Virus record (IMG/VR): IMGVR_UViG_3300045988_125590
Coordinates: 1-64,000 of that record
From: a virus
Length of the DNA stretch: 64,000 nucleotides
Direction: 5' to 3' (one strand)
Positions within the stretch are counted from its first letter, which is position 1. Every line of letters starts with the position of its first letter. This document shows, one piece after another, positions 1 through 64,000 of this stretch. The position numbers were made by a program, and so were the translations under genes. The notes under the pieces are model-generated. The model saw only the letters and a list, made by a program, of their open reading frames with translations, was not told the DNA's origin and did no database searches.

Positions 1-241
1 TACCCCAAGGAGATACAATACCCTCTTCCTCTTCCTCTTCCTCTTCCTCTTCCTCGGGTTCGGGTTCGGGTTCGGGTTCGGGTTCGGGTTCGGGTTCGGG
101 TTCGGGTTCGGTTGCTGGAGGAACTTCTTCTGGTTCCTCGGGGATAGGTTCTTCCTTTTTTGGTTCAGGAATCTCTATCTCTTGCTTAGGAAATAAACTT
201 AAAATCCATTCCCACAGCCTTTGAAAAACATTCTTTTTCAT
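1..241 (-). CDS. Partial CDS (N-terminus in window): low-complexity protein with (NP)n repeat and poly-Glu tract
   Basis: Minus-strand ATG at 241-239. Reading toward the window edge gives MKKNVFQRLWEWILSLFPKQEIEIPEPKKEEP...TEPNPNPNPNP...EEEEEE. Open to position 1. Confidence 0.4.
   Translation of the reverse strand, partial: MKKNVFQRLWEWILSLFPKQEIEIPEPKKEEPIPEEPEEVPPATEPEPEPEPEPEPEPEPEPEEEEEEEEEEEGIVSPWG
22..113. repeat. Tandem hexamer repeats, (cctctt)x5 then (cgggtt)x~10
   Basis: Directly visible. Encodes the poly-E and (NP)n tracts of the partial minus-strand CDS. Confidence 0.9.
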
Positions 242-274
242 CTTATTCTACTTTAATCTTTATAAACTTAGAAG

Positions 275-350
275 GTTGAGAGGATTCGAACCTCTATAGA
301 GCCTTAACTCCAACCTAAACAGAGCACCTCCACTACTTCTATTTATCTTC
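275..350 (-). ncRNA. tRNA-like element: perfect T-arm (agagg-TTCGAAT-cctct) plus 3' acceptor strand, but no matching 5' acceptor/D-arm found by eye
   Basis: The plus-strand motif ggattcgaacctc is a minus-strand T-arm. Upstream sequence could not be folded into a cloverleaf by hand. Confidence 0.3.
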
Positions 351-500
351 TAATGGTAGCAAGAGAATATTCTACATTAACCTCAATAGAAATTGGACTA
401 GACCAGCTAGTTATTAAATTCAAAAAGTCATTCTATGAATAATATTATATTTTGAATTTTTGCTGCAAGTGCTCTTATTATGTAAATTATGGCAAAAACT

Positions 501-788
501 TCATTCTAAGATACCATATCCAAATCCTGATCTAGTTATTAAATACTTGCCTAAATTTTTCATTTTTTTACGCAATCTCGACATAGTAGTATCTACAGTT
601 CTTAAAGAAACTTTAGAATCCCATACATTATTAAGGATTTCCTGTCTGGAATGTATTTTGTTCTTGTTCTTTATAAGAAATTCAAGAAGATTAAATTCAT
701 TCCTTGTAAGATTGATTTCTTCTCCCTCTATAGTACATACCTTTATGTCTAAATTGAGATTTAGTTCTTTAAACACTAATTCATTCAT
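501..788 (-). CDS. Stand-alone OmpR/PhoB-type winged-helix DNA-binding protein (trans_reg_C-like)
   Basis: LTRNEFNLLEFLIKNKNKIHSRQEILNNVWD...RTVDTTMSRLRKKM...RSGFGYGI matches the effector-domain consensus (LT..E..LL..L.....V..R..L...VW.......RTVDVHI.RLRKK...I.TVRG.GY). Confidence 0.55.
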   Translation of the reverse strand: MNELVFKELNLNLDIKVCTIEGEEINLTRNEFNLLEFLIKNKNKIHSRQEILNNVWDSKVSLRTVDTTMSRLRKKMKNLGKYLITRSGFGYGILE

Positions 789-806
789 TACTTTTAATTT
801 TTATTG

Positions 807-880
807 TGCTCCCATCCAGATTCAAACTGGAAACCCACAGCTTAGAAGGCTGTTGCTCTATTCAATTGAGCTATGGGGGC
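807..880 (-). tRNA. tRNA-Arg (anticodon TCT)
   Basis: Hand-folded cloverleaf. Acceptor gccccca/tgggagc with one C-A mismatch; D-stem gctc/gagc; anticodon stem acagc/gctgt; loop cttctaa; T-arm tccag-tttgaat-ctgga. Confidence 0.7.
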
Positions 881-972
881 GGAAAGTCTACTCGATAGAG
901 TACATTTAATACCCATATCAAGTAGACTTGTAAAGATACTAATTCTTAGTTAATTTACAAAATTAACAAAGG

Positions 973-2781
973 TTAATCCTTCTTGACTTCTTCCTTGCCT
1001 ATGATAGCATTGAGAGTCTTCCTGAAAGGAAGAGACTTAAGAAGTTCAAATGCTGGATTAAGATTCTCAGCCATTGAAGCCATGAAATTACCAGCAGTGT
1101 TCTCGTTACCATAAACAGTAACCTCACCAAGATGGATATGCTCATAAACCTCAGCCTGAGCTTCGGCGATACCCTTAAGCTGATCAACAGTCTTGTACTG
1201 AACAATCATCTCTGGAGTCATACCTGTCTCAATCATCTTCTCAATCGCAAGTGCTGGAGCCATCTCGATAGCCTGAACCTTATCAGCCTCAGCCATCAAA
1301 GAGGCACGCTTACCTTCTGCCTCAGCAAGAAGTTTCTTCTTGTTACCTTCAGCCTCAGCTTCTGCCTTAGCTTGAATTGCCTGAGCCTCTGCCAAAGCTT
1401 TCTGCTTAATTGCTTCAGCCTCAGCCTGTGCCTCAACAATCTTCTTCTGCTTCTCAGCCTCAGCCTCAATAACTACAGCTTCCTTCTTCTTCTGAGCAGG
1501 AACAATAGATTCAGCGTTCAACTGTGCCTCTTTAGCTTCAGCATTCTTCTTAGCAATTGCTACTTCAGCTTCAGCCTTAGATACACCCTCAACGCGAACT
1601 GCCTCAGCCTGTGCCTTAGCAGCCTCAGCCTGTGCCTTAGAAACCTCGATAGTTGCTGTCTGCTCAGCTACGCCTGCCTGCTTATTAGCCTCAGCTGTAC
1701 GCTTACGCTTTTCAGCATCATACTCAGCTACCTTAGCTTCCTGCTCATTAGTAGCCTTTCTGGTTTCAGCTTCCTGCTGCTGTTCAGCCTTAGCCATACG
1801 AATATTCTTCTCAGCCTCCGCCTCTGCCTGTGCAGCAAGAGCATCTGCTTCAGACTTTGCTACAGAAGCAGCTGAACGAGCCTGTGCGGCAGCTGTAGCA
1901 GCTTCCTTATCGGCCTGCTGATTAGCAACCTCTGACTCCTTGGTCTTATCGGCCTCTGCAAGACTAATTGCCTTGTTCTTCTCGATCTCGGCAACCTTTA
2001 CTTCCTGCTCCTGCTTAGTCTGAGCCACCTGAGTAGCTTGATCCTTCTCTGCAGCAGCTACAGCAATTGCTTTCTCCTTCTTGGTTTCAGCAATCTGAAT
2101 ATCACCCTTCTTTTCCTCCTCAGCAATGTCTGCCTCAGCCTGTGCTTTTGCCTTGGTAGCTGCTTTCTTACCGAGATTCTTGATATAGTCAGCATCATCA
2201 GTAATATCAGCATTGTTAATGTTAATAATACTGAAACCTACCTTGTTCAATTCAGTCTCGATATTCTCCTTAGCATTACCAAGGAACTTGATTCGATCAG
2301 CATTGATTTCTTCAATGGTCATAGTAGCCATCAAAGCACGCGTTTCACCAATAAGAATATCGGTAATTTGAGCAGAAATTTCCTCGGGTTTAGCAGTCAG
2401 GAAACGACTTGCAGCATTTTGCATAAGTACATCAGTTGTACCAATTCCAGTAGTTAAGGTAACCGGAATTTTGACCTTAATCATCTGACTTGACACACCC
2501 GTTACCTCTGTCTGAATCTGAATTGGTTTCAGAGACATCTTCTTCCAATCCTGGATTACAGGGAATACAAAGGTACCTCCGCCATGAATGATCTTAGAAG
2601 GAAGGATTGTTGTCTCTTTCTTTCCAGTTGATGGATTAACTCCAACCTTCTTGCCAGCCTTACCAAAGACTACCAAGATTTCATCACTTGCACAACGGCG
2701 ATAACGTGACATGAGACCGATGAGGGTCAAGATTACAAGCACAACTATTGCGCCTGCAATAACTAAACTTTCTGTTAACAT
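973..2781 (-). CDS. Flotillin/SPFH (band-7) family membrane protein, YqiK-like
   Basis: N-terminal TM helix, SPFH domain, then a long Ala/Glu/Lys/Gln coiled-coil typical of bacterial flotillins. TAA stop. Confidence 0.75.
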   Translation of the reverse strand: MLTESLVIAGAIVVLVILTLIGLMSRYRRCASDEILVVFGKAGKKVGVNPSTGKKETTILPSKIIHGGGTFVFPVIQDWKKMSLKPIQIQTEVTGVSSQMIKVKIPVTLTTGIGTTDVLMQNAASRFLTAKPEEISAQITDILIGETRALMATMTIEEINADRIKFLGNAKENIETELNKVGFSIININNADITDDADYIKNLGKKAATKAKAQAEADIAEEEKKGDIQIAETKKEKAIAVAAAEKDQATQVAQTKQEQEVKVAEIEKNKAISLAEADKTKESEVANQQADKEAATAAAQARSAASVAKSEADALAAQAEAEAEKNIRMAKAEQQQEAETRKATNEQEAKVAEYDAEKRKRTAEANKQAGVAEQTATIEVSKAQAEAAKAQAEAVRVEGVSKAEAEVAIAKKNAEAKEAQLNAESIVPAQKKKEAVVIEAEAEKQKKIVEAQAEAEAIKQKALAEAQAIQAKAEAEAEGNKKKLLAEAEGKRASLMAEADKVQAIEMAPALAIEKMIETGMTPEMIVQYKTVDQLKGIAEAQAEVYEHIHLGEVTVYGNENTAGNFMASMAENLNPAFELLKSLPFRKTLNAIIGKEEVKKD

Positions 2782-2799
2782 TTATAAAATTTTTATTAA

Positions 2800-3321
2800 T
2801 TAAGAAATAAAATAAATTCCTGACTTATATGAGTCAATGTGAAGAATATCTCCACACCTTATTGTGTGATTCGCTGGCTTTGAAAGTCTACACCTATCCA
2901 GTGGAATGTATCCAGAGTCTGTTATACAGTTTCCGGAGTATTCCATTTCTGAAATCTGGACAGAAATTGCTACTTCCTTTCCAACTAAACTTTCTCCACT
3001 TTTGATTTGGGGTTCACTATTGAACTTTAAACATAGCCTATAGGCATAGTATAAAATCACAATAAATACAAAACCAATTACGGAAGCTATTGCTAGAGTA
3101 GTAAGGGTAACCTTTCCCGCTAGCATAAGCCATCCAGAGAAGCCCATTGCAAAATGAACTAATCCCTTGAAGGAGAGAACATCTCCAAGTCCAAAATCTG
3201 GTTCACCATCAAAATCGATGTCTAAATCTAAATCTCCCCAACCGAAGAAGTTGGAGAGAAGGAACTGGATAATGAAGATACCATAAGAGATGATTCCCAG
3301 AATGTAATACCACTCTATCAT
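2800..3321 (-). CDS. NfeD-like membrane protein (YqiJ-like partner of SPFH proteins)
   Basis: Multi-TM N-terminus plus C-terminal beta-rich OB-like segment, immediately upstream of the flotillin gene as in yqiJK operons. Confidence 0.55.
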   Translation of the reverse strand: MIEWYYILGIISYGIFIIQFLLSNFFGWGDLDLDIDFDGEPDFGLGDVLSFKGLVHFAMGFSGWLMLAGKVTLTTLAIASVIGFVFIVILYYAYRLCLKFNSEPQIKSGESLVGKEVAISVQISEMEYSGNCITDSGYIPLDRCRLSKPANHTIRCGDILHIDSYKSGIYFIS

Positions 3322-3434
3322 GATCTTCTTCTAATTCTTAAATATCATCACGAACAAACGCGATTACAATAATTAATACTATTAGTGAAACAATCATCCC
3401 ACCCATTTCCAATCACAGTTTGTGCCATACTTTG

Positions 3435-4667
3435 TTAAATCTTTAAGCTGTTAAACAATTCTTCCTCCATCCAAACGTCGGCTCCAATAGGATCTCCGTT
3501 TTCACGTTGATTTACACTAAGTGCCCAAAGCTTCTTTATACCGAGGCAAAGTTCTTTTGCCAAATCAGAAGGATAGCAATTATTCATAATCCTAGCTAGA
3601 TTAACACGACTCCCCGGCACATAGTACTCCTCGGCATATCTTAAGATGCCATTGAATATGTAAAGCCATAGGAGGATCTTTTTAAAGCTATAGGTTGGAC
3701 GAAGAAATCTGAACTCAATGGTTTTATTTACCTGATAGCAAAGAGCATTAATGAAGTTACACCAATAATAACGGGTTGGTATATTCCACTTTCTTTTTCG
3801 TTCCCTATCATCAGGATGAGCTTGGGTAAAACTTCCGAAGAATTGCCTTCCTACTAAATGCGAGTACATATCTTCAAAACTACCATACAAAGCAAGCTTT
3901 TTACAATAGTCTTTACCATTATCCTTATATCTAGCACTATTGAAAGTCAAAGCAGGAAGTATATTTTCTAACTCAGGTTCAATAGTTTTACATACAAGAT
4001 AAAGATTGTAGATAGTATCAGGCTTAAGAGGGTAGCCTCCTAGATGAACATGTAGAGAGCATTCCTTATTAAAGTTAGTATACTCTTTGAGCGTCTCTAC
4101 TTGCTGATGAAGAAGAGAAAGTCCTTCTCCTCCCTTCAATACAACGGTAGAATACTCTGGTCCGGTAATGGATCCATCCCTTAATGGGATTAATCCATCT
4201 CGATAACATACGTCCTCAGGCACATATCCTTGAGATGTTTCGAACTCCAGTCCAAAAGTGTACTTTAAATATTTTGCTAAGGGATACAAAGTTTCCCGGT
4301 CTTTAATTTCTTGCTTTCCCTTAAAAGCATCGAAATTCTCTACAGCTTCATATCTTCTAGTAAGGATGTAGGGAAAACCTCCAAGACCCTTTATGAGTTG
4401 TTCTGCGAGTATAAAATCCTCATCGTGATTGATAGGAGAAAAGTATATTCCATTTCTCCTACTATACAAGAGTTTCCCCTTATATAGATTTAAATCCGTT
4501 TCAAAATAGTTATTAAATCCATTAGAAGTAGTTATAAGGACTCTAACAACTCTATCAGGTTTACTAGTATATCCGAAGATAACTTGTTCCGGAAGTTGTT
4601 GGATGACAATCCTCGCACAATTTCGAGAGCTCACCCATCTTTTAGTTATTTCATCAAAGACTTGCAT
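3435..4667 (-). CDS. Putative amidoligase, glutamine-synthetase-like fold (Amidoligase_2 / GCS2-like)
   Basis: Motifs TFGLEFETS (G.E.E), SLHVHLG (H.H) and IEFRF (E.R) in the order expected for GS-like carboxylate-amine ligases. Confidence 0.5.
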   Translation of the reverse strand: MQVFDEITKRWVSSRNCARIVIQQLPEQVIFGYTSKPDRVVRVLITTSNGFNNYFETDLNLYKGKLLYSRRNGIYFSPINHDEDFILAEQLIKGLGGFPYILTRRYEAVENFDAFKGKQEIKDRETLYPLAKYLKYTFGLEFETSQGYVPEDVCYRDGLIPLRDGSITGPEYSTVVLKGGEGLSLLHQQVETLKEYTNFNKECSLHVHLGGYPLKPDTIYNLYLVCKTIEPELENILPALTFNSARYKDNGKDYCKKLALYGSFEDMYSHLVGRQFFGSFTQAHPDDRERKRKWNIPTRYYWCNFINALCYQVNKTIEFRFLRPTYSFKKILLWLYIFNGILRYAEEYYVPGSRVNLARIMNNCYPSDLAKELCLGIKKLWALSVNQRENGDPIGADVWMEEELFNSLKI

Positions 4668-5992
4668 TCTTCTTTAATTGTTTTGAAATTAACATCCAAT
4701 TTAGCTCCCTCTAGAGATATAAATGCCTCATCAGAACGCCTACCATATTTAGTAGTTCTTCTGCTTCCAGCAAAAAATTCTGTAGAAGAAGTTGATGTAA
4801 TCATGTTCAGTATTCCTGTAAATGGAATCCTCTTGGTTGGAGAGGTAGCTCTGTACCATACATCCTTCTCATGATATACACCATCAACACTTAAGTACCT
4901 TATAAGGTTCTTAAATTTCTTATTAAACTCTTTATCTTCGAGCTTACTGTCCTTCTTAAGGACTGTAAGAAATCGAAAGCATGCAACATTCTTAAGAGCA
5001 ACTCCATCCCAAAAGAATATCTCTTTATATGTTGCCTTTTTAGGAGCTTCATCCAGCATCATTCCATACTTATTGAGTAGCACTCGTCCTTGAAGCTTTT
5101 TGCCCTTTCCATGATAAGTATTATCTACTTGATTAGTTGAAATGAAATCGTCATAAAGACTGCCATCACTTTCCTCCAGCCCAAATTCTCCCCAATATTT
5201 TCTATCATATTTAGATGGAGTTACATATATGGTTTCCTTCCTTTGGTAAGCATTAGCTCTAGAAACTTCCTCGACAGCAATTAGGTCTCTACCATTAAAC
5301 TCATAGAGACAATTTGGATTTAAAATCCAGGTTGTGAGCTTATGTCTAAGGGACATCAAATAGGAAGCGATAGAAGAGAAGATTAACTCCCCCTTTACAG
5401 GATCAACACAGAAGTACAATGGGCGTTCATCAGTTTCCTTCTTGTCCCACTTGTCTTTCTTAGAGGCTCCTTTAAAGAGCAACACCTTTGGTTTTCCACC
5501 ACGGTAATCTGCAATTGCAAACACTGCGCCACCATTGTACTCACTAAGTGCTTTGTATCCAGAACGATAGAAAATTCTAGCCATTACTTGAGAATCAGTC
5601 ATACCAGTAATGTCAATGTCTGGTATATATTTATTAGCTAATTCCTCATAATTATAGATAGTTCCATTATGCATAAGAACGTATTCTACCTTTCCATTAG
5701 CATCAGTAAGTACCACTGGCTGAGCGGTCGTCTCGTCAATGATTCCGACAGATGCTTTTCTACAATGACCAAAAGCTACCGAACTCATTTTAAGTTCATT
5801 AAGGAACTTATTGTCTTGGAAAAAGCACTGAAACCACTTATCATTTCCTTTCGCTCCATACTCGTAGTGTCCATCAATAAAATATCCACAAGAGTCACCT
5901 CCTCTACTGTCATTAGCGATACCTAATGTACAGAAAGTTGGAAAGTCAAAAGACCGTGTGCTCTTTGTAACAATACCAAATATTCCACACAT
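4646..5992 (-). CDS. Class-II (Ntn) glutamine amidotransferase domain protein
   Basis: N-terminus MCGIFGIV with Cys2 nucleophile, typical of GATase-2 (PurF/GlmS/AsnB-type). C-terminal ~250 aa uncharacterised; no PP-loop seen. Confidence 0.65.
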   Translation of the reverse strand: MCGIFGIVTKSTRSFDFPTFCTLGIANDSRGGDSCGYFIDGHYEYGAKGNDKWFQCFFQDNKFLNELKMSSVAFGHCRKASVGIIDETTAQPVVLTDANGKVEYVLMHNGTIYNYEELANKYIPDIDITGMTDSQVMARIFYRSGYKALSEYNGGAVFAIADYRGGKPKVLLFKGASKKDKWDKKETDERPLYFCVDPVKGELIFSSIASYLMSLRHKLTTWILNPNCLYEFNGRDLIAVEEVSRANAYQRKETIYVTPSKYDRKYWGEFGLEESDGSLYDDFISTNQVDNTYHGKGKKLQGRVLLNKYGMMLDEAPKKATYKEIFFWDGVALKNVACFRFLTVLKKDSKLEDKEFNKKFKNLIRYLSVDGVYHEKDVWYRATSPTKRIPFTGILNMITSTSSTEFFAGSRRTTKYGRRSDEAFISLEGAKLDVNFKTIKEECKSLMK

Positions 5993-5994
5993 AA

Positions 5995-6786
5995 TTATGC
6001 TAAATTATAATGAGTTATTAACTGTTCAGCTAATTCAACATCACTGTTATTAATGGTTTTCTGAACTAAATCTCTACTTGGAAGACTATAGTTAATCTGA
6101 CAAGCTTTTAAAGCTTTTTGTAATTGCCTCCAGACGAAAGATAACTTAGATGAAGAACTCATCATGGTACTACTGAGAACTCGATACTCAACACCGTAAT
6201 CAGTCAGACGGAAGCATCCAGCTTTACCATAAAGAGAGCGACGCTTCTTATCTTTATCTTTAACAACAGAAGGAATACCTAAAAAGGCATCCATGTACCT
6301 TACAAGAGCAAGACTAGTATCTACATCAGGATTTTCATATCCCACATGAATGTGGAAACCAGCAGAGCGAAGATTAGTTGATGTACCCTCAGGTTTAGGG
6401 TTTGCTTTCATTGTATAAGCATTATAATCAACATCACATCCAAAAAGCTTAGCTTGATCACTCTGTAATTCAGATGTAGGTACAGTCTGAGAGGCTATGC
6501 ATTTGATACCAAGATTAGGATTTTTACTCTTAACAAACTTGTCTATATATTCTTGCATATAAACAATATTGGTAACAAAGTTTATCCCATCCTTAACAGG
6601 AGGAATGTTAAACTCTGCAAGAATATTATCAGTTTCAAGACCGAAGCCCTCAGGCATATCGTCAGCTCTCCATGGATTGCCTTTTTCACCAGGAATTAAT
6701 CCAACAGCAGACACCACCTTCTTTGTCTTCTCATTGATAATAAACAGTTCAGGGTCTGCACCAATAGTTACATTACGCAATTTCAT
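5995..6786 (-). CDS. Second, smaller amidoligase-like protein (GS-like fold)
   Basis: GADPELF / GFGLETD (G.E.E-type), FHIHVG (H.H) and VEYRV (E.R) motifs. Confidence 0.45.
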   Translation of the reverse strand: MKLRNVTIGADPELFIINEKTKKVVSAVGLIPGEKGNPWRADDMPEGFGLETDNILAEFNIPPVKDGINFVTNIVYMQEYIDKFVKSKNPNLGIKCIASQTVPTSELQSDQAKLFGCDVDYNAYTMKANPKPEGTSTNLRSAGFHIHVGYENPDVDTSLALVRYMDAFLGIPSVVKDKDKKRRSLYGKAGCFRLTDYGVEYRVLSSTMMSSSSKLSFVWRQLQKALKACQINYSLPSRDLVQKTINNSDVELAEQLITHYNLA

Positions 6787-7402
6787 TTACGAGATCTTTT
6801 ACAAGGTTATTAATCATTTTAGCAACAGGAGAATCAGGGATCATTTCGGGATGACCTTGCACTGCAAGGCACTTAGGTAATCCATTCTTGTGATATAAAA
6901 CGATTTCTGGTTCTCTTCCGAAAACAGCGTTAGGATCTATACCATCTCCTTCGTAATAGTCACTCTCTACTTCGTAAGATGTAAATAGGATATCATAATC
7001 ATCTTCACTAAGATCAAATGGATATTGCATCTGATGGTGGGTGGAAGTTATTTGATAAACCTTATCCCTATTAGTTATTCCGTGAGTGAATCCATTAGCA
7101 TGACTCGTTACATTTTGAATAAGCTTGCCACCATTCATCACACATAGAAATTGAGACCCACGGCAAATTCCTAGACAAACCTGTTTCTTCGGATCTACCT
7201 TATTAAAGATAGCTTGTTCTGCCTGGTCTCTTCTAAGGTTGGAATAGGTAGTTCTATGCTTCTTGCATCCATAAAGAGAAGGTGTGACATCTTCTCCGCC
7301 GGTAAACACCACTAATTGTGCATCCTCAAGTTTATCAACAAGTTGCACATTTTCAATGAAGTTGACGTAGTTATCAGCTCCACCTACAACATAAATCTTC
7401 AT
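6773..7402 (-). CDS. Class-I glutamine amidotransferase-like / gamma-glutamyl hydrolase (peptidase C26) family protein
   Basis: Catalytic Cys motif GICRGSQ and His-Glu motif AVQGHPE, characteristic of the GATase1 triad. Confidence 0.65.
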   Translation of the reverse strand: MKIYVVGGADNYVNFIENVQLVDKLEDAQLVVFTGGEDVTPSLYGCKKHRTTYSNLRRDQAEQAIFNKVDPKKQVCLGICRGSQFLCVMNGGKLIQNVTSHANGFTHGITNRDKVYQITSTHHQMQYPFDLSEDDYDILFTSYEVESDYYEGDGIDPNAVFGREPEIVLYHKNGLPKCLAVQGHPEMIPDSPVAKMINNLVKDLVNEIA

Positions 7403-8160
7403 TTCTTCTTTATTATTTCTTTATAAACATTCATATAAATTGGCTTCCTTCGTCTTTCAAAGATGTCGTCGCTTTCCCAAAATTCAAAATCAGAAGTGGT
7501 AAGATCCCCATCTCCGTCAGGAATTTGGTTATTTTTGACTTTGTTCTTCAACTTACCATAAATTTTGTTTAGCGTTTCGATATTATGGAGTTTCTCCCTA
7601 ATATCTCTCTTTAACATAGTCTTGCTAACTTGGTTCCTAGCTATTTGATGAATATTTCCGGGATCTTCGTTGAAACAGCCTAGCACAAGATTAAACAAGT
7701 CAGACATAGAGGTGAACCTAAAGCAGGGGTCCTTTTTTAACTTATAAGCATCATATAAGATAACATTATAAGGGTACTCATACATATATCTTAGCCAAGT
7801 TAAAAGATATTTATGAAATGTACCAGGAACATTAGTGAGTTTTAAGTGAACTTTAAATACATTATAGTTATCTCTCCAATTAGAAACTTCTGTAATGTAG
7901 AAATCAAATGGATAAATACCTTGAGCTTGTCTAAGATGATTTCTTATCTGTTTCTTTGTAAAGAGACACGAATTTGAACTATGCTTCTCTCTAGAAAAAT
8001 CAGTTCCCTTATAAAGGATAACTTCATATTCTTCACTCACATTTTTCTCACTAGTGCGTCTAAATACGAAGGAGAAACATGCTTCCGCATCCATCTCTTT
8101 TTCAAAGGCGCCCTTACATGAATATTCTGTATGGTAATCTAAAAATTGAAAATCTTTCAT
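7399..8160 (-). CDS. Hypothetical protein
   Basis: 253-aa ORF, 4-bp start/stop overlap with neighbours. No motif recognised. Confidence 0.45.
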   Translation of the reverse strand: MKDFQFLDYHTEYSCKGAFEKEMDAEACFSFVFRRTSEKNVSEEYEVILYKGTDFSREKHSSNSCLFTKKQIRNHLRQAQGIYPFDFYITEVSNWRDNYNVFKVHLKLTNVPGTFHKYLLTWLRYMYEYPYNVILYDAYKLKKDPCFRFTSMSDLFNLVLGCFNEDPGNIHQIARNQVSKTMLKRDIREKLHNIETLNKIYGKLKNKVKNNQIPDGDGDLTTSDFEFWESDDIFERRRKPIYMNVYKEIIKKK

Positions 8161-8223
8161 TAAAGAAAAAAAAAATAGAGACTCCTACTATTGTTCGGAG
8201 CCTCTTAGGGTTATGAGGGTGGA

Positions 8224-9258
8224 TTAGTCCTCGATGTCTTCCTCTTTTTCCTTCTCAGGAGCAGCCTGAGCAGTACCAAACATGTTACCAAAAGGATTGT
8301 TGCCTCCCATCATGCTCATCAAAAGCATGTCCTTGATAGACACATTATCCTTACCAGCAAGCAATGCAAACATCATAGGATTGCCAGCTATAGCACCTCC
8401 CTGCTGATTCATCATCATGAGAGGGAGCAACGAAGTCAATGAGTTATCATCCTTACCATCCTTAGCAAGTGCCATAAGCATCATAGGGTTCATCTGGCCT
8501 CCCATGTTACCAGTAAGAGATACCACTACGCGGACCATAGTCTGGTTGAACAGGAAGTCCTTGATGGTACGAATCAGCTTACCAGCACCTGTATAGCTGA
8601 TGGCGTTGATCTTCTCACCCTTGATAGAGGTAACTTTGGCATAGCTACGGTCAAGAGCAATGATATCACCTACTACAAGGTTCTCCTTAGGCTTGCTTAT
8701 GATGAACACAGGCAGTGGAAGAGTGAGTTCCTCTGGATAAGCAGTCAGGTGATTCTGAGCGTCAATTGCTACATAACCCTGATTGGTTGCAACACAGATG
8801 TTACCATCCCCAGAGACACGAACATCCTTAGCCCTTGTAGGCATATAGGTCTCTTCCAAGCGATCAGAGAAACCTGCAATAGTGTTCTTGGTAACACCCT
8901 CTACAGAAGAGTTTACAAGAGGTTTCTTTCCGCCAAATGGATAATCTACCTGTACAATACCAACGATGTTGCTCTTCCTAGCATAGCCGTAGTCACCACC
9001 TGTCTCAAGGACATAGATGTGATTGCCTTTGCTGCTGAGAATGTGTGCACCTTCCTCTACTGAGTAGAGTTCAGTACCTTCCTTTGCAAAGCAAGTCATG
9101 AACTTACCATTCTCTTCTGCGAAGTTAGCCACCTGCTCCAAAGTTGTTGGAACGAAATTAGGGTTTGAAGTGTACAAAATTGATTTGATCATTTTGTGTA
9201 AAAAATTTAAAAAGTTATTAATGTGCCTTTCGGCGTTATATACAAAAATAGCTGACAC
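8224..9258 (-). CDS. Hypothetical protein with Met/Gly/Asn-rich C-terminal low-complexity domain
   Basis: 344-aa ORF. C-terminus GQMNPMMLMALAKDG...LLPLMMMNQQGG...MLLMSMMGGNNPFGNMFG, then acidic tail. Confidence 0.45.
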   Translation of the reverse strand: MSAIFVYNAERHINNFLNFLHKMIKSILYTSNPNFVPTTLEQVANFAEENGKFMTCFAKEGTELYSVEEGAHILSSKGNHIYVLETGGDYGYARKSNIVGIVQVDYPFGGKKPLVNSSVEGVTKNTIAGFSDRLEETYMPTRAKDVRVSGDGNICVATNQGYVAIDAQNHLTAYPEELTLPLPVFIISKPKENLVVGDIIALDRSYAKVTSIKGEKINAISYTGAGKLIRTIKDFLFNQTMVRVVVSLTGNMGGQMNPMMLMALAKDGKDDNSLTSLLPLMMMNQQGGAIAGNPMMFALLAGKDNVSIKDMLLMSMMGGNNPFGNMFGTAQAAPEKEKEEDIED

Positions 9259-9282
9259 TATTACTAGTGCCAGCTTTAGAGG

Positions 9283-9375
9283 AGGGTGTGAGATTCGAAC
9301 TCACGGAACGCTCGTCACGTTCTCCGGTTTTCCAAGTAGTATATACTACTCCGACTATGTCTTAACCATGCGATT
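9283..9375 (-). ncRNA. tRNA-like element (T-arm gtgag-TTCGAAT-ctcac, long variable-arm-like hairpin, 3' acceptor) without identifiable 5' half
   Basis: gagattcgaactcac on the plus strand. 5' acceptor complement ggagggt not found nearby; a near match gggaggt lies ~200 nt upstream inside the conserved leader. Confidence 0.3.
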
Positions 9376-9384
9376 TCTCGTTTA

Positions 9385-9608
9385 GGTTGCAGGTGTATAG
9401 TCTGTACACATTTAAAAATAAAATAAATCTACACGCTTGTCGCTCCTTTGACACAACCATTCTATTCATCCTGGCATAGTAAAGTTAAAGTTTACTTTCA
9501 GGCACCTCCCGCCTTTATATGTCACCCATCGCTACCCCTTCAACCTCGATTTATTTATTTTATTTAGCACGGCGTTAATATACTTTATAGGGCGTATACT
9601 TTCACCGT
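9385..9608. repeat. Conserved leader element, copy A (shares ~23-bp palindromic core ggtgtatagtctGtacacattta and ~60 bp of flanking similarity with 18050-18150)
   Basis: Direct comparison with copy B. Both copies sit between a minus-strand gene end and a tRNA-like T-arm/acceptor element. Confidence 0.5.
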
Positions 9609-9872
9609 TTAGCCTGCTTCTACTTCCTGAATTTCTTCAGGAGCACTCGTACCCCAATCTAAATTAACTATATAAGGATTCCAATCTTCTGTAAGGGTTA
9701 ATGCCCCACTTACATTGATAAGACTACTAGGAATCTCATACATAGTTCCTTCTACAGTTACGATAAACACAACATCACAAGTCGTGTTGTCAAAGCGTCT
9801 TATTGTAGATTTGCCAGAAGCGCCTCCACAATTTTTAAGTTGGACTACATAGTAGGTATTATTTTTATTCAT
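9609..9872 (-). CDS. Hypothetical small protein
   Basis: 87-aa ORF. Confidence 0.35.
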   Translation of the reverse strand: MNKNNTYYVVQLKNCGGASGKSTIRRFDNTTCDVVFIVTVEGTMYEIPSSLINVSGALTLTEDWNPYIVNLDWGTSAPEEIQEVEAG

Positions 9873-10169
9873 ACCCTATGTAGTTTTAACCGACACTCGT
9901 AATAACTACCCATCTTTATCTACCACTAGATCATATTTCTATGTATCATTTAAAGGTAGCATAACAGGAATACAATTAGCTGTATAATAAGCTATTGCTC
10001 TTCCTAGTCCAACATTTCCCTAATGGGATTTGTAATTAGATGTCCAAGGATTCATAATTTAAATTTTAATTTTAATTTGGTCAAGACCGGTGCATTAAGC
10101 CAACTCTGCCAACCCTCCAAATAATAGGACTAAGAAAAGCATCGTGTCCTATAGATTACTCTATATGCC

Positions 10170-10454
10170 TTACTCATTCACCTTAACGCGCGTACTTGTT
10201 TCGTGTGTCGCTTCTTCCTGTCCTACCTTTAATATGTCCTGGTTCCACCAATCAGTTAATTCCTGAAAGGTGATACCAAATGTATCTTCAAATTTATCTT
10301 CTGGTACAGTTTCTATACCTATTTGTATAGCCCAATACCAACAAGCTTCAATTTCTTTTAATGGAATTGGTTCTTCACATAACCAGGTATCATCCATTAA
10401 GCAATCCAGAAACTCTCTATGTTCCTCCTTAAATTTATTAATTTTATCATTCAT
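10170..10454 (-). CDS. Hypothetical acidic small protein
   Basis: 94-aa ORF. Confidence 0.35.
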   Translation of the reverse strand: MNDKINKFKEEHREFLDCLMDDTWLCEEPIPLKEIEACWYWAIQIGIETVPEDKFEDTFGITFQELTDWWNQDILKVGQEEATHETSTRVKVNE

Positions 10455-10456
10455 AG

Positions 10457-10543
10457 CGGAGAGTAGCGGATTCGAACCTCTGGACCGATTACTCGATCAA
10501 CACCTTAGCAGGGTGCCACTTTAAACCACTCAGTCAACTCTCC
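10457..10543 (-). tRNA. tRNA-Ser (anticodon GCT), type II
   Basis: Acceptor ggagagt/actctcc perfect; anticodon stem gcacc/ggtgt; loop ctgctaa; long variable arm; T-loop ttcgaat. Confidence 0.7.
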
Positions 10544-10550
10544 TAGAGAA

Positions 10551-10784
10551 TTACTTCTCTTCACCTTTGAACACCTCAGCAGCTATAACTGCTGCTTTAA
10601 ATAGAGCCAGTACTTCATCGTTATGAAGCATTGCATTAAAAATCATATTCTGCAGACTTGCTCGTCCTTCTGAACCAATGCAAGCTGAGGAGTGTTCACC
10701 ATCGCTTACGATACATACCACACTCTTTACCTCTTCAAAGCTATTTATAGTCTTGAGGGCTTCCTTTTTAAAGTTTCTTTCCAT
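10551..10784 (-). CDS. Hypothetical small protein
   Basis: 77-aa ORF. Confidence 0.3.
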   Translation of the reverse strand: MERNFKKEALKTINSFEEVKSVVCIVSDGEHSSACIGSEGRASLQNMIFNAMLHNDEVLALFKAAVIAAEVFKGEEK

Positions 10785-10811
10785 ATTAAATATTTAATTA
10801 ATAATCTATTA

Positions 10812-10888
10812 GGGTCACATCTGGGAATCGAACCCATTCTTCAATGTTCACAGCATTGCGTGCTAACCGTTACACTAAATGGACCATT
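10812..10888 (-). tRNA. tRNA-His (anticodon GTG), acceptor register uncertain
   Basis: Anticodon stem caatg/cattg with loop ctgtgaa; T-loop ttcgatt. Acceptor pairing imperfect by eye. Confidence 0.45.
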
Positions 10889-10889
10889 C

Positions 10890-11213
10890 TCATAACACCT
10901 TCATATACAAGTTCTTTGGATAATTAGGAAAAACTGCTAATGTAACTGGACATAGCCAAATTTCCCCACTAAAGTTAAGAGTATTTACTCCATAAGTAGC
11001 CCCAAATTCATCCTCAGAAACTCTATTGAGGTGTATATAATCCTTTATAGGGTCTGTTGATACTTCTATGGAGATTCTAGTGTTTCCATTACAGAGGGAA
11101 TCTAGAAGTAAATCTGCACCTGCTACCATTTGCAGATCAGATACATCTCCTTCCCAAGGAATATCTACAAACCAACGTTCAGATAATTTAACGAAAGATA
11201 ATATTTTCTTCAT
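10890..11213 (-). CDS. Hypothetical protein
   Basis: 107-aa ORF. Confidence 0.35.
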   Translation of the reverse strand: MKKILSFVKLSERWFVDIPWEGDVSDLQMVAGADLLLDSLCNGNTRISIEVSTDPIKDYIHLNRVSEDEFGATYGVNTLNFSGEIWLCPVTLAVFPNYPKNLYMKVL

Positions 11214-11232
11214 TTACTATTACTTTAAGTTA

Positions 11233-11302
11233 GTAGATATAAGGGAATTGAACCCTTCCTCTCAACCGCACAGGCAGGCTCTCACCAGTGAGCTAATATC
11301 TA
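11233..11302 (-). pseudogene. tRNA-like with intact acceptor, D and T arms but truncated / non-pairing anticodon arm
   Basis: Acceptor tagatat/atatcta; D-stem gctc/gagc; T-arm aaggg-ttcaatt-ccctt. Only 20 nt lie between D and T arms and no 5-bp anticodon stem is possible. Confidence 0.4.
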
Positions 11303-11312
11303 ACCAAAATAG

Positions 11313-11383
11313 AGGGTAGTGAGGGAGTCGAACCCTCTTACACGGTTTTGCGGACCGTGACCTAACCGTTCGGACAACCACCC
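11313..11383 (-). tRNA. tRNA-Cys-like (anticodon GCA) with unusual C32-C33
   Basis: Acceptor gggtggt/actaccc (one G-U); anticodon stem acggt/accgt; loop ccgcaaa; T-arm gaggg-ttcgact-ccctc; irregular D-arm as in Cys tRNAs. Confidence 0.45.
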
Positions 11384-11582
11384 TTAAAACAGAATACATT
11401 TTAGAAATTAACCATGATAATTATCGATAAAATTGCTGATAGTATTCTTATTGTAACAAAATGGAAAAACAAAAACGGAATGCTACTAGAAATGTTCAAG
11501 ATTAAAAGTCTCGTATTATAGTCTAAGTTTGCTGTACGCATTCCTATAACAATCTTCTAAATTATACAATATTTAAGTGGAG

Positions 11583-11660
11583 ATGAGGGGAGTCGAACCC
11601 CTGTCTTACATATTTGCATCAAAGCATTCTTACAGCTTAGGTTTTAAAGACTATCCTTGT
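11583..11660 (-). ncRNA. tRNA-like 3' element (T-arm agggg-TTCGACT-cccct plus acceptor strand) without foldable 5' half
   Basis: gggagtcgaacccct on the plus strand. Upstream region does not supply a complementary 5' acceptor. Confidence 0.3.
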
Positions 11661-11946
11661 CTATTAGGGTTGACAGGATTGATATACTGCCAACTTCCAC
11701 CACTCTGTTCCTAAAGTATACAGAGAACTTATAGAATTGTTAATGGTGCACCTTTCTGTTCCTAAGCAAGTGCTGCTCGACTTATTAGGCAGCAGCCTGA
11801 TAAGCAGGAGTCATATTAATAACCCTAGCATTTATGGTTTTGTTGTCTTTCCAACTGTCTTTGCTGTGCTTCTTATCTCCTACGCAATCAAAACCAAACA
11901 TCCCCATAACAAGCAGTTTCGGGTCATGCTCAGGACTCTCTTTCAC

Positions 11947-12468
11947 TTATACCATTTCTTTCAATAGTCCAGTATAGTTTGGATGGCTAGCATATCCAAT
12001 TCGATTTAGAAAGGCATAATAACTGCCTCCATTATATCTATTAGATATACATTTCTTATAATCCTCTACACATTCTGTCCAATGGGAATACCGTCTATAA
12101 CGATTTCCCTTTTTAAGTCCAAAAATATTCTGATGAGTACGAACTAAGTTAGACTTAAAATTACCTGTTTCAAGCTTGGCTTGAGCAAGTACAATATTTG
12201 CGTGAGGTATATTGTTCTTAATAAGTTCAGCCTTCAAATTGGTTTCATTAAGAACTTTTGGTTTAGCAACTGGCTTTACCTGAGCGACTTTAACATTTTT
12301 GTCCTTAGATGTAACCTTTGCTGAATCCTTTACCATTTCAATACGGATAGTATTTTCAGATGGTCTAGGAGAACTTTTTGGCACTGAAATTATAGTAATT
12401 AAAGCACCAAGGATTAAACCTATCATCAGGTAAAATCCATTTTGATAAATCTGTTGTTTCATAATCAT
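11947..12468 (-). CDS. Membrane-anchored peptidoglycan hydrolase, glucosaminidase/FlgJ-like (GH73 family)
   Basis: N-terminal TM helix. Motif NIVLAQAKLETGNFKSNLVRTHQNIFGLK matches the LytD/FlgJ glucosaminidase signature (AQA.LE.G......NN.FGIK). Confidence 0.55.
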   Translation of the reverse strand: MIMKQQIYQNGFYLMIGLILGALITIISVPKSSPRPSENTIRIEMVKDSAKVTSKDKNVKVAQVKPVAKPKVLNETNLKAELIKNNIPHANIVLAQAKLETGNFKSNLVRTHQNIFGLKKGNRYRRYSHWTECVEDYKKCISNRYNGGSYYAFLNRIGYASHPNYTGLLKEMV

Positions 12469-12586
12469 AGTTTTTAATTAATAAATACTAATCTAAAACA
12501 GGAATCTATTCTTTTATAGCTGCTGCTTTTATAAGAATATATTTGCTGTTAGATTCCTTCTTAGCATGTCAAAAACGTAAATGGCG

Positions 12587-12674
12587 TCTAGGTGACAGGA
12601 CTCGAACCTGCATCCGCTTATTAAGCCTCCACCTGATCCCAAATCAGGGCTCTAGCCAATTAGAGTACACCTAG
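12587..12674 (-). tRNA. Type-II tRNA (Leu-like D-arm, long variable arm) with apparent anticodon TGG
   Basis: Acceptor ctaggtg/cacctag perfect; D-arm ctc-taattggcta-gag (Leu-like); anticodon stem cctga/tcagg; loop tttggga; ~20-nt variable arm; T-arm gcagg-ttcgagt-cctgt. Confidence 0.5.
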
Positions 12675-12783
12675 ATAAACAGAAGACTTATTTGTACTTA
12701 CTTGATCCCTAATCGAGTGTATTAAATATTTGCTGTTAGTCTTCTTATTTATTAACAATAAAAAACAAAAAAGTATCCAGTTG

Positions 12784-12831
12784 AGGTGCACGAGGATTCG
12801 AACCCCTACTTCCCACTGAGGAATGCACCTT
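12784..12831 (-). ncRNA. tRNA-like mini-helix (7-bp acceptor-like stem aggtgca/tgcacct enclosing a T-arm-like ggttcgaatcc core), ~48 nt
   Basis: Too short for a tRNA: no anticodon or D arm. Confidence 0.25.
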
Positions 12832-12901
12832 AAACAAAGAACTTAAAAAGAATCATAAAATACCATTAGCAACATTGCTGAAGTTCTCTACGATAGCTAG
12901 T

Positions 12902-14347
12902 TTACTGCACGTTATAGTTATTCAAACTATCGTCGAAGTAATTTTCAGCCATTGCAATGAACTGTTTAGTACGCTTGTTGTCTACATCTAGGCATTCCTT
13001 GAGTGCCTCAACAAGTCTCTTCTCAGGAGTTTGAGACATATCCTTCTTCCGAGAAAGCTTAACCTGATGCAGATAAGACTTAACAGAGTTAAGAATATAC
13101 TCTGCCTTTACAACACACTCATCAGTGAGTACCATCATAGATTTAACCTTCTCGATAATTTCTGCCATAAATGCAGGAGCGATATTGTTCTCTTCGATGA
13201 ACTTACAAACATCTGTAAGGTCGTCCTCAATCTGATAACAACCAATCTCGAAAGATTTACGAATAAACTCTTCTGCTGTAGCAGCATCCAGAGTACCCAT
13301 AGAGATGATAGTGCCAACTCGCTTACCTCTTAAGAAGGTAGGTTCAATGAGTTCAATATGATTAGTAGTGAAAAGGGTAATGACATTCATATCCTTAGTA
13401 TCACCACCATCCAATGTGTTAAGGATGTCCTGCATAGCAGAGTCACGATTGCCTCGTGTTACCTGATCAATATCCTCAACAAAGATTACAACACCATGTC
13501 CAGACTGATCAATGATCTTAGACATGCGAAGAGATTCTGCCAAGAGTTTTGGGTCCTTCAGATAAATGAACATCCAATTGTTCTTGACAGCTTCACGAGC
13601 AAGTTTGAAGGCAAGAAGAGTTTTACCAGTTCCATAGCCTCCTTCTAATAATGCTCCAAACTTCAACGGAATGCCTTTCTCAATACACTTTTCTGGATTG
13701 AGAATGCGAGCATTGATTGGACGAAGGGCATACTCAGTTTCCTTACTAATAACCATTAACTGGTCGTCAATGTTACGTAAGTCAAGAATTTCTGGATTGT
13801 TAATGTTAGAAATCTCCAGAGCCTGACCCTTATAAATCGAATTAGTCTTCAAATTCGTTTTAGTCTGCTCGATAATGTCATCCATTAAAGATGAAAAACG
13901 GAACTGGAGTCTTCCAGTAATTATCAGCTCATGTGTATCAGAATGATAATTAATGTTAATTGAGGAATCCTCTCCGAGACCATCAAGCTGAATATCTCCA
14001 TAAGGAGCCTTAACTCTAGTTCCGTCAGCAAGAGTAATGTCTACAGTTTGAACACTCTTTTCACCTGATGGACTGCCACTTTCCTTAGAAACAACAGATC
14101 CAAACACCTGAGAAATAGCCTGATTGAGCTGATAGATACCATCGTTGCGGAAACACTGAATGCGATAGTTGATTTTTGCCATCTTCTTAGATTGGGCAAT
14201 CTCGCTCTCAATGTAGTCAAGGCAATCAGCATAAGTTGTATCCTGTAACTGCATTACCTCTATGAACTTACCTTTCATAGCCTCCTCATAGTTGTTTACC
14301 TTCTGCTCAAGAGTAGAACTCTTGCTTTTTCTTGTAACTTGATTCAT
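12902..14347 (-). CDS. AAA-family ATPase (classic AAA clade)
   Basis: Walker A GGYGTGKT, Walker B VIFVEDID, sensor-1 TTN and downstream Arg in the C-terminal half. ~230-aa uncharacterised N-terminal domain. Confidence 0.7.
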   Translation of the reverse strand: MNQVTRKSKSSTLEQKVNNYEEAMKGKFIEVMQLQDTTYADCLDYIESEIAQSKKMAKINYRIQCFRNDGIYQLNQAISQVFGSVVSKESGSPSGEKSVQTVDITLADGTRVKAPYGDIQLDGLGEDSSININYHSDTHELIITGRLQFRFSSLMDDIIEQTKTNLKTNSIYKGQALEISNINNPEILDLRNIDDQLMVISKETEYALRPINARILNPEKCIEKGIPLKFGALLEGGYGTGKTLLAFKLAREAVKNNWMFIYLKDPKLLAESLRMSKIIDQSGHGVVIFVEDIDQVTRGNRDSAMQDILNTLDGGDTKDMNVITLFTTNHIELIEPTFLRGKRVGTIISMGTLDAATAEEFIRKSFEIGCYQIEDDLTDVCKFIEENNIAPAFMAEIIEKVKSMMVLTDECVVKAEYILNSVKSYLHQVKLSRKKDMSQTPEKRLVEALKECLDVDNKRTKQFIAMAENYFDDSLNNYNVQ

Positions 14348-14621
14348 CTGGTTTTAATTTTTTTTTTTTTAATTTAATAATTCTGCGCCTAATATTTAGG
14401 CAGTTTTCCATAGTAGTTGTTAAACATCCGAGATGGACAATTCCATTGTCCTTAGTGATTGTAAGATTCTTTTCTGGAATTTCTCCCTTGTCTTCCCTAT
14501 TTCTAATGATACGCTCTATTATAGGGAATTTAACAGCAGTATTCTTACAAAAAATCACATCCTTCTCAGAAATGTAAACAACCTCATTGCCGTTTATTTC
14601 ACCTACTTTGTGTTTAGGCAT
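14307..14621 (-). CDS. Hypothetical protein (start trimmed to the internal Met of MPKHKVGEING)
   Basis: ORF 14307..14705; upstream part overlaps the next ORF. Confidence 0.3.
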   Translation of the reverse strand: MPKHKVGEINGNEVVYISEKDVIFCKNTAVKFPIIERIIRNREDKGEIPEKNLTITKDNGIVHLGCLTTTMENCLNIRRRIIKLKKKKLKPDESSYKKKQEFYS

Positions 14622-14794
14622 ACAATTAAACCTACAATGATAAAAGTAATGATTAACAAGATTATCGGTCCATAGAATGGGAGAGTAACCCACCACCAAG
14701 ACCAATCAATTACGCCAACTAGCTTTAATACCACGAAGGCGACACCCAATAGTCCAAGAATACCTGGACCTTTGTAATTTACCTGCTTTTCCAT
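14603..14794 (-). CDS. Small membrane protein (start trimmed to MEKQVNYKG so as not to overlap tRNA-Thr)
   Basis: Two hydrophobic helices (GILGLLGVAFVVLKLVGV, GPIILLIITFIIVGLIV). Confidence 0.35.
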   Translation of the reverse strand: MEKQVNYKGPGILGLLGVAFVVLKLVGVIDWSWWWVTLPFYGPIILLIITFIIVGLIVCLNTK

Positions 14795-14817
14795 ATTAAT
14801 ACCTTTTAAAATGTTAG

Positions 14818-14890
14818 AGCCCTCTGCCGGACTCGAACCGACAACCTCCTGTTTACAAGACAGGCACTCTGCCATTAAAGTTAAGAGGGC
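14818..14890 (-). tRNA. tRNA-Thr (anticodon TGT)
   Basis: Acceptor gccctct/agagggc; anticodon stem cctgt/acagg; loop cttgtaa; T-arm gtcgg-ttcgagt-ccggc. Confidence 0.65.
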
Positions 14891-14956
14891 ATTTTCGGAG
14901 GGTTCATAGTTAGTTGAACCCTCCTATTCTTTGTGAAAAGAGTTAAATACCTATTC

Positions 14957-16738
14957 TCACGAATCAGTATGAACTGTATACTTTTTATTTTTACGCTTAG
15001 CTACACTAAGCTTCACAATTCTTACTCTGTTAAGTAACTCCTGATCCATTGCTGTCAAGAACAACTCTTCTGCATTTTTAGGAGCTTTGAACTCAGGTTT
15101 ATTTCCTCCTAAAATGAATGCTACAGCACTCGGGTCATAGCCAGACATATAGAAGAAATTAGGAGCATTCGCAAAGTCTTCAAACTTTACTTTGTTGTCA
15201 GCACCATACCATCCATTAGGAATATCCCAAAGGATAATCTTAAAGGAATTAACGTACTCCTTACTAAACCCTGCTTCACGAAGTCTCCTAATTGCAAGTT
15301 GGAAATTTGTAGATTTGTTAGTACCACATCTATCAAACTCCCCGTCACTTACGCAGAGGATTCCACTTGGGAAATCTCTTTCTTCAACTCCTTTCAATTT
15401 TAATCCTACAAAGAGATCTATTACAGACTGGAAATTGGTACTTCCGTAAGCCTCACAACGATCATTGATATACTTGTCAACTGGGGTTGCTCCATTCCAT
15501 CTAAGAAGTTTGCAGCTATTAGAGAACTCTGCAAATGTATTAGCAAAGTATCCTTCTAAGAACTCAGAGAAATACAATGCCATAGACTTGGCAATACAAG
15601 ATGAAGATACATTACACCCTCTAGCAGTTGATTCCATTGAGCATGAGGTATCTCGTACTACAAGTAGTGAAGACTTAGCATCCACATTCTCTTTGCCCGT
15701 CTTTACAAGTTGTGCAAATTGCGCATTGATTGTCTTTTCCTTGTAATCCTCTATATGTCGATAGTTTCCATCGAAAGGAGCAAACAGCTCAAACACATAT
15801 CCTGTAAACTTAGCTACAGGCTTAGAGGAAATCCAATCAATATACTTCTTGGTAAGATTGTGGTTTTCCAAGAAGTTAGAACCAACCAAGAGAGCTAAAG
15901 CTCTACCTGCAATGTGATCAAAGTTAAGTGAATCGTACAACTGCTGAGAAATAAGTTGTTGCCATTCATGGGCAATACCCTTAGACTTAATCTTTCGATA
16001 AGCTTTATAAGCAGATTCCTTCTCCAATTTAGGAGAGAATTTTCTAGCCAACCATCTACCTATAAGAGTATCTGCTTGAGACTCAAGCGTTGTACAGTTC
16101 TTATTGGTTCTAATAGTTGGTAGGTACTTACGTACCAGGTGGGTTGTATCAGGATTGTTAAGTCCTGCTAACAAAGTCAGATATAGGAAATTCCAATCTA
16201 ACTTTCTCTCTTTCCAACCGTGATATTGTAAGTCTAAAGAGAGCATTTGGATGACATCCTTCCATGAGCCTGCTGCAATGAAAAGAGGAAGATTTACGTT
16301 AAATGTTGCAGGTTGATTAATCGCCAACCACAGCATTCTCATAATACCTTCATTCCTTAAGCCTTGTCCACGCTGAACCTCTAGTTCTTCACTCTTGTTT
16401 ATAGTGACAATTTTAGACTTACGTGTGATGAGTCTGAAATAGAGTGCAAGTTTTACACAGAGAGTAGGATTTGAACTCCATAGAGTTTGCATATCCTTTG
16501 CCACCTCCTCATAAGAGCGAGGCTCTTTGAAATATGAAGCAGCAGCAAAGTTATCAACAAAATCATTTCCAGTTGTGGAATACTTCTTTGCTCCATTGCC
16601 TGACTCAGTTTCAGAAGACACTTCCGATGCTTGCTCTACGAACTGATTCTCGGCAGGTTTAATGTCGAGAAGTGAATTTACCTTCTTTTGAAATTCCATA
16701 CTTTTTACATGATTATTAAAAATTTTTATAACTTCCAT
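14957..16738 (-). CDS. vWA-domain protein (MIDAS motif D-T-S-C-S-M); speculatively Ro60/TROVE-like
   Basis: LLVVRDTSCSMEST is a DxSxS MIDAS motif at the start of a C-terminal vWA-like region. ~350-aa mostly alpha-helical N-terminal region. Sits next to the AAA ATPase. Confidence 0.5.
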   Translation of the reverse strand: MEVIKIFNNHVKSMEFQKKVNSLLDIKPAENQFVEQASEVSSETESGNGAKKYSTTGNDFVDNFAAASYFKEPRSYEEVAKDMQTLWSSNPTLCVKLALYFRLITRKSKIVTINKSEELEVQRGQGLRNEGIMRMLWLAINQPATFNVNLPLFIAAGSWKDVIQMLSLDLQYHGWKERKLDWNFLYLTLLAGLNNPDTTHLVRKYLPTIRTNKNCTTLESQADTLIGRWLARKFSPKLEKESAYKAYRKIKSKGIAHEWQQLISQQLYDSLNFDHIAGRALALLVGSNFLENHNLTKKYIDWISSKPVAKFTGYVFELFAPFDGNYRHIEDYKEKTINAQFAQLVKTGKENVDAKSSLLVVRDTSCSMESTARGCNVSSSCIAKSMALYFSEFLEGYFANTFAEFSNSCKLLRWNGATPVDKYINDRCEAYGSTNFQSVIDLFVGLKLKGVEERDFPSGILCVSDGEFDRCGTNKSTNFQLAIRRLREAGFSKEYVNSFKIILWDIPNGWYGADNKVKFEDFANAPNFFYMSGYDPSAVAFILGGNKPEFKAPKNAEELFLTAMDQELLNRVRIVKLSVAKRKNKKYTVHTDS

Positions 16739-17063
16739 CAGAGAATATTACTCTTCTTAAGGTTTGCCTTAAAGGTCTATAGTAATTCGGTAATGGATAA
16801 TAATTAATTATTTTGGATGTGCCAGATTCTATATAGGTTTTTACTACAGCCTCCTTGTAACGATCAGTATCATACTTAGAAGGGAAATCGTATTCAATTG
16901 TGAATACTATACAAACTATATCTTTCCATGTATTATTTAATACTTTAGTTTTTATATAAGGGGTATTATTAGAATCATAACATCCTTTTGCTCTCACTAC
17001 CTTTTGAGAGACTGCACTAGTACTTATGAGTACAAGTAGCAAAGCACATAAAATTTTCTTCAT
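16716..17063 (-). CDS. Secreted small protein (signal peptide MKKILCALLLVLISTSAVSQ); start trimmed to avoid tRNA-Leu overlap
   Basis: ORF 16716..17213; the upstream part overlaps the tRNA at 17081-17161. Confidence 0.4.
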   Translation of the reverse strand: MKKILCALLLVLISTSAVSQKVVRAKGCYDSNNTPYIKTKVLNNTWKDIVCIVFTIEYDFPSKYDTDRYKEAVVKTYIESGTSKIINYYPLPNYYRPLRQTLRRVIFSDGSYKNF

Positions 17064-17080
17064 ATTAGTTACTTTTAAGG

Positions 17081-17161
17081 TCGGAGTAGTGGGACTCGAA
17101 CCCACACGCATTACTGCATATGCTCCTAAGGCATACGTGTCTACCATTCCACCATACTCCG
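17081..17161 (-). tRNA. tRNA-Leu (anticodon TAG), type II
   Basis: Acceptor cggagta/tactccg perfect; anticodon stem tatgc/gcata; loop cttagga; variable arm present; T-arm gtggg-ttcgagt-cccac. Confidence 0.7.
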
Positions 17162-17365
17162 TGGTGCCTTTTCCTTTGCTATTATAATAGCTAACCCTAG
17201 AGAAAAGATGCATAAAAGACTAAGTTTCTATAGATAAAGTATTACTTGTAAGCCTCGTCTAATTCCTTAGACCAAGCTTGATAAACACTAATGAATGGTT
17301 GCTGCATCATATTATGCTTTTTGGCATAATCGAGCAAATACCTTAGTTCCTGTAAATCCATAATG

Positions 17366-17911
17366 TTATATTTTAATAGTATTGATAGCGTCTTCTATTA
17401 CATTTGATGCTTTCAGTAAAGCCTTGTTGCTGCTCAGTAGCTTTCCCTTAAGGTCATTTAGTTCTGCCTTTATAGCATTGCATTGTTTCTTTAGACTTTT
17501 GTTCTCCTCATATATAGAGTCGGCAACCTCGAGATCTGACCTTAGCTTAGCATTGTTTAGCTCCGCAGAAGCTTTTTGAAGATTCTTGTTAGTCTTTTTG
17601 AGAGACTTTAGTAAGCTCTTTATATGCCCTGCAAATAAATCCCTTATACTAAAGTAACTTTTTAAAAATCCTACAATATCTTCCTTATAAAAGCAAGAAG
17701 TTATTCTGAAGTCCTTGTCAGTAAAATAATAGCAGCCGTTGGAAAGCTTGACTATTTCAAAATCAACGAACTCATGTTCGCTGTAATGATCAGAAAACCT
17801 AATTGTAGTAGATCCTTTTTGATAATATCTAGAACTATTAGTAGAAGCTTTCTTATAAGAATCAGTCATTGAAACCAACAACTTGTGAATTGATTTATCT
17901 CTATAATCCAT
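17366..17911 (-). CDS. Hypothetical protein with C-terminal coiled coil
   Basis: 181-aa ORF; Lys/Leu/Asn-rich heptad-like C-terminal half. Confidence 0.4.
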   Translation of the reverse strand: MDYRDKSIHKLLVSMTDSYKKASTNSSRYYQKGSTTIRFSDHYSEHEFVDFEIVKLSNGCYYFTDKDFRITSCFYKEDIVGFLKSYFSIRDLFAGHIKSLLKSLKKTNKNLQKASAELNNAKLRSDLEVADSIYEENKSLKKQCNAIKAELNDLKGKLLSSNKALLKASNVIEDAINTIKI

Positions 17912-17929
17912 TTCTTTTCGTTTTTATGT

Positions 17930-18012
17930 TAATGTTTGTAGCTCGAACAAGAATCGAACTTGCACGCCCATTACTGGGCAACAGATTTTCAATGAGCTTA
18001 CTCTCATTTGGA
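17930..18012 (-). ncRNA. tRNA-like element: T-arm (gcaag-TTCGATT-cttgt), acceptor-like stem and a cccagtaatggg hairpin, with no D or anticodon arm
   Basis: caagaatcgaacttg on the plus strand. Immediately followed (minus sense, upstream) by conserved leader copy B. Confidence 0.3.
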
Positions 18013-18049
18013 CTATGTCTTCTCCATGCATTTAAATATTTAAATGTTT

Positions 18050-18150
18050 AGGAGGCTGGTGTATAGTCTCTACACATTTATGTATTAATTACAATTTAGC
18101 TCGGCGTTATTATCATTTAAAGGCTGATACCTTCGCCGAATTAGCCAGCA
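18050..18150. repeat. Conserved leader element, copy B (ggtgtatagtctCtacacattta core plus flanks similar to 9385-9608)
   Basis: Alignment with copy A shows the ends gcaggctaaacggtgaaagtatacgcc...aacgccgtgctaaat vs gctggctaattcggcgaaggtatcagcc...aacgccgagctaaat, with paired substitutions. Confidence 0.5.
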
Positions 18151-18151
18151 T

Positions 18152-18649
18152 TCACGCAAGAGATTTCTCATCTTGGTGCTCATTACCTTTAGATCTGTTT
18201 CGAGAGCGAAAATTATCAGTCCGACTATGACAATTAGGACAAAGAATTTGTAAATTTTCTATCCTATTATCAGTGCTATCCCCATTTATGTGATGTAATT
18301 CACATACTAGAGGTTTACCAAGCCATTCTGTAATTCCACATATTTCACACTTATTTTCTTTCAAACCTAATTTATACACCAAATTTTTAGCATTAGAACT
18401 ATTTAGTGAGCTATGTTCACATAGTTTTGCTAAATATTTACCTTTATAAACTGGGTTACTAGGATTTTTATTCCAAGCTTTTCCAGTAAAGTGTGAATAA
18501 TCTACTCCAAATTCATCCATCTTTTTTCTTAGTGTTTTAGGATTTGAACCTTCTGGAGCTAATCCTAAACGACGACATAACTCTGCAAAGGAATAACAAC
18601 CCTTCACATTTTCTTCTAATAATTCTTTTGTATATTTTATCCTTTTCAT
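18152..18649 (-). CDS. HNH homing-endonuclease-like protein
   Basis: CEICG...ELHHINGDSTDNRIENLQILCPNCH is a classic HNH / zinc-ribbon motif. Located within the tRNA array. Confidence 0.75.
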   Translation of the reverse strand: MKRIKYTKELLEENVKGCYSFAELCRRLGLAPEGSNPKTLRKKMDEFGVDYSHFTGKAWNKNPSNPVYKGKYLAKLCEHSSLNSSNAKNLVYKLGLKENKCEICGITEWLGKPLVCELHHINGDSTDNRIENLQILCPNCHSRTDNFRSRNRSKGNEHQDEKSLA

Positions 18650-18750
18650 GGGATAATAATATACAGAAATTTTCGTCTACCAAGAAATAGTAAGTTAATT
18701 TTCCTTAAAGTCTGTCGGGTCTACCAATTCCCCCATCGAGCCATCCTTTC

Positions 18751-18993
18751 TTAAAGAAGTTTGTAGGAAGTTTCTATAAATTTATCAATTAAGTCATCTC
18801 TGTAGAAACAATCTACACCATAATCAAATTGCACTTTTCTTGCAATTTTATACTTAGACTCAATATAATTAAATACCTTCTGTCCTTTTCTCCAACTATT
18901 TGGGAGGTCTTTAATATTTTTAAAAATATCTCCTCTAAATTCTTCGTATGTCATAATTATTATTTTCAAAATAGTCCTGTACGATTTGAGCAT
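18751..18993 (-). CDS. Hypothetical small protein
   Basis: 80-aa ORF. Confidence 0.3.
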   Translation of the reverse strand: MLKSYRTILKIIIMTYEEFRGDIFKNIKDLPNSWRKGQKVFNYIESKYKIARKVQFDYGVDCFYRDDLIDKFIETSYKLL

Positions 18994-19406
18994 TGTTAAG
19001 AGGCTTGACAGGAAATTAGTTAGTGTATAGAGAATCGAACTCTATTTGTGACCATCACACCACAGCAGCAGGAGTATTCTCCAATTGAGAATATCCTAGA
19101 ATTAATCTATTAACCTTTGTAACTAATGTAAGGAATTGTGCAGCTTGGAGTCCAGGCATATGTCTTAGCTGCCAAATTTAAGTACCATTTAATTGCTTTC
19201 TTAAGTGTCTTCATCATAATTAATTTTTGGTAAATAACTAGTTAATCTTAAGCACAGGGATTCAAGTATCCCCTCTCATACAACTCTGAGTACTTTCTAA
19301 AGTACCAACTCACAGCTCTCTTTACAAATTTAAACATAATAATTAATTTTTAAAAGTTAAACAACCGCTAAATTCTTATAATCTATAATTATGCAAGTTT
19401 AATTGT

Positions 19407-19479
19407 TCGGGTGTGTGGGAGTCGAACCCACTGTTTTCTGCTTATGAGACAGACGTGTAAGCCGTTTCACTCACCCCGG
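19407..19479 (-). tRNA. tRNA with anticodon CAT (Met or Ile2 type), acceptor with mismatches
   Basis: Anticodon stem tctgt/gcaga with loop ctcataa; T-arm gtggg-ttcgact-cccac; acceptor has 2 mismatches by eye. Confidence 0.45.
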
Positions 19480-19603
19480 ATGTTAAAAAGGTATCAGGCG
19501 ATTAGATAGACTCACGCAACGACTAATTCCTTACGAACAGTTCGCTATCTTTACGATTGGAGGGCATTGTCTAAATTAACCTTGTTTGCAGTTTCTATAC
19601 CTT

Positions 19604-19679
19604 GGTAGCGGAAGTAGGGCTTGAACCTACGACCTCAACATTATGAATGTTGCGCTCTAGCCAGCTGAGCTATTCCGCC
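19604..19679 (-). tRNA. tRNA with anticodon CAT (Met/Ile2), CCA encoded
   Basis: Acceptor ggcggaa/ttccgct (G1-U72); D gctc/gagc; anticodon stem caaca/tgttg with loop ttcataa; T-arm gtagg-ttcaagc-cctac; 3' ACCA. Confidence 0.7.
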
Positions 19680-19805
19680 ATCTCGTCTCTTCTTTATCGT
19701 GTAGAGACTTAGGAACACGTATAGCCCGAAAGCTATCCACACACGATTCTCACGAACAGTAGTACTGCCATTTGATTCAAACAGCGTCTATGATTATTTA
19801 TCACC

Positions 19806-19894
19806 TGGTGTTCCCTATGGGACTCGAACCCATGACCCTCGGATTAAAAGTCCGATGCTCTCAAGCCTTACGGAACCAACTGAGCTAAGGGAAC
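19806..19894 (-). tRNA. tRNA-Lys (anticodon TTT) with enlarged (~21-nt) D-loop, CCA encoded
   Basis: Acceptor gttccct/agggaac; anticodon stem tcgga/tccga with loop cttttaa; T-arm atggg-ttcgagt-cccat; D region gctc-agttggttccgtaaggcttga-gagc. Confidence 0.55.
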
Positions 19895-20225
19895 GAATGA
19901 CGTAGGAGTTTCTAGCTTTATTCTCAAACTACTAGAAGGTCTCCTACGTGTTACTCTTTATGAGCCTGGCATCAATTTGGGACGATGTTCAGTCCTCAGC
20001 ATTTTCTTGTTGAAAATCAACAAAAGTCACTAGTTTATGGATTACTAGAAACCTGAGAATGTGAAGGTACAAAACTCCAAGAGAGGAAACTTCGCTTCAA
20101 TGTTTTTACAGTAATTCTTTTCATTTTGAAGTGCACCGGTTTCTATAGGAAAGACAGAGCTCTTCTAGCCTAGGACTTATAGAAGGGCTAAGGAAATTAT
20201 CCAGTACCGACTGGAACTGTATTCA

Positions 20226-20498
20226 TTACTGACACTTATAAAGATTATACACCTCTACAAATGGTTCATCCATTAAGTTCTTATCCTTAGCATATTTAAG
20301 GATATCTCTTAAATCATTACCATTGTACCTTACAACACGGATGGTTTTTGATTCAAGAAGATCATTGGCAAGTGCAGCTGCTCGCATTGCATCACCAATT
20401 GTTTCATACTTTGTTGCTCTCTCCTTATCAGGAGTAATTACAAGTTCATCATTAAATACTCTGATGAACGTTCTGGAAGTTACTTGAACTATAAACAT
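20226..20498 (-). CDS. Hypothetical small protein
   Basis: 90-aa ORF. Confidence 0.3.
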   Translation of the reverse strand: MFIVQVTSRTFIRVFNDELVITPDKERATKYETIGDAMRAAALANDLLESKTIRVVRYNGNDLRDILKYAKDKNLMDEPFVEVYNLYKCQ

Positions 20499-20799
20499 AC
20501 TTATATACTTTTATTGTTAATAATGCGGGTAGTAAGAGACTCAAATTCCCGACACTGACGTTCATAGAATCGTTCTTTGGTCCAACTACCCATAAATTTA
20601 TTTAATTCTTCACAGTGAATTACTCTGTATGTGAATACAAGATACTTACGTTCTATAGACTGTAGAAACTCCTGATATGCTGCACAGCATCACATAACAA
20701 CAGAGCTATCTTGTATCATGCTTGAAATTACATACCCTATACGGAAAAGAGCGACTCGCTCCACCAATTAAGTATTTTTTTTTTTCATTATTGTTGTGA

Positions 20800-20885
20800 G
20801 TGTAGGAGTCGAACCTACTATCGTACGGATTATGAGACCGACATGATTTACAAATATCCGTTTCACTCCCTCACGATATATGTTG
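20800..20885 (-). ncRNA. tRNA-like element (T-arm gtagg-TTCGACT-cctac, CAT-type loop ctcataa present) that does not fold into a canonical cloverleaf by hand; possibly intron-containing or degenerate
   Basis: A long acggat...atccgt stem encloses ~25 nt. Confidence 0.3.
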
Positions 20886-21053
20886 TTTAAAGAATTTTCG
20901 GCGGAGGCAGATCCTTAAGTACCATCACCGGGGATAAATTTTATCAGTTTCTTCTAGTCTTCTACGTGCTATATTATGAGCAGCGCTACTTCTCCTTTCA
21001 ACGTTCCATGAACTAGAGTACTTCCTTAGGTACAGCCTCCATGTTTTAATATT

Positions 21054-21130
21054 TGGTGGGCCCAGAGAGGTATGATCTCCCGACCTTGTCATTATGAGTG
21101 ACCTGCTCTAACCAACTGAGCTATGAGCCC
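21054..21130 (-). tRNA. tRNA with anticodon CAT (third CAT tRNA), CCA encoded, unusual T-loop atcatac
   Basis: Acceptor gggctca/tgggccc; D gctc/gagc; anticodon loop ctcataa with a 27-43 G-A mismatch; 3' ACCA. Confidence 0.55.
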
Positions 21131-21436
21131 GTAAGCACATCTTTCGATGTGCGTGCCTTAGCATATTCCATCTAAGGGTTTAACTCTCTTTTAGAGATAC
21201 TTTGCCAAGTCGGGGATTAATCCATACACACAGTGTCGACTGAAGCAGTGTCCGCATTGAGGGTATCTACCTGAGCAGTATCAATACTGTCATTGTCAGC
21301 ATTAGCTGAGTTAGTAGAATTTCCGCATGAAGCAAACATTGCTCCAAACATCAGTGCAAATGCAAAAATTAACTTTTTCATTTTAATACAATTTAATTAA
21401 ACATTTAAATTATCTATGCTACATCCAAAAATTGTC

Positions 21437-21535
21437 AGGCTTAGAGATTCGAACTCCTTAGACTTATTCCCGTACGTCCTATTCGCCAATCTATCCCTCT
21501 ATAGAATGCGGTTCCCACACCGCAAGTCGCCTGTA
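21437..21535 (-). ncRNA. tRNA-like element with T-arm (ggag-TTCGAAT-ctct); ~99 nt; not resolved into a cloverleaf
   Basis: gagattcgaactcc on the plus strand; 5-of-7 acceptor pairing only. Confidence 0.25.
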
Positions 21536-21539
21536 ATTG

Positions 21540-21610
21540 TTGGACCACTCGGATTCGAACCGGGACTAACAGAATCAAAATCTGTTGTGCTACCATTACA
21601 CCATAGTCCA
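21540..21610 (-). tRNA. tRNA-Gln (anticodon TTG)
   Basis: Acceptor tggacta/tggtcca (U1-A72); D gtgt-aatggta-gcac; anticodon stem acaga/tctgt with loop ttttgat. Confidence 0.65.
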
Positions 21611-21719
21611 ATAAAGTAGAACTACCTTCACAGGCAATTCTACTAAAACAAAAACAAACAATAAAACAATGTTTGCGTTTTGTTATTGATTTGTGTCTTT
21701 TAATTGTTGATTTGAGAAG

Positions 21720-21803
21720 TGGGAGAGGAGAGACTCGAACTCCCAGTCCTGTTAGGGAACGGATTTACAGTCCGTGCGGCTACCAATTACCGGTTACTCT
21801 CCC
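21720..21803 (-). tRNA. tRNA-Tyr (anticodon GTA), type II
   Basis: Acceptor gggagag/ctctccc perfect; anticodon stem acgga/tccgt with loop ctgtaaa; long variable arm. Confidence 0.7.
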
Positions 21804-21942
21804 AAATGACTTAGTAAAGAACCCAAGTTTCCTTATTTAATCCTGACTAACTTAGTAGGGCAATGGGTTTGTCTCCTACCTTTAAAATCCAGTCTCTAAG
21901 TCTAAATAACCACCTTGGGTTAGACTAATGTATTGTTAACAG

Positions 21943-22015
21943 TGGGACAACGTGGTAACGATCCACGACCTTCGGATTTTCAGTCCGACGCTCAGACCAT
22001 CTAAGCTATTGTCCC
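21943..22015 (-). tRNA. tRNA-Phe (anticodon GAA)
   Basis: Acceptor gggacaa/ttgtccc perfect; anticodon stem tcgga/tccga with loop ctgaaaa; T-arm cgtgg-atcgtta-ccacg. Confidence 0.65.
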
Positions 22016-22081
22016 AATTTGCTAGAAAATCTATTCACATAGACTTCCTAGCTTGCATATCATGCCTACAAAACAAAGTGT

Positions 22082-22155
22082 CCACGGTACAGGACTCGAA
22101 CCTATAACCTAGAGTTTAGGAAACTCTCGCTCTATCCCAGTTGAGCTAACCGTGG
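22082..22155 (-). tRNA. tRNA-Arg (anticodon CCT)
   Basis: Acceptor ccacggt/accgtgg perfect; D gctc/gagc; anticodon stem agagt/actct with loop ttcctaa. Confidence 0.65.
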
Positions 22156-22225
22156 ATAAAAATGAACTCTATATTCACATACCGAGTTCATATATAGTAC
22201 ATAGTTAAAAAATAAATTAAATACT

Positions 22226-22300
22226 GTGGAGCCGATGGGGAACGATCCCACAACCTCCTGCTTGCAAAGCAGGTGCTCTAGCCAATTGAGCTACAGCCCC
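22226..22300 (-). tRNA. tRNA-Ala (anticodon TGC) with G3-U70
   Basis: Acceptor ggggctg/cggctcc including the G3-U70 Ala identity pair; anticodon stem cctgc/gcagg with loop tttgcaa. Confidence 0.7.
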
Positions 22301-22560
22301 AAAATGCTACTGAAAAAACACTCTGGTACAAACAGTAACTAGTCTTGTACTTCGACTTTGTTTTTTTTTTTAGGACTCAGTATTTTCTTACCTTTAATTG
22401 TAACTCTCTAAATTCATCTTTAGAAAGAACTTCTTTAAGAACCTCTAAAGAGATATAAGTATGAGAAGTATCTGGAAAATTCATCATAGGATATTCTGTC
22501 CAAATATTTCTCGTAATGTCATTAGTATAAATATATTTCTTCATCTCCTTATCTTATTAG

Positions 22561-22634
22561 CGCACCCTGCAGGACTCGAACCTGCGACCTTCTGATTAAC
22601 AGTCAGACGTTCTAACCAACTGAACTAAGGGTAC
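22561..22634 (-). tRNA. tRNA-Asn (anticodon GTT)
   Basis: D gttc-agttggtta-gaac; anticodon stem tctga/tcaga with loop ctgttaa; T-arm gcagg-ttcgagt-cctgc. Confidence 0.7.
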
Positions 22635-22827
22635 GAATCCACTATCGAGTTCCTCAAGCTCTTGTAATTGAATACAGATAGTGGTGGAAGGTTTCTAGAT
22701 TACCTTCTAACTGACTCTCTTTTGGCGTAGTCACATCCTTCTGTCATTATAGTGTACAGATAGCACTGAGGAACACAAAACCTGTATATAATAGGTCTTG
22801 AAACTAACTTCTAAATAAGAAGTAGTG

Positions 22828-22899
22828 TATCGCCAACCAGATTCGAACTGGTGTTGCAACATTGAAAATGTTGAGTCCTAACCACTAGACGATGGCGAT
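22828..22899 (-). tRNA. tRNA-Glu (anticodon TTC)
   Basis: Acceptor atcgcca/tggcgat perfect; anticodon stem caaca/tgttg with loop ttttcaa; T-arm accag-ttcgaat-ctggt. Confidence 0.65.
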
Positions 22900-23219
22900 A
22901 AAAGCAGAGTACAATATATATTTCCTGAAAATATGTAGGTAAGAAATTTATATAAAATTTGCTGTAAGTACTCTTGTTATAAATTTAAATTTATGAAGAA
23001 TATCAGAGGGCAGAACACCCTTGTACTTCCAAAGAGTTGCGGAACAAAATTGCTGTTAGTGTTCTTATATTTAACTAAACAAAAAATAGATTTCAAAATT
23101 ATCAGATGACGTTTTGGTTGTTTATTTACTTCGGGCAACCTCCGAATACCCAATTACCATAAAAATTGTGTTTAGAATAGATAATTTTTGCTGTGCGTCA
23201 TCTTGTTGGTGAAAAGAAG

Positions 23220-23292
23220 AGCGGGAAATGGGATTCAAACCCACGACCCTCTGCTTGGAAGGCAGATGCTCTAATCCCTGAGCTACTCCCGC
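23220..23292 (-). tRNA. tRNA-Gly (anticodon TCC)
   Basis: Acceptor gcgggag/ttcccgc; D gctc-agggatta-gagc; anticodon stem tctgc/gcaga with loop cttccaa; T-loop tttgaat. Confidence 0.7.
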
Positions 23293-23440
23293 ATAAAATT
23301 GAACTTTTTGTTCTCCCTTGTAAAATTGTATAGCAAAGATAGTATCTACAAAGAAAATTGCAAAATCAAATACTGTTAAAATTTGTAAATTGATCTAAAT
23401 CAAGTCTTCCTCATAAATACTATCTCAACCCAATAAAAGA

Positions 23441-23875
23441 TTATATATCAAGACATATCTTTTGGACACTGAGTACAACATCCATACCATTCTCTCTTAA
23501 GAGTTTGATTGCCGCTTGTATATCAGGTCTTTTAAGTACATCCTTACGTCTCTTCTTATCATACCATTTATTATAATAGGTATTCACTTTCTTTTGGTAT
23601 TCCTTATAAATCTCACTAAGCTTATGAAAATGAATAGGCTTATTAGGACTATTAAAGCAATACAAGTCGTCTCCAATTTGCTTTACAAGTCCTGAGTGAG
23701 AAAATACCTTCCAAAATACTAGATTTGATGGTATTCCACAACTCTTGAATCCTTCTCGGATTGTATCACTTGTAAAAGGAGTTTTAGCTAGCTGATGGCG
23801 CAATGTATTTAATCCTACAATATGTACCTCAGCATCAAACTTTCTAGCCATTGATATTCTCCTTGTAAAGTCCAC
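23441..23875 (-). CDS. Hypothetical protein
   Basis: 144-aa ORF. Confidence 0.4.
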   Translation of the reverse strand: MDFTRRISMARKFDAEVHIVGLNTLRHQLAKTPFTSDTIREGFKSCGIPSNLVFWKVFSHSGLVKQIGDDLYCFNSPNKPIHFHKLSEIYKEYQKKVNTYYNKWYDKKRRKDVLKRPDIQAAIKLLRENGMDVVLSVQKICLDI

Positions 23876-24098
23876 GCATCTCCTCTACTAAGTCTGAGCA
23901 CCAATCCATAGTGCGACCGTGATACTTGGAGAATAAATCCACGCCACGGAAAGTTCTAGGCTGGATGTCATGAATCTGGTTGTTCTTGTCAATTGTAAGC
24001 TCCAATTCAAATGGGAGATTTACAACAGCCTTCTGCTGATTCTGACCAACCTGTGCATCTTTGTTTGTAGTGATAATAGCTTTAAAATTCTTTAACAT
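23844..24098 (-). CDS. Hypothetical small protein
   Basis: 84-aa ORF overlapping the start of the previous ORF by 32 nt. Confidence 0.3.
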   Translation of the reverse strand: MLKNFKAIITTNKDAQVGQNQQKAVVNLPFELELTIDKNNQIHDIQPRTFRGVDLFSKYHGRTMDWCSDLVEEMRGLYKENING

Positions 24099-24214
24099 AG
24101 AATTTCCCCTCCCTAGCGAGGATTTGTTACGTCTAGGAAAAATTACAGTCTTTGACTGTCAGTCAGTATAATTTTTCAAGCGGAGCTACTATTATTCACT
24201 CAAAACTATACAAA

Positions 24215-24300
24215 ACTAGAAATGTGTTCCCTCTCTAGGTATCGAACCTAGTAACTATCTCTTCTATAGCCTACAGATAAGAAAGTTAACAGCTATACTT
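24215..24300 (-). ncRNA. Possible tRNA-like element (T-arm ctagg-TTCGATA-cctag) without resolvable cloverleaf
   Basis: ggtatcgaacctag on the plus strand. Confidence 0.2.
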
Positions 24301-24568
24301 GGTGGACTAGGCATTTTTACTTTCTTTTAAGGAGATGTTATCCTATTTTAGAGGGAATTGTGGGAACCATACGAATCGAACGTATTTAGGTTACTTGATG
24401 TATTCAATTCTACTATAGTATAATTAAATTATAGCTAGTTCGGAAATTTAACCTGTTAAGTTACCTTTTCACCCTATCACCTGTCCTATATATTCGCGAC
24501 TATACAGGTAGCTCCCAGTCCACCTTTTCATTTAATTGAGAGGTGTAACTCAATTCTCTTAGGATTGC

Positions 24569-24871
24569 CTACTTTTCCTCATCCATTTTCTTAATGGCTT
24601 CTTCGGAAAGTTTCCCTGCATTTTCTTCGGAAGGATTCTTCGTTTCTCTCATCTTCTTTTTAATTTCAGAAGCTTTAGAAAGAACTTGTCTCATTTGTGC
24701 ATTAATTGCAACATGTCCTGCCAAAACTGAAGCAAGAACCATAGCCTGTACTTCTTCAGGAAGCTCTTTAATACTTTCTTTAAAGATATGGTCCCCGCAA
24801 CTAAATCCCATTGCTACAGCTGAGGTTGCTTTGTTTACAACTTCAAAACTGTACATTTTCTTTTTCTCCAT
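24569..24871 (-). CDS. Hypothetical protein
   Basis: 100-aa ORF preceded (minus sense) by an A-rich leader. Confidence 0.4.
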   Translation of the reverse strand: MEKKKMYSFEVVNKATSAVAMGFSCGDHIFKESIKELPEEVQAMVLASVLAGHVAINAQMRQVLSKASEIKKKMRETKNPSEENAGKLSEEAIKKMDEEK

Positions 24872-24950
24872 TGCTTTTTTTTTTAGTTAACTAATTAAAG
24901 ATATAGCCTACTATTCTTTAGCTATACCAAATTTCTGGATAATCTGTCAT

Positions 24951-25148
24951 TTAATTTACCTGATTTAATGTGATTACTATTTCATGTTCTTCTTTTGGAT
25001 TAGTACTAAAGTGCCAGCATAAATCTGATACTCTATACATGCTTCCATCTACATATACTAGGTCTCCTTTAACTGGAGTTGTAGGTATAGAAAGAAGAAC
25101 AGCATTCGGACTATTCTCCTTATAAAGTATGAAGGTTGCTTTTATCAT
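24951..25148 (-). CDS. Hypothetical small protein
   Basis: 65-aa ORF. Confidence 0.3.
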   Translation of the reverse strand: MIKATFILYKENSPNAVLLSIPTTPVKGDLVYVDGSMYRVSDLCWHFSTNPKEEHEIVITLNQVN

Positions 25149-25384
25149 AATACTATGATTACTATCTCAACCTCTACAACTTTAGGGAGCTGAACATAAG
25201 ACTTATCAATTGCCTGAAGAAGCATTGATGCAATCTGTGCTGCTTCATTTTCTCCGGACTTCTGAGCATCAATTGCAATATTACTTACAAAGTCCACTGC
25301 TTCCTTCTTAGAGAGGGTTCCGAGTACTGATTCTCCATCTGAGAAGAACTCTATTCCGTTTGAACATGCAAAAATCTTTTTCAT
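25145..25384 (-). CDS. Hypothetical small protein
   Basis: 79-aa ORF, 4-bp overlap with the downstream ORF. Confidence 0.3.
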   Translation of the reverse strand: MKKIFACSNGIEFFSDGESVLGTLSKKEAVDFVSNIAIDAQKSGENEAAQIASMLLQAIDKSYVQLPKVVEVEIVIIVL

Positions 25385-25417
25385 TTCTTTTTGTTTTTAT
25401 TGTTAATAACTGGAGAC

Positions 25418-25497
25418 TATCTGGGAGTCGAACCCAGGTGACTTAGCCAAGGCACAGTATCCTAACCGTTAGATGAATAGTCTCTTATAAATGAATG
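25418..25497 (-). pseudogene. tRNA-like with good acceptor (agactat/atagtct), D and T arms but non-pairing anticodon arm
   Basis: T-arm ctggg-ttcgact-cccag. The 21 nt between D and T arms (actgtgccttggctaagtcac) cannot form a 5-bp stem. Confidence 0.35.
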
Positions 25498-25510
25498 GAC
25501 ACAAGAAATT

Positions 25511-25999
25511 CTAATAGCCTAAACTTTTATAATAAGGATAATTGTTTCTTGCTTTGTTGAACATAGTACGGATGTTAGAACTTAGAAGTTTTCTGTATTG
25601 GTCGACAATCATCTCATAAAGACTGAGATTTTCATCTATTCCGAATCCATTACATCCATACTTATCCTCCTTACGCTCCTCCCAGAATGAAATCGGCTTG
25701 GTTACAAGTCCCCATATTCCTCCCAAATAAATTTGATCAGGAGTCATACTTGGAATATCTAGTGTTCTAAATACTCCATAAGGACAAGGTCCAATATTCG
25801 AGTTCTGGAATCCAGTTCCCCATGCATCCTTATGAATATTCATAAGAGTGATGAGTGTGTTAGGTCCCTCAATTTTGTCAAGGAATCTCTGTCCTTCTAA
25901 ACACTGCTTAGTGTAGATAGACATTTGCTTAACGTTCTCTTGAACTTCAGCTTTATGGAACAATCTGTTCCAAATATTATTCTTTCTCATGATTATCAT
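25511..25999 (-). CDS. Hypothetical protein
   Basis: 162-aa ORF. Confidence 0.4.
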   Translation of the reverse strand: MIIMRKNNIWNRLFHKAEVQENVKQMSIYTKQCLEGQRFLDKIEGPNTLITLMNIHKDAWGTGFQNSNIGPCPYGVFRTLDIPSMTPDQIYLGGIWGLVTKPISFWEERKEDKYGCNGFGIDENLSLYEMIVDQYRKLLSSNIRTMFNKARNNYPYYKSLGY

Positions 26000-26192
26000 T
26001 CTAGTTATCGCTATCCAAATTTAGAATTAACAGCCAGATAATTATGCAAGCTGTAAACACTATTGTTGTGATGGCATTATGCCATATAAAGACACTAGCC
26101 CATGCTAAAATGCACAAGCATGCTAAAATGATTATCTTAAGAATTTCTGCTATTCTTCTCATATTCTTTTCACCTTTTATAAGTTAGAATGC

Positions 26193-26384
26193 TTAGTGCA
26201 CTCTCACTTTGATTATTTTCTTTACTATTCCATTACTGTTCATTGTCTTGAGGATTTGTCTTTCCATTTCCTCTTTGAACATACCTCTCTTTGCTGTTCG
26301 AAACTGATAAGAGATAACAGTTTTCTCCCCATCTACATTTGTAAGGGTAGCGAGAATTTTAATGTCTGATGTGATAAATAACAT
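26193..26384 (-). CDS. Hypothetical small protein
   Basis: 63-aa ORF. Confidence 0.25.
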   Translation of the reverse strand: MLFITSDIKILATLTNVDGEKTVISYQFRTAKRGMFKEEMERQILKTMNSNGIVKKIIKVRVH

Positions 26385-26386
26385 AA

Positions 26387-26578
26387 TTATTTTGTTTTAT
26401 AAATTGATTTAAAAAATTCATGTACAAACTCCAAATAGAAGCTTTCAACCCCCTTGTAATTTTCCTCAGTCATTTCATTGACTGTACACCAATAGTTATT
26501 TGCCCTTGAGGCAGTAATACAATTGTTTGCTTCATCATAAATGATTTCAAGCATTTTTAACATATTTTCCTTTTTCAT
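26387..26578 (-). CDS. Hypothetical small protein
   Basis: 63-aa ORF. Confidence 0.25.
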   Translation of the reverse strand: MKKENMLKMLEIIYDEANNCITASRANNYWCTVNEMTEENYKGVESFYLEFVHEFFKSIYKTK

Positions 26579-26653
26579 ATCTACTTTGTTTTGTTTGCTC
26601 TCACTCTGAGTTCTAACCTCAGTACAATAGTTTTATTTAAGTGAGAATTATCT

Positions 26654-26989
26654 TTAGTCCATATGAATAGAGTTGATATAAATATCATAGTGTACCATTG
26701 GTCCAAATGTATATGCACATTTAAAATAACCTGCATAGATCCAACAATCACCAGTTTTCTCATTTCTTTTAATTTCTGGTAATTCTATTTTGAATCCTCT
26801 ATAGTCCTTATTGTGATACTCTTGTTCAACTTCATTCTTAATTGCCTCAATTGCCTCTTCTGGAGTATTGAAGAGTTTATGAGTAGACTTGAGATTTGGT
26901 TTCTCTGTATAGTTATTTCCTTCTAAGGAATAAACTACGAATACTGTATACTTTTTCATTTTTCTTACTTTGTTTTGTTTCACAGACAC
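26654..26989 (-). CDS. Hypothetical protein
   Basis: 111-aa ORF. Confidence 0.35.
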   Translation of the reverse strand: MSVKQNKVRKMKKYTVFVVYSLEGNNYTEKPNLKSTHKLFNTPEEAIEAIKNEVEQEYHNKDYRGFKIELPEIKRNEKTGDCWIYAGYFKCAYTFGPMVHYDIYINSIHMD

Positions 26990-27648
26990 AGAGCCATTAT
27001 TAATACTATCCAGTGATTAATAGTTTCTCTCTGTGTTTCGTCCAGTCTCATCAGTGTGAATTTTATAGTCTCCTGGCTGACTTATAAGTGTGTAAGGGTC
27101 TCTCTTACACTTTTAAGTACTAATATCATCATTATAGTTTCTATATGAGCACCCATATCCATTATAATAACGATTTCAACTATCTCTTACTCCTTCGTCA
27201 CGGGAAGCCTCTCTTTAAGCACCGAGGATATCGCTTTCTAAAATGTAGAGTCCTTTATCACTTACTATCTCCTCTACTAATTTTCATTCGGTATTTGTGA
27301 ATAACCGTTAGAACACATCCTGTTAATAACTCTTCTTTATGAAGAGAGAAAAAATCATCTGTTCTGCTGATGTTTTTTACTTTTTAGCTTAAGTTTAAAT
27401 TGTCATAAATTTTTTAGTTTAACCTATAATACTAAAAAGGTTTACTTATTAAATTTTTGTCGACTTTTATATAATCCCAATAATGGGAAAATTTTTAAAC
27501 TTTTGAATTTTGAGGATTTGATGGCGTACATGTGTGTGCTCTCGTTTACATCATTTCTCCTCTCTTAAAAAACATCACCAATTAAAGCAAACTTACTATC
27601 ACTATGAGAATATAACCAATCAAGAGCAATAGAATGAGAAAGAGAATT

Positions 27649-27855
27649 TTACTTCTCCTTCTCTTCCATTACTCTTAAAAGGTCATACTTGAATCCAAGA
27701 CGCTTCACTAAGAAGTAACCATTACACTTTCTCTTAGAATCCTTAGTTAGCCATAGAGTTTTGTTATCAGTTACAATATGGTCATTAACTAAATATCCTT
27801 TTACAGTTTCATAGCGCATACACTTACACCAAAACAAAGGGGCATAAAGCCCCAA
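27649..27855 (-). CDS. Hypothetical small protein
   Basis: 68-aa ORF. Confidence 0.3.
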   Translation of the reverse strand: MGLYAPLFWCKCMRYETVKGYLVNDHIVTDNKTLWLTKDSKRKCNGYFLVKRLGFKYDLLRVMEEKEK

Positions 27856-27859
27856 TGTT

Positions 27860-28255
27860 TTAAGCTACCTCAAATTTGAGGTAACGAGATGTTGATTTGC
27901 TACCATCTGGCTGGTCAAAAGAACGCTCAACAACCTTTGTTACCTTCAACTTGAGAGTTCCCTCCTCGCTGAACAAATCAACGAAAGAGACAAGACGCTC
28001 CTTAATAGTCTTACCAGTTAAGGCAAGACCATTGTTGCGACGTGTGAGCTGAGATGCTGAAACGGCAACATCGCCATCGGTCTGAACATCGGTCCACTCC
28101 TGTGTTGTGCCATTGATAGTTTCCTTGCGAGGTACAAACATCTCCTTAGAGAGTGTAAAGTTGAGTTCATCACTAACAGCGAGAGGAACCATACGAGCTT
28201 CCTTTTCACCACCCTTGATAACTACGTCATCAATCTTAAATTCATTCTTTTTCAT
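27860..28255 (-). CDS. Hypothetical protein
   Basis: 131-aa ORF. Confidence 0.4.
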   Translation of the reverse strand: MKKNEFKIDDVVIKGGEKEARMVPLAVSDELNFTLSKEMFVPRKETINGTTQEWTDVQTDGDVAVSASQLTRRNNGLALTGKTIKERLVSFVDLFSEEGTLKLKVTKVVERSFDQPDGSKSTSRYLKFEVA

Positions 28256-28329
28256 AATGCTAAAATTTTTAATTAGTAATGTTTATTTTTGTTTTTGTTC
28301 AAGACTGTAGGGGGGACTGAAAGATGTTG

Positions 28330-28441
28330 TGGACTCTCCCATGCATAACATATAAAATTTTTAATTTTTGGACTCTCCCGTTCATAATACTCTAAAATTT
28401 TTGGATTCCGACAAATAGGGGGAGGGGGGATAAAAAAAAAA
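28330..28441. repeat. Two imperfect ~38-bp direct repeats (ggactctccc[a/g]t[g/t]cataa.a...aaaatttttNNtttttgga) followed by a G-rich run and A10
   Basis: Visible directly. Lies in the leader of the minus-strand gene starting at 28255. Confidence 0.6.
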
Positions 28442-28452
28442 GCTAACCCAGA

Positions 28453-28716
28453 TTACTCTGGATCAGCTTCAAATGATTCAATTGTTTCCTTAAATTCTTT
28501 AACTTGTTCTGGATTGCCAGAATGATCTCTAACAGATAAAATATTAAGTGCATCTTCAAAATTAATATAGAATTGTTCATCTGTTAGTTTTAGTTTCTCT
28601 GCCTCATCAGCAGCTAGGGTAGCCATATGCAGTGCAATTTGGCACATAGTCCAAACTCTATTCTTTTCATTTGGAAATCTACCTGACTTAATCAATTTCA
28701 TTAATTCACTTCTCAT
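28453..28716 (-). CDS. Hypothetical small protein
   Basis: 87-aa ORF. Confidence 0.35.
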   Translation of the reverse strand: MRSELMKLIKSGRFPNEKNRVWTMCQIALHMATLAADEAEKLKLTDEQFYINFEDALNILSVRDHSGNPEQVKEFKETIESFEADPE

Positions 28717-28732
28717 AATACATATTTTTAAT

Positions 28733-28807
28733 TGGTCGCCCCATTCAGATTCGAACTGAAACGTGCGGTTTTAGAGACCGCTGTGCTAACCATTACACCA
28801 TAGGGCA
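28733..28807 (-). tRNA. Amber-suppressor tRNA (anticodon CTA), tRNA-Gln-like body, CCA encoded
   Basis: Acceptor tgcccta/tggggcg (U1-G72); D gtgt-aatggtta-gcac nearly identical to tRNA-Gln(TTG) at 21540-21610; anticodon stem gcggt/accgc with loop ctctaaa (C34 U35 A36 reads UAG); T-arm ttcag-ttcgaat-ctgaa; 3' ACCA. Confidence 0.7.
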
Positions 28808-28846
28808 ATAAGTGCTACTTTTTAAAAGGAGTAGCCAACCTTAAAA

Positions 28847-29287
28847 TTAAAACTTTTCATAAAGTTCAACCATACCTTGAATTTTATGCTGAAGATGCAA
28901 ACAAATAATGTCTGTAGAAATATCAATCATTTTTTCCACCTCTTGTGCTTGGTCTTCATCAAAGCTTTCTAAATCAAGAAGTTCATTAAATCTAGTTAAA
29001 TCCAATTTAGATTTAAGCTCATCCACTATTTCTACAAATAAATCATCATCAAGAGCTTTAATTCCTTCTTTATATTCCTCAACAATTTCCTTAGTGGCAG
29101 AATCATCAAATTCTCCATCTTGTTCAGGGATATTAGCTTCAATCTCTATTTTAAGATGACCATTATCTTTTTCCAAATGACATTTTAAATCATCACTTTC
29201 AAATGTCTCTACAGTTCCGTCTGGAATACATAAACCTAATATATTCGTAAGGTCTGGAAGTTCGTTAAAATTAATAGTTTTATCCAT
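28847..29287 (-). CDS. Hypothetical acidic protein (standard code)
   Basis: 146-aa ORF, highly Asp/Glu-rich. Confidence 0.4.
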   Translation of the reverse strand: MDKTINFNELPDLTNILGLCIPDGTVETFESDDLKCHLEKDNGHLKIEIEANIPEQDGEFDDSATKEIVEEYKEGIKALDDDLFVEIVDELKSKLDLTRFNELLDLESFDEDQAQEVEKMIDISTDIICLHLQHKIQGMVELYEKF

Positions 29288-29389
29288 GTTATTTTGCTTA
29301 TTTGATTACATAGCAAATATATATTCTCCTTCTAAAAATCAAAAATAGAATATTGTTAAAAACTATTAAGATTTAAATTTACCTCCATT

Positions 29390-30236
29390 TTTAAGAGTAA
29401 ATCCCTAACTAGTCCAACTTGGGACAGTTTGAAGATTAAAATCCAATAGTTTAGGCTTTTTAAAGAAAGTTAATCCTACATTTCCAGGAGATACATCATC
29501 AACTACTACAGTACCATTGGTATATGCTCTATATTGTACATTTGGATCATTGACTTTTCTAAAACCACTCTTCTACATAGCTTTATCCAGTTTACCAACA
29601 TACTTTGGAAAAGTCTTTTCACTAAGGACTTTTACTTTCTTCTAAATGAAAGTTGGAAATCTTTTAGACCCATCCCTCACATATCCTACAAACTTTAGAG
29701 GAAGGGAATTTGGAATTGCATTCCTTTTCAACATTTCACCACTTCCAACCTAAGTTATCTTTCCTACTGTAGTAGGAGAATTTCTTATTACAAGGGCTTC
29801 TGAACCCTATCCTATTTTATAAGGAGTTAAGGCGGATAACTTACCTACTGTAACTCTTCTAGAAACAGAAGGTAAAACACCTTTAAAAGAACTTGCAGGT
29901 CCTACAGTTATAAGGGAAGTTCCTATGTTCTTTACATTATCTTTAGCATAATTAAAATTAGACTATATTTTCTTCTAATCCTTTTCTTTAGAAGGGTCAT
30001 AATGAGTTTGCTTTCCAAATACTCCATATCCAAAGAAGTTATCATTATAGAAGTTCTACATATTCTAATAGTACTTAGCTTTGTCTGCATCATAGATTAC
30101 TGCTTGATTTCTTTTAGCAGCTTCCTATAATCTTCTCTACCTAATTCTAGCCTACTGTTCTTTAGTAAGTCGAAAAGCTAGAGGTTGTTTTCTAACAACT
30201 CTAGTATTATCCTATACTGCAATACCGCCTCTCTAA
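29390..30236 (-). CDS. Hypothetical protein, TAG-recoded (boundaries approximate)
   Basis: Minus-strand frame from ATG at ~30236 is open for ~280 codons if the ~13 TAGs are read as sense: MIKFQRGGIAVQDNTRVV... Confidence 0.3.
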
Positions 30237-30239
30237 AAC

Positions 30240-30461
30240 TTAATCATTCATTTTACCTTTCCAAATTCCAGTTACTGAATCTATTCCTAGTAATAAACAT
30301 ACTGCATATATAAAAGGTTCTATCATTAGAGGGGCTTGAATAGAAGATATTGTACAATAGACTAACACAAAAATAATAATAAGGAATCCAATTACTCCAC
30401 AGACTCTTTTACTACTAATGCCAGAATGTGAAGTAATCATCAACCTAAGAAATTCTTTCAT
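30240..30461 (-). CDS. Small two-TM membrane protein, holin candidate
   Basis: 73 aa; two hydrophobic helices (VCGVIGFLIIIFVLVYCTI, FIYAVCLLLGIDSV); near the virion-lysin gene. Confidence 0.4.
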   Translation of the reverse strand: MKEFLRLMITSHSGISSKRVCGVIGFLIIIFVLVYCTISSIQAPLMIEPFIYAVCLLLGIDSVTGIWKGKMND

Positions 30462-30970
30462 AATATTATAAGAATAATTATAGCTCTTATACCTAATTAA
30501 TATTATAATTATATATCTGTGCTATTGGATTTAATCCCTATTCTTTATTCCACTAATTAATAATCTATTTATCTTTATTTCTTCCTCGGTTCATTTCTAT
30601 ATTATAGAATGCAGGTCTATTATTATACCTCTTCTATTTTAATTTCTACTTAAATTGATTAAAGTTCTGTACATTCTATAAATTCTTATATCGCCCAACA
30701 GTCAAAGAATCAGATGCATTCTTAGTCCAATCCTGCAAGTTAGTTGCTCTTTTACCAAATGAATAAAATTTATTAGGTCTTCCATCTTCTATTAGAGATA
30801 AATGGGCTGTATCAAAAGCAGCCTAAGCTGGAATACCTTTATTTAGTAGAGCTACATATCTTTGAGTTATTTGGGGCATAGTGTTATCAATCTTATAGAG
30901 ATTCCCTCCAGTTTGTCTTTTTGGAACTAACTACATACTATACAAAATTTTAATTGTTATAACGGTATTC

Positions 30971-31957
30971 TCACGTCTAATATGCGAATTTAATTCGTTT
31001 ATTCATATTCATCTCATTATTACCAGCTCTCTCAAAGTGCTTTGCAAATACTTTAGTGGCGTCAGAAATAGTATTAGTGTTAAGTAGTTTCTAAAAAGCT
31101 TTACTTTCTGTAGAATTTAATTCTTCCCATATAAATTCTAGCTGCTATGATACAGTGGGATTCATTCCATACTTTTGAATGAGCCTCTATTTACGAGGAC
31201 CTAACCATTGTGCCAACCCAAAGGCTTTACTAGATTTATTTATTGCAGTGTGCTTTCCCCTGCTTTCCTACATTAGATTTCCTACTATTCCTCTAGCCTA
31301 AGCATCTGATAATCCTTTATTTTTAAAGAAGTTTAAAGCGTATTGATTAAATTGACTATCGTTTATAGTTCCTAGGATTCTTCTAACACTTTTAATTTTT
31401 AGATTTGGAAGTAGCCTTTCAACTATTCCTAATTTCTTTCCAGCTGCATCTATAATATATATCTATCCATTATCTATTCTACTTATAAGTCCTATATGCT
31501 AGCCACTAGGACTATTCTTACTTCCAAACCAGATTACATCTCCAGGCTATGCCTACTATAGATTAATTTCTTGTCCAACTTTCCCCTGCTAAGCTGCAGT
31601 TCTAGGAAGATTAATTCCTACACTATTAAAGACATACTTTATAAGTCCACTACAATCAAATCCAGAACTTGGACTAGAACCTCCCCAACTATACTTTCCA
31701 CCTAAGAACTATCTAGCCTAGTTAATTACTTTCTAAGCTGCAGAAGAGGTATTCTCAGATTTAGAAGGAGTATAATTAAAAGTAGGTTCCTGAATGTCCT
31801 ATTCAGGTACATCTAGGAAACTCCAGTCTATATTTGAGTCTTCTACTTCCTAAGTAGGCTACTACATTAACTGTATTTCCTGATAATTCTATTGCACATC
31901 TGGGGTAACTATATCTGGTGGAGATACCGATTCAAATGTTGTAAATAATTCAGCCAT
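30971..31957 (-). CDS. Peptidoglycan hydrolase: N-terminal NlpC/P60 (CHAP-like) peptidase plus C-terminal phage-tail-lysozyme-like domain; TAG-recoded
   Basis: Hand translation with TAG=Q: [25 protein letters not shown]...[29 protein letters not shown]...GQHIGLI (Cys-His NlpC/P60 core), then [37 protein letters not shown] (GIAQW-type lysozyme motif). ATG overlaps the upstream TAA. Confidence 0.55.
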
Positions 31958-32259
31958 TACATTAAATTATTTAAATTAATCTCAATTTTATATGGAATAT
32001 TATCTAAATATTCTTTTACATCTTTATTAGTCCAATCTATAGTACACCGAGCTATTTCTTTACCATCTTTAAAAAAGCAAGCATACTAAGAGGGTAACAA
32101 ACATGGACAAGCTTTAAAGAGAATCAAAGCTTGTTTAAAATTATTCGTAATAACTTTTTCACTATAATAAGTATTATGTGCAAATATTATTTTAATGCAA
32201 TCAAACGTATAGGTGTTATTTCTAACAAGTGATGAGAAGTCATTCTCCATTTCCTAGTT

Positions 32260-33619
32260 GATTGGAAGCCAATGCTCCTACTACTGGGATTCCTAAGGCT
32301 ATAGTTTTTCCATATAAGTTATTAAGAGATTCATTAGTAAATATCTATCTAGCATTATCTATTTGAGTAAGTTCTTCCTCAGATGCATTTGGGTGATTTC
32401 TTTTGTACTAATTTACAGCACCTGCTCTGGCTCTTGACTCTTGAGGAGTCTACCAATACTTTACTCTATCCCCGATCCAATGTCTAGCTTCCACTTCAGA
32501 CATTCCATATTTAGTTTGCAATTTGTTCATTAAAGTAGTAAACTTATTAGGGTCTATTTCCAGTCTATCATTAAGGGCTTTAGCATTTCTAAGAACCTTA
32601 TCTAGCGCATTCTATTCAATTGGAGATAAAGTTATTTGAGGTGTAGCCCACCCAGTTGAGCCGATATTAAAAGTACCGTGATGCATTCCTTCATGTATTG
32701 CTGTATAGTAGGGATGTGATGCCTAATTAGATATAGCTATAAAATGTTCAGATGGATACTAATTAGTATGTATGCTCTTAGGCAAGAATTGAGAGTATCC
32801 CTAAACGCCTTTACCCATATCCTCCACCATAACGTTTACTGGTCCAAACCTATCACTCATAGGGAGTTTTTGAGATAGAACTCTTCCCTATAAGTTCTAA
32901 AAGGCTTTTATTTCATCCTGGGTCAAACCTCTTGAAGCAGCCCTAGTTTCCCATTGTGGGCTTCTATACCACATCATTATATCTCTAACACCTTCATTAG
33001 CTTCCTATCTTATCTACTATGGTGTTAGCTTAGTCATCTGTTCCTTAAATGCCTTCATTTCTTTTGGAGGAATTATAGTAGAAGTAATAGGATCGAAGAT
33101 AAATGTAACATTCTGGTTAGAAGTTTTATTATCCTTAATTCCCTAAAACTTAACTGCATCTGCTCCAGACTATTCAGCTTCTCTAAGTATATGGTTGCGC
33201 AGTTTATTTTTACCCTGGGCAGGAATATCTCCAATCTATACCATTGGTTTCTTAAGAATCTATTGAAGCTATATTAATATTGGTCTATCATTCATAAACC
33301 CAATATCTTTTTTCTCTGATACCCACAATCCATTCTTTGGCGCTTCATGCTCTTTAGCATCCCACCTTCCTTTAAATACTCTTTTAATTTTAAAATTAGG
33401 ATTGTTAGTTCTATGCCATACTGTACGAGTTTCTGCAGGACTCCATCCAAGTTGTCCTGGAAATATATATGGAGCTTTGAGATCTTTTACTTGTCCGAGA
33501 CGCGATGCCAATAATCTACCCCTTGCTTTAGAGGCTAACTTAGGAGAGACTTTCTACAAGAGTTTGATAATTCCTCCTAATTGCTTCTTTTCAGTTTTAA
33601 TAGGTTCCCATCTTTTCAT
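32260..33619 (-). CDS. Hypothetical ~450-aa protein, TAG-recoded (boundaries approximate)
   Basis: Minus-strand ATG at ~33619 (MKRWEPIKTEKKQLGG...); open with TAG as sense to a TGA near 32260. Confidence 0.3.
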
Positions 33620-34341
33620 AATTAATGATTCCAAGTTCTAGCATTGGCAGCAAATGTAGCCCTCTTTCTAATCTTAGGATTCGGGCTATTCTTTCCTTTC
33701 TGAATGCAGGCATCAGTTACATTTCCTCCACAGTACTCAGTAAACTTACCTCTATTCTCCTTTTTAATACGTATCTTGTGTCCTTTTTTATAAAGTTCAA
33801 TTGGATCTGAATAATTCTCTAACTTTAAAGGGAGTTTAAGCTAAGAATTATCCTCAAAAAACTAAGAAAATTCGGTTAATTGATTCTAAGTATATTTCAT
33901 ATTAGATTTTGTTAAAAGTAACACATACTTTATTTGGGTATTCAAATTTAATATTTATATTTGTATAATTGAAATGAATATAACTCATAAGTTAAATAGA
34001 AAATTTCTCGTATAAATATACTTGTACAAACTCAAAGACTAATAGATTAACTATATAATATCTAACAAATGAGTTACAAAACAAACTTAAATTCTAGACT
34101 ACTTGTTGCTGTAATTTTAACTATAGTAGGAAGTGGTTTATTAATTGCTGGATTTTCAGTTCCTCCTCTAGGAATAATTGATGGTTCAGTTTTAGTAGCA
34201 TTCGGAGAGACTAGTACATTTGTCGCTGCATTGCTTGGAATAGATTACAATTATAAATATTAGATGTATAAAAACAAAGTTCTTTCAGGACTTAGTGGAA
34301 ATGGGAAATGAAATAATGAAGTAAACTAAATAAAGTGTAAT

Positions 34342-35211
34342 ATGAAAATTGATAAGCAGAATGGAACGGTTGCGTTCAATGATCAAGAGCATATTTATTG
34401 GAATGTAAATGACAATAAGAGATATGTCTCAGTTACTACTCTAATTCACAGATACACTCAAGAATTTGATAAGGAATTTTGGTCTTCCTATAAGGCTTTA
34501 GAAAAATTGCTTCCAAAGAAGTCATGGGAAATAGAAAAGAAGTCTTTACTAAATACTAAGAAGTTCAATAAGGAATTGTTGAGTTTATATGATATAGATG
34601 AGAATGATTTCAATGCGGTTCAGCAAGACATCTTAGATGCTTGGGATGAAGAAAATAGAAAGTCGTGTGAAAGAGGAACTAAAATACACTCAGAAATAGA
34701 AAATTCCTTTTATGATCATCCTACCGATATTTCTTTAAAGAAGTTTGGTTTAGGAGGAAAATTCGAGTGTAAAAAAGATTATTCAGAATTGGATTTAGAG
34801 CATGGAGTATATCCAGAGTATTTGATATATAGAGAATCAGATGATGGAATCTTACGCATAGCAGGACAGGTGGATCTTATAATTAAATCTGGAAATGAAA
34901 TAACAATTGTAGACCACAAGACAAATAAAAAAATTGATCAAAAGTCTGGATTCAATACAACTACAAAATCAAATACCAAGATGAAATATCCTCTAAATAA
35001 TCTGATGGACTGTAATTTTTATCATTACACTTTACAGCTCTCTACTTATGCTTGGATGTTGCAGAAGATAAATCCAAATTTCGTAATTAAGGACTTGATT
35101 TTGAATCACTATGATCATAATGGTAATAACACATTATATCATTGTGAGTATCTGAAGCATGATGTAGAAAAAATGCTTTATCATTATAAGAAAAGTCTCA
35201 TTTTGGAATAG
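34342..35211 (+). CDS. PD-(D/E)XK-family nuclease-like protein
   Basis: GTKIHSEIE ... RIAGQVDLIIKSGNEITIVDHKTNKK resembles the D...(D/E)xK core of RecB/Cas4-like exonucleases. Standard code, no TAG. Confidence 0.4.
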   Translation: MKIDKQNGTVAFNDQEHIYWNVNDNKRYVSVTTLIHRYTQEFDKEFWSSYKALEKLLPKKSWEIEKKSLLNTKKFNKELLSLYDIDENDFNAVQQDILDAWDEENRKSCERGTKIHSEIENSFYDHPTDISLKKFGLGGKFECKKDYSELDLEHGVYPEYLIYRESDDGILRIAGQVDLIIKSGNEITIVDHKTNKKIDQKSGFNTTTKSNTKMKYPLNNLMDCNFYHYTLQLSTYAWMLQKINPNFVIKDLILNHYDHNGNNTLYHCEYLKHDVEKMLYHYKKSLILE

Positions 35212-35338
35212 AAAAGAAGTGCAAGAAAAAGAATAGAATACTAATCATTATTAAGGGCATATTGAATCCCAATTTTGGATTAAATGTCAACACTATACAC
35301 TAAAAGCAATCTATTCTTTTTCTTTTTATTTTTAGATT

Positions 35339-35607
35339 ATGAATGTATTTGATATTATTAATGGTCATACAAAAGAAGTCCTTAATCTTAACTAGGACTT
35401 AAGTAGCAATAGATTAAAAATCTGCTATAGTTGTCCTCTATACTCAGGTAAGTTTGGGGGAATGTGTAATAACAAATTATGGTTGAATGTTAATACAGGA
35501 GATGTAAGTAGTGTCCAGAAACCTGGATATAAACGTGGATGTGGGTGCAGATTGCAAGCTAAGACTAGACTTCCAAATGCAGTATGTCCACTAAGCAAAT
35601 GGTAATA
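35339..35607 (+). CDS. Small Cys-rich (zinc-ribbon-like) protein, contains in-frame TAG
   Basis: MNVFDIINGHTKEVLNLNQDLSS...CYSCP...CGC... read with TAG=Q. Confidence 0.3.
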
Positions 35608-35625
35608 ATTAAATGTTAATGATTT

Positions 35626-36216
35626 ATGAAAGACGTAAGACTTTACTCAACAGAGAATGAAAAAATTGCTAAAGAATTACTTGGAACAGATAGTAATTTT
35701 ACTTCAGTAAACATGAAAGAAAACTCACTTGATTCTTTAATTAAAAAAGAGAAGGCTCGCAAGTTTAATTCAGAAGTAGAAAAGTACAATGAAAAACTGG
35801 AACAAAATAATAAAGATTTTGAAGAAAGCCAGGATAAGGTAGAATATGATATTTCCAAAGCAGAAATAAAGCCAATGTTTTCTCGTATTCTAGTACAACC
35901 TTTTAAGGTTAATCCGTTCCAAAAAATGAAAGTGGAAAATGGACTTATAATTGATACTGGAGGATATACCCCTCATACTCAACTTAATGAGCAAACTGGT
36001 AGATATGAAGAACAAAAGCAATTCATAGTTACAGGATGTGTCGTTGAAGTTGGACCAGAGGTCAAGTACTTAAAAGAAGGAGATGTTATTTTTTATAGGG
36101 TTGATACTGCAGTACCTGTTCCGTTCTTTAAGCAGGGATTCATAAGTTTAGCAGAGAGTCAAATTATAGCAGTTGTTAATGAAGGTCTACAAGACCGTTT
36201 TAATAATATTAAATAA
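35626..36216 (+). CDS. GroES-like co-chaperonin (Hsp10/gp31-like) with ~90-aa N-terminal extension
   Basis: C-terminal 100 aa IKPMFSRILVQP...GLIIDTG...FIVTGCVVEVGPEV...LKEGDVIFY...QIIAVVNEG follows the GroES pattern. Confidence 0.5.
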   Translation: MKDVRLYSTENEKIAKELLGTDSNFTSVNMKENSLDSLIKKEKARKFNSEVEKYNEKLEQNNKDFEESQDKVEYDISKAEIKPMFSRILVQPFKVNPFQKMKVENGLIIDTGGYTPHTQLNEQTGRYEEQKQFIVTGCVVEVGPEVKYLKEGDVIFYRVDTAVPVPFFKQGFISLAESQIIAVVNEGLQDRFNNIK

Positions 36217-36453
36217 TATGGAAGAGAATAATATATATTTTAATCCTGGCTAGATAGTATAGCTTAAGTAGGATATACCTAATAAGCCAAGGATGATTGT
36301 TGTAAAGAAAGAAACATCTTTATTCAAGCATGACTCAAGAAGGGAGGATAAACGTCCTATCCTTATAGGAATTAGATGTCGTTGGTTTACTACTACTGGG
36401 GCTATGCAAGAAGCGGTGTTTAATACTAAAGACATTGAATTAATTAAAGAATA

Positions 36454-37791
36454 ATGGCTAACAATTGGAATTATGGAGACTCCTATTTTGATGGGAACTC
36501 CTATAAAACAAGAGCGTAGGCATTTGCTGCCGCCAGAAAGAATGGCAGGGGAGTATTTACTTATAAAGGCAAGTAGTATAATACAATGTAGAAAGGTGAG
36601 AATGCTGATGAGTTTAGAAGAGCTCACGCAGACTATGACTACTTCCTTGGGAATGTAGCAAAGGACTAGGGAGGATGGAAACCATCTGACCCAGTCTAGA
36701 CTTCTTATAAGGTAAATAAGGTCCCAGATGCATATACAAAACCCCTTCCAAAGAGTTCAAAGCCTCAAACTCCAGCAAGAACTAAATTATCTATGTTTAC
36801 TAATGATGATATTAGAAATTTAGGATTTAGAAATTATGCTGGAATGGTAAGTGCTATTGGAAATAAAGCTAATGCAAATAATAATTTTGTAAAGGCTATG
36901 ATTGATAGATATGGCTCTGATACTAGTAAGTGGAATCAGAATACTATAGAAAATGATCTCGGTGTTAAAGGAACTTATAGAAGTTTTGGAGGAGGTGATT
37001 TTGGAGATATGTCCAGAGCAATGGCTGGATGGGTAGGATAGAATAATGGGGAGATAGATAGACAGGATTTACAAAGTAGAACTGGCTCAGATGGTGTAGT
37101 CTATGCTAATAGTAGGGTAAAAGACTTGTTTGACAAGGTACACTTAAAACCTAAGACATTTACCTTTAATACCAGTTTATTTGGGACTAATTTATTTGGA
37201 ACACCTAAGAAGCAATAGGGAGGTCAACTTAATATGAATGAACAGCAATTACAATAGGCATTTCTACAGTATTTAATGTAGAAAACTGGAGCTCAAAATG
37301 AGTAGCAATTAGAACAAGTAGTTTAGTAGTTAGGAGAGGATGGCTTAAAGTAGGCATATGCTCAGTTTATGCAGGAAATGTAGCAATAGCAGGTTCAAGC
37401 TGCTAAGTTTGGAGCTAAACTCAATTATATAAAGAAACTTAATGGTTAGTGTCCAGAAGGAATGGAAATGCATTACTACAAACAGGGAGGAAGACTTTGC
37501 AGAAAATGCATGCAGGCTAAATAGAATGAAGGAGAAAGGGAAACTCCTTCTAATCCAATTGATGCTTTCAAGTGCGGAAGAAAAATAAAGAAAGACTAGC
37601 ATGGTAAAAAGCTGCCTCAAATAAAATCTAATAAAAATGGTTAGGACTAGGCTACTAAGGATTCTATTGCAGCTAATTGCTACAATGATTAGGATGTTCA
37701 AATAAACAGACCTGGTTCTTATAAGAAGAATGCAAAAGGACAAGTACAGTGGACTCCTGATAGAACTAAAGCACCTTATAGGAAAAAGTAA
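36454..37791 (+). CDS. Hypothetical protein with TAG-encoded Gln-rich segment; TAG-recoded
   Basis: Frame open from ATG 36454 to TAA 37789 except TAG codons. Segment ~37245-37420 has ~15 TAGs giving QQLQQAFLQYLMQ...QEMQQQVQAAK. Confidence 0.35.
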
Positions 37792-38412
37792 TCTTTATAA
37801 GTGTAGAAATATGAATTAATGAATTATGGTTTAGGATATATTTGTTTATAATAATCAACTCAACAGAGTTGATCTCAATACACATGAAATATTATTGGTT
37901 AAGGAATTTAAAGCCCTCCTTGAACCAAGCAGAAATAAATGCAAAGAAGACCCAAGTGGATTAATGGGTCTTCGAGCATTTAGAGAATTTACCTATATAT
38001 GGCTTGCTATATGTTGGAAATCTGTATATAGCGAGTATGATGAATAGGTAAGACATTAGGAATCCCTAAAGGATGCAAACCTAACGGAAGAAGAATTTAA
38101 TAACCCGGAATTTAGAGCAGCATGTAGGAAATTTAGACAAATACAAGAATCTAATCTTTCTATTAAAATGCTACATGCTGCACAGGAAACTGTTAATAAG
38201 TTCATAGAATACTTTAATTCAGTGGATCCTTTAGAGAGAGATGAGTAGACTGGAAAGCCCGTGTATAAAGTTAAAGACATTATGGCTGAATTGAGTTCTT
38301 TAGGAAAAGTTCATGATGAGTTAGTCGATTTGGAAGGAAGAGTCAAGAAAGAATTAACTGAACAATCTTCAGTACGTGGTGGAGCTATAGACGGATACCA
38401 ACCTAACTTTTA

Positions 38413-40773
38413 ACAACTATGGAAGAAATTAAAAGGAAGAGAGGGAGACCTAAGAAGGTTAAACTTCCAGAGGAAATAAAAACCCTAGTACAGGAAGTCT
38501 AGTAGGAAAAGAAGACTGAACCTACTAAAATATAGGAACCTATACCAGAATCAATAAAATCTTCAGAATGGGATGTTCCAAAGGAAGAGTATATAAAATT
38601 CTTTGATAAAAGACTTTCTTATGAGCTAACAGGTTACAAGCCAATTACAGAAACTTAGGGATTGGACTTTGATCCAAGTTGGTTTACGGTGGCAAGAGAT
38701 ACCTATATAAGAACTGGAAAATATTGCAGCTATCGAATATATAGCAAACCTTATAATGACTTCTGGCATGAGGAATATCGTAGGTGTCGTGAAGGATATA
38801 CAGTAAATGGATATACACTAACTGGTCCGAATTACTATTATCTTAATTATTATCAACTTCCTAATATTGATGTAGAAATAGCTGGTAGTGGACGTAGTTA
38901 GATATTTCCTAAATTTTTGGTATTTCAATATGAGTTCTTCCACTACTTTGAAATATGTAGAAGGGAGAAGAAGGATGTATGTCTTATGAAGTCCCGTGGT
39001 ATTGGTTTCTCTGAAATAAATGCAGCTATTTGCGCCTGTATTTATAATTGCTTTAGAAACAGTAAGTGTATGATTACTACAAGTTTGTCTAATTACTTAG
39101 AGAAATCTCTTGATAAGGTATGGAATGCACTTAGTTTTGCAAATGAACATACTTAGGGAGGTCTTGCTAAACTTAGATAGGCTAAGGATACATAGTTCTT
39201 AAAAAGAGCTTCTACTTTAGTAAAAGACTCAAACGGTATACCATCTGAGACAGGTTGGATGTCTTAGATTGAAGGTGTTGTAGCGGAAACTGATGCTAAA
39301 ATTAGAGGTGACCGTATTGATTTACTAGTATATGAAGAAGCCGGTTCTAACTCCGTTTTAAGAAAATCTTACATTAAAGGAAAGGCTTTGATATACATTG
39401 GAGGTACAAAGTTTGGAATTAGGCTGGCTGGAGGAACTGGTGGTGATAAAGGTGCTGCCTTACAAGGACTTAGAGATATATACTATGATCCAAATGGATT
39501 TGATGTACTTCCATTTTATCATAACTATACAGAAGGAGGTGAGTGGGTATATACAGGATATTTCATTCCATCTTATATAGGAGCCATTACAGAATATGGA
39601 ACTGATATTAATGGAGTAAGAAGATAGTTACTTGATAAGAGAGGTTACTGTTTATGGAAAAACTATAAAGAATAGTTGGATTTAGATAGGGCTAATCTAT
39701 CCTCAAACCCTAGAGCCTTGATTGACCACTCTGCTGAGTACTGTTATACAGCTGAAGAAGCTTTTGCTTTGGAGGGTGATAACAAATTCAATAAGGTAAA
39801 TATTGCTGAGCAACTTACAAATATCAGGGCTCTAAAGAAATGTCCTCCAATCGAAAGAGGTTATATTGAATATAAATTCAAAGAAGGGGCTCATATTCAG
39901 TAGAATATAGATGGCTTTAAGTGGATTCCAAATTAGAATAGTAAACTTTAGATACTGGAACATCCAATTTGGACTTTGCCTCCAGTTGAGGATGAAAATG
40001 GAAAAGTAATCTGGAAGCCACCTACTGAAAAGGTTAGAAACCTGTATGTAATAGGAATAGATGGTATCGATATTGGTGCAGCGCAAACATCAGAAGCTAC
40101 TAAGGATCCATCTGATTTCTGTCTTGTTGTTTACAAGAGAGCTTATGGTATAGAAGAACCAAAATTCGTAGCACTTTATAAGGATAGACCTAACGATGTT
40201 AGAGAGTGCTATAAGATAGCTATTAAACTAGCATAGTATTATAATGCTACAATAAATATAGAAGCAACCAGATAGAGTATAATTCCATATGCACGAGAAA
40301 GGAAACTTCTTAATCTCTTTATGAAAAGACCTAGAGCTACACTTGCAGACTCTGCTAGAAATACAAATAAGCAATATGGAACTCCTGCAACTCCTGCTAT
40401 TATAGACCATCAGACTGACTTAATAGCAGACTATATAACTGACTATTGTCATCTTATATGGTTTGATGAAATGCTTGATGAATTTAATAGGTATACTGAT
40501 GAAAATAAGAAGAAATTTGATATTGTTGCAGCGGTGGCAATGGCTCTATTAGCAGACGAAGAATTGCAAGGAATTGTACCTAAAGTTGTAGAAGAGGTTA
40601 AAGATACCTGGTAGGATATAGGATTTTATACAGACGAGTATGGAAGAAGACGCTATGGAACACTTCCAAAAAATACTCCATAGATACGGTTTAATAATAA
40701 TTTTGGATAGTTATATGACGACTTAGGACCTAGAACAAGTAATACAAGACTATATTCTGGATATTTATCATAA
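38413..40773 (+). CDS. terL: Terminase large subunit (TerL), TAG-recoded; true start uncertain (first canonical in-frame start TTG at 38662)
   Basis: One frame open from 38413 to TAA 40771 with ~9 in-frame TAGs. Motifs: KSRGIGFSE (P-loop-like), DLLVYEEAGS (Walker B), VIGIDGIDIGAAQTSEATKDPSDFCLVVY and IIDHQTDL (RNaseH-like nuclease). Confidence 0.6.
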
Positions 40774-41009
40774 GAAGTATATAGGAAAAATAGTCATTGA
40801 GAAATTAAACCCAATAGGATATTATATTAAGTTGGGTATGGATCATCCGTATTAGCCTATAATTATATATGCAGAGTTAGAGGATGATAAGTTTCTTAAG
40901 TTTCTCAAGTAGGAACTTAAAGATAGGCGCTTTAACCTAGTATATTATGGTAAACTATAGTTAACTTACCCATATGATTGTAATCCAATAAATACAGCAT
41001 GTAGTTGTC

Positions 41010-43187
41010 ATGACAAAGGATGAATTGATAGAGAAAACAGACAAAGCAATATCTGAACTAGTCTACCCTAAATATGATTTATAGAAAGCATATAACTACT
41101 ATAATGGTGTAAGAGATTCAGACTAGTTCAGATACTTAGAGGAGGTATACGGAGCTAATGCACCAACTACATTACACTTTACCCCTTTAATAAAGAAGCA
41201 TATTGATGCTCTTATAGGAGAATATTTGGGAACCCCTATAATTCCAAAGATATTCTGTAAGGACAGTTAGACAATAACTAATATAGATAGAGAAAAACAA
41301 TTAAAGATTGCCTCAGAACTTCATGAATATTTAAAAAATCATCTTAGAAATTCAGTTCTAAATTTTATAGATGGAAAGAATATTAATGATGGTCTCATTG
41401 AATAGCAATTGAAAAGAATAGTGGAAGATATAAATAATACGTTCGTATCGGAGTATGAGATTGCTGCCTAGAATGTAGTAGAATATATTATGCAATCTAG
41501 GGATACTGATATGATTACAGTATTGAGAGATCTTCTTCTAGACCTTTTAATTACTGGATACGCTTTCTATAGAGTCCTTCCTACGGTGGAAAATAATAGT
41601 ATTAGAATATAGGCTTTAAGCCCTCTAAACACATTCATTGATAGAAATTTTGAATCTCCATATATTAAAAACTCCTATAGAGTTGTAGTAAGAAGTTGGA
41701 TGACTAAGAATCAAATCTTAAATGAGTATGGTAAGGAAATGAAAGCCTCAGATAGGAAACTCTTAGATGAGAAGTGGGATTCAGTCTATGAGAATGCTAT
41801 GTATTACGTTAGAATGGGTGAAACTAATGGCATACCAAATACTGATGGAGTTTAGGCAGGTGTAGAAGTTACCCCAGGATATCCAGATAGTAGGTCTGGA
41901 ATAACCCATGAGCTTATTCCTGTTTATGAAGTTGAGTGGCTAGAAACCGATAAAGACTTTGTAATGTAGAGATATAAGACTGTTAGGATTGGGGAACAAA
42001 TATATATACTTAGAGGAAAAGATGAAAAGGTTATGAGAACTAAATCAAACCCTTCTTATTGTAGTCTTTCTATTAATGGTATATATTTCTTAAATAGAGG
42101 TACAAAGCCTTACTCAATGGTTCTAGCTTGTGCTCACCTATAGGACTAGTATGACCTTCTGAATTTCTACAGAGATAATCTTATTGCAAATAGTGGAACG
42201 GTTGGAGACTGGATTGACTTAACGTTAATCCCTGCTGAATTGGGAGTAAATCTTCCAGAAAGACTTATAAAATGGTAGGCTTTAAAGAAGCAGGGACTTG
42301 GTGTACTTGATTCCTCACAGGAAGGAAGACTAGCTTCCGGATAGGCTCCATTGAATACTATTTTTAATGGATTTGATAATACTGTTAAAACGTAGGCTGT
42401 TCAAGCTATACAGGTAGCAATAGATGCTATAGAGTAGACTACATCATCTATTACTGGAGTATTTAGGGAAAGATTGAATGGTATTGAGTAGAGAGATGCT
42501 GTTACTAATGTTAAAATTGGATAGAACAATTCATTTATTATAACTAAACAGTATTACCATCAAATGGATTTAATAGTAAATGAAATGTTACTAGACTGTT
42601 TAAACCTTGCTAAGGTTGTATTCAAAAATGGTCTAACTGGAACTATAATATTAGGAGATAAATACCAAAGAATATTTACTGCTCTTCCAGAGTATTTTAC
42701 AATGACTGATCATGATATTAGGATCATTACTAGTACAGATATTGTAAAGGATTTAGAGTAGATAAAGAATATTATTCCAGAATTTGTTAAATCTGGAGGA
42801 CTACCTCCTGATATCATTATTGAGGCAGTAACAAGTAAAAGCTTGCCTGATCTTAAGTATAAAGTTAGAAAAGCTATGCAAATTTAGAAAGATGAAAACA
42901 ACCAAATTCAGTAGTTAACTTAGTAGGTCTAGTAGTTATAGGAGCAGTTAAAGCAAGCTTCTACAGAGTTAAAGAAGTCTCAAGGTGAGATTGAATCTCT
43001 TAATAAAGCTAAGATAAGCCTTGAACAGAAAGAAATAGAAATGAAATACAAACTTGAATGGTACAAGGCCGATACTGATAGAACTTATAAGGAGGCTACT
43101 GCCGAAGAGTAGAAGAGACGTACTGAAGCAGAAATAGCATAGCTATCAGATGGAAACCCTTACAATGATAAAATTAGACAAAACTGA
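41010..43187 (+). CDS. Putative portal protein, TAG-recoded, C-terminal coiled coil rich in TAG-encoded Gln
   Basis: ~725-codon frame from ATG 41010 to TGA 43185, open apart from TAGs. Size and position (directly after TerL) fit a portal; no specific motif verified. Confidence 0.4.
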
Positions 43188-43190
43188 TTA

Positions 43191-43937
43191 ATGGAACTAA
43201 AAATTAAAATAATTACTTGCAATGCCTGTGATAATTGTAAGGTCACTGTACAAGACAATAGTACTTATTTATCAGAGGACAATGTAGGGACTGTAAAGGG
43301 AAAATTCAAATTCTCTGATACTGTCTCTATAGATATACTTTAGCTAAATAAATCATAGGAGGCAATATATTTAGATCCTACGTTTACTGATCATTCCTTT
43401 CTAGATAATTCTACTCTACAGGTATCCTCAGACGGGTGGTATAGTTTAGTTCATATTGTACTGCCGTCTAAGGAATGGTTTGAAAGAGAGTTAAATAAAC
43501 AAGAAGGTTCAGCACTTGGATTATATAATCTAGTATATTTTGCAAGCAATAATAAAGTATACAAGTATATAAACGGGAATACTTCCTAGGTTGATTTATC
43601 TGAAATACTGGAAGTAAATCCTGTAAATACAACAATTTCAAGAACATCAGAAGACTTTATATCTATTTGTTTTTTACGAAAATGTTATATAAATTTGTGC
43701 AAGCAAATTCTAAACGATAGAGGATTCTCTTCTTGTTGGAATAAAAATAAGATAGATAGTGAATTAATATATAAAAGAGATCTAGTCTGGATGGCGATTA
43801 ATGTTATAAAATATCTCACAGAGTGTGAACAACTTGCAGAAGTTGAAAGGCTAGTTGAGATAATTAATGGATGTAACGGCTTATGCTCTCAGTCTAACTC
43901 TTATTAGAATAGTAATGGATGTGGATGCTCTAAGTGA
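43191..43937 (+). CDS. Cys-rich hypothetical protein, TAG-recoded
   Basis: MELKIKIITCNACDNCKV... ~248 codons. Confidence 0.3.
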
Positions 43938-44111
43938 TTTAAAGAAAAAGGTATCCGAAGAATTTTTCCAGCTCATGTGTAGAGTTAGAAGGGGATACAA
44001 ACCAAACTATGAATTTATATTAGAAGAGATTTCTTTTATAGACTTAATAAAGAATAGGGAAATAGATGATAAATTATCTTTAACTGCATTATAGTACTAT
44101 TTAAATAACAA

Positions 44112-45641
44112 ATGGCAGATAATTCAATCTTAACTCCGGGATGCTAGGATACTGTAGATGTTCCTACAACTGCTGATGAGTCTGTTCAGTATTTGGAAAA
44201 GGATAATTTTCTTTCTGAATATGAGAATGAATCAGAGAAGTCAGTAGTAAGAGAAAATCTAAATGTGTATCCAAAGAATGCAGTATATACTAAGGATGAG
44301 ACAGATACTAACATTGCTACAACAGTAACAACTGCTGTTAATAAGCATCTTAGTGTTGAAGACCCTCATGGAACCTTGGATACTGTAAGAGAGATGATTG
44401 CAGACATGGCTAAAACAGATGGAAGTACTCCATTTACATCTCCTCAATCTGGAGTTGAGCCTATTTCTGATAGTCATTTAACAACAAAGAAATTTGTAAC
44501 TAGATTACTAAATGAACATACTAGATTAGTTGGACCTGATGATCCTCACCAAATATTGCCAGAAGTAAGAACTATCCTAGAGAAATACGTTAAGTCTTCT
44601 GACATATTTACTAAATCACAGCTCTATACAAAACAGGATGTAGATAACCTATTAAAGACTTTCTTAAAGAAAGATGGAAGTACTCCATTTACTATTGCTC
44701 AAATAGGAGTTGATCCAACTATAGATAGTCATCTAGCTACTAAGCGTTACGTAGATAAAACCCTTTATGCTCACTTAGTAGATGTGGATCCTCACGGATT
44801 TCTAACTATTTTAAATCAAAGGTTAGCTTCTTATGCTAAGATAGCTAATGTGTATGATAAGACTCAAACATACTCTAGAAGTCAAATTGATGCATTTATT
44901 AACAAGTGGGTCTAGGAAGCTGTAGCTGGGGCTATTGCAGAGTATATGGAAACAGTAGACGATAGATTTGAAACTATTCGTCAAGAAAAATATGTTAAAC
45001 AGGACGGATCAGTTCCATTTAAGGCTCCTCAGAAAGGTGTTGACGCTATTGATCCCCAAGATTTAGTAACTCTATACTAGGTTGAGGAAAAAGTAGAAAA
45101 CTTATAGGAGTAGATTACTAATAATGAACCTATATGGAAGACTTCTGGTCCTGTAGAATCTACCGTAGGACATATTGACGATAACACTCCAGTTCCAGCA
45201 ACAATGAGTTTGCAAGAAGTATTGGATGCTATATTCTATGGTAAAGGAATTTCAATTTCAGCTCCAGACTATGTAACTATCAATAATAAGGTTCCGGTTA
45301 CACTATGTGTTCATGGTTCTACTGGACTCATTGATGTAGCAGAATTATACCAAGATGGTGAGTTAACAATTTCTTTTGTTAAAGAAGATTTTGAAAATGG
45401 ATGTGTGACTACTGATAGCTTGCCTATTATAGAAGACACAGAATTTACCTTTAAGGTAACTTACACTAATGGGGCTGTGCATGAAGAATCTACTACTGTA
45501 AAGGTAGCTCTTCCAATTTTTGTTGGCCTTCTTCCAAAATGGAAATTTGGAAATGTGATTACGTGGAATTATTTAGAGGAACTAGCCTCAGAAGAACCTA
45601 ATAACAATCAATTTATAAGTAGTAGTAACAACTTAAACTAG
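44112..45641 (+). CDS. Structural (fibre-like) protein with a thrice-repeated ~28-aa motif
   Basis: Repeats TDGSTPFTSPQSGVEPISDSHLTTKKFV / KDGSTPFTIAQIGVDPTIDSHLATKRYV / QDGSVPFKAPQKGVDAIDPQDLVTLYQV; two in-frame TAGs. Confidence 0.45.
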
Positions 45642-45889
45642 ATCTCTATAAATTATGGTTTTTAGGATGCAAAATTAAGACATCCCTTTGTTGTAGTCCC
45701 TGTGTCCTATCCAGACCTAGACAATATGTCTACAACTCCACAGAAATTTGGGATAGATGCTTTTGATGTAATTGATATGATTCCTTTGAAAGTGCCTGGA
45801 GTCGAGAAAGACATAATTTTTAAGATTTACATATACAGATAGGCACTGTCTAGCCTAAACTAGGAAGTAACTTTTAATTTTGCATAAAA

Positions 45890-47356
45890 ATGAGTCAATA
45901 TAGTGAAATGATGGGTAGTTTCATCAGAACAGGTGACTATCCAATGGAGGCCAACTACATATTTAGTAGTGAAGAGGAATTAAAAGCATTCTATGCTGAT
46001 GAGCTTAATAATACTACTCTACATAAGGGATTACTTAAGATAGTATCGTCTGGAGATTCTTAGACTTTATACTGGGTTATTGAAGTTGGAGGAGAATTAC
46101 AGTTCAAACCTCTTATACAAGAAGGATCTATTGATAAACTATTTGATAGGTTAGCTCAGATAAGAAACGATCTCAATTAGGAAATTTCTGACAGAAAGAA
46201 TAGTATTCTTGAAATTGTCGGAACTGATGACATGTCAGAGTTTCATAATCAACTAGACAACTTACTTGCGATTTCAAATGCTGTAGTAGATTTACAGAAA
46301 TAGTCTGCCGAACATTCTAATATCTTGTCAGCTATAGTAGGAACGGAGGAAGAGAATGTTTTGGAATACTTAAAATCTTTAGATTATAATAATCTATCAG
46401 ATATTTCCAACTTGCTTCACAAGTTTTTTGATACGGTCGATGACTCAGACTCATAGATAAATACTCTTCCAGAATTGCAAAAATTCTTAAGAGGTTTTGA
46501 TTATACTCATAACCTGTATCAACATTTAAGAGACTTGTGGAATGAAATTCAAGGAACACCTACTCCGAGTACTACTTTTAGAACGCTAAGAGGTGTATAG
46601 GATTTTGTGGAGACTCTTGCCTCAGTTTCTAATAATAGAGATAATAATTTCTAGACAGAGCTAGACTAGACCTAGGTGGGAGTGGGACTAAGTGGAGATG
46701 GATCATTTAGTCCTGACTAGGAAACTAACTATCTGAAAAGTGCTACATCAGTGATGAATGCACTGAAGACTTTAGATGGACTTATTGCATAGGCTTTAAG
46801 AACTTCTAAATTAATTCCTACAGAAACCAATACAGTCTCCATTACAGTTGATGAAGACGTTAAAAGTTCAGATATCTCGGCTAATGTAAAAGTTTCCAAC
46901 GGAAGTGATATTATCGTTAATAATGATGGTTTATATACTAAACTGTCTACAGAATATGAGAATGGCATCTTAACGATTAAAGTCAATGGAAATATTAGAT
47001 CACAGCATGCCTTAGCTATTTCCTCTATTATAGACAATGCTTACTACGATCAGGATACTGAGTCTTTAGTTTTTAATTTTAAAAATTCTTAGGAAGTAAT
47101 TATTCCAATAGATAATCTTATAGAGGAATGGGTTGTAGACAATCCAGATGATAAAGTAGTAGAACTTTCTAGAGAAAGAGTAGTATCAGGAACAGATAAA
47201 TTATCTGCAGATGTAAGACTGGATTCTTCGAACTATAATATTCTAAAGAAAACTGGAAATTCTTTAAGCGTAGACGGAAGATCCTCCAGTATAACACATG
47301 ATGGACACCCTCTTAGTGAAGTTTTAAAAGACATAACTGAATGGTATGAAGGATAA
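45890..47356 (+). CDS. Hypothetical structural protein, TAG-recoded
   Basis: ~488 codons open except ~15 TAGs. Confidence 0.35.
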
Positions 47357-48209
47357 AAGAAAACCAGGATAGAGTCAGCTTGATTATTTATGGGTAAACT
47401 ATGGAGAATTTTCTGTATCTACTGAACCATCAGATGATACAGATGCGATTCTCACCTAGGGGGCTATAAATTCTATACTACAGAACTTCAGTGGAATCTC
47501 CTCTGTGGAAGTTGTCGAATAGGAAGGAAATAAGGTTTTAAAAGTAGTAACTTCCGACGGTAAAATATCAACATATCCTTTTCCTTCTAGTATTACAATA
47601 CAGAGCTTTACAAAAAGATAGATAACTCAAGCTGACAGAAATAAAGGGTGTGAATTACCATTGGGTACTTGGGTATATTCAATTCTATTATCAGACGGTA
47701 ATGAATATCTAGCTCCTATAGATAAATATATAGGAAAAAGTTCAGAATCTATCATAATAGATGTAATAGAAAACTCAATATATGCTGAACTAAAGATCAG
47801 TAACCGTCCTTCTATAGTATCTTTAGGAGTATATGGAGATGGTATTTCCGCCGATTTAGATCTCTCTTCTAAAGTAGGAGGAGTAGTTTTTGAAAAGAAA
47901 GACGATGGTCTCTCGGGAGAAGTAGTTCTGCAAAACTCAGACAAAGTTATCAGGTTTAGCTTACTGACATCTGAAGAATACTCCGATTTAGTTGAAGCTG
48001 ATCTAGTGGATGATACTACTATGTATTTTATAAAAGGGTCTAAGTATTTTTATTTTGGACTGTATAAAATGGGAGGAACATCCGGAAGTGTAGAACTAGA
48101 CGATTACTATACTAAACAAGAGATCGATAGCAAATTGAGAAGTTATGCTACTAAAGATTACGTACAGACAGAATTAGATAAAGTAACTATAAACTGGATA
48201 AACGTTTAA
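47346..48209 (+). CDS. Hypothetical structural protein, TAG-recoded, overlaps previous gene by 11 nt
   Basis: ATG 47346 in frame with ORF 47661..48209. Confidence 0.35.
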
Positions 48210-48213
48210 TTTA

Positions 48214-49329
48214 ATGATTAAATTTTTCAGAGGTCTAAGAGCAAGTTACACTTATACTACAGAAAACCCTGGTAACTTGCTTGATGCTTTATTTTTTGCA
48301 ACGGATACTGGAGAACTCCTTTTAAATGGAAAACTCTATGGATCTGATGGAGAAAAAGTAAAAGATGTGGAGTTTGATCCTTCAACTAATACATTTACCT
48401 TTACAAAGGCAGATGATTCTACAGTAGTTGCAAATCTTGGAGACAAACTTCTAACAGATGCCGATAGAACCCTACTTAATAATGTCGCAGACATGTTTGA
48501 GGGAGGTTAGATGAATGTAACTTATAACTCGGGATTAGATAGCACCGTTGCTACAGTAGAAAAACTTGGAGGTATTGCTGCTGGAACAACAGTAGCTCAA
48601 CTCACAGGGTAGACTATTTCTAAAGTGCTAGACACTCTAATATTCCCAACTATTCAACCTACAATTACTGCACCATCTGCTTCTCTTTCTTTAAAATCTG
48701 GGGTATCCAACATTAAAGAAGTAGGAGATGCTGGATACACCACAAAAGATTTCACTTCTACCTTTAACCAAGGCGCTATTAAAATAGGTACCTCTACATA
48801 GGGCCCAAGAGCTGGAGCAAAATCATCTGATGTTATTTATGCTGGAAGTGAAGCAAACGGGATTCCAAATGCTATAACTGCTGGAACAACAAACTTCTAC
48901 TACAAGGTGTAGTATGCTAAGGGTCCTGTGCCACTAGATTCTAAGGGTAATCCTGCTGCATCTTATACAGCTCTTCCTGCTGGATCAGTTACTTCTTCTG
49001 CAGTAGCTACTTATGGGGTATATCCATTCTATGCTAACATAGAAAATGCAGCTCCTTCTAAGTTACCTCTTACAAAGAATCTGACGTTTACAGCAACTCT
49101 AGCTGCTGAAGGTCCTAACAAACATGTATTTAAACTTCCCCATGTTGTTACCAAGATTGAGATGTTGAATACTTTGTCAAATCAGTATGAAGTATATGCG
49201 CTTGAAAACTTTACTACTGGAACAGAAGAAATTACTGTTCAAGGAACAAATGTAAATTACAATACTTATACTAGAAACGATGCAGGATTCAATGGAGAAA
49301 CTACTTATAGAATTACTTACTCTAAATAA
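48214..49329 (+). CDS. Fibre-like protein, paralog-family member 1 (shared N-terminal motif), TAG-recoded
   Basis: N-terminus ...LLDALFFATDTGELLLNGKLYG. ORFs 48214..48510 and 48928..49329 are in the same frame, linked through TAG codons. Confidence 0.4.
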
Positions 49330-49336
49330 TTAAGTT

Positions 49337-50308
49337 ATGGCAAGAAATAGAGGAATATTTAATTTTTCGGCTAACCTAGAGGTTAAGAAGAATGCTCCGT
49401 TAGATTCTAGAGTAGTAGTAGATACCCTCATTGAATTAACAGAGACTTCTACATGGGCTGATAGTGATAATAAAGTATGGCTTTATGATGGTATTGTAGT
49501 ATCAGTACGAGAAAATCATGGGCTATACATGCTTACTAAATATGATGCAGTTACAGCCCCTACAGCATATACTGACTCTAATAATTGGGTTGCAGTAGAT
49601 GCCTCAGCCGCTAAGACAGACGTTACAGATAATCTAACCTCGACAAGTACTACGTCAGCTTTATCGGCTAATCAAGGTCGAGTTCTTAAAGAAAATATAG
49701 ATAATCTAAAAACATCTCTATCTGCAGTCTACATTTATAAAGGATCTGTAGATACTTACGATGCTCTTCCTACAGAAGTTGCAATTGGCGACACTTATAA
49801 TGTAGTAGCTGCCCATGGAAGCACACCTGCTGGAACTAACTATGCTTGGAATGGAGAAAGCTGGGATGCCCTTGGTGGATCGGTTGATTTAAGCTCATAT
49901 TACACTAAGAGTGAGGCTGATAAAGCTATTAGTGGGGCTGTTTCAAAAGTAAGCGAAGATGTTTCTACTTTAAAAGAATCTGTAGCTCAAAATACATCTG
50001 CCTTAAACGTACTTAATGGTACTGAAGAAACAGCAGGATCTCTGGCTAACACACTTAAGATCGCCAAAGACTATACCAATACGCAACTAACTGGATACGT
50101 TGCCAAGGTAGAAGGAAGTTCTTTAATTTCAGAAGAAAAACTGGCACTAATTGATACTAATGCTGCTAGTATTGCAGCATTAAAGGCTAAAGTTGAAGCA
50201 AATGAAGCTGCACTAGCCACACTAAATGGAGATGCAAGTACTTCTGGATCAGTTACAAATACAGTAAATTTAGCAATTAATTCTGCTTTAGAGTGGAATG
50301 AAATTTAA
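49337..50308 (+). CDS. Fibre-like structural protein (Ala/Ser/Thr-rich), no TAG
   Basis: 323-aa ORF. Confidence 0.45.
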   Translation: MARNRGIFNFSANLEVKKNAPLDSRVVVDTLIELTETSTWADSDNKVWLYDGIVVSVRENHGLYMLTKYDAVTAPTAYTDSNNWVAVDASAAKTDVTDNLTSTSTTSALSANQGRVLKENIDNLKTSLSAVYIYKGSVDTYDALPTEVAIGDTYNVVAAHGSTPAGTNYAWNGESWDALGGSVDLSSYYTKSEADKAISGAVSKVSEDVSTLKESVAQNTSALNVLNGTEETAGSLANTLKIAKDYTNTQLTGYVAKVEGSSLISEEKLALIDTNAASIAALKAKVEANEAALATLNGDASTSGSVTNTVNLAINSALEWNEI

Positions 50309-50325
50309 CAAAAAATATATAAAGT

Positions 50326-51753
50326 ATGAAAAAAAAAATGTTTGTTCACATTGCGAGTAAAGCATCGTTTACTGCAGACCTTTAGGCTTAGTATACAAAT
50401 TCTATAGTCTTTATTAAGGACTCTGGAGAAATCTTTACTCATGGTAAATTCTATGGTTTGAGCTCTGAGTGGCAAGAAAAAATAACCACTGCAGAAAGTG
50501 AGATAGATGCTTTACAAGAAGCTGTCAAAGCTCTTCAAGCCATTAACGCATTCACAACTATTTCTGATGGTACTAACACCGCTTCGGCAACTTCTACTGC
50601 TAAAACTATTAAGTTCAATGCTGGTGGTAAGGCTAGTGTGTCTGTAGGTGTTAATGGTGTAACAATTAGTGCTTCTGGCACGACTTTGGCAGAAGGTACT
50701 GCTAATGGTGAGACTTCTGTAGATGGAGTAAGTAAGTCTATCATCAAGGGGCTCGGCACTGCCGCTTACCGTTCAGAGGATGCTTTCTACTCAGCTACTG
50801 ATGGTGCAGCTGCAGCTGCAGCTGCTGAGGCTGCCAAGAAGGCTGCTGAGTCTAAAGTTGCTAGCGTAACTGCTACTACAGGTTCCGCAATTGAAGTCAC
50901 TGGAACAGCAACTGCTCCAACAGTTGGACTCAAATTGGATAAAGCTTCTGGCAATGTAACTCTCAGTCAAAGTGCTGCTGGTCTTAAAGCTTCTGTACAA
51001 ATACCAGCAGCTACTGTAACAGGAGTTGCTACAGGTGATAAAGTTCTCGGACTCAATGGAACTCTATTATCATCTACATTGAATCTAAAATATAACTCTA
51101 CTACTAAGAAGATTCAATTACTTGGAATTAAAAATGCAGTTATTGCCGAAGTAGATGCTTCTGACTTTATTAAAGACGGAATGGTTAATACCGTTTCTTT
51201 TGATCCTAAATCTAAAGCTCTAACTATTACTTTCAATACAGATTCAGGTAAAGAGACTATTACAGTAGATCTATCGTCATTAGTTGATACATATACAGCA
51301 GGTAATGGCATTGCTATAGATAAAAATGCTGTATCTATAAAAGTAGATCCTACTTCAGAAAAGTTCTTGTCCGTAGATACAGCTGGAGTGAAAATATCTG
51401 GAGTACAGTCTGCAATTGACGCAGCTAAGGATGCAGTAGTTGGCGAGGATACTGATACTGCTACTTCAAATACTGTGCATGGTGCAAAGGCTTATGCAGC
51501 TTCTCTAGCAAGCAATTATGCCACAGCTGCTCAAGGTAAAAAGGCTGACAGTGCTCTTCAATCAATTACTAAGGGAACAGATGGTTCTTATGTGACTACA
51601 ACTGTAGGAGCTAAGTCCAATAATTCTCAGACTATAGCTACTTCGGTAACTGTTCAGGCTATTAGCTCTGCTTCTAGTACAGCTAAAGGTCTTGCAGAAG
51701 CTAACGATGTTAAAACATACGTTGATGCCCTCTTTGCTTGGGAAGAACTTTAA
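50326..51753 (+). CDS. Fibre-like protein, paralog-family member 2; A10 homopolymer at codons 2-4
   Basis: ATG 50326 in frame with ORF 50458..51753 through two TAGs. N-terminus ...SIVFIKDSGEIFTHGKFYG; long Ala/Thr/Ser/Gly-rich C-terminal region. Confidence 0.45.
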
Positions 51754-51874
51754 TTAAAAAAAAAATTGAAATAAATTTGGAAGTTAGTAATCACTAATTT
51801 TTATTTTAACTTATATAACATTTCATAGTCTCTCTTGATGGTAAGGGAGACTATGAAATTCCAAACATTTTATT

Positions 51875-52345
51875 ATGGCTATAAATAAAAAATTAATCCA
51901 TTTTCAAAATAAAACAGCATTTACTACAGAATTAAATGCTGGAAATATCCTAGATACTTCTATAGTATTTATAAAAGATACAAAGGAAATCTGGACGCAC
52001 GGTCAGCTTTACTCTTGCTCCCTTACTGAAGAAGAAGTAATTTCTATTATAGAGAACAGTGACTCCATATCTAATCTTACAAATGCATTAAACAATAAGG
52101 TAGATAAAGTTGATGGTAAAAGTCTCACTTCTAATGACTTTACTGATATCCTAAAGACTAAGCTAGATGGAATCGCTGAGAATGCCAATAACTATTCACT
52201 GCCAACTGCTAGTGACACTGAATTGGGTGGGGTTATAGTAGATAGTATTTTAAGTCCTACATCTACAAACCCGGTTTAGAATAAAGTAGTAAAATCTGCA
52301 ATAGATGAAATAGATGGTAAGCTATCTTGGGCTAAAATAAACTAA
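51875..52345 (+). CDS. Paralog-family member 3 (short), TAG-recoded
   Basis: N-terminus ...SIVFIKDTKEIWTHGQLYS; continues past TAG at 52277 to TAA 52343. Confidence 0.4.
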
Positions 52346-52375
52346 TTATAGAAATCTTCCTAAAATAATTATATT

Positions 52376-54163
52376 ATGGCTGAAATTGAACAACAATTTA
52401 TTCAAGTAAAAACAAAGTCCAACTTTGATACTAGACTCAAGTCTGGAGATATTAAAGATACTTCAATAGCTTTCATTGAGGACTCAGATCAAATTTGGGC
52501 CAAGGGAAAGTATTATTCAGCTATTCCCAAAGAAGGTCACAAAAGGCAAATACTAGCATGGAAGGCTAATGGAGAAGCTAAGTGGGAAGATCTAGCAAAT
52601 ATGTTTGCTGGTCTTGAAGAGATATTAGCTTATGGTGTATAGTTTGATATAACTGTAGCTGATCCACATCTTACTCGTATTGGTAACATGTCCTTTCATA
52701 AGTCTCTTCCTATTCAATCTCAATTGAAAGGTTGTATTGCTCAAGGAGGTAAAGTAATCTATTGGTTAGATGAATTTGATTGGAGGTTTAGAAAAGAAGC
52801 TATTACTAAGTCAGTAGAACTAACTGTAGCAGGTAATGTTTATACTATGGTAGCTGATGTATTCAATACTTTACAGTATGATAAATAGTGGGTAAAGGTT
52901 AATGGAGTAGCTTGCCAAATTAGCAGCATCGACACTGGTACTAATACGGCAACCCTTCTTGTTAATTACGATCTTGCAGTTCTTAATCTATAGAGTGGTA
53001 CAAAGTCTATAGAACTAGGAGCAGTTCTGAATGGTTATGATGGTACTGTACGAGTATATTGCCCAGCTTTCTATATTAAGTCTACAGTTGATGGTAATGT
53101 ATCTAAAGTATGGTTGTCTACTATTGAGCTTGATGATACTTATACTTATCAACCAGAAATCTTAGTTGACGCTTACAGAAGTACAGTTCTAAATTCTGTT
53201 CCAGAGAACATGGGATATCTAAGTACTTTACCTGTAAATAGTGCTATCTCTGTAGTAAATACTAATGCATACTGTAGAGGTGGAGCAAATAGAGATTATC
53301 TAGATAAGAATTTAGCAACTGATCCATTCAGAACAGACTTAGGTAAGCCTAGGACTATTATTTCTAGAGCTACTATGAGAGAATACTCTAGAAATGCTAA
53401 CTCTCAAATGTTGAGTTATGACTAGTATAAGAACATATTCTATTGGCTTTATGTAGTAGAATATGCTAACTTTAACTCACGGGAGGCTTATAATGAAACT
53501 CTCACAGACGAAGGTTATCGTCAGGGAGGTATGGGAGTTGGTATTACTTGGATGGATGGCTGGTGGGATTATAATTCAGGCGCTCCACTAACTCCTTGTG
53601 GTTATGGTAATGTTCTTGGAAATGGAACAGGACTTGCAACCTTAACTATTCCTAAATTTACTTGTAGTACTGATAATACTGAAATAGCTGCACAAACAAT
53701 GTCAATGCCAAGATGGAGAGGATTCGATAATCCATTTGGAGACATTTTTACTAATCTTGACGGAATTATAATAGATGCTGACTCGAATAATCATCCTGAT
53801 CGTATGACCTATGTATATACTTGCCAGGATGCTAGTAAGTATGCAGACACTCTTAACGATTCTTATGTTAAGGTAGGAGAGGAAATACATCAGGATGGAA
53901 ATATTAAGTCATTTGACCTAGGAGACGCTGCCCATATAATTCCTAATCGTATAGGAGGTGATTCTACCACATACATTTGTGATTTTCACCTGGCAGGATA
54001 TAAAGACAAGACCTTACGTACGCTTCTCGTGGGCAGTTACGCTCTTGGCAGCCCGATTATGGGTCTCGGTAGCTTCAACTCGAGTAGCGACGTGTCTAGC
54101 GCCTAGACGTATATCGGCTTCCGGTCGGTTTCTGATTTTGTTTCTTTTCCTTCAGGTAAATAA
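52376..54163 (+). CDS. Paralog-family member 4, large (~595 aa) fibre/receptor-binding-like protein, TAG-recoded
   Basis: ORFs 52376, 52688, 53114 and 53531 share one frame, joined by TAGs. N-terminus ...SIAFIEDSDQIWAKGKYYS. Confidence 0.4.
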
Positions 54164-54303
54164 TAGAAGCAAAAAGGTAAAATAAATAAAAGAGAGAAGT
54201 AATTTTAGATACTCAGGTTGGAATAAAAAAGAAGTTGGAATAAAATAATTTTTTATTTATTTAAACTCAATACCTAAGTATCCTGCATAAATTAAATTGA
54301 ACA

Positions 54304-55026
54304 ATGTTTACAGCGATAAAAATTGAATCTACCATTGAGCCTAAAAGCTTTGAATCATTAAACAATGGTATTTGGTATTATAACTATGACGTAGAGAAGA
54401 AAGTAGTTAAGGTCTCTTCTGTGAGGGGAGACGAAATAGAAGAAACAGAGGAAACTAGATATTCTTATGTTCAAGTAAGAATTTCTGGAGAACCTACTTT
54501 ATCTAAGTGCTTTGAGGCGATACTTAGAGCATATAAAGATGAACACAACACTAGCCTTTATGATGTTCTCCTATCAGAGGGAACTAATGACTAGATAGAT
54601 GATATTAATTACAATATAAAAGTTGATTTTAATATTGCTCCAGAAAAGTCACCATTAGATAGAGCTAAAGAGTTAGTGCTTAGAGAGATTGACTAGTATG
54701 ATACGTCTTCTAATGTTAATGGGTTTATGTTAAATGGAGTCTAGGTTTGGTTAAGTAAGGATACCAGAGTCGGACTTATGAACTCTATAAATATTGAGAA
54801 GAATGCTGGAAAAGAGGAATCAGTTTTATGGTTAAATGGAATTTGCATTACCGTTAACTGTGATGCAGCAGTTCAAATGTTAAGCTCTTTGGAGTTATAT
54901 GCATTAGCTTGTTATAACAAAACTGCAGAGCATAAGTTAGCAGTTAGTTAGCTAACTGATGTATCTAAAGTGAAGGCTTATGATTATACTGCTGGTTATC
55001 CAGATAAGTTATCATTTAAGATTTGA
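54304..55026 (+). CDS. Hypothetical protein, TAG-recoded
   Basis: ORF 54304..54594 continues through TAGs to TGA 55024. Confidence 0.35.
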
Positions 55027-55136
55027 TGTCCACTTTTGCCTTATCCTGTTTAATACTATCACTTGCTATATATATTGGATATACAGTATACATTAGAATT
55101 AAATACAAACCAGACTGTATATCATAGAGCTATTAT

Positions 55137-55514
55137 TTGCTTAATAATGGAAATATTTTCACTGCATGTATAGTGGCAATTGCATTTCTTACCTTCCCAG
55201 CGTGGGTGGAGATTAGTCCTATATGTTTTCAATTTCTCCCATTCTTATCAGTAATAGCTTTAGTATTAGTTGGATTATGCCCAAGGTATCTAGGGCAAGA
55301 TAGAATCCCTCATATAGCGGGAGCTAGCATAACTTGTATATTATCCATAGTTTGGAACATAGTTTCTGGAACACTATTAATTCCGGTATTATTGCTAATA
55401 GTATTAATACTTATATTTGCATTCAATGTTAAAGATAAGCTATTCTGGACAGAATGTTTAGCGTTCTTAAATATTTATTCTTCAATAATTATCAAAGCGA
55501 GCCTGGTCTTATGA
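55137..55514 (+). CDS. Multi-pass membrane protein
   Basis: 125 aa, 3-4 predicted TM helices; followed by a hairpin plus T-run. Confidence 0.45.
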   Translation: MLNNGNIFTACIVAIAFLTFPAWVEISPICFQFLPFLSVIALVLVGLCPRYLGQDRIPHIAGASITCILSIVWNIVSGTLLIPVLLLIVLILIFAFNVKDKLFWTECLAFLNIYSSIIIKASLVL

Positions 55515-55530
55515 CCAGGCTTTTCTTGTT
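55495..55530 (+). terminator. Rho-independent terminator candidate
   Basis: agcctggtc-ttat-gaccaggct stem-loop followed by tttcttgttt. Confidence 0.45.
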
Positions 55531-55731
55531 TATATACATATTCCGACTTAGAAATTTTTTCTATTATTTTTAACATTTGTTAACATTATTTAATTTGGAT
55601 TCATTAAAATAAGTTGTAATTTTGATTGTTACAAAATTGTACTAATTTAGTTACGAAGCGCTTCAGTTTAAAACCAGATTCACTTTAGTATTATAGATCT
55701 TTTATTATAACAATCTTCTAAATATAATTTT

Positions 55732-56727
55732 ATGTCTGACAGTAAAGTTTTTATGTTCCCAGAAAATGGAACAAATAACAACGGACTAATATCAATGTTA
55801 GCTCCTCTACTTCAGTAGAGAGGAATAGATCCTAATGTATTGCTTGCCACAAGGAATAATTCTGGCTTCGGAGGAGAAGGCGGATGGTTCATGTGGGTAA
55901 TATTCTTATTCTTCCTCATGGGATGGGGAGGAAATGGCTGGAATGGTTTCGGAGGAAACCGTGGAGCAGGTCAAGTAGGAGCAGATTTAGGAAACTTAAT
56001 TAACAATGATAATGGTCGAGAACTTTTAATGCAAGCTATTCAAGGAAATGGTAACGCTATTAGTCAGCTTGCTACAACCCTTAATTGTACTCTTGGTGAT
56101 GTTTAGAGTGCCATTAATGGAGTTATGTCACAGATTTAGGGAGTAGGAAACCAAGTTGGTATGTCTTCTCAGCAAATTATTAATGCAGTCCAGGCAGGTA
56201 ATTGCCAAATTGCTAGCAAAATTGCAGATTGTTGCTGCGAAAATAGACTAGCAACATGCCAGCAAACAAATACTCTGCAGAATGCAATAAATACAGTTGC
56301 AAATGGACAAGAGAGAGGTTTTTCTTCTGTTGCCTACGAGACACAAAGACAAACTTGTGACCTTAAAGATAGTATAAAATCTGCAGCAGATTCAATCTTA
56401 GCAGGTCAGAGAGATGCAGAGATGAGAGAAATGCAAAATAAGATAGATGCGCTAAGGGAGTCAAATTCTCAGAAGGACGTTGCTATAAATAATGGTCATC
56501 AAACTGCAGTATTCAATCAAATGATTCAGTCCGCAACTGCACCATTAGCTGGTGCTCTAGCTACTTTACAAAGTGATATAAATGGAGTTAAGTGTAAGCT
56601 TCCAGAGACTGTAACACTTCCATATAGTTGTGCGACAGCAGTTCCTACTAATTTAGTTTATGGATATAATCTAGCAAACTATGGATTAGGAGGATGCTCA
56701 TGTGGAAATAACTCACTATGGGGTTGA
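55732..56727 (+). CDS. Membrane-anchored Gly/Asn/Gln-rich protein, TAG-recoded
   Basis: ATG 55732 in frame with ORFs 55840 and 56161. TM segment GWFMWVIFLFFLMGW; Cys-rich segment NCQIASKIADCCCENRLATCQQ. Confidence 0.4.
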
Positions 56728-57555
56728 GAAAGGAGGGAATATGATATTACCTGCTTATATTAATGTAAATATTGGTGGTATCCCTGCACTTCGTTCATTA
56801 TCTGTAACTGTTACATCTTCTAAAGTTCAATATGATTTTAACAATCACAGAAATGTAGGAAGACCTTATCGTGGACTATTAGTTATTAATTTAGCATAGC
56901 CTATTCCAACGGGAACTACTACAACTCTTCCAGTAGTGTTTACCACTTCTGGAGGTAATGAACAGCCACTAGTTAAGGCAAATAATGCTCCCGCAACGGT
57001 AGAAGATATATCTGGAACTGGGATATACTTAGTTTGGTATGAAAGCTAGACTAATACCTTACAATTAATTAATCTATAAAATTTATAATATGTTTTCAGC
57101 TTTGAGATAGGGCAGTGTGGTTTACATCTTGGAAAAGGGAGAAAACCCAGTTCTGAAGGTAGGACAAGTAGTAAGTATAACACAACCCAACTATAGTAGT
57201 AATTTTTTAATGAATGGATCAACCATTGATATTAATGTAAAGGTTAATAATTAGAATATGGACTTTAAGAACGTTCCGTCCTCTTAGTCTGTAGCTAATT
57301 ATAATAATGCTGTTATAACAGAAACAAAAGAATTAATGTCAAATGAGGTTGACAATATGTTATAGAACAGTAGGAGTATTGTGGATAGTGTTACTTATCA
57401 CAATAATATAATAACTTCCTGTGAAAGTATCCTTAAGGAGCTTAATCCTAGATTTGCTAAGGAAAAGGAACGGGACGAAGATATTAATAACCTAAAGGAT
57501 AAAATGGGAGGTATAGAATCTAAGATGGATAAAATATTGGGCCTACTCCAGAAGG

Positions 57556-57804
57556 ATGGAAATAAATAACATTATTGCTATGAAAGGATTTATTGAAATA
57601 AAGGAAGATTCTTATGAAGATACTATTGAGCATCTTCACAGAATAAAGCTACTCGCATGTAAACTTATAAAAATGCTTTCTGAACATTCAGAAGTTTATG
57701 ATAAAGATGACGACTATGAGGACGAGGATGAAGATATGAGAGATAGACGCTACGGCTACAAAGAGTCTATGTCTCGCAAGTCTAAGGGAAGATATAACTA
57801 TTAA
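57556..57804 (+). CDS. Small acidic hypothetical protein
   Basis: 82-aa ORF; terminator-like hairpin downstream. Confidence 0.35.
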   Translation: MEINNIIAMKGFIEIKEDSYEDTIEHLHRIKLLACKLIKMLSEHSEVYDKDDDYEDEDEDMRDRRYGYKESMSRKSKGRYNY

Positions 57805-57810
57805 TAATAG

Positions 57811-57848
57811 GTAGGCGGTGGCAGATTATTTTGCTTCCGCCTATTTTC
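57811..57848 (+). terminator. Rho-independent terminator candidate
   Basis: ggcggtggcag-attattttgcttcc-gcc stem then tatttt. Confidence 0.45.
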
Positions 57849-57858
57849 ATTTAAGACT

Positions 57859-58236
57859 ATGAGAGAGGATTTTACTGAATATGATATTAAACCTGAGGGA
57901 TTTATTAACTACTTAAGGTACTACGGCCCTCATTTTAATAAAAAGTTATGCGAATTTGCATGTAAGCAAATGTAGAAGATGGAATATTCTAAGGAAAAGC
58001 TTGATGTACTATTACAATCCCATAATATCGAGATCCAAAATGCTAAGTTACACGACGCTGTATATGTCGCTAACTGGTGCAGAAATGTTTTCTATGGATC
58101 TAGTATTGCTGATGAGAAGCATTTTGTTCTCTTTATTAAAGACATTTTTGATAAGGAGCCTGATTTCATTTTCAATAGGTGGTACGCAGATATGGCTAAG
58201 TAGGGTATTCCTATAGAATGGGAAGATATGATTTAA
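57859..58236 (+). CDS. Hypothetical protein, one in-frame TAG
   Basis: MREDFTEYDIKPEGFINYL...; ORF 57979..58203 extended through TAG to TAA 58234. Confidence 0.35.
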
Positions 58237-58320
58237 ATAAATGCCTAGTGTTCATTTCGTTTGGACATTAGGCATTTATTGTTTATAATTGCAATATAAA
58301 CTAATTGACAAGAATTTGTT

Positions 58321-58920
58321 ATGGAAACTATTAAAAGTAATTACATTATATGTTTAGACAATGGACATGGGGTAAATACTCCAGGAAAGTGTAGTCCAGA
58401 CAAAAGGCTTAAAGAGTATTAGTATGCTAGAGAGATAGTTAAAAGACTAGAATCTAAATTGAAGGAAAATGGCTACAAGGTATATGTGGTCACCCCAGAA
58501 TAGGAAGATATTTCTCTAAGGGAAAGATGTCAAAGAATTAATAAGGTATGTAGAGAAAATGGAAATAAGGCTATTTCCATCTCTGTACACTGTAATGCTG
58601 CTGGAGCAGATGGTAAATGGCATACTGCCTCAGGCTGGAGTGTATTTATATCTTAGAATGCTTCTCAAAATTCAAAGAAGCTTGCTAAGACTCTTTACGA
58701 TGAGGCTCTTCTACTAAATCTTAAGGGAAATAGAGCTATTCCAAAAGAACGTTACTGGGTGTAGAATCTTGCGATGTGCAGAGATACTATTTGCCCAGCA
58801 GTGCTAACAGAAAATCTATTTTAGGATAATAAAGATGATGTTAATTTTTTACTCTCAGAAAAAGGGAAACAAGCTATAGTAGATGCTCACTATAATGGAA
58901 TTGTAAAATATTTAGGATAA
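58321..58920 (+). CDS. N-acetylmuramoyl-L-alanine amidase (Amidase_3 family) endolysin, TAG-recoded
   Basis: LDNGHGVNTPG, ISISVHCNAAG and NLAMCRDTICPAVLTENLFQDN match the Amidase_3 zinc-ligand and catalytic motifs; ~6 in-frame TAGs. Confidence 0.65.
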
Positions 58921-60869
58921 TGGACTTAGAAAAGGAAATTCTGCAGTTAAAAGCTAAAATATCTGAATTAGAAGCCTCCAAAAAGAATAATCTGTTCGGA
59001 AGTACTTATAACAATGCCGGATCTTCTTCTGCAGACTTCCTTATAAAAACCAAAGGTAAGGTAAAAATACAGTATGGATCCAAATTTATTGATCTTATAA
59101 AAGATGGAAAAATAAATGTGGATGCTAAATTTATATATAAGGAGAAAGAAGTAGGAGTAAAGGACGGTATTTATGTTATCGGAGAGGGAGAAGACAGTAG
59201 AGTAGTTCTTCTTATAAATGGAACACAAATAGATTTAAAAGGAGATGTTGGAACTACATACGTTTCTTTTCTTGGCCCACAGGAAACCTCTTCTGATGGA
59301 AAGCATATAGCTTTAACTAACATAGGTTTTATATATCCAAGTTTATAGGATATTAAGGATACTAGCTTGAAAGATGGTATAATATATATCGAATCTGAGT
59401 AGAAACTTTATATAGTGTAGGGAGGTCAATTATCAGAATATGAAATGTCTATACCAACTCCCTATTCTAAGTAGTTCATAATAGCTAAAGAAGATTCTAA
59501 TGAAGGAGCTTTAGTTATATATGGTGAAGGTATATATAATTCTATAGCCTTTGATTCTTTTCACATATACGAAAAAGATTCTGATGGATGCATTCTTACA
59601 AAGAATAATTTAAAAGTATTAGTAAATGGGAACTAGAAAATGATAGTTAAGGATGATATAATTATATGTTCTAATCCTGTGTCCTCTACCATATTTTAGT
59701 CAATCGGAGCATCTCAAGCTAATGGCTTTAGATTATATGATAATGGAAGCCAATCTACATTAGAAGTTGATAATTTAGTTGTAAGAAATTCTACAGATAA
59801 TAACACTCTACAAACTCTACCTGAGTATTGGTATAGTACTAATAATATTATCAATTCTGCTTCATATTATACAGACGATATCGTGGAAGAGACCGCCTTA
59901 CAATTTACCTTAAAACTCAAATATGCTAATGAGTTCCAAGAATAGGATAAATTAAAGGTATATGCTTAGTATATTCAGAACTCTCTAACAGTACAAGATC
60001 TAATTCCATTAGTAGTCCTTAGCGTAAACAGTGATGATAATTCAATTAGAGTAAAAATTGATCAATCTCAAGTATCTGCGGCTAGTATAGATTAGATTGG
60101 GAGTGATTCTATTATTTCTGGTTTAAGTAATTAGATATTGTTCTTAACAGAAAGAATTGATAAAGCTATTCCAACAGTTAATCATAAAGGATTCGCAATA
60201 ACTAAGGGAGACAAGAAAGTAGTCTAGGCAGGAACCCTAGACGAATTAGAAATAAAAGTAAAGGAATAGGTTGTTACTGGGATTGGACTCTATACTGATT
60301 AGTTATTTTTAAAGAAAGCCTCCTATATTGATACCTATACCCTAGAACCTAACGACAAATCTCAGAACTTTGCCTCAACTGAGTGGGTGCAGAAGTATAT
60401 AAATAATTTATTTCCAAGTGGAAGTATTATAATGTTTAACGGATAGTCCTCGACTATTCCATAGGGATGGGCTATATGTGATGGAAAGAATGGTACTCCT
60501 AACTTAATTGGAAAATTCATAAAGGCTTCTGATAGTTCCGGAAAAACTGGAGGAAACTCAAGAATAGAGCTATCAGTCGACAACTTACCTAAACATTCTC
60601 ATTCTATTCCAGAATTATAGGGAACTGCTATATCTGCTGGAGAACATACTCATACTACAAGTGCTTTACAAGCAACTACTAAAGTTGCTTAGGGAGACGA
60701 AATATCTGTAATGTCTACTGTTACTACTGTAGAGGGAACTACATCATCAAATGGCACTCACACTCATGGTGTAACTATTGAAAGCAGTTCTACTGGATAT
60801 ACAGGAACAGGAACTCCTCTAGAATGGGAACCACCGTATTACTCCTTGATATATATCATGAAATTGTAA
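58920..60869 (+). CDS. Tail fibre protein with C-terminal phage-tail-collar-like domain, TAG-recoded
   Basis: ATG overlaps the amidase TAA. C-terminus PQGWAICDGKNGTPNLIGKFIKASDSSGKTGG...NLPKHSH resembles the collar-domain consensus (P.GW..CDG....YP.L....G...G....LPD). Confidence 0.5.
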
Positions 60870-60949
60870 TTTCAAAATAAACTTTAATATAGTTCTTTTT
60901 TGAAAAGTTAAAAAATATTATATTTACTAATAAACTAAAAATTTTAATT

Positions 60950-62023
60950 ATGGAAATAGGAAATAATGATGACATTGACTTCATCGATGAATTAGACGAT
61001 GAACAGCAATCTAATGAACAAAAACAGGATCCAGGTCCTGATAATCATCAAGAACCAGAGAATCCAGAGCCAAAGGATCCAGACAATACAGACACTCCAG
61101 ATCCAGAGGAAGGAAAAGAGGATGACTTTCTTACCTCTCTTCTAAAATCTAGAGGAATTGAAGATAAATCTAAGATTAAGTTTGCAACAGAAGAAGGTGA
61201 TGTAGAAGAAGTAGATTGGGATAGTCTAAGCAATGAAGACAAACTTAACATTCTTAGTTCTTCTGAAAGCACCCCTGAAAACGGCTTAGATGAGTCCGAA
61301 ATTCAACTTATAAATGCTATCAGAAATAGCGGCATGAGTCCGTCTGAGTATCTTCAATTTATAGGAAATGGCGAAGTTGAGCGCTACATTCAAAATTCTC
61401 AAGAGCCACAATATGAAATTGACGCATATTCAGATGATGAACTATTTCTCATGGACTTTATGAGCAGAATGGGAGAGGTAACTGAAGATGAGGCAACCGA
61501 AGCTTTAGAGAGGGCTAAAGCTAATGAAGGTCTGTTTAAGAAACAAATAGAAGCTATTCGTAACGAATATAAGCAAGCGGAACAGGAGAATCAAATGCAA
61601 GCACAGCTTGAACAAGAATAGATTGCTCAATAGCAATATGATTAGTTTTCTGACTAGATTGTAGACGAAATCAACAACCTTAAGGAGATTCAAGGATTTG
61701 AGTTAAATATGGAAAATAATGATATGCAGGAACTTTATGACTTTATTACTGGTCGAGATGCTGCAGGAAATAATTATTTAGCCAAAGCTTTATCAGATCC
61801 TCATGTCTTAGTTAAGACTGCATGGTTAGCTCTAAATGGTGATCAAATGGTCAACGACATTACAAGCTATTTTCAGAAAGAAATAGCAAGTGTTCGTAAA
61901 GAAAGTTACAAGAAAGGAGTTACCGATACTCAAAAGAAGATGGAGAAAACTGATAATGTTGTATTTAAGGATACACACACTAAGCCATCAAAGGAAATAT
62001 TTGATGACCTTGATGAACTTTAA
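60950..62023 (+). CDS. Acidic coiled-coil protein, scaffolding-protein candidate, TAG-recoded
   Basis: ORFs 60950 and 61709 share a frame and are joined by 4 TAGs. Highly acidic; lies immediately upstream of the capsid-like gene. Confidence 0.4.
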
Positions 62024-62053
62024 TTTTTAAATTAATCTTTATATTTTAGTAAT

Positions 62054-63483
62054 ATGTTAGTTGCAAATTTTACAAGCAGAATCCCTACAATGGGTTAGAC
62101 AAAGACATACGAGGACTGGTCTAAGTACCTCGGAAGTAAACCTCATCGTATCGGTGTAGTTGCCCGTATGTACACAGATAATACTCTTAACTTCATTACT
62201 GATGGTTTGAGAAATATCTTCTACAAGGATGAGAAAGCAGACCAATTCCAACTTTCTAGTTCACTTTTATTTGAGTGGATTGTGGAAACAAATAATATCA
62301 AGAAAGTTGAATTTGCAGAAGTTCCAACTGAAACAGGAGAAAATGGAACAGAAATCACAATGGCATTCAGAGAAAATTATTATCAGAAGTATGATATTTT
62401 CCGTATTGATAAGACAAAGCAGCAATGTCAAGTAGTAAGCCGTCCAATTAGGAAACGTGACGATTATTGGGAAGTTCAGGTACGTCTAATCGACAATGAT
62501 TACGATACAATACTTGATACTGATGGATGCCAGGTAGGTGACACTACTACATTCCAATCTGTAGCTATGCCTGAACTATCAGAGGAAGGTTACTCAAAGT
62601 TCCAGAGCCAAATGGAACGTCACCGCAATTTTATGACTACATTCCGTGCAGATGCTAGCTGGTCTAGTTTGTATGCTATTCAGGAAAATGTATTCATGAG
62701 TATTGCTGATGATAAGGACCAAACCAAGTCTGAGGGTGTATATAAGATGCTCAAGAAAGAGAAGGAACTTCTTGACACATTTATGTATGCAATGAATACA
62801 GGTCTTACATTCAATAAAGGTAATATTGATGTAAACGGTAAGGCTACTATTTCAGAGCCAGAAACTGGACGTCCTATCTATATTGGTGAGGGACTTATCC
62901 CTCAAATTGAAGCTGCTGCTAATAAGTATTGCTATAGCAATAGACCTAATCTACAGCTGTTTAACATGATTATGTCAGATATGGCTGATAAGGCTTAGTC
63001 TGATACAGGTAATAAATTTATCTTCATTGTTAACAGGAAGATGTGGAATGACCTACAAATGACTCTTGGAGAGTATCTTGCTAATTATAGGACTGATGGT
63101 ACTTATATGTATTCTAAGTCTGCTAACAAGGGATTAGGTGGATACGTAAAGGTAGGTGCTACTTTTGATACTTATGAGTATGCAGGAAACCAGGTAAGCT
63201 TTGTAGTTGATCGTGCATTGACTCGTGAATATCCTGCAAAGGGATATGGTGTATGCATCGACCTAACTGCTGATAAGACTTCTGGTACTCCAGCTATTGC
63301 TAAATTCAGCTTGACTGGTAAGGACTTCATGACTAACAAGATTGTTGGTGTTGGAGGCTATGATGGAAAGAGTTCTGGCGAAGTTGCTAGCAACGTTGCT
63401 GGTTCTAAACTTGTTATGATGGGTTATGCAGGTGTTGCTGCATTTACTCCTTATAGAAGTGTAATCGTAAGAGAAGCTTAATA
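62054..63483 (+). CDS. Major capsid protein candidate, TAG-recoded
   Basis: ATG 62054 through ORFs 62168 and 63041 (same frame, 2 TAGs), ~475 aa. No SD. Followed by a strong hairpin terminator. Family not verified. Confidence 0.4.
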
Positions 63484-63508
63484 AAACTTATAATAGAGGT
63501 TAGATTGA

Positions 63509-63548
63509 CAGGAGGAGCCGTAAAACCCTCCTCCTGTATGTTTTTAAT
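63509..63548 (+). terminator. Rho-independent terminator candidate after the capsid-like gene
   Basis: caggaggag-ccgtaaaaccc-tcctcctg stem followed by tatgttttt. Confidence 0.5.
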
Positions 63549-63564
63549 GATAATATGAACTAAT

Positions 63565-64000
63565 ATGGCAACAAATACTGGAATAAAAAAGACAGTGACC
63601 AAAACTGATGTCGTTTTTGACGACAAAATAATTACATTAAGAAGCGTATATGACAAGGCAAATATTAAATATATGATTATGCCTTGTAAGAATAAGTATG
63701 GACAATATCCAAGTTGTATAAAAAGAGTTAATTCATAGGGCGATATGATTATGAGTGAGAAGGAAAAGAATGAGTTCTCTGAGGGAACTGCAGTATTCTT
63801 CCCAGAAAACCACTTATTTGAAGTTACCAGTGGAAAAACTTATAACTTAAACGATATTTATGATAAGGCAGAATGGGAAGCAATAGAAAATTGCCCTTAT
63901 ATTGCTAAGAGCCGAGATGCCCGTGATGAGAAAGGTAATCTAATCATAGATGGACCTAAGTCTACTCCTAGTAAACCTACTAGGAATGGTGTGGCTGAGC
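63565..64000 (+). CDS. Partial CDS (C-terminus outside window), hypothetical, contains in-frame TAG
   Basis: MATNTGIKKTVTKTDVVFDDKIITLRSVYDK...; open to the window end with TAG read as sense. Confidence 0.3.

Follow-up and report, generated by a model that had tools for sequence, protein, structure and literature searches.

A phiEco32/LUZ24-type amidoligase and glutamine amidotransferase cassette beside an independent flotillin pair in crAss-like phages

Eight adjacent genes in a viral DNA stretch of 64,000 nucleotides (the window) were found to join a cassette of amidoligase and glutamine amidotransferase enzymes to a flotillin and its small membrane partner, in a lineage-specific juxtaposition rather than a conserved coupling, the two modules evolving independently. 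With moderate confidence, we read the block as two separable modules that are chance neighbours, module A (positions 9192–3435) being built on two glutaminase-ligase pairs and module B (3321–973) on a flotillin scaffold. The four enzymes of module A make up the cassette of phiEco32/LUZ24 type that was predicted in 2009 and is kept as a collinear unit; annotations of this cassette already exist for the crAss-like phages cr108_1 and phi14:2. New points are that the crAss-specific unk253 family belongs to it, that unk322 occupies the slot of a RimK-like ATP-grasp protein found in other cassettes, that introns and homing endonucleases sit at its catalytic motifs in relatives, and that the flotillin pair is conserved in more than 70 large crAss-like genomes.

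Genomic context and gene layout

The eight co-directional minus-strand open reading frames between positions 973 and 9258 were confirmed as given in a preliminary description of the sequence, save that the first of them probably starts at 9192 and not at 9258. Terminase, portal and capsid genes within the window confirmed the phage context, and the genomes carrying the block are those of one sublineage of large (about 165–175 kb), TAG-recoded, human-gut crAss-like phages. The overlapping or tight spacing holds from unk253 to the amidoligase gene, where the junctions measure, in order, -4, -14, +2 and -22 nt, the remaining ones in the block being 63, 113 and 18 nt; the gaps bordering the cassette (63 and 113 nt) thus exceed the internal spacing, with its overlaps between GAT1 and CN-ligase (-14) and between GAT2 and amidoligase (-22). 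In-frame TAG codons are absent from all eight genes but number 4–26 in late genes, which fits expression before the code switch and suggests that the block is expressed early. The 113-nt gap between the amidoligase and NfeD-like genes contains no predicted terminator, and the cassette and the flotillin module may conceivably be co-transcribed in this phage. An 87-aa gene (9609–9872) lies upstream of the cassette. A glucosaminidase gene (11947–12468) is also found near the block, and relatives have an OmpA-like gene downstream.

The four cassette enzymes

GAT1 (6773–7402, minus strand) is a class-I glutamine amidotransferase of the gamma-glutamyl hydrolase-like Peptidase_C26 type (Pfam Peptidase_C26, E = 2.2e-16; GATase, 6.5e-7; PHROG 7218, 7.8e-36) with intact Cys (GICRGSQ) and His-Glu (GHPE) motifs. 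Its nearest solved structures are Lin1909 and PuuD, and its top NCBIfam matches, gamma-glutamyl-CDP-amidate hydrolase and PuuD, both fall under the cut-off. CN-ligase (5995–6786, minus strand), whose gene shares 14 nt with that of GAT1, was previously noted as a second amidoligase-like protein and proved to be a phiEco32-type COOH-NH2 ligase type 2, a GCS2/GS-like carboxylate-amine ligase (Pfam COOH-NH2_lig, PF14395, 3.1e-12; PHROG 3815 'COOH.NH2 ligase', 5.8e-67) with homologues in 316 phage records; D11, E13, E58, R140, H145, H147, R193, E200 and R202 are invariant among its crAss, phiEco32-like and cyanophage members.

GAT2 (4646–5992, minus strand) is a class-II (Ntn) glutamine amidotransferase (GATase_6, 2.1e-14; GATase_7, 6.4e-10) with a C-terminal domain of about 230 aa, and its N-terminus, MCGIFG, has the Cys2 nucleophile in place. 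C2, R30, R78, N109, G110 and D133 are conserved. The GAT2 family profile matched the N-domains of PurF, GlmS and AsnB at 1e-16, and the NAGGN amidotransferase and AsnB N-domains were among the best NCBIfam matches; residues 230–448 gave no match with the family profile. The amidoligase (3435–4667, minus strand), whose gene shares 22 nt with that of GAT2, is a GS-like carboxylate-amine ligase with an N-terminal extension of about 130 aa, matching Pfam Amidoligase_2 (PF12224) at E = 2.3e-5 (24.8 bits, gathering cut-off 22) and PHROG 2443 at 2e-11. Residues E141, E143, D164, E171, H206, H208, E318 and R320 are invariant, a sequence search for a solved relative found none, and in two relatives (L004 and L007) the gene is split by a group I intron.

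The enzyme classes proposed in the preliminary description were thus borne out for all four proteins, as was its remark that the cassette lacks biochemical characterization, of which we found none in the literature searched. Catalytic residues are conserved across distant cassette members, no cassette protein has a transmembrane (TM) segment, and all look cytoplasmic. Several genome papers (e.g. PMC10580990, PMC10945688) regard such enzymes as auxiliary metabolic genes of a generic kind, which would raise the glutamine/nitrogen metabolism of the infected host or its glutathione-like gamma-glutamyl metabolism, and cellular GCS2-like and C26 enzymes do work on gamma-glutamyl compounds. We hold this to be very improbable, as the families are phage-specific and distant from housekeeping enzymes, every match of the cassette enzymes to NCBIfam equivalogs is far under the cut-off, and the fixed four-gene synteny with phage-only accessory proteins points to a dedicated pathway.

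Accessory proteins and upstream hairpin

The two remaining module A products, described earlier as unknowns, gave no match in a family search (7399–8160 and 8224–9258). The first, unk253 (253 aa; 7399–8160, minus strand), is crAss-lineage-specific, occurs in 56 of the best 80 of 274 CN-ligase loci and conserves C15, C28, C65, H75, H116 and H171 together with the motif FHKYxLTWxRYxYExPYN. The second, unk322 (322 aa; 8224–9192, minus strand), is the first cassette gene and was revised from a 344-aa reading frame: its start is probably ATG 9192, since GTG 9258 falls within a terminator-like hairpin (9275–9250) and the homologues are 319–330 aa long. This hairpin with its T run (ATTTTTGT; 9250–9275, minus strand), recognized by a terminator scan and in the sequence itself, lies directly upstream of the cassette. 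Within the tail of the hairpin, TATTTTTG agrees with the Bacteroidota -7 promoter consensus TAnnTTTG, and a promoter may be situated there.

The unk322 protein comprises an N-terminal alpha/beta domain, tandem SH3/KOW-like barrels and a disordered tail that is indeed Met-rich (15 Met among the final 95 residues). Among the best 80 of 274 loci, a RimK-like ATP-grasp protein was found in 59 and unk322 in 18, never together. The long tail mostly ends in Asp or Glu, as would suit protein tagging or tail modification of the Pup/PafA or RimK-on-S6 kind, with unk322 as tag, carrier or substrate; the GS-like ligases would activate the carboxylate of the tail, which could then be amidated, glutamylated or joined to a target lysine. 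The last residue varies among family members, and we consider such a role quite improbable.

Conservation of the cassette in related viruses

The cassette was surveyed in the best 80 of 274 CN-ligase loci in IMG/VR. GAT1 was detected in 73, CN-ligase in 79, GAT2 in 72 and the amidoligase in 70 of these 80, and the four enzymes are collinear in about 70, so that they are kept as a unit in relatives; they form, as suggested earlier, a module of the type predicted by Iyer, Aravind and colleagues. The same enzyme set is found in cr108_1, phi14:2, ECBP2 and Lbo-JY46. In relatives, group I introns and LAGLIDADG or HNH endonucleases are found at the catalytic-motif sequences NLRSAG/FHIHVGY and GICRG/SQ (slashes mark the sites), which argues for functional, conserved cassette genes.

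In most relatives, the cassette lies within a replication/nucleotide-metabolism block, with UDG as the next gene in 26 of the best 80 of 274 loci, a position as compatible with a nucleic-acid target as with one in the cell wall. The cassette could accordingly be imagined to serve DNA or nucleotide hypermodification, its ligases putting glutamyl or amide groups on a modified base or precursor and so shielding the DNA from restriction. It is placed between primase/helicase and UDG/exonuclease genes in cr108_1, phi14:2, ECBP2 and many IMG/VR loci, the best NCBIfam match of GAT1 is a hydrolase of gamma-glutamyl-nucleotide conjugates (below cut-off), amidoligase and glutamine amidotransferase genes are reported to co-associate with thymidine-hypermodification clusters (Lee et al. 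2021, PMC8989533), and CmoY is a precedent for ATP-dependent amide ligation on DNA bases (PMC12783734). However, the 'replication' arm of crAss-like genomes holds nearly all their non-structural genes, which makes the position little informative, CmoY belongs to a different, AsnB-like family, and no base-activating enzyme (dUMP hydroxymethylase, 5-HMUDK, aGPT-Pplase, CmoA/CmoX or TET) was found beside the cassette in the window or in annotated relatives. Hypermodification thus appears rather unlikely.

The flotillin and its small membrane partner

The flotillin-type SPFH protein (973–2781, minus strand) consists of an N-terminal TM helix, a Band_7 domain (residues 34–224; Pfam, 2.6e-20), a long Ala/Glu/Lys-rich coiled coil and a C-terminal domain. 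It matched NCBIfam FloT at 9.6e-38, with 130 bits where the cut-off is 700, and is 24% identical to the E. coli flotillin YqiK (E = 6e-18). Homologues with 51–99% identity were found in 73 IMG/VR loci. Only 5 of 50,697 deposited phage records matched, one of them near full length, and the flotillin is, as had been remarked, rare cargo among deposited phages.

The obligate partner of the flotillin is a small membrane protein (2800–3321, minus strand) with N-terminal TM helices, an acidic DxDxDxD loop and a small C-terminal beta domain; its gene lies immediately upstream of the flotillin gene in 72 of the 73 loci, and its family comprises 1183 representative clusters. The preliminary description had called the two a flotillin-NfeD pair, of which the flotillin stands and NfeD could not be shown: the partner had no match in Pfam, NCBIfam or PHROG, PF01957 matched only 2/13, 3/33 and 4/35 family members (best E, 0.01), and hhalign against E. 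coli YbbJ and YqiJ gave probabilities of at most 4.2%. An NfeD identity was hence not demonstrable by profiles or hhalign, and the protein is NfeD/YqiJ-like in architecture and position only, in keeping with its strict pairing with the flotillin.

Independence of the two modules

Neighbourhoods of flotillin loci were examined within 10 kb on either side. The flotillin and its partner occur without the cassette in 56 of the 64 evaluable loci and with it in 8. Conversely, 9 of the best 80 of 274 cassette loci have a flotillin pair within 10 kb and the other 71 do not, and neither do the two stand side by side in cr108_1, phi14:2, ECBP2 and csAssE-Sib, the last of which has a TM-protein/flotillin pair in its replication module without a cassette. 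In three relatives (L027, L045 and L080), the 87-aa gene is directly upstream of the NfeD-like gene, so that the cassette is a 5.9-kb indel at this junction; in this lineage it is an insertion upstream of an existing flotillin pair.

Gene neighbourhoods thus uphold the four-enzyme cassette and the flotillin/partner pair as units, but not their linkage, which the preliminary description had extended to a possible single system for the whole block. In such a system, the enzymes would modify a membrane or envelope target at flotillin and NfeD-like microdomains early in infection. The eight co-directional, TAG-free genes, the gap without a predicted terminator, the retention of the arrangement in relatives at about 50–68% identity (L014, L015 and L041), the envelope-related glucosaminidase and OmpA-like genes close by and the published idea of cell-wall modification (PMC5498523) would agree with it. 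The distribution of both modules, the indel beside a pre-existing pair, the wider border gaps and the cytoplasmic appearance of the enzymes make it quite unlikely.

Proposed function

As a variant of the phiEco32/LUZ24-type cassette, module A may work as two glutaminase-ligase pairs, GAT1 with the COOH-NH2 ligase and GAT2 with Amidoligase_2, the gene overlap inside each suggesting translational coupling. The pairing is drawn from these overlaps, and the order in phiEco32-like and LUZ24-like phages (CN-ligase, GAT1-like, amidoligase, GAT2) speaks against it. The GS-like ligase of each pair would use ATP to activate a carboxylate as acyl-phosphate, and its amidotransferase would either provide glutamine-derived ammonia or form or trim a gamma-glutamyl amide. 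Both pairs would act on one shared cytoplasmic acceptor, which would receive a carboxamide or an amide bond of gamma-glutamyl type. Alternatively, the C-terminal domain of GAT2 could be an acceptor domain, in which case Amidoligase_2 would be independent of GAT2. unk253 and unk322 complete the cassette, the latter in the RimK-like slot. The likeliest acceptor would be a small glutamyl-peptide or muropeptide-like molecule, following the description of the cassette as a putative peptidoglycan-modification/superinfection-exclusion module (PMC5498523), which PMC10580990 also gives in a passage citing Iyer et al. 2009. Module B, a YqiK/FloT-like SPFH scaffold with its obligate partner, presumably assembles as an oligomeric scaffold bound to a membrane of the infected cell.

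Comparison with known systems

Cellular analogies for the cassette logic are GatD/MurT (peptidoglycan iso-Glu amidation), PuuA/PuuD (gamma-glutamyl-putrescine) and AsnO/Ngg in NAGGN synthesis, which share the combination of a glutaminase or gamma-glutamyl hydrolase with an ATP-dependent ligase. PuuD is among the nearest solved relatives of GAT1; however, the window proteins reach none of the family cut-offs of these systems and the ligases are GS/GCS2-like, not Mur-ligase-like or AsnB-like, so that the likeness to cellular split amidoligases is one of working mode and not of membership. Pup/PafA/Dop pupylation likewise combines a GS/GCS-like ligase with a protein that has a disordered tail, mostly ending in an acidic residue, but there is no sequence relationship and the terminal residue of unk322 varies; the resemblance may serve as a lead.

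Module B resembles yqiJ-yqiK of E. coli and yuaF-floT of B. subtilis. There, too, the gene directly before the flotillin gene codes for a small polytopic membrane protein whose C-terminal domain is of beta type, and the flotillin combines a TM helix with an SPFH domain and a long coiled coil. The window pair differs in being phage-encoded, its partner has no significant similarity to YqiJ or YbbJ, and its flotillin is far under the FloT equivalog cut-off.

For module A, the 'peptidoglycan modification cassette' of phiEco32, LUZ24, PaP3, tf and PSA-HP1 (PMC5498523; Iyer et al. 2009) has the same four families (PF14395, PF12224, a class-II GATase with Cys2 and a small class-I/C26 GATase), likewise clustered and co-directional in podovirus-like phages of Gram-negative hosts. 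The window cassette differs in its order (GAT1, CN-ligase, GAT2, amidoligase), in its two added crAss-specific proteins, unk253 and unk322, to which the two upstream hypothetical proteins of ECBP2 have no detectable relation, and in that neither a RimK-like ATP-grasp nor a GGCT was found in the 64-kb window. The closest deposited relatives are the cassettes of cr108_1 (NC_055878) and Cellulophaga phage phi14:2 (NC_021806), which, unlike the window, contain an ATP-grasp (with a GGCT in phi14:2), are followed by UDG within the replication module, and lack the flotillin pair and unk322. The cr108_1 cassette includes two unk253-family paralogues (gp029 and gp030), retains the gene order of the window and is 49% (CN-ligase), 43% (amidoligase), 44% (GAT1) and 40% (GAT2) identical to it.

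Phage background and code usage

Terminase, portal, capsid and tail genes clearly mark the window as phage DNA, and its sequence is best described as that of a distant crAss-like lineage. Its major capsid protein shares only 21–22% identity with those of Crassvirales, and the closest relatives of its cassette proteins are found in the crAss-like phages cr108_1 and phi14:2. Near-identical relatives in IMG/VR are 165–175 kb in size, and a near-identity nucleotide search of 50,697 phage records with the block at 973-9258 gave no match. Screening of the window with PADLOC returned nothing meaningful for defence or anti-defence.

ORF coverage was 27 kb with the standard code versus 54 kb with TAG read as a sense codon. 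Such use of TAG was found in the late and lysis genes (29366-33673, minus strand, and 34330-63481, plus strand; 4–26 in-frame TAGs per gene), and a suppressor tRNA with anticodon CTA, tRNA(CUA), is encoded at 28733-28807 (minus). All eight genes of the block contain zero in-frame TAGs and other early-side genes also avoid this codon; a TAG-free block fits, at the level of sequence, expression before the code switch under the published timing model. Both the cassette and the flotillin pair lie in a tRNA-rich arm (806-28807, minus), where ARAGORN detected 20 tRNA genes among small ORFs. A tmRNA gene is located at 11575-11905 (minus; Rfam RF00023, 63 bits vs. a gathering score of 47) and has counterparts in three related IMG/VR loci (L004, L015 and L086).

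Enzymes of the cassette

Eight co-directional ORFs on the minus strand, between 973 and 9258, make up the block. The preliminary description of it as an amidoligase/GATase set next to a flotillin-NfeD pair was essentially right as an observation on the sequence: five of its domain calls were confirmed by Pfam (Amidoligase_2, class-II GATase, COOH-NH2 ligase, C26/class-I GATase and Band_7), with PHROGs in agreement. Its interpretation of the enzymes was also correct but already known.

The amidoligase (3435-4667, minus) scored 24.8 bits for Amidoligase_2 (PF12224; cut-off 22), and is therefore a marginal Pfam pass; it also matched PHROG 2443 (2e-11) and keeps the invariant motifs ExE, HxH and ExR. 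GAT2 (4646-5992, minus) is a class-II GATase (GATase_6, 2.1e-14; GATase_7) that begins with MCGIFG and thus contains the Cys2 nucleophile; its family profile matches PurF at 1e-16, and the conserved residues are Cys2, R30, R78, N109-G110 and D133. The CN-ligase (5995-6786, minus) belongs to the phiEco32-like COOH-NH2 ligases of type 2 (PF14395, 46.7 bits vs. a cut-off of 25; PHROG 3815, 5.8e-67), with the corresponding acidic, His and Arg residues conserved. GAT1 (6773-7402, minus) was assigned to Peptidase_C26 (2.2e-16)/class-I GATase and carries the motifs GICRGSQ and GHPE (Cys, His, Glu), PuuD being among its nearest solved relatives. The best NCBIfam matches, none of which reached its threshold, pointed to gamma-glutamyl hydrolases and to amidotransferases of AsnB type, and PDB profile searches with the GAT2 C-terminal domain, the amidoligase and the CN-ligase found no relatives.

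In close relatives, intron and endonuclease insertions in the amidoligase, CN-ligase and GAT1 genes fall at sequences coding for catalytic motifs. Rfam group I introns were found in the amidoligase genes of L004 and L007, LAGLIDADG ORFs split the CN-ligase of relatives between NLRSAG and FHIHVGY and between TDYG and VEYR, and HNH ORFs split GAT1 between GICRG and SQ, as well as the amidoligase. These introns and homing-endonuclease ORFs are located at 10889-11173 and 7278-8162 in L004, 10888-11337 and 6600-7346 (minus) in L007, 5179-5838 in L084, and 8439-8972 in L015.

Distribution and composition of the cassette

Homologues of the CN-ligase were found in 316 deposited phage genomes, mainly from phages of Pseudomonas, Escherichia, Vibrio and Aeromonas, and were most similar in two crAss-like phages, cr108_1 and, through the amidoligase, phi14:2. 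The four enzyme families are clustered likewise in cr108_1, phi14:2, Lbo-JY46 and the phiEco32-like ECBP2, and also in the LUZ24-like phage UFV-P2 (PMC3890496). In these phages a RimK-like ATP-grasp usually accompanies them, and GGCT often does so too. We take the cassette to be the module of Iyer et al. 2009. Their proposal, as paraphrased in later work (PMC10580990), was a cell-wall modification preventing superinfection, and the genes have been named a "peptidoglycan modification cassette" (PMC5498523). A literature search found no biochemical characterisation of the cassette, which, with its 316 deposited genomes and 274 IMG/VR stretches from one scan, places it among the most widespread phage gene sets in that position.

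That scan was made with a CN-ligase alignment, and the best 80 of the 274 relatives were analysed. GAT1 was detected in 73 of these 80 loci, the CN-ligase in 79, GAT2 in 72 and the amidoligase in 70, and their order (GAT1, CN-ligase, GAT2, amidoligase) was collinear in approximately 70, confirming that the cassette is kept as a syntenic unit. GGCT was present in only 24 of the same 80 loci and is thus not universal, and UDG follows the cassette in 26. Neither GGCT nor UDG gave a match anywhere in the 64-kb window, nor did a profile of 50 ATP-grasps from phages detect any ATP-grasp there. Judged by its predicted gene content, the window cassette is a variant without ATP-grasp or GGCT, complemented by two lineage-specific proteins. 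The present work thus adds the definition of a minimal cassette variant, two components specific to this lineage, which may give a hint of the substrate, and the targeting of catalytic motifs by selfish introns.

The upstream proteins unk253 and unk322

The two ORFs upstream of GAT1 have no Pfam family match. The unk253 family (7399-8160, minus, in the window) is found directly upstream of GAT1 in 56 of the best 80 of 274 loci, often as two paralogues, and takes in gp029 and gp030 of cr108_1 according to both HMM and Foldseek comparisons (E 1e-6 to 4e-8). The predicted model of unk253 was fairly confident (pTM 0.74) and matched none of the solved folds it was compared with. The hypothetical proteins upstream of the ECBP2 cassette were considered as homologues of unk253 or unk322 and rejected, as no HMM match was obtained.

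For unk322, the ORF start previously placed at 9258 was not upheld. The GTG at this position lies inside a terminator-like hairpin (9275-9250) and homologues are 319–330 aa long, and the gene therefore most likely begins at the ATG at 9192 (8224-9192, minus), encoding a predicted protein of 322 aa. The predicted model falls into three parts, among them a confident N-terminal alpha/beta domain and a disordered tail, the Met-rich nature of which was correctly noted before (15 Met among the last 95 residues). The tail (8224-8510, minus) is of low complexity, with repeated NPM motifs. That unk322 serves as a tag in the manner of Pup is a weaker lead: its C-terminal residue, preceded by a hypervariable Pro/Ala-rich linker, is acidic (Asp or Glu) in 111 of the 113 closer homologues, compared to only 7 of the 11 distant ones.

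The slot upstream of unk253 is occupied by a RimK-like ATP-grasp in 59 and by the unk322 family in 18 of the best 80 of 274 loci, and by both in none; the ATP-grasp genes compared with unk322 were those of the IMG/VR loci L097-L167. A 20-residue motif of unk322 (GAHIxTxKGNxIYVLE) resembles the ATP-grasp Lys/Gly loop, with an hhalign probability of only 3.8%. In two loci (L094 and L095), the unk322 family is reduced to an 89-aa N-domain.

The flotillin and its membrane partner

The flotillin (973-2781, minus) matched Band_7/SPFH (PF01145; 73.7 bits, cut-off 23.6) and was aligned by BLASTP to E. coli YqiK across most of the protein (residues 11-409 and 313-593, 24% identity, E 6e-18). It has a hydrophobic N-terminus, and a membrane anchor, a long coiled coil and a C-terminal region of flotillin type were all recognized. 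The match to NCBIfam FloT reached 130 bits against an equivalog cut-off of 700, and the protein is, by sequence comparison, a divergent member of the family rather than an orthologue of FloT. A scan of IMG/VR identified 73 flotillin loci (51–99% identity), every one on a large phage contig, and in 72 of these the gene for the small membrane partner (2800-3321, minus; 173 aa) is found directly upstream, with a gap of 18 nt in the window.

In the partner, TM helices are combined with an acidic DxDxDxD loop and, at the C-terminus, a small beta domain. This architecture and the pairing with flotillin fit its earlier assignment to NfeD, but homology to NfeD was not significant in any search. PF01957 did not match the window protein, and matched only sub-threshold in 2 of 13, 3 of 33 and 4 of 35 partner-family members (best E 0.01). 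With hhalign, comparisons to E. coli YbbJ and YqiJ gave probabilities of 4.2% or less, the C-domain being in register with residues 90-147 of YbbJ at 2.4–4.2%. A PDB profile search found nothing, a profile search of 5.8 billion proteins gave no significant annotated relatives, and a search of 1.84 billion representatives, with Pfam applied to distant matches, yielded no significant NfeD. The partner family comprises 1183 representative clusters at 50% identity and is recognized by no Pfam model.

More than 70 large (95–190 kb) crAss-like contigs conserve the pair (IMG/VR loci L009-L081; P0361-P0509). A literature search found no paper joining crAss-like phages and flotillin, and a 2026 preprint on a crAss phage with amber recoding noted an SPFH domain. 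The flotillin pair of these phages is a real, conserved and little-noticed feature, with an obligate membrane partner in large gut crAss-like genomes, and such phage-encoded membrane scaffolds could matter for management of the host envelope by abundant gut phages.

Relationship between the cassette and the flotillin pair

The suggestion that the cassette and the flotillin pair form one coupled system was not supported by gene neighbourhoods. The cassette is adjacent in 8 of 73 flotillin loci (the close kin L009-L013, together with L014, L015 and L041), and of the 64 flotillin loci in which the upstream sequence was long enough, 56 lack any cassette gene within 10 kb. In the other direction, flotillin is found within 10 kb in only 9 of the best 80 of 274 cassette loci. 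All six cassette genes are present without flotillin in L008/L113, and a TM-protein/flotillin pair lies inside the replication module of csAssE-Sib (GenBank), with no cassette. In L027, L045 and L080, a homologue of an 87-aa gene (9609-9872 in the window) is located directly upstream of the NfeD-like gene, which indicates that the approximately 5.9-kb cassette is an insertion at this junction in the window lineage. The spacing agrees with a two-module reading: -4, -14, +2 and -22 nt from unk253 to the amidoligase, compared to 63 nt between unk322 and unk253, 113 nt between the amidoligase and the NfeD-like gene, and 18 nt between the latter and flotillin. From this comparative picture, the block is two modules in lineage-specific juxtaposition, best treated separately in experiments, and the negative result on coupling is useful in this respect. 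The two modules may be co-transcribed in the window phage, since the 113-nt gap contains no predicted terminator.

This gap (3322-3434, minus) contains a possible hydrophobic mini-ORF of 21 codons (MGGMIVSLIVLIIVIAFVRDDI), and in near-identical relatives (L083-L086) it holds an extra 193-aa ORF without family match (9347-9928 in L083). Just upstream of the pre-cassette terminator hairpin, a degenerate tRNA-like remnant is found at 9280-9352 (minus; T-arm GTTCGAATC), with weak Rfam matches to tRNA-Sec and antisense trnS-like; this remnant may have been left behind by insertion of the cassette.

The flotillin gene is followed by a 95-aa Trans_reg_C winged-helix protein (501-788, minus), and in L083-L086 a 333-aa OmpA-family protein comes next downstream of flotillin. 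Together with a glucosaminidase at 11947-12468, this means that several envelope-related genes surround the block. An AAA ATPase is encoded at 12902-14347 (minus; the corresponding 481-aa gene of L083 matches Pfam AAA), beside a 593-aa ORF (14957-16738, minus) with a vWA/MIDAS-like motif, DTSCS, read by eye only.

Proposed chemistry and comparison with known systems

The overlap of the GAT1 and CN-ligase genes, and of the GAT2 and amidoligase genes, suggests two paired ligases, which would be heteromeric, glutamine-dependent and ATP-dependent carboxylate-amine ligases. The favoured acceptor, in line with the published proposal, would be a small glutamyl-peptide or muropeptide-like molecule. 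Its serious rival is a nucleic-acid target, since most cassettes are housed in replication blocks and since clusters for thymidine hypermodification were noted by Lee et al. 2021 to include amidoligase and GATase genes (PMC8989533). Amidation of tRNA(Gln) tied to TAG-to-Gln recoding was also considered, and was rejected because the cassette is common in standard-code phages.

We regard it as improbable that the cassette of this sublineage has been rewired and recruited to the membrane, to perform amide modification of envelope precursors or a host membrane protein at phage flotillin microdomains early in infection. Here, unk322 would replace the RimK-like ATP-grasp in a cassette inserted directly upstream of the flotillin pair, and its putative SH3-like core and Met-rich, amphipathic, acid-ended tail would make it a membrane-binding or substrate-presenting adaptor, or a genetically encoded tag. 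If true, this would amount to a novel type of device with which a phage remodels the envelope or excludes superinfection.

The cassettes of phiEco32 type share the four clustered core families with the window, but usually also have the RimK-like ATP-grasp, and often the GGCT, that are missing from it. The two proposed ligase pairs would be analogous to GatD/MurT, PuuA/PuuD or AsnO of NAGGN synthesis.

Follow-up and report, generated by a model that had tools for sequence, protein, structure and literature searches.

Two tRNA genes of a TAG-recoded phage, very probably interrupted after anticodon position 34 by related group I introns with homing-endonuclease genes

The 64-kb stretch of viral DNA analysed here (hereafter the window) belongs to a tailed, TAG-recoded phage of ~171 kb. 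Two minus-strand elements, each consisting of a T-arm and a 3' acceptor strand and singled out in the original prediction as tRNA-like halves, are indeed present at 9332..9280 and 17989..17939, and are the 3' halves of phage tRNA-Ser(UGA) and tRNA-Leu(UAA) genes, respectively. The ranges initially assigned to them (9283-9375 and 17930-18012) also take in the P9 hairpin of an intron. Although both were thought to lack a foldable 5' half, the corresponding 5' exons were found 750 nt (locus A, serine) and 718 nt (locus B, leucine) upstream, where they complete the acceptor, D and anticodon stems perfectly at both loci; they had been overlooked because endonuclease ORFs occupy the P1 loop. In-silico joining of the intact exons yielded canonical class-II cloverleaves, assigned by ARAGORN as tRNA-Leu(taa) and tRNA-Ser(tga). 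Standard tRNA finders gave no full tRNA at either locus, and it was only in intron-aware mode that ARAGORN recovered both genes from genomic DNA, rather than as complete canonical tRNAs with ordinary spacers. On the evidence set out below, related mobile group I introns have very probably split both minus-strand genes inside the anticodon, at the 34/35 junction.

At locus B, the 5' exon of tRNA-Leu(UAA) (GGCUCGAUGGGGGAAUUGGUAGACCCGACAGACUU; 18742..18708, minus strand as are all features of both loci), located by ARAGORN on the joined exons, ends with U34, and the 3' exon (17989..17939; ARAGORN) extends from A35 to the discriminator A. Between them lies a 718-nt intron (18707..17990), delimited by Rfam model RF00028, the family covariance model R1 and the splice rule, which runs from the nucleotide after U34 to omega-G at 17990. 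It comprises a 165-aa ORF situated in the P1 loop (18152..18649), a segment at 18153..18181 that holds the guide GAG (18181..18179) followed by P2 (18178..18153), as placed by family alignments and relatives, and the ribozyme core from P3 to P9 with omega-G (17990..18149), defined by Rfam, covariation and R1. Core helices are P3 (GCUGG/CCAGC), P4 (UCGGCG/CGCCGA), P7 (GACUAU/AUAGUC), P8 (CUCC/GGAG) and P9 (AUGAG/CUCAU). The U(-1)/omega-G rule leaves one splice solution, producing a 7-nt anticodon loop (sequence reading, and ARAGORN on the joined exons). The guide GAG pairs with exon C32-U33-U34, and sequence reading revealed neither a convincing extension of P1 into the intron nor a P10, such that P1 comprises 3 bp (CUU/GAG) only and efficient splicing may need pairing within the anticodon stem of the exon, or a protein. 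The P1-P2 layout is the same as that of the ORF-less relatives L013 and L024, in which the P1-P2-P3 arrangement is directly visible.

At locus A, the 5' exon of tRNA-Ser(UGA) (GGAGGGUUGGCAGAGUUGGCUUAAUGCACCGGUCUU; 10118..10083), identified by ARAGORN and from the syntenic gene of relatives, also has U34 as its last base, while the 3' exon (9332..9280; ARAGORN) extends from G35 to the discriminator U. The intervening intron (10082..9333, omega-G at 9333) was delimited by model R1 and by ARAGORN, which in intron mode returned tRNA-Ser(tga) with an intron of 750 nt; in an ARAGORN shift test of this copy and ~20 relatives, the U(-1)/omega-G rule again gave a unique splice site and a 7-nt loop. Within the intron are a 148-aa ORF with four in-frame TAG codons (9609..10055) and, from sequence reading, a segment at 9621..9653 containing the guide-bearing 3' strand of P1 (9653..9646) and P2 (9645..9621; CCUGAA-GAAA-UUCAGG). 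The guide GGU(A)CGAG, of which GAG itself is 9648..9646, pairs with CUU-GACC across the 5' exon-intron boundary in a P1 of 7 bp including one bulge. The extra ~150 nt previously attributed to this copy correspond to a real insertion, but one of 118 nt (9547..9430) which alignment and a split R1 match place in the loop of P6; its fold stability is at the level of shuffled sequence (z = -0.42).

An Rfam scan, one of the checks proposed with the original prediction, matched copy B to RF00028 (Intron_gpI) at 17990-18200 with 57.7 bits, where the gathering score is 50. Copy A reached 17.3 bits, below that score, because of its P6 insertion. The R1 model, constructed from 26 relatives with the window sequences left out, matched both intron loci and nothing else in the 64-kb window: copy B at 18011-18181 (142.5 bits, E 1.8e-31), and copy A as adjacent matches at 9511-9648 (33.2 bits, E 3.9e-6) and 9353-9499 (58.3 bits, E 6e-12), split at the P6 insertion. 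The supposed conserved leader with a palindromic core proves to be the ribozyme core, P3-P8. A related element does precede each tRNA half, as predicted, in that the shared motif ggtgtatagtct[G/C]tacac (on the minus strand, GUGUA[C/G]AGACUAUACACC) occurs at exactly two sites in the window, 9392-9409 and 18058-18075; with up to three mismatches allowed, 0.06 occurrences are expected by chance, and two or more matches arose in 0 of 100 shuffles. Its palindrome, GUGUA...UACAC, exists in the sequence, but as a hairpin is without covariation support because it is invariant across the family, and in the group I fold the GACUAU inside it pairs instead with a downstream AUAGUC to form P7.

The paired substitutions noted between the flanks of the two copies were correctly read as the signature of an RNA helix. 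The stretches compared, ggtgaaagtatacgcc and ggcgaaggtatcagcc, represent P4-J4/5-P5, and both P4 (ACGGUG/CGCCGU in copy A, UCGGCG/CGCCGA in copy B) and P5 (UAUAC/GUAUA and UAUCA/UGAUA) differ by paired changes. RNAalifold applied to 13 family members recovered P2, P3, P4, P6 and P8, with changes on both sides in 19 of 31 pairs. An anchor-based test found P3, P4 and P8 fully paired in both window copies (5/5, 6/6 and 4/4), and mean pairing was higher with a sequence's own partner strand than with a swapped one (P3, 4.8 vs 3.7; P4, 5.7 vs 4.3; P8, 4.0 vs 2.95), these three helices differing between copies A and B by compensatory changes. P7 is present but invariant, and is therefore uninformative on covariation. 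The guide follows the exon: in family alignments A2 and A3 it is invariably GAG wherever the exon ends in CUU, and is replaced by GCAG(C) in relatives hosted by tRNA-Asn, whose exon terminates in (G)CUGU.

As originally stated, no ORF explains the conservation of the core itself, but endonuclease ORFs lie directly upstream, each overlapping the guide and P2 with its 3' end. The ORF of intron B is homing-endonuclease-like, matching the Pfam HNH family (PF01844; 24.2 bits, cut-off 21.4) and PHROG phrog_10822 (HNH endonuclease; E 4.5e-44); the guide and P2 share sequence with its final ~10 codons. The ORF of intron A was assigned to the PD-(D/E)XK class from Pfam, PDB and homologues. It matches PDDEXK_5 (PF11645; 44.1 bits, cut-off 26.1, E 2.7e-11) across a span that includes all four TAG sites. 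Sequence at the 3' end of this ORF is shared with the guide, with P2 and with the 5' strand of P3. At both loci, translation and folding could consequently be in competition through overlap of the ORF with the guide and P2. The best PDB match of the intron A ORF was 2OST (E 0.004), the structure of I-Ssp6803I, over the catalytic block PLxD..YDLV....LL+V.VK, with Ser in the (E/Q)xK motif where 2OST has Gln. Homologues in L029 and L036 carry Gln at three of the four TAG positions, and the ORF is intact if, and only if, these codons are read as Gln. An amber-suppressor tRNA with anticodon CUA is encoded at 28733..28807 on the minus strand (ARAGORN; Rfam tRNA, 57.6 bits), and is presumably needed to translate this ORF. 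Between 24 and 64 kb, the number of ORFs reaching 200 aa increases from 7 to 22 once TAG is treated as a sense codon, the terminase and portal being among them. The block holding the intron A ORF otherwise uses the standard code, and among stop-to-stop frames of 200 aa or longer this ORF is the sole one found there with TAG codons.

Comparison with related phages revealed presence/absence polymorphism at both sites. No intron occupies the tRNA-Ser(UGA) site of L076, L078 or L080, which have near-identical flanks (60/60 identity upstream in L076), and in relatives with an uninterrupted syntenic gene the flanking proteins are 86-92% identical. The joined exons of locus A are identical to the uninterrupted syntenic gene of L076 and L078 at 87 of 90 positions, while L077 and L079 lack a tRNA-Ser(UGA) gene altogether. 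The syntenic tRNA-Leu(UAA) gene is uninterrupted in L073, and introns other than that of the window were found in it in L074 (597 nt) and L075 (524 nt). Of 38 viral contigs in IMG/VR with the core, ~30 have it inside a split tRNA gene, in each case with the cut after position 34. Most of the 44 contigs of bacterial or MAG origin likewise have a tRNA gene split by this core, and the genes concerned are mostly tRNA-Leu(UAA). ORF-less relatives of ~200-240 nt were identified in L013, L024 and bacterial MAGs.

From these features we infer how the introns would act. In the precursor, exon C32-U33-U34 would pair with the guide GAG as P1, with a U-G wobble marking the point of cleavage. An exogenous guanosine, docked in P7, would attack after U34, and the freed 3'-OH of U34 would then attack after omega-G (17990 in B, 9333 in A), ligating the exons and so yielding mature tRNAs with the anticodon loops CUUAAAA and CUUGAAA. 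This two-step route is standard group I chemistry. The predicted targets of the endonucleases are alleles of the same tRNA gene that lack the intron, carried by co-infecting relatives, and repair after cleavage would spread the intron; the intron A enzyme would be made only if the phage's amber-suppressor tRNA reads the four TAGs as Gln.

Several alternatives to functional mobile introns were weighed. Of the three explanations offered with the original prediction, intron-containing, group-I-like tRNA genes are borne out by the 5' exons, the endonuclease ORFs and the RF00028 match at copy B. Stand-alone tRNA mimics of the Y RNA/YrlA type, and tRNA halves behind a promoter or processing leader, might seem consistent with the failure of standard tRNA finders and with a nearby ORF for a DUF2828/DUF7788 'RNA-binding protein' (14957..16738). 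Rfam, however, gave no Y RNA or YrlA match in the whole window at E <= 0.01, the halves join through perfect stems into ordinary tRNAs, and relatives hold the same genes uninterrupted at the same genomic position. Furthermore, the putative leader is internal to the gene, matches a group I covariance model and displays RNA-helix covariation. Both ideas are effectively refuted, and we give them almost no credence. A more substantial concern is that the introns are real but that one or both have decayed, leaving tRNA pseudogenes and selfish passengers which no longer splice efficiently. Such decay could be suggested by the 3-bp P1 read for copy B, by the unstructured 118-nt P6 insertion and low Rfam score of copy A, and by rapid turnover at both sites in relatives, including loss of the tRNA-Ser(UGA) gene from L077 and L079. 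Against this, pairing is perfect or nearly so in P3, P4, P5, the P6 stem, P7, P8 and P9 of either copy, the exons of each locus join into a faultless cloverleaf, each endonuclease ORF is intact, and the tRNA finder detected no second tRNA-Leu(UAA) or tRNA-Ser(UGA) gene elsewhere in the 64-kb window. The Anabaena tRNA-Leu intron is also reported to have a 3-bp exon-guide pairing supported by the anticodon stem, which again counts against decay, and we regard this alternative as quite improbable.

A final alternative is that the insertions are not ribozymes, but protein-spliced (bulge-helix-bulge) introns or akin to those of the Lak megaphages, whose tRNA introns were described as 'enigmatic', unprecedented in phage and unclassified (Devoto et al. 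2019, PMC6784885). Similarity to Lak phages is seen at a few tRNA genes of the window, the Lak introns are themselves unexplained, and in both cases tRNA genes of TAG-recoded gut phages are interrupted by introns whose presence varies between related genomes. Lak introns, however, measure ~80-115 nt, have 'no hit in rfam', contain no ORF and are inserted after position 37, i.e. at 37/38 (PMC6784885), whereas those of the window measure 718 and 750 nt, match RF00028 and the family model, carry endonuclease genes and interrupt the tRNA at 34/35, following the U(-1)/omega-G rule. We thus consider a Lak-type or protein-spliced origin extremely unlikely, and classifiable group I ribozymes with endonuclease genes remain our reading of both loci.

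A group I intron bearing a homing endonuclease is a familiar mobile element, and the mechanism is not new. Our literature search found no published example of such an intron in a phage tRNA gene. A 2014 review of bacterial group I introns placed all phage introns then known in protein-coding genes, despite the many tRNA genes of phages. The introns of T4 (td, nrdB, sunY), crAss-like and Jug phages are, like those described here, phage-borne, endonuclease-carrying and polymorphic among relatives, but interrupt protein genes rather than tRNA genes. HNH and PDDEXK_5 are the common types of intron endonuclease in Jug phages, and recoded stop codons have been noted in an intron endonuclease of Agate phages.

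Closer parallels in tRNA genes come from bacteria. The Anabaena tRNA-Leu intron (Xu et al. 1990; Kuhsel et al. 1990; Zaug et al. 1993; all as cited in PMC3984707) occupies the same host gene as locus B. The same order of a short P1 (CUU/GAG-type), P2, P3, P4-P6, P7, P8, P9 and omega-G is found in both, with P10 obvious in neither, while intron B differs in its phage genome and in the HNH ORF of its P1 loop; the likeness described here is one of architecture. The insertion point, U34/A35, is presumably also the same. Locus A is better compared to the group I intron of Synechocystis tRNA-fMet, which encodes the PD-(D/E)XK endonuclease I-Ssp6803I (Bonocora and Shub 2001, as cited in PMC3984707). 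Both are anticodon-loop group I introns with a small PD-(D/E)XK endonuclease, but locus A is in tRNA-Ser(UGA) rather than tRNA-fMet, resides in a phage genome and has four TAGs that need suppression, and the similarity of its ORF to 2OST is weak (E 0.004), with Ser replacing Gln in QxK. The tRNA-Ile intron of Azoarcus and other bacterial tRNA introns of subgroup IC3 (Reinhold-Hurek and Shub 1992, as cited in PMC4090602) likewise combine a compact core with an anticodon-loop insertion. Host tRNAs differ, and the window copies bear ORFs and peripheral insertions. The Azoarcus core is probably near-identical in the conserved stretches AAUUCGGCGAA, GUGUAGAGACUA, CCUAA...AUGG and GAAG.CAUAGUCC, and resemblance to the Azoarcus and Anabaena introns suggests a putative IC3-like subgroup for both window introns.

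Together, these loci fill a gap left by the 2014 review and the Lak study, namely classifiable, self-splicing-type introns with homing endonucleases in phage tRNA genes. Since standard tRNA finders miss such split genes, tRNA repertoires, codon-usage arguments and inferences of 'missing' tRNAs are biased for large recoded gut phages. The intron A ORF further offers a natural test case of stop-codon recoding, and could reveal if recoding sets the time at which a selfish gene is expressed. It is unlikely, but worth considering, that the phage puts the introns of its tRNA genes to use rather than bearing them as mere selfish passengers. Located as they are in the anticodon loop, the introns would then make splicing a condition for the supply of both tRNA-Leu(UAA) and tRNA-Ser(UGA), precursors would resist host anticodon nucleases, and endonucleases that cut the tRNA genes of co-infecting relatives would amount to interference competition, one of them being gated by amber suppression and so made only late in infection. 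The intron-less tRNA-Ser genes of L076 and L078 carry a C33 variant in the anticodon loop, which under such use would represent a resistance allele.

Both tRNA-like half elements reported in the original prediction are present as described, with the motif and arms confirmed in the sequence: the 3' halves at locus B (17989..17939, minus) and locus A (9332..9280, minus) each comprise the variable and T arms together with a 3' acceptor strand. Neither ARAGORN with default settings nor the Rfam tRNA model returned a gene at these loci; at least 20 other tRNAs were found, in a minus-strand array. Reading further upstream, we found the corresponding 5' exons, GGCUCGAUGGGGGAAUUGGUAGACCCGACAGACUU at 18742..18708 (minus) for locus B and GGAGGGUUGGCAGAGUUGGCUUAAUGCACCGGUCUU at 10118..10083 (minus) for locus A. 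Once joined, the exons form canonical class-II cloverleaves, called by ARAGORN as an 87-nt tRNA-Leu(UAA) at locus B and a 90-nt tRNA-Ser(UGA) at locus A, bearing out the earlier suggestion of intron-containing tRNAs; intron-mode ARAGORN also recovers both split genes from the genomic DNA. Splice sites were fixed by the rule that the 5' exon ends in U (U(-1)) and the intron in G (omega-G), which gave one solution per locus: intron B (18707..17990, minus; 718 nt) lies between U34 and A35, and intron A (10082..9333, minus; 750 nt), for which an ARAGORN-based shift test was used, between U34 and G35. The locus B assignment was read from the sequence together with the ARAGORN tRNA-Leu(UAA) call on the joined exons; a tRNA-Phe(gaa), called by ARAGORN in a larger context, was rejected, as it violates the U(-1)/omega-G rule and misfits the long variable arm. 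The predicted spliced junctions join CGACAGACUU to AAAAUCUGUUG and CACCGGUCUU to GAAAACCGGAG, and CCA is not encoded in either split gene.

The intervening sequences at loci A and B are group I introns. The window contains exactly two occurrences of the core motif GUGUA[C/G]AGACUAUACACC (9392-9409 and 18058-18075), compared to a chance expectation of 0.06 matches with up to three mismatches allowed. The Rfam Intron_gpI model matched copy B at 17990-18200 with 57.7 bits (gathering score 50) and copy A with 17.3 bits, the low score of the latter being due to a 118-nt insertion (9547..9430) that splits P6; upon folding, this insertion gave no sign of a structured domain. Through the core motif we gathered relatives from 38 IMG/VR viral contigs and 44 bacterial genome or MAG contigs, and 26 non-window sequences were aligned (alignment A3) to build a covariance model (R1) with which the window was searched. 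Only two places were identified, namely copy B at 18011-18181 (142.5 bits, E = 1.8e-31) and copy A at 9353-9499 (58.3 bits) and 9511-9648 (33.2 bits), corresponding to the halves flanking its insertion. Rfam also gives a below-threshold LOOT RNA match (17966-18054, minus; 31.6 bits, gathering score 46.4) overlapping P8-P9 of intron B, probably as a by-product of hairpins in that intron.

RNAalifold, applied to 13 family members including both window copies, recovered P2, P3, P4, P6 and P8, with both sides changed and pairing kept in 19 of the 31 predicted pairs. In an anchor-based test that is independent of gap placement, all pairs of P3 (5/5), P4 (6/6) and P8 (4/4) are formed in both window copies, and own-partner pairing exceeded swapped-partner pairing. 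Copies A and B respectively possess GCAGG/CCUGC and GCUGG/CCAGC at P3, ACGGUG/CGCCGU and UCGGCG/CGCCGA at P4, and AACC/GGUU and CUCC/GGAG at P8; P7 (GACUAU/AUAGUC), identified by direct inspection of the sequence, is likewise present, without variation. The paired substitutions previously noticed between the copies were found to correspond to the P4 and P5 helices. The palindromic core represents J6/7 and the 5' strand of P7, continuing into the 3' strand of P3. A hairpin is drawn here by RNAalifold, yet every column is invariant, leaving the hairpin without support over P7. A MAFFT pairwise alignment of the two cores misaligned the upstream half because of the copy A insertion, and family alignments were used instead.

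Among relatives with ORF-less introns, L013 (209 nt) and L024 (230 nt) possess an exon end, CUU, which together with the first intron bases pairs with a guide ending in GAG; P2 comes immediately after the guide, and then a short joiner, P3 and 'CUAA'. The same GAG-P2-P3 order is found in the window at 18181..18145 (copy B) and 9648..9613 (copy A). Since the 5' strand of P1 lies ~0.5 kb upstream of the guide, the intron ORFs occupy the P1 loop, and the 3' ends of both overlap the guide and P2, as well as P3 in copy A. The GAG guide shows no variation wherever the exon ends in CUU, and relatives hosted by tRNA-Asn(GUU) combine the exon end (G)CUGU with the guide GCAG(C). This covariation of exon and guide supports both P1 and the splice-site assignment. 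For copy A, a P1 of 7 bp with one bulge is possible (CUU-GACC with GGU(A)CGAG, the hyphen marking the splice site); for copy B, no pairs were found beyond the three exon pairs, which represents the main structural caveat. The P1 proposed by Rfam for copy B (18200-18175) falls inside the HNH ORF and includes many non-canonical pairs, and the 5' exon at 18742..18708 was preferred. We also observed a near-duplicate of the 5' splice-site region on the minus strand (18716-18703, ACAGACUUUAAGG, versus 18197-18185, ACAGAUCUAAAGG), the second copy of which lies just ahead of the guide, at the end of the HNH ORF, and was used by Rfam as P1. The wrong P1 probably arose from this near-duplicate, which may be a scar of ORF insertion. 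In a family member located in tRNA-Leu(CAA) (L022 and L025), the last exon base is C and not U (GGACUC-...G-AAAAUCC, hyphens marking the splice sites), which would make the cleavage-site pair C-G, where a U-G wobble is usual.

The product of the intron B ORF is an HNH protein of 165 aa (Pfam HNH, 24.2 bits, cut-off 21.4; PHROG 'HNH endonuclease', E = 4.5e-44). The ORF of intron A (10055..9609) comprises 148 codons, four of which are in-frame TAGs; when these are translated as Gln, the product matches Pfam PDDEXK_5 (44.1 bits, cut-off 26.1) over a span including all four TAGs, and at three of the four TAG positions Gln codons are found in homologous ORFs from the tRNA-Ser(UGA) introns of relatives L029 and L036. 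The best match of the intron A product to a solved structure is 2OST (E = 0.004, over the PLxD..YDLV....LL+V.VK block), which we take to be I-Ssp6803I, the endonuclease encoded in the Synechocystis tRNA-fMet intron. Whereas the HNH ORF of the window lies in the P1 loop, the HNH ORFs of nine relatives (L002, L015, L017, L022, L023, L025, L027, L028 and L037) end in the P6 region, directly 5' to the P7 core, which indicates that endonuclease genes entered this intron family more than once, independently and at different loops. When TAG is taken as sense, the count of stop-to-stop ORFs in 24-64 kb that reach 200 aa rises from 7 (2,092 aa) to 22 (9,270 aa). The terminase large subunit (38407-40773, plus; 19 TAGs), the portal (40992-43187, plus; 26 TAGs) and a tail protein are among those restored, and a tRNA with the anticodon CUA was called at 28733-28807 (minus). 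TAG is plainly a sense codon in the plus-strand structural/late block (24000-64000). Among frames of at least 200 aa in 0-24 kb, a cutoff above the 148-codon frame of intron A, TAG readthrough brought no ORF gain, and on these frames the tRNA/early block (1-24000, minus) is in the standard code, apart from the four TAGs of the intron A endonuclease.

The HNH protein maps to one metagenomic scaffold of 171,322 bp, and searches with flanking proteins, through which true empty sites were obtained, identified five relatives of 165-175 kb with 86-92% amino-acid identity. The locus A site is uninterrupted in L076, L078 and L080, in which tRNA-Ser(UGA) is identical to the joined exons at 87/90, 87/90 and 84/90 positions, respectively, with the upstream flank of L076 identical at 60/60; L077 and L079 are without a tRNA-Ser(UGA) gene at this position. 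At the locus B site, the tRNA-Leu(UAA) of L073 is uninterrupted and differs in its anticodon stem, and L074 and L075 possess apparently ORF-less introns (597 and 524 nt, not scanned for ORFs) with another P3 again (UCUCC/GGAGA), the window having the 718-nt HNH version. Mobile introns produce just such a pattern, with close relatives filled, empty or differently filled at a single exact site. Exact matches to the spliced junctions in uninterrupted tRNA genes of viral contigs (24 Leu and 9 Ser) were rejected as empty sites; these genes match in the anticodon arm only, with ~50-65% ungapped identity. The tRNA-Ser(UGA) genes of L076 and L078 (3330-3419 in each) carry C at position 33, which is nearly always U, and have the loop CCUGAAA. 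The C33 base would weaken pairing with the GAG guide, might alter the endonuclease target, and could represent a resistance allele.

From standard group I chemistry, we infer that the precursor would fold with CUU paired to GAG, placing a U-G wobble at the cleavage site, where guanosine would attack after U34. The 3'-OH of U34 would then attack after omega-G (17990 or 9333), and exon ligation would yield the loops CUUAAAA (B) and CUUGAAA (A), with CCA addition needed after splicing. The endonucleases would be expected to cut intron-less alleles in co-infecting relatives, and the PD-(D/E)XK enzyme could be made only when an amber suppressor is active. Such dependence was earlier proposed as a timing device for a TGA-recoded intron endonuclease of Agate phages.

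The mechanism is ordinary and the type of element well understood. The cyanobacterial and plastid tRNA-Leu(UAA) intron resides in the same gene as locus B, presumably at the same insertion point, and the Synechocystis tRNA-fMet intron with I-Ssp6803I shares its endonuclease family with intron A. We also take the core strings of the Azoarcus tRNA-Ile IC3 intron to be very similar to those of the window copies; a possible IC3 assignment is a lead only. Unlike these closest systems, the host context here is a phage genome, which appears to be unreported. A 2014 review placed all phage introns then known in protein-coding genes, despite the many phage tRNA genes; papers on crAss-like and Jug phages describe many group I introns, in protein genes; and Devoto et al. 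2019 (PMC6784885) called the tRNA introns of Lak phages unprecedented, these being 80-115 nt, ORF-less and with 'no hit in rfam'. No publication describing a group I intron in tRNA-Ser or in any phage tRNA gene came up in a literature search of incomplete coverage, and a BLAST search of annotated phages gave matches to tRNA exons and HNH genes only, with no annotated homologue of either intron. The interest of these introns lies in filling a gap among known phage introns, in a putative TAG-gated endonuclease, and in the consequences for annotation, as standard annotation misses these split phage tRNA genes.

Across the 38 viral contigs with the core, intron-mode ARAGORN identified a split tRNA around it in ~30, all cut after position 34; tRNA-Leu(UAA) predominates, and some are tRNA-Ser(UGA) or other tRNA-Leu isoacceptors. 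Bacterial genomes and MAGs have the core mostly in tRNA-Leu(UAA), within ORF-less introns of 200-240 nt, and also in tRNA-Asn(GUU), in CPR and other lineages. This distribution places the window introns within a broad bacterial family of tRNA group I introns. One contig of an 'Acholeplasmatales MAG' (L089, CAAGJD010000133.1) has the size (123,552 bp) and 230-nt tRNA-Leu intron of viral contig L024; at least this 'MAG' contig is really a phage contig, and some 'bacterial' family matches are thus phage contigs binned into MAGs.

Additional features were identified around the two loci. A 593-aa ORF (14957-16738, minus) within the tRNA array, adjoined by a 481-aa AAA ATPase ORF (12902-14347, minus), matches DUF7788/DUF2828 and PHROG phrog_850 'RNA-binding protein', and may be Ro/TROVE-like; no Y RNA-type Rfam matches were found in the whole window. 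An abiF RNA motif (RF03085; 18975-19012, minus; 50.1 bits, gathering score 37) lies upstream of the tRNA-Leu 5' exon, at a distance of ~230 nt, and overlaps the start of an 80-aa ORF (18751..18993). Between the tRNA block and the structural genes there is a RAGATH-1 hammerhead ribozyme (RF03152; 26980-27083, minus; 74 bits, gathering score 56.3). A phage-encoded tmRNA (11575-11905, minus; Rfam RF00023, 63.1 bits) is absent from the ARAGORN calls. The 89-nt tRNA-Pro(UGG) at 12586-12674 (minus), with a ~20-nt unpaired variable region, may hold a small insertion, the syntenic gene being 74-90 nt in relatives. Finally, the tRNA at 19809-19894 (minus; 86 nt, 66.9 bits) in Rfam was called by ARAGORN as a 71-nt tRNA-Lys with an odd D arm (19806-19876), and a tRNA at 19407-19479 (minus) was called by Rfam only.

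Follow-up and report, generated by a model that had tools for sequence, protein, structure and literature searches.

A putative glutamine-type amber suppressor tRNA between standard and TAG-recoded genes of a large crAss-like phage

In the window, i.e. the whole 64,000-nt stretch of viral DNA that was analyzed, a tRNA gene of 75 nt with the anticodon CUA is found on the minus strand at 28733-28807 and is referred to here as tRNA(CUA). ARAGORN reports it at 28733-28807(-), with the anticodon cta at position 34, and the Rfam tRNA model RF00005 matches 28736-28807(-) with E=8e-10 and 57.6 bits, where the gathering score is 29. Its minimum-free-energy fold is a cloverleaf of class I. From sequence reading, the acceptor stem is UGCCCUA/UGGGGCG, with U1.G72, G2-C71 and C3-G70, and the 3' end consists of the discriminator A73 followed by a CCA that is encoded in the gene. 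The D-arm reads GUGU-AAUGGUUA-GCAC with G18G19, U8 and G10 are present, and a 5-bp anticodon stem, a 4-nt variable region and the T-loop UUCGAAU complete the molecule. The anticodon itself (28772-28774, minus strand; tRNA positions 34-36) is located in the loop C32-U33-CUA-A37-A38. Loops with A36-A37-A38 are typical of tRNAs for U-starting codons, which suggests an adaptation to such a codon instead of a raw point mutation in an anticodon. An earlier, sequence-only reading of this DNA had described the ctCTAaa loop, the encoded CCA, U1-G72, A73 and U35, all of them accurately, and had expected tRNA callers to find a CTA-anticodon tRNA on the minus strand, as ARAGORN does, with Rfam in agreement. 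The identity of 28733-28807(-) as a genuine tRNA gene with anticodon CUA is confirmed by ARAGORN, Rfam, the fold and the covariation reported below.

At a code boundary, the gene forms part of a short unit of strictly standard-code genes. Along the minus strand in the 5' to 3' direction, the order is a recoded ORF (30247->29366), a gap of 78 nt, ORF146, a small hairpin, tRNA(CUA), ORF87 and a terminator-like hairpin. ORF146 (28847-29287, minus strand) is the first standard-code gene and encodes an acidic protein of 146 aa (pI 4.1), with five Gln codons and 0 TAG, compared to 14 TAG against 6 CAA/CAG in its upstream neighbor. No Pfam or PHROG match was obtained for it, its AF2 model (pLDDT 77) gave generic helical matches only, and its family is confined to the phage's own lineage. 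Relatives are here loci that were found via the window TerL and taken from IMG/VR, with TerL 54-96% identical and contigs of 162-175 kb. Wherever the region is covered in these, an ORF146 homolog (42-99% identical) is situated immediately 5' of the tRNA, and the TAG-bearing ORFs start upstream of it. Immediately 3' of the tRNA follows ORF87 (28453-28716, minus strand), a standard-code ORF of 87 aa that is conserved in relatives and had no family match in profile searches. An intrinsic-terminator-like hairpin of 14 pairs followed by a T-run (28439-28470, minus strand) covers the ORF87 stop codon. The small hairpin GCUACU/AGUAGC (28814-28835, minus strand) ends 6 nt before the 5' end of the tRNA, and at this position relatives carry a hairpin whose sequence is unrelated. 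Compared to shuffled sequences, the stability of the window version is weak (z=-0.6) and that of the version in one relative (L006) is not (z=-3.7). Since the window hairpin is no stabler than its shuffles, it is a possible element only, which may serve in processing or in stabilizing an mRNA 3' end.

Within the 78-nt gap before ORF146, a pattern search identified a Bacteroidetes-type promoter-like motif at 29314-29343 (minus strand), TTTG-N18-TAnnTTTG, here TTTG-N18-TATATTTG. Such a motif fits the Bacteroidetes promoter consensus, which is of the -33/-7 kind, and 29343-29314 may act as a promoter. The pattern has five matches in the window, with 2.5 expected, and this number is not significant, as 11 out of 100 shuffles reach five. 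All five matches point along the local genes and four of them are intergenic, one of these four just ahead of the start of the tRNA array at 23292. A scan for sigma-70 promoters around the tRNA was uninformative (40 sites, with 40.4 expected).

The two sides of the unit differ in their genetic code. When TAG is taken as sense, ORF coverage per 4 kb bin beyond 28 kb increases from ~0.16-0.85 to 0.86-1.00, and no comparable gain is seen in the same bins when TGA is taken as sense. Minus-strand ORFs from 500 to 29287 contain 0 internal TAG. Recoded genes are found on both strands. A minus-strand block at 29366-33900, with 14, 9, 20, 7, 18 and 3 in-frame TAGs in its genes, includes a protein with NlpC/P60 and phage tail lysozyme domains (30971-31957, minus strand). 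The plus-strand late block at 36454-63481 has up to 26 TAG per ORF and includes TerL (38419-40773, plus strand; 19 TAG; match to PHROG 6681) and the portal (41010-43187, plus strand; 26 TAG). Altogether, 25 late ORFs have 211 TAG, 179 CAA and 91 CAG, so that TAG makes up 2.2% of their codons and 44% of their putative Gln codons, while CAG amounts to 17.1 per 1000 codons in early genes versus 9.6 in late genes. The tRNA had previously been assigned to an "early (minus) strand", which is wrong as stated, since the highest TAG density in the window is found in the minus-strand genes at 29366-33900. Its placement at the boundary between standard and recoded genes holds, but not its direct adjacency to the recoded genes, as the TAG-free ORF146 is situated in between.

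Several early standard-code ORFs have TAG as their apparent stop, namely 23844-24098, 24569-24871 and 25511-25999, all on the minus strand. With an active suppressor, the second of these would gain 36 aa and the third 14 aa. As three plausible early ORFs stop at TAG, where an active suppressor would cause read-through, the codon carries two meanings in one genome. Separately, an exonuclease-like ORF at 34342-35244 (plus strand) has a TAG 10 codons ahead of its own TAA.

Because of the promoter-like motif and because the flanking ORFs lack TAG, we favor, on the basis of sequence, an independent unit that could be expressed under the standard code. Synthesis ahead of the late mRNAs, as the earlier reading had it, would be one of two scenarios. 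An alternative with the same suppressor function is that most of the tRNA comes from the 3' part of a late recoded transcript running 33900 -> 28439, in which case its supply would be coupled to late transcription and not run ahead of it. The TAG-dense block at 29366-33900 is indeed upstream of the tRNA in the same direction, and a search of the minus strand from 29366 to 28807 gave no terminator-like site, so that co-transcription with the late genes is possible. This would not be paradoxical either, given that a tRNA needs no translation and can be made together with recoded mRNAs. Against it stands the position of the promoter-like motif in the gap before ORF146, where it is identical in three relatives (L003, L004 and L009), as well as the strict lack of TAG in ORF146 and ORF87 in all lineages, which is expected if the unit must be translated before suppression. 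Production mainly from the late transcript is possible on these grounds, although we hold it to be somewhat unlikely.

The locus is conserved. Seven related IMG/VR loci have a CUA tRNA 8-10 kb upstream of TerL and on the opposite strand, as in the window. In an alignment of the window tRNA(CUA) with six of these seven tRNAs, i.e. seven sequences in total, all 21 base pairs are intact in 7/7, with double compensatory changes in 10/21 and none broken. U1.G72 and A73 are constant in all seven aligned sequences, while the pairs 2-71, 3-70 and 7-66 co-vary. The retained pairs and the compensatory changes show that tRNA(CUA) is no chance match and that its structure is under selection. One relative, L009, has a TerL 95% identical to that of the window and near-identical flanks, including the promoter motif, ORF146, the upstream hairpin and the start of ORF87. 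Its CUA tRNA (L009:93-164, to be compared with window 28700-28870) is the divergent allele of L006 and L010. It departs from that of the window in the acceptor, anticodon and T stems, with breakpoints only a few nt from the tRNA ends. From the aligned sequences, a suppressor allele appears to have been exchanged in place, as a cassette, between lineages. In one clade the CUA tRNA at the same locus (L007:2015-2104, minus strand) is 90 nt long, starts with A1 and has a long variable arm of 7 bp, a class II shape as in Tyr, Leu or Ser tRNAs; in this clade TAG alternates with CAA in four columns versus TTA in one. More distant phages (L014-L016, TerL 40% identical) have 7-8 in-frame TGA and 0 TAG in TerL, and L014:2648-2721 (plus strand) is a tRNA(UCA). 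Amber and opal reassignment thus alternate in this lineage. In three relatives (L009, L011 and L013) the TerL match extends over ~3.4 kb versus 2.35 kb, and the extra ~1.1 kb would fit an inserted intein or intron, both known from this phage group.

The meaning of TAG was tested on the codon level with the DNA of the relatives, because database proteins may already be translations in code 15. For the same reason, 120 TerL homolog proteins with Q at the X positions were set aside as evidence. At TerL columns with TAG, the relatives have 567 aligned sense codons, of which 121 are Gln (CAA 88, CAG 33), with a Gln background of ~4%, 93 are Glu, 61 are Lys and two are His. Gln is both the most frequent and the most enriched residue. 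When only closely matching TerL sequences (95% identity or more) are compared, nine columns have TAG in exchange with CAG/CAA and three have it in exchange with AAG/GAG. Apart from TAG, TerL columns 179 and 475 hold Gln throughout, even in TGA-recoded relatives without any TAG. In the portal and three further genes, Gln is found at 33 out of 52 conserved columns that hold TAG; next come Lys at four, Thr and Glu at three each, and His at none. There are exceptions, i.e. TAG columns aligning with Glu, Lys or Tyr, such as TerL column 429, which is Tyr in all other phages. Judged by these alignments, Gln is clearly the best reading of TAG in the late genes, in agreement with the proteomic TAG=Q in other crAss-like phages (PMC9523058). 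Annotation of the genes beyond ~29.3 kb consequently requires translation with TAG = Gln (code 15).

The tRNA itself was compared with the phage tRNA-Gln(UUG) at 21539-21610 (minus strand), which has U1-A72 and A73. A near-identity of the two 5' regions had been noted earlier and is borne out, positions 1-26 matching at 23/26 with one indel. Over the whole molecule, identity is only 67%, a tie with tRNA-Arg(UCU). Given this tie at 0.67, overall identity has no discriminating power, and similarity alone is weak. Bacterial genomes were also scanned for the D-arm motif UGGUGUAAUGGU(N)AGCAC (also given as TGGTGTAATGGT(N)AGCAC), which gave at least 120 loci. Among the matches listed, 117 carriers are tRNAs: 110 tRNA-Gln, six tRNA-His and one with the anticodon UCA. 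The 17-mer form of the D-arm, found in the phage tRNA-Gln and the L006/L010 suppressor alleles, belongs to Gln in 109/110 among the matches listed, and the exact 18-nt D-arm of tRNA(CUA) to six tRNA-His and one tRNA-Gln, again among the matches listed, where this single Gln match is a Prevotella tRNA-Gln(CUG). As the 18-mer is thus also, and mostly, found in tRNA-His, the likeness of the D-arm alone is no proof of Gln.

The assignment to Gln is instead made because of U1, A73, the absent G-1 and the codon evidence. U1 is found in 102/110 of the bacterial tRNA-Gln among the matches listed, and within the window in tRNA(CUA), tRNA-Gln(UUG) and an atypical 70-nt tRNA called as His(GUG) at 11233-11302. 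Sampled Bacteroidales tRNA-Gln have U1-A72 and A73; tRNA(CUA) has U1.G72 in place of the former. Two features count against a Gln identity. Pair 3-70 is C-G in tRNA(CUA), while both the phage tRNA-Gln(UUG) and the tRNA-Gln of E. coli have G-C, and although U35 is present, position 36 is A, as in any amber suppressor, in place of the G36 that E. coli GlnRS uses as an identity nucleotide. Judged by its acceptor end, the body of tRNA(CUA) is of the Gln type.

Insertion of another amino acid (His, Tyr, Lys or Glu), or a pyrrolysine tRNA, has some points in its favor. The exact 18-nt D-arm matches tRNA-His of the CPR (Candidate Phyla Radiation), the best overall bacterial match to tRNA(CUA) among the matches listed is likewise a tRNA-His (57/72), Glu and Lys are common at the TAG-aligned TerL columns, and ARAGORN prints the label "tRNA-Pyl", a name that it gives because of the CUA anticodon only. 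Bacterial tRNA-His is, however, defined by G-1 and C73. The base before position 1 of tRNA(CUA) is T, hence G-1 is absent, and A73 takes the place of C73 as the discriminator; the window tRNA-His(GUG) at 10812-10885 does carry the extra 5' G. Together with the rarity of His codons opposite TAG (2/567, and 0/52 conserved columns), this led us to reject a His identity. A tRNA-Pyl has a 6-bp anticodon stem, a short D-loop without G18G19 and a 3-nt variable loop, with PylS/PylBCD genes alongside. The anticodon stem, G18G19 and T-loop of tRNA(CUA) are unlike this, and the ORFs scanned in the 64-kb window had neither a Pyl-related Pfam match nor a PylS-like protein, so this identity was rejected as well. 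We consider any amino acid other than Gln highly improbable. UAG is almost certainly read by tRNA(CUA) as glutamine, in line with the alignments and the tRNA body. The sequence-only reading had likewise taken the tRNA as the Gln-inserting suppressor for the recoded genes, and this is supported, as TAG aligns mainly with Gln codons of the relatives and the tRNA has a Gln-type body.

Taken together, tRNA(CUA) is best interpreted, with a probability of roughly 0.88, as a working Gln-type amber suppressor of a large (~170 kb) crAss-like phage, reading the in-frame TAG of the late genes. In the mechanism that we propose, it would be transcribed along with the two small standard-code ORFs, on a transcript that starts at the motif (29343-29314) and ends at the terminator (28470-28439), and ordinary tRNA processing would free it. 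The host GlnRS would then charge it with Gln by virtue of the weak U1.G72 pair, A73, G2-C71, G10 and U35, features similar to those by which E. coli GlnRS can charge amber suppressors. The charged tRNA would compete with the host RF1 at UAG, and ribosomes would read the 211 in-frame TAGs in structural, packaging and cell-wall-hydrolase genes as Gln. Since late proteins would be incomplete until tRNA(CUA) is present, this would amount to a translational gate on the late genes, as in the published code-switch model. A classical counterpart is E. coli supE (glnV44), a tRNA-Gln whose anticodon is CUA and which competes with RF1 for UAG, where it places Gln. The Gln-type body with a CUA anticodon is common to both. 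Unlike supE, a chromosomal point mutant with partial suppression, tRNA(CUA) is encoded by a phage and would be the main decoder for 44% of the late Gln codons, and it has U1.G72, A73 and A38 where supE has U1-A72, G73 and U38.

The main benefit of the suppressor could also lie in harming the host, i.e. in the read-through of host TAG stops with effects on defense or other proteins, the recoding of the phage being secondary. Such a role is put forward by Yutin et al. (PMC7886860), and in a later paper (PMC12386605) for Zeta phages that have CUA suppressors but no recoding. In the present phage, the share of TAG among late codons and its presence in the essential TerL and portal would make the decoding of its own genes indispensable, which makes host harm as the main benefit an unlikely explanation. 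The two roles are nevertheless mutually compatible.

An RF2 gene or an RF1 antagonist elsewhere in the genome had been suggested as something to look for along with the suppressor, and neither of these, nor a GlnRS, was found in the 64-kb window of this ~170 kb genome. RF or aaRS domains were likewise absent from the early ORFs of the window. A search with a DNA pattern for the GGQ motif (GAGGQHVN) retrieved 11 IMG/VR viral contigs, none of them a relative of the window phage, a weak negative result as an exact match to the motif is needed. It is conceivable, though quite doubtful, that the motif, ORF146, hairpin, tRNA, ORF87 and terminator together form a dedicated "code-switch operon", in which ORF146 and/or ORF87 would be an accessory suppression factor. 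If so, these proteins could antagonize RF1 or make the host GlnRS favor the CUA tRNA, in the place of the RF2 or aaRS genes that other recoded phages have, and the invariant U1.G72 would be an identity mark specific to the code-switch system.

The mechanism and the phage group are already known (Yutin 2021, Borges 2021, Peters 2022), and the novelty that is left is in the details: the fixed ORF146-tRNA-ORF87 unit, the invariant U1.G72, the allele swap in L009 and the long-variable-arm tRNA of L007. Yutin et al. 2021 (PMC7886860) describe TAG->Gln reassignment with suppressor tRNAs in the late genes of the Zeta, Beta and Delta groups of crAss-like phages. For the Zeta group, they give genomes of 145-192 kb with many tRNAs, introns and inteins, and reassignment of TAG->Gln or TGA->Trp, mostly in late genes, with code switches over short phylogenetic distances. 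A table of CUA suppressors across Zeta phages appears in a 2025 paper (PMC12386605). The window phage resembles the Zeta phages in its many tRNAs, its introns and homing-endonuclease genes, its TAG reassignment restricted to late genes and its phage-borne CUA tRNA, and also in having close relatives that use TGA with a UCA tRNA. Compared to the portions of these two papers that characterize the group (PMC7886860; PMC12386605), nothing essential differs, while the invariance of U1.G72, the ORF146-tRNA-ORF87 order and the L009 swap are not among the Zeta features that those portions describe. Going by the published group description, the window phage is likely a member of the Zeta group. The genomes of its relatives measure 165-175 kb. 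Its TerL is 28-30% identical to those of classified crAss-like phages and 45% identical to those in unannotated human-gut "Bacteriophage sp." records.

In the code-switch model of Borges et al. (10.1101/2021.08.26.457843), to which the sequence-only reading corresponds, the host GlnRS is regarded as prone to charging amber suppressors. The present locus agrees with this model in having the suppressor among standard-code genes, adjoining recoded lysis and structural genes, and in the presence of a cell-wall hydrolase among the most TAG-dense genes of the window. It is unlike their "code change module" of suppressor tRNA, aaRS and release factor, as the neighbors of the window tRNA are ORF146 and ORF87. 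Proteomics by Peters et al. 2022 (PMC9523058) validated TAG=Q in structural proteins of crAss-like phages; these code-15 phages have suppressor tRNAs and TAG=Gln, and their genomes are other than that of the window phage. For specialists, the sharply delimited standard-code unit, the fixed U1.G72 and the swap of suppressor alleles are possible handles on the trigger of the code switch.

As for the host, 63/71 positions are identical between the phage tRNA-Gln(UUG) and its counterpart, likewise a tRNA-Gln(UUG), in a MAG of Mediterranea sp. (Bacteroidaceae). This likeness and the Bacteroidetes-type promoter motifs hint at a host among the Bacteroidales, which probably is the order infected.

Further features of the window include 20 tRNAs in total, a tmRNA, a group I intron and an HNH gene. 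A RAGATH-1 hammerhead ribozyme (26980-27083, minus strand; 74 bits, E=1e-10) is found among small early ORFs. When 26-46 kb was queried by megablast against GenBank phages, only two matches of ~100 nt were obtained, both at this ribozyme, the only stretch matching classified crAss-like phages (cr131_1 and cr272_1). The group I intron (17990-18200, minus strand; 57.7 bits) adjoins or overlaps the HNH endonuclease ORF at 18152-18649 (minus strand), and probably interrupts a gene whose parts include the ORF at 17366-17911. A four-gene cluster at 3435-7402 (minus strand) encodes an Amidoligase_2, a glutamine amidotransferase (GATase_6/7), a phiEco32-like COOH-NH2 ligase and a Peptidase_C26/class-I GATase; we know of no link between this amidoligase/GATase cluster and tRNA charging. 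The tmRNA (11575-11905, minus strand; Rfam RF00023, 63 bits) is full length and located in the tRNA-rich region, and was not called by ARAGORN. Just upstream of the tRNA cluster, there is a match to the abiF RNA motif (18975-19012, minus strand; 50 bits against a gathering score of 37). An extra tRNA with the loop CTCATAA (19407-19479, minus strand) was found by Rfam and missed by ARAGORN. The tRNA-Lys at 19806-19894 (minus strand) has an insertion of 14 nt in the D-loop region of the Rfam alignment, with different ends in ARAGORN, and the tRNA-Pro at 12586-12674 (minus strand) is 89 nt long, with an insertion after the anticodon arm. Lastly, a protein of 593 aa (14957-16738, minus strand), annotated as "RNA-binding protein" by PHROG 850 and carrying DUF2828/DUF7788, is encoded among the tRNA genes.

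Follow-up and report, generated by a model that had tools for sequence, protein, structure and literature searches.

CrAss-like phages with genomes of 145–192 kb carry suppressor tRNAs and read through TAG or TGA mostly in late genes (Yutin et al., 2021; PMC7886860), and metaproteomics has proved the reading of TAG as glutamine in a crAss-like phage of 191 kb (Peters et al., 2022; PMC9523058). A lysis-timing model, together with recoded intron endonucleases, was described by Borges et al. (2021/22; bioRxiv 10.1101/2021.08.26.457843). The stretch of DNA analysed here (64 kb, hereafter the window) is part of the genome of a large, distant, gut-type crAss-like phage, whose close relatives have genomes of 165–185 kb (contigs of 165.7–175.1 kb among those used to judge genome size); it is about 98% identical to IMG/VR UViG 3300045988_110911. 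Membership in the large-genome Crassvirales is indicated by homology of TerL and portal to crAss-like proteins, with the major head protein placed by a weak match. In tblastn searches, TerL matched many crAss-like phages at 23–28% identity, as well as Flavobacterium and Azobacteroides phages, with the best match to MT835470 (44.7%), and the best PDB match of the portal was PhiCrAss001 gp20 (7qog, E=1.2e-10).

Compared by features rather than by a tree, the phage shares with the Zeta-type crAss-like group its size class (as judged from relatives), many tRNAs including suppressors, read-through of a stop codon chiefly in late genes, code switching over short phylogenetic distances and possibly self-splicing introns; its TerL and portal resemble crAss-like proteins, and no difference in kind was seen (PMC7886860). 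The giant RNAP/transcription block of that group would lie beyond the window. With the phage of Peters et al. it has in common the size class, a suppressor tRNA, structural proteins in which TAG is read as Gln, and a gene block for which code 11 is predicted, although the Gln assignment derives from peptides there and from codon exchange and tRNA similarity here (PMC9523058). As in the Jade, Agate and crAss-like phages of Borges et al., a suppressor in standard code lies by a heavily recoded cassette, the cell-wall-hydrolase genes are the most recoded, and a mobile endonuclease is recoded inside a standard-code region. Unlike in their code change module, the tRNA gene has a gene for a small protein on either side, and neither a release factor nor an aminoacyl-tRNA synthetase (GlnRS included) was found within the 64-kb window. 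The initial annotation had likened the recoding to that of crAss-like phages, and the published work agrees; since the pattern matches all three reports, it is already known.

Extent and boundaries of TAG recoding

When ORFs are taken from stop to stop with a minimum length of 100 aa, they cover only 43.8% of the DNA between 29390 and 64000 in the standard code, compared with 96.0% when TAG is sense. The same measure gave 53.7% with TGA and 65.0% with TAA as sense; neither reading restores the ORFs, and both codons remain stops. Genes called with TAA and TGA as stops abut their neighbours with little overlap, and family matches run uninterrupted across the in-frame TAGs, which number 230 in the recoded region (TAA and TGA alone taken as stops in this and all following counts). 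Thus, the proposal of the initial annotation that TAG is sense, drawn from fragmented ORFs, stands on both coverage and domain matches. Its remark that every stop checked in about 12 genes at 1–28300 is TAA or TGA is true of all called genes but is built into their definition, because ORFs were delimited by these two codons. The main features are listed in Table 1.

Table 1. Coordinates of the blocks, genes and RNA features of the window, with in-frame TAGs and supporting matches.
Feature	Position	Strand	In-frame TAGs	Evidence or remark
Standard-code-compatible block	806..28300	-		about 20 tRNA genes, tmRNA, auxiliary enzymes
PD-(D/E)XK (PDDEXK_5) endonuclease	9609..10055	-	4 (sense)	Pfam PF11645, E=1.2e-10, aa 12-111; phrog_5018, E=3.6e-20, aa 7-109
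Glucosaminidase-domain cell-wall hydrolase	11947-12468	-	0	in standard-code block
tRNA-Gln(UUG)	21539-21610	-		in block 806..28300
Terminator-like hairpin	28439..28470	-		14 bp stem and T-run; consensus scan
ORF87, small standard-code ORF	28453..28716	-		directly downstream of tRNA(CUA)
tRNA(CUA), predicted amber suppressor reading UAG	28733..28807	-		ARAGORN anticodon cta; Rfam tRNA model, 57.6 bits
ORF146, acidic, 146 aa	28847..29287	-	0	directly upstream of tRNA(CUA)
Most heavily recoded block	29366..33900	-	46 per 1000 codons	53-70% of Gln codons are TAG
Gene	29366-30247	-	14	
Gene	30487-30936	-	9	
NlpC/P60 + Phage_lysozyme2 (tail-lysozyme)	30971-31957	-	20	Pfam NLPC_P60, E=1.4e-17; Phage_lysozyme2, E=4.1e-25; PDB NlpC/P60 matches
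HExxH-containing protein	32240-33619	-	18	
Gene	33622-33900	-	3	
Low-TAG genes opening the rightward arm	34069..36216	+	0-1 each	
PD-(D/E)XK exonuclease	34342-35244	+	1	TAG at codon 290 of 300
GroES-like protein	35626-36216	+	0	
Recoded packaging, virion and lysis block	36179..64000	+		PHROG matches spanning TAGs
Gene	36454-37791	+	21	
TerL	38419-40773	+	19	phrog_6681, E=2e-71, aa 55-719
Portal	41010-43187	+	26	phrog_6547
Tail and fibre proteins	44112-54163	+		PHROG matches
Tail protein	52376-54163	+		family match uninterrupted by TAGs
Amidase endolysin	58321-58920	+	5	phrog_435; PDB matches
Tail collar fibre	58920-60869	+	17	
Major head protein	62054-63481	+	2	weak PHROG match, E=3.6e-10

The in-frame counts differ between the presumed early and late regions as the initial annotation anticipated: 64 TAGs in 1394 codons (46 per 1000) for the minus-strand genes at 29366–33900 and 166 in 9440 (17.6 per 1000) on the plus strand, where the genes counted start at 34069 and continue to the end of the window, versus only 10 in 5672 codons for those genes of the standard-code block that reach 100 aa. 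Off-frame TAG density is alike across all three blocks. Four of the ten belong to the one mobile endonuclease gene; three precede the first ATG of a standard-code ORF and are therefore probably start-call artefacts, and the other three lie at or past the ends of two ORFs, which may terminate at TAG. Essential genes carry up to 26 TAGs each, and hardly any occur in the virion proteins that are probably the most abundant (0 in 323, 2 in 475 and 2 in 475 codons).

Several boundaries and labels given at the outset need adjustment. The adjacent block is indeed compatible with the standard code, most genes at 973–29287 having no TAG, and the assignment of 1–28300 to that code holds in so far as no TAG falls inside a domain match, except in the inserted endonuclease. 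For the same reason the recoding is not strictly confined to lysis and structural genes, although the main block is late and structural. On the plus strand the switch had been put at 35339, but recoding starts at about 36.2 kb (36179), beyond the low-TAG genes; the sign of the GC skew reverses at about 34 kb. The names "lysis" for the minus-strand block and "early" for the standard-code block are interpretations: PHROGs liken the NlpC/P60 protein to tail-associated lysins, and the presumably early block has genes for tRNAs and auxiliary enzymes but none for replication. In the PDB the amidase endolysin matches N-acetylmuramoyl-L-alanine amidases, among them CwlV (1jwq), and the major head protein had no PDB sequence match.

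The amino acid inserted at TAG

Codon exchange supports glutamine as the probable reading of UAG in the recoded genes. When 28.4–50.8 kb was compared with five relatives of 85–98% nucleotide identity, 102 of the 134 exchanges of TAG were with CAA or CAG, as the initial annotation would have it, and the remainder included 11 with Lys and 9 with Glu codons but none with Tyr. The two-step exchange of TAG and CAA (44 events) far outnumbered the one-step exchange of TAG and GAG (5 events). As a control, every sense codon swapped mainly with its synonymous partner, and the commonest partner of CAG was TAG (29, versus 23 for CAA). In independent assemblies, TAG positions are either kept or swapped for CAA/CAG. 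Moreover, the 10 CAA/CAG codons and 19 TAGs of TerL would together bring its Gln content to 3.7%, a value near the 4.3% of homologues.

Distant standard-code homologues, judged by their alignments, are uninformative as to the residue at TAG positions. For TerL, the residues that TAG-free distant relatives show in the TAG columns are E, Y, D, H, V and Q, with BLOSUM sums of 165 for Glu and 106 for Gln. Bacterial NlpC/P60 homologues have M/A/Q/D at one TAG position and K/Q/R/Q at the one before PGD, and one TAG of the amidase aligns with a conserved hydrophobic residue (L/I/C). Alignments of these three proteins, suggested in the initial annotation, thus yield variable residues and do not single out Gln; its argument from NlpC/P60, in which Gln was said to be expected at the TAGs, carries little weight, the conserved Gln of LPRTAAXQ being the ordinary codon after the TAG. 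The mixture of residues may reflect an origin of the TAGs by single-base change from GAG, AAG and TAY at tolerant sites.

The suppressor tRNA and its unit

The minimum free energy fold of tRNA(CUA) is a cloverleaf, and its CCA end is encoded. With the phage's own tRNA-Gln(UUG) it has in common U1 and the D-arm UAUGGUGUAAUGGU(U)AGCACA. The identity set of E. coli GlnRS comprises U1, G2-C71, G3-C70, G10, U35 and A37; tRNA(CUA) has U1, G2-C71, G10, U35 and A37, but C3-G70, U1·G72 and A73. By overall identity among the phage tRNAs, a tRNA-Arg came first with 52 matches and tRNA-Gln second with 50. A precedent is supE of E. coli, a tRNA-Gln with the anticodon CUA that inserts Gln at UAG, which GlnRS tolerates because U35 is kept. 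However, supE is a weak chromosomal suppressor under which UAG is still a stop, whereas essential genes of the phage would depend on its suppressor at hundreds of sense TAGs.

The tRNA shares its strand with the most heavily recoded block, sits just downstream of it, and is syntenic in six recoded relatives (L003, L004, L010, L006, L007 and L011). Among 68 TerL loci, 36 show the same TAG pattern and 31 are in standard code; a tRNA(CUA) was present within 10 kb in 12 of the former and none of the latter, a difference whose significance is overstated by our hypergeometric estimate (about 2e-4) because the loci are related. Overall, tRNA(CUA) appears Gln-like and travels with the recoding.

Its neighbours form with it a TAG-free unit at the boundary of the two code blocks, probably closed by the hairpin downstream as a terminator. 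The arrangement ORF146-tRNA-ORF87 is kept at about 45% amino acid identity. A homologue of ORF146 stands directly upstream of tRNA(CUA) in L006 and L007, with others in L011 and L044, and all 177 homologues come from phage contigs of 165–180 kb; searches for a Pfam or PHROG family and for a significant fold match were negative. Homologues of ORF87, which has no PHROG family, occur in L003, L004, L044, L006 and L011.

Proposed mechanism and its alternatives

Taken together, we consider it highly probable that the phage tRNA(CUA) recodes UAG to Gln and, following the literature, that this may gate the late proteins. In the genes for packaging, the virion and cell-wall hydrolysis, UAG would be decoded as Gln, with UAA and UGA as the sole stops, by a suppressor derived from a tRNA-Gln-type body and presumably charged by the GlnRS of a host that itself probably uses the standard code. 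Its gene is part of the standard-code unit ORF146-tRNA-ORF87-terminator at the block boundary. Genes free of TAG should be translatable by the naive host, and TAG-rich genes would give truncated products until the suppressor accumulates, so that recoding may act as a translational gate, or temporal switch, delaying the virion and lysis proteins and also the selfish endonuclease.

It is rather unlikely that TAG is Gln with suppression being constitutive, and that the uneven distribution of TAGs stems, for instance, from selection to avoid an inefficiently decoded codon in proteins made early or in quantity, or from differences in age or origin of the blocks. The near absence of TAG from the probable most abundant virion proteins fits such selection, and the TAG-free cell-wall hydrolase within the standard-code block speaks against a gate, as does the lack of enrichment of a Bacteroidota-type promoter motif (5 matches against 2.5 expected). 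The block structure is nevertheless sharp and follows gene function, the suppressor unit is TAG-free, and, in keeping with the prediction of the gating model, the standard-code block contains a selfish endonuclease that is recoded; in addition, Peters et al. (PMC9523058) found no recoded peptides in intracellular early proteins. Decoding by the host, through a TAG=Gln code or a suppressor of its own that makes the phage tRNA dispensable, appears very improbable. Recoded genomes with no detectable suppressor have been reported (Yutin et al., PMC7886860; Borges et al., bioRxiv 10.1101/2021.08.26.457843), and only a third of the recoded TerL loci (12/36) have tRNA(CUA) nearby, an absence that is uninformative because the loci span part of each genome. 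The tRNA occupies a conserved locus in this phage and its close relatives, however, and a host that itself took TAG as sense would leave the TAG-free block without a ready explanation.

A sense reading as Glu, Lys or Tyr is extremely improbable. Glutamate is the commonest aligned residue in the TAG-free distant TerL relatives, and has the top BLOSUM sum, and across all TerL loci GAA and CAA have about equal frequencies at TAG-aligned positions; against this, the exchanges with Gln codons mirror the behaviour of every control codon, the tRNA body appears Gln-like, and Gln was the residue found by proteomics in related phages. That the TAGs are real stops, owing to decay into pseudogenes, mis-assembly or occasional programmed read-through, is next to inconceivable: the fragmented standard-code ORFs are all that favours it, and it is contradicted by the failure of TAA or TGA as sense to restore the ORFs, the conservation of TAG positions and the presence of tRNA(CUA), besides the number of TAGs per essential gene and the same pattern at 36 related loci.

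The endonuclease itself sits in an insertion of about 750 bp (9333–10080) that is missing from five relatives (L081–L085), including the 98%-identical contig, and its TAGs, at aa 12, 39, 50 and 60, lie inside the domain match. Several relatives have insertions of about 1 kb in TerL, and a single group I intron recognised by Rfam, next to an HNH gene, is likewise present as an insertion.

TAG as a sense codon in two gene blocks

TAG is read as a sense codon in this phage. The initial annotation held that this reading restores long genes at 29390-64000, and the coverage of that range by stop-to-stop ORFs of at least 100 aa indeed rose from 43.8% in the standard code to 96.0% with TAG as sense, compared with 53.7% and 65.0% in the TGA-sense and TAA-sense controls. 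Gene calling with TAA and TGA as the sole stops yielded 79 genes on the expected strands. The regional TAG count, proposed as a check, agreed: in-frame TAGs made up 64 of 1394 codons in the minus-strand genes at 29366-33900 and 166 of 9440 in the plus-strand genes between 34069 and the end of the window, versus 10 of 5672 in genes no shorter than 100 aa lying left of 29350, with the off-frame TAG density being alike across all three blocks. Family matches run uninterrupted across the TAGs, which identifies the long TAG-sense ORFs as real genes. The recoding of the range was thus upheld, with the heavily recoded plus-strand block starting from ~36179 and not from 35339; the exonuclease at 34342-35244 contains a single TAG and the GroES-like gene at 35626-36216 none. 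The window has a GC content of 35%; the reversal of its GC skew near 34 kb is consistent with two divergent gene arms. In the minus-strand arm, the 459 aa product of 32240-33619 (18 TAGs, no family match) may be a metallopeptidase, judging from its HExxH motif (AIHEGMHHG).

Features of the window discussed in the text
Feature	Coordinates	Strand	Remarks
tRNA array, tmRNA, glucosaminidase, group I intron with HNH gene	left of 29350	-	contents of the standard-code block
SPFH/Band 7 protein	973-3348	-	long Ala/Glu/Lys-rich tail; adjoins small membrane protein
Amidoligase_2, GATase_6/7, phiEco32-like COOH-NH2 ligase, peptidase C26/GATase cluster	3435-7402	-	0 TAGs
PD-(D/E)XK (PDDEXK_5) endonuclease	9609-10055	-	sense TAGs at aa 12, 39, 50, 60
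tmRNA	11575-11905	-	Rfam RF00023, 63 bits; not called by ARAGORN
Glucosaminidase-domain cell-wall hydrolase	11947-12468	-	N-terminal hydrophobic segment; TAG-free
AAA ATPase adjoining DUF2828/DUF7788 protein	12902-16738	-	latter phrog_850, annotated 'RNA-binding protein'
Group I intron	17990-18200	-	Rfam, 57.7 bits
HNH endonuclease ORF	18152-18649	-	no TAG
abiF RNA match	18975-19012	-	beside the group I intron insertion
RAGATH-1 hammerhead ribozyme match	26980-27083	-	74 bits, gathering score 56.3; among small ORFs, standard-code block
Terminator-like hairpin, 14 bp	28470-28439	-	after ORF146-tRNA(CUA)-ORF87
ORF87	28453-28716	-	flanks tRNA(CUA)
tRNA(CUA)	28733-28807	-	suppressor tRNA
ORF146	28847-29287	-	flanks tRNA(CUA)
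NlpC/P60 plus Phage_lysozyme2	30971-31957	-	20 TAGs
TerL	38419-40773	+	phrog_6681, E=2.2e-71, aa 55-719; 19 TAGs in the gene
Portal	41010-43187	+	phrog_6547; 26 TAGs
Tail protein	52376-54163	+	family match crossing TAGs
Amidase endolysin	58321-58920	+	family match; matches solved N-acetylmuramoyl-L-alanine amidases
Tail collar fibre	58920-60869	+	family match crossing TAGs
Major head protein	62054-63481	+	family match

A megablast search with 20 kb of the window gave no nucleotide match among GenBank phages. At the protein level, tblastn with TerL reached many crAss-like phages at 23-28% identity, as well as Flavobacterium and Azobacteroides phages, the best match being a human-faecal phage at 44.7%, and the best solved-structure match of the portal was PhiCrAss001 gp20. 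The IMG/VR contigs of the close relatives are 165.7-175.1 kb long, and one (IMG/VR UViG 3300045988_110911) shares ~98% identity with it. Yutin et al. (PMC7886860) reported on crAss-like phages whose genomes span 145-192 kb, are densely populated by introns and inteins, and encode numerous tRNAs, suppressors among them; everything found in the window fits these large phages. The phenomenon itself is already known and has been experimentally validated in phages of this kind. The observation is confirmed, and its interpretation as a pattern described for crAss-like gut phages is supported after corrections, in agreement with the accounts of Yutin et al., Borges et al. (bioRxiv 10.1101/2021.08.26.457843) and Peters et al. 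(PMC9523058). The window is a clean example of it, with two codes, their boundary and the suppressor tRNA within 64 kb, and opens no new question. For annotation, translation table 11 mis-calls more than half of the 35 kb block as fragments, so that TerL, the portal, the tail proteins and the lysins are missed; the recoded blocks should be called with TAG=Gln, by dual-code calling of the Mgcod type.

TAG behaves as a glutamine codon

The assignment of TAG to Gln stood on codon exchange in close relatives, while the route through homologous residues proved weak. Among 114 full-length database homologues of TerL, the share of Q in the TAG columns was 50%, compared with 4.3% in the background. 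This figure was set aside because it may be circular: at the DNA level, many relatives in IMG/VR carry TAG at the same TerL positions, so TAG=Q was probably used in translating many of the database homologues, and the 50% is partly a product of this. The TAG-free TerL relatives were ambiguous by BLOSUM sum, with Glu (165) ahead of Gln (106); in 13 of them (45-56% identity), the 19 TAG columns held E, Y, D, H, V, A and Q, and Q was invariant in only one column. Alignments of the NlpC/P60 protein and the amidase to PDB structures were likewise discarded as a guide, the TAG positions being variable and not diagnostic, and one amidase TAG aligned with a conserved L/I/C. The NlpC/P60 TAGs had been thought to fall where Gln is expected, but solved bacterial structures place the conserved Gln of LPRTAAXQ at the ordinary codon after the TAG.

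The decisive evidence came from aligning the window at 28.4-50.8 kb with five relatives of 85-98% nucleotide identity. Of 134 site-events involving TAG, 102 were exchanges with CAA/CAG, 11 with Lys codons, 9 with Glu codons and none with Tyr codons. Exchanges between TAG and CAA, which take two steps, numbered 44, far more than the 5 single-step exchanges between TAG and GAG, and TAG was the commonest partner of CAG, with 29 events versus 23 for CAA. Since the control sense codons swapped chiefly with their synonymous partners (GAG-GAA, AAG-AAA, TAT-TAC), the pattern indicates that TAG evolves as a third Gln codon, and in its evolution it behaves as one. With 10 CAA/CAG codons and 19 TAGs, TerL would contain 3.7% Gln, near the homologue background. 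The mixed residues in distant homologues could be explained if the TAGs arose from GAG, AAG, TAY and CAG by single-base change at tolerant positions. For the identity of a reassigned codon, residues in distant standard-code homologues are a poor guide, and it is codon exchange between close relatives that decides.

The suppressor tRNA locus and a proposed gating of late genes

ARAGORN called 20 tRNAs, all on the minus strand, one of which has the anticodon CUA. This tRNA(CUA) scored 57.6 bits in the Rfam tRNA model, folds into a cloverleaf, and has U1 and the D-arm UAUGGUGUAAUGGU(U)AGCACA in common with the phage tRNA-Gln(UUG) at 21539-21610. On the minus strand it falls precisely where the last TAG-free gene gives way to the first heavily recoded one. 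The Gln-like tRNA(CUA) travels with recoding: in a survey of 68 TerL loci, each of at least 8 kb, it lay within 10 kb in 12 of the 36 TAG-recoded loci, and a suppressor tRNA was found in none of the 31 standard-code loci. The remaining locus, L062, appears to be recoded at TGA, its ORF coverage being 0.72 in the standard code, 0.76 with TAG as sense and 0.93 with TGA as sense. The lineage includes standard-code, TAG-recoded and TGA-recoded members. At L039, L029, L013 and L023, TerL contains just 1-6 TAGs, which may reflect early stages of recoding. In nine relatives (L010, L044, L049, L065, L066, L069, L070, L074, L076) the TerL match is ~1 kb longer in DNA than that of the window, which suggests an inserted intron or intein. 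At 90 nt, the tRNA(CUA) of L007 includes either a long extra arm or an insert; L056-L058 have two tRNA(CUA) genes apiece.

The two ORFs flanking tRNA(CUA), ORF146 and ORF87, matched no Pfam or PHROG family. ORF146 has 177 homologues, solely from this phage lineage; one lies immediately upstream of tRNA(CUA) in both L006 and L007 (TerL identity ~60%), and others are present in L011 and L044. Its AlphaFold model was mediocre to moderate (pLDDT 73, pTM 0.43), and Foldseek against the PDB returned nothing below E=0.02 (TM ~0.2). In L010, a close relative (97% identity in TerL), the sequence on either side of the suppressor locus hardly differs from that of the window, but the tRNA body (L010:93-164) differs from that at 28733-28807, being another amber suppressor of the L006 type; this combination looks like cassette replacement at the locus. 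Immediately downstream of the terminator-like hairpin of this unit, GGGAGAGTCCA occurs twice at a spacing of 39 bp (28330-28379, minus strand); as a repeated motif it was rejected, since the window holds only these two copies and 15 of 100 shuffles equal that.

The synteny of the ORF146-tRNA(CUA)-ORF87 unit might be read as a dedicated code-switch operon, in which the two small proteins, both confined to the lineage and one strongly acidic, would aid the suppressor against host release factor 1 or in its charging, the tmRNA would help to handle ribosomes reading through TAG stops, and tRNA(CUA) allele swaps between near-identical phages would mark a modular, exchangeable element of code change. 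We consider this reading, including the roles it gives to the tmRNA and to the tRNA swaps, improbable. The standard-code block gave no Pfam hit to a release factor or GlnRS. The published account of recoding, in which it gates late functions (Borges et al., bioRxiv 10.1101/2021.08.26.457843), is the best-supported mechanism here; ORF146 and ORF87, the tRNA swap in L010 and the tmRNA leave the overall verdict unaltered. By this account, a naive host would translate the TAG-free genes, the suppressor unit among them, and as tRNA(CUA) builds up, the TAG-rich packaging, virion and cell-wall-hydrolase genes would become translatable. Metaproteomics of 191 kb and 94 kb crAss-like phages revealed Gln at TAG and no recoded peptides among intracellular early proteins (Peters et al., PMC9523058). 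Charging by the host GlnRS, the standard code of the host and the timing switch are proposed here by analogy with published phages.

The use of TAG is graded among the recoded genes. Its share of the Gln codons is 53-70% in the minus-strand block holding the NlpC/P60/lysozyme protein, 66% in TerL and 57% in the portal, and 0-15% in what are probably the most abundant virion proteins. TAG accounts for 0 of 323 codons at 49337-50308, 2 of 475 at 50326-51753 and 2 of 475 in the major head protein (all plus strand), whereas the neighbours of these genes have 35-67% of their Gln codons written as TAG.

The standard-code block and its RNA elements

The minus-strand genes to the left of the boundary had been described as early genes in the standard code. 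The block is nearly TAG-free as claimed, but it holds tRNAs, tmRNA and auxiliary genes and not a typical early/replication set, so it is only presumably early. A search for the Bacteroidota-type promoter motif (TTTG-N17-21-TAnnTTTG), made with regard to this label, gave 5 hits versus 2.5 expected, which is not significant, and a sigma-70 scan stayed at the background level. The ligase and amidotransferase cluster resembles a module for modifying peptides or metabolites. The glucosaminidase being TAG-free, the peptidoglycan hydrolases of the phage are not all recoded.

Recoding is not strictly confined to lysis and virion-structural genes to the right of the boundary, as the PD-(D/E)XK endonuclease also carries sense TAGs, which fall inside its Pfam (aa 12-111) and PHROG (aa 7-109) matches. 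It lies within a ~750 bp insertion (9333-10080) missing from all five close relatives, the 98%-identical contig included, and is probably a free-standing homing endonuclease; the recoded intron endonuclease of Borges et al. is a parallel to this recoded gene inside a standard-code block. At 1-28300 the stops checked, in about 12 genes, had all been TAA or TGA; two minus-strand ORFs of this block, 24569-24871 and 25511-25999, may end in TAG, with TAA following 36 and 14 codons beyond, respectively. The TAG at 24569-24571 is also TAG in the one relative covering the site. In both ORFs it may act as a stop or be read through late in infection.

The acceptor and T-arm of the tmRNA are tRNA-like, and its tag frame is read as ARVINMTPAYQAAA followed by UAA UAA. 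The tmRNA is kept in five close relatives, the relatives reached by the search being all recoded, and no mention of tmRNA was found in the crAss-like recoding literature searched; a link to TAG read-through is speculative. The group I intron and its HNH ORF form a ~970 bp insertion relative to the close relatives (17977-18942, minus strand).
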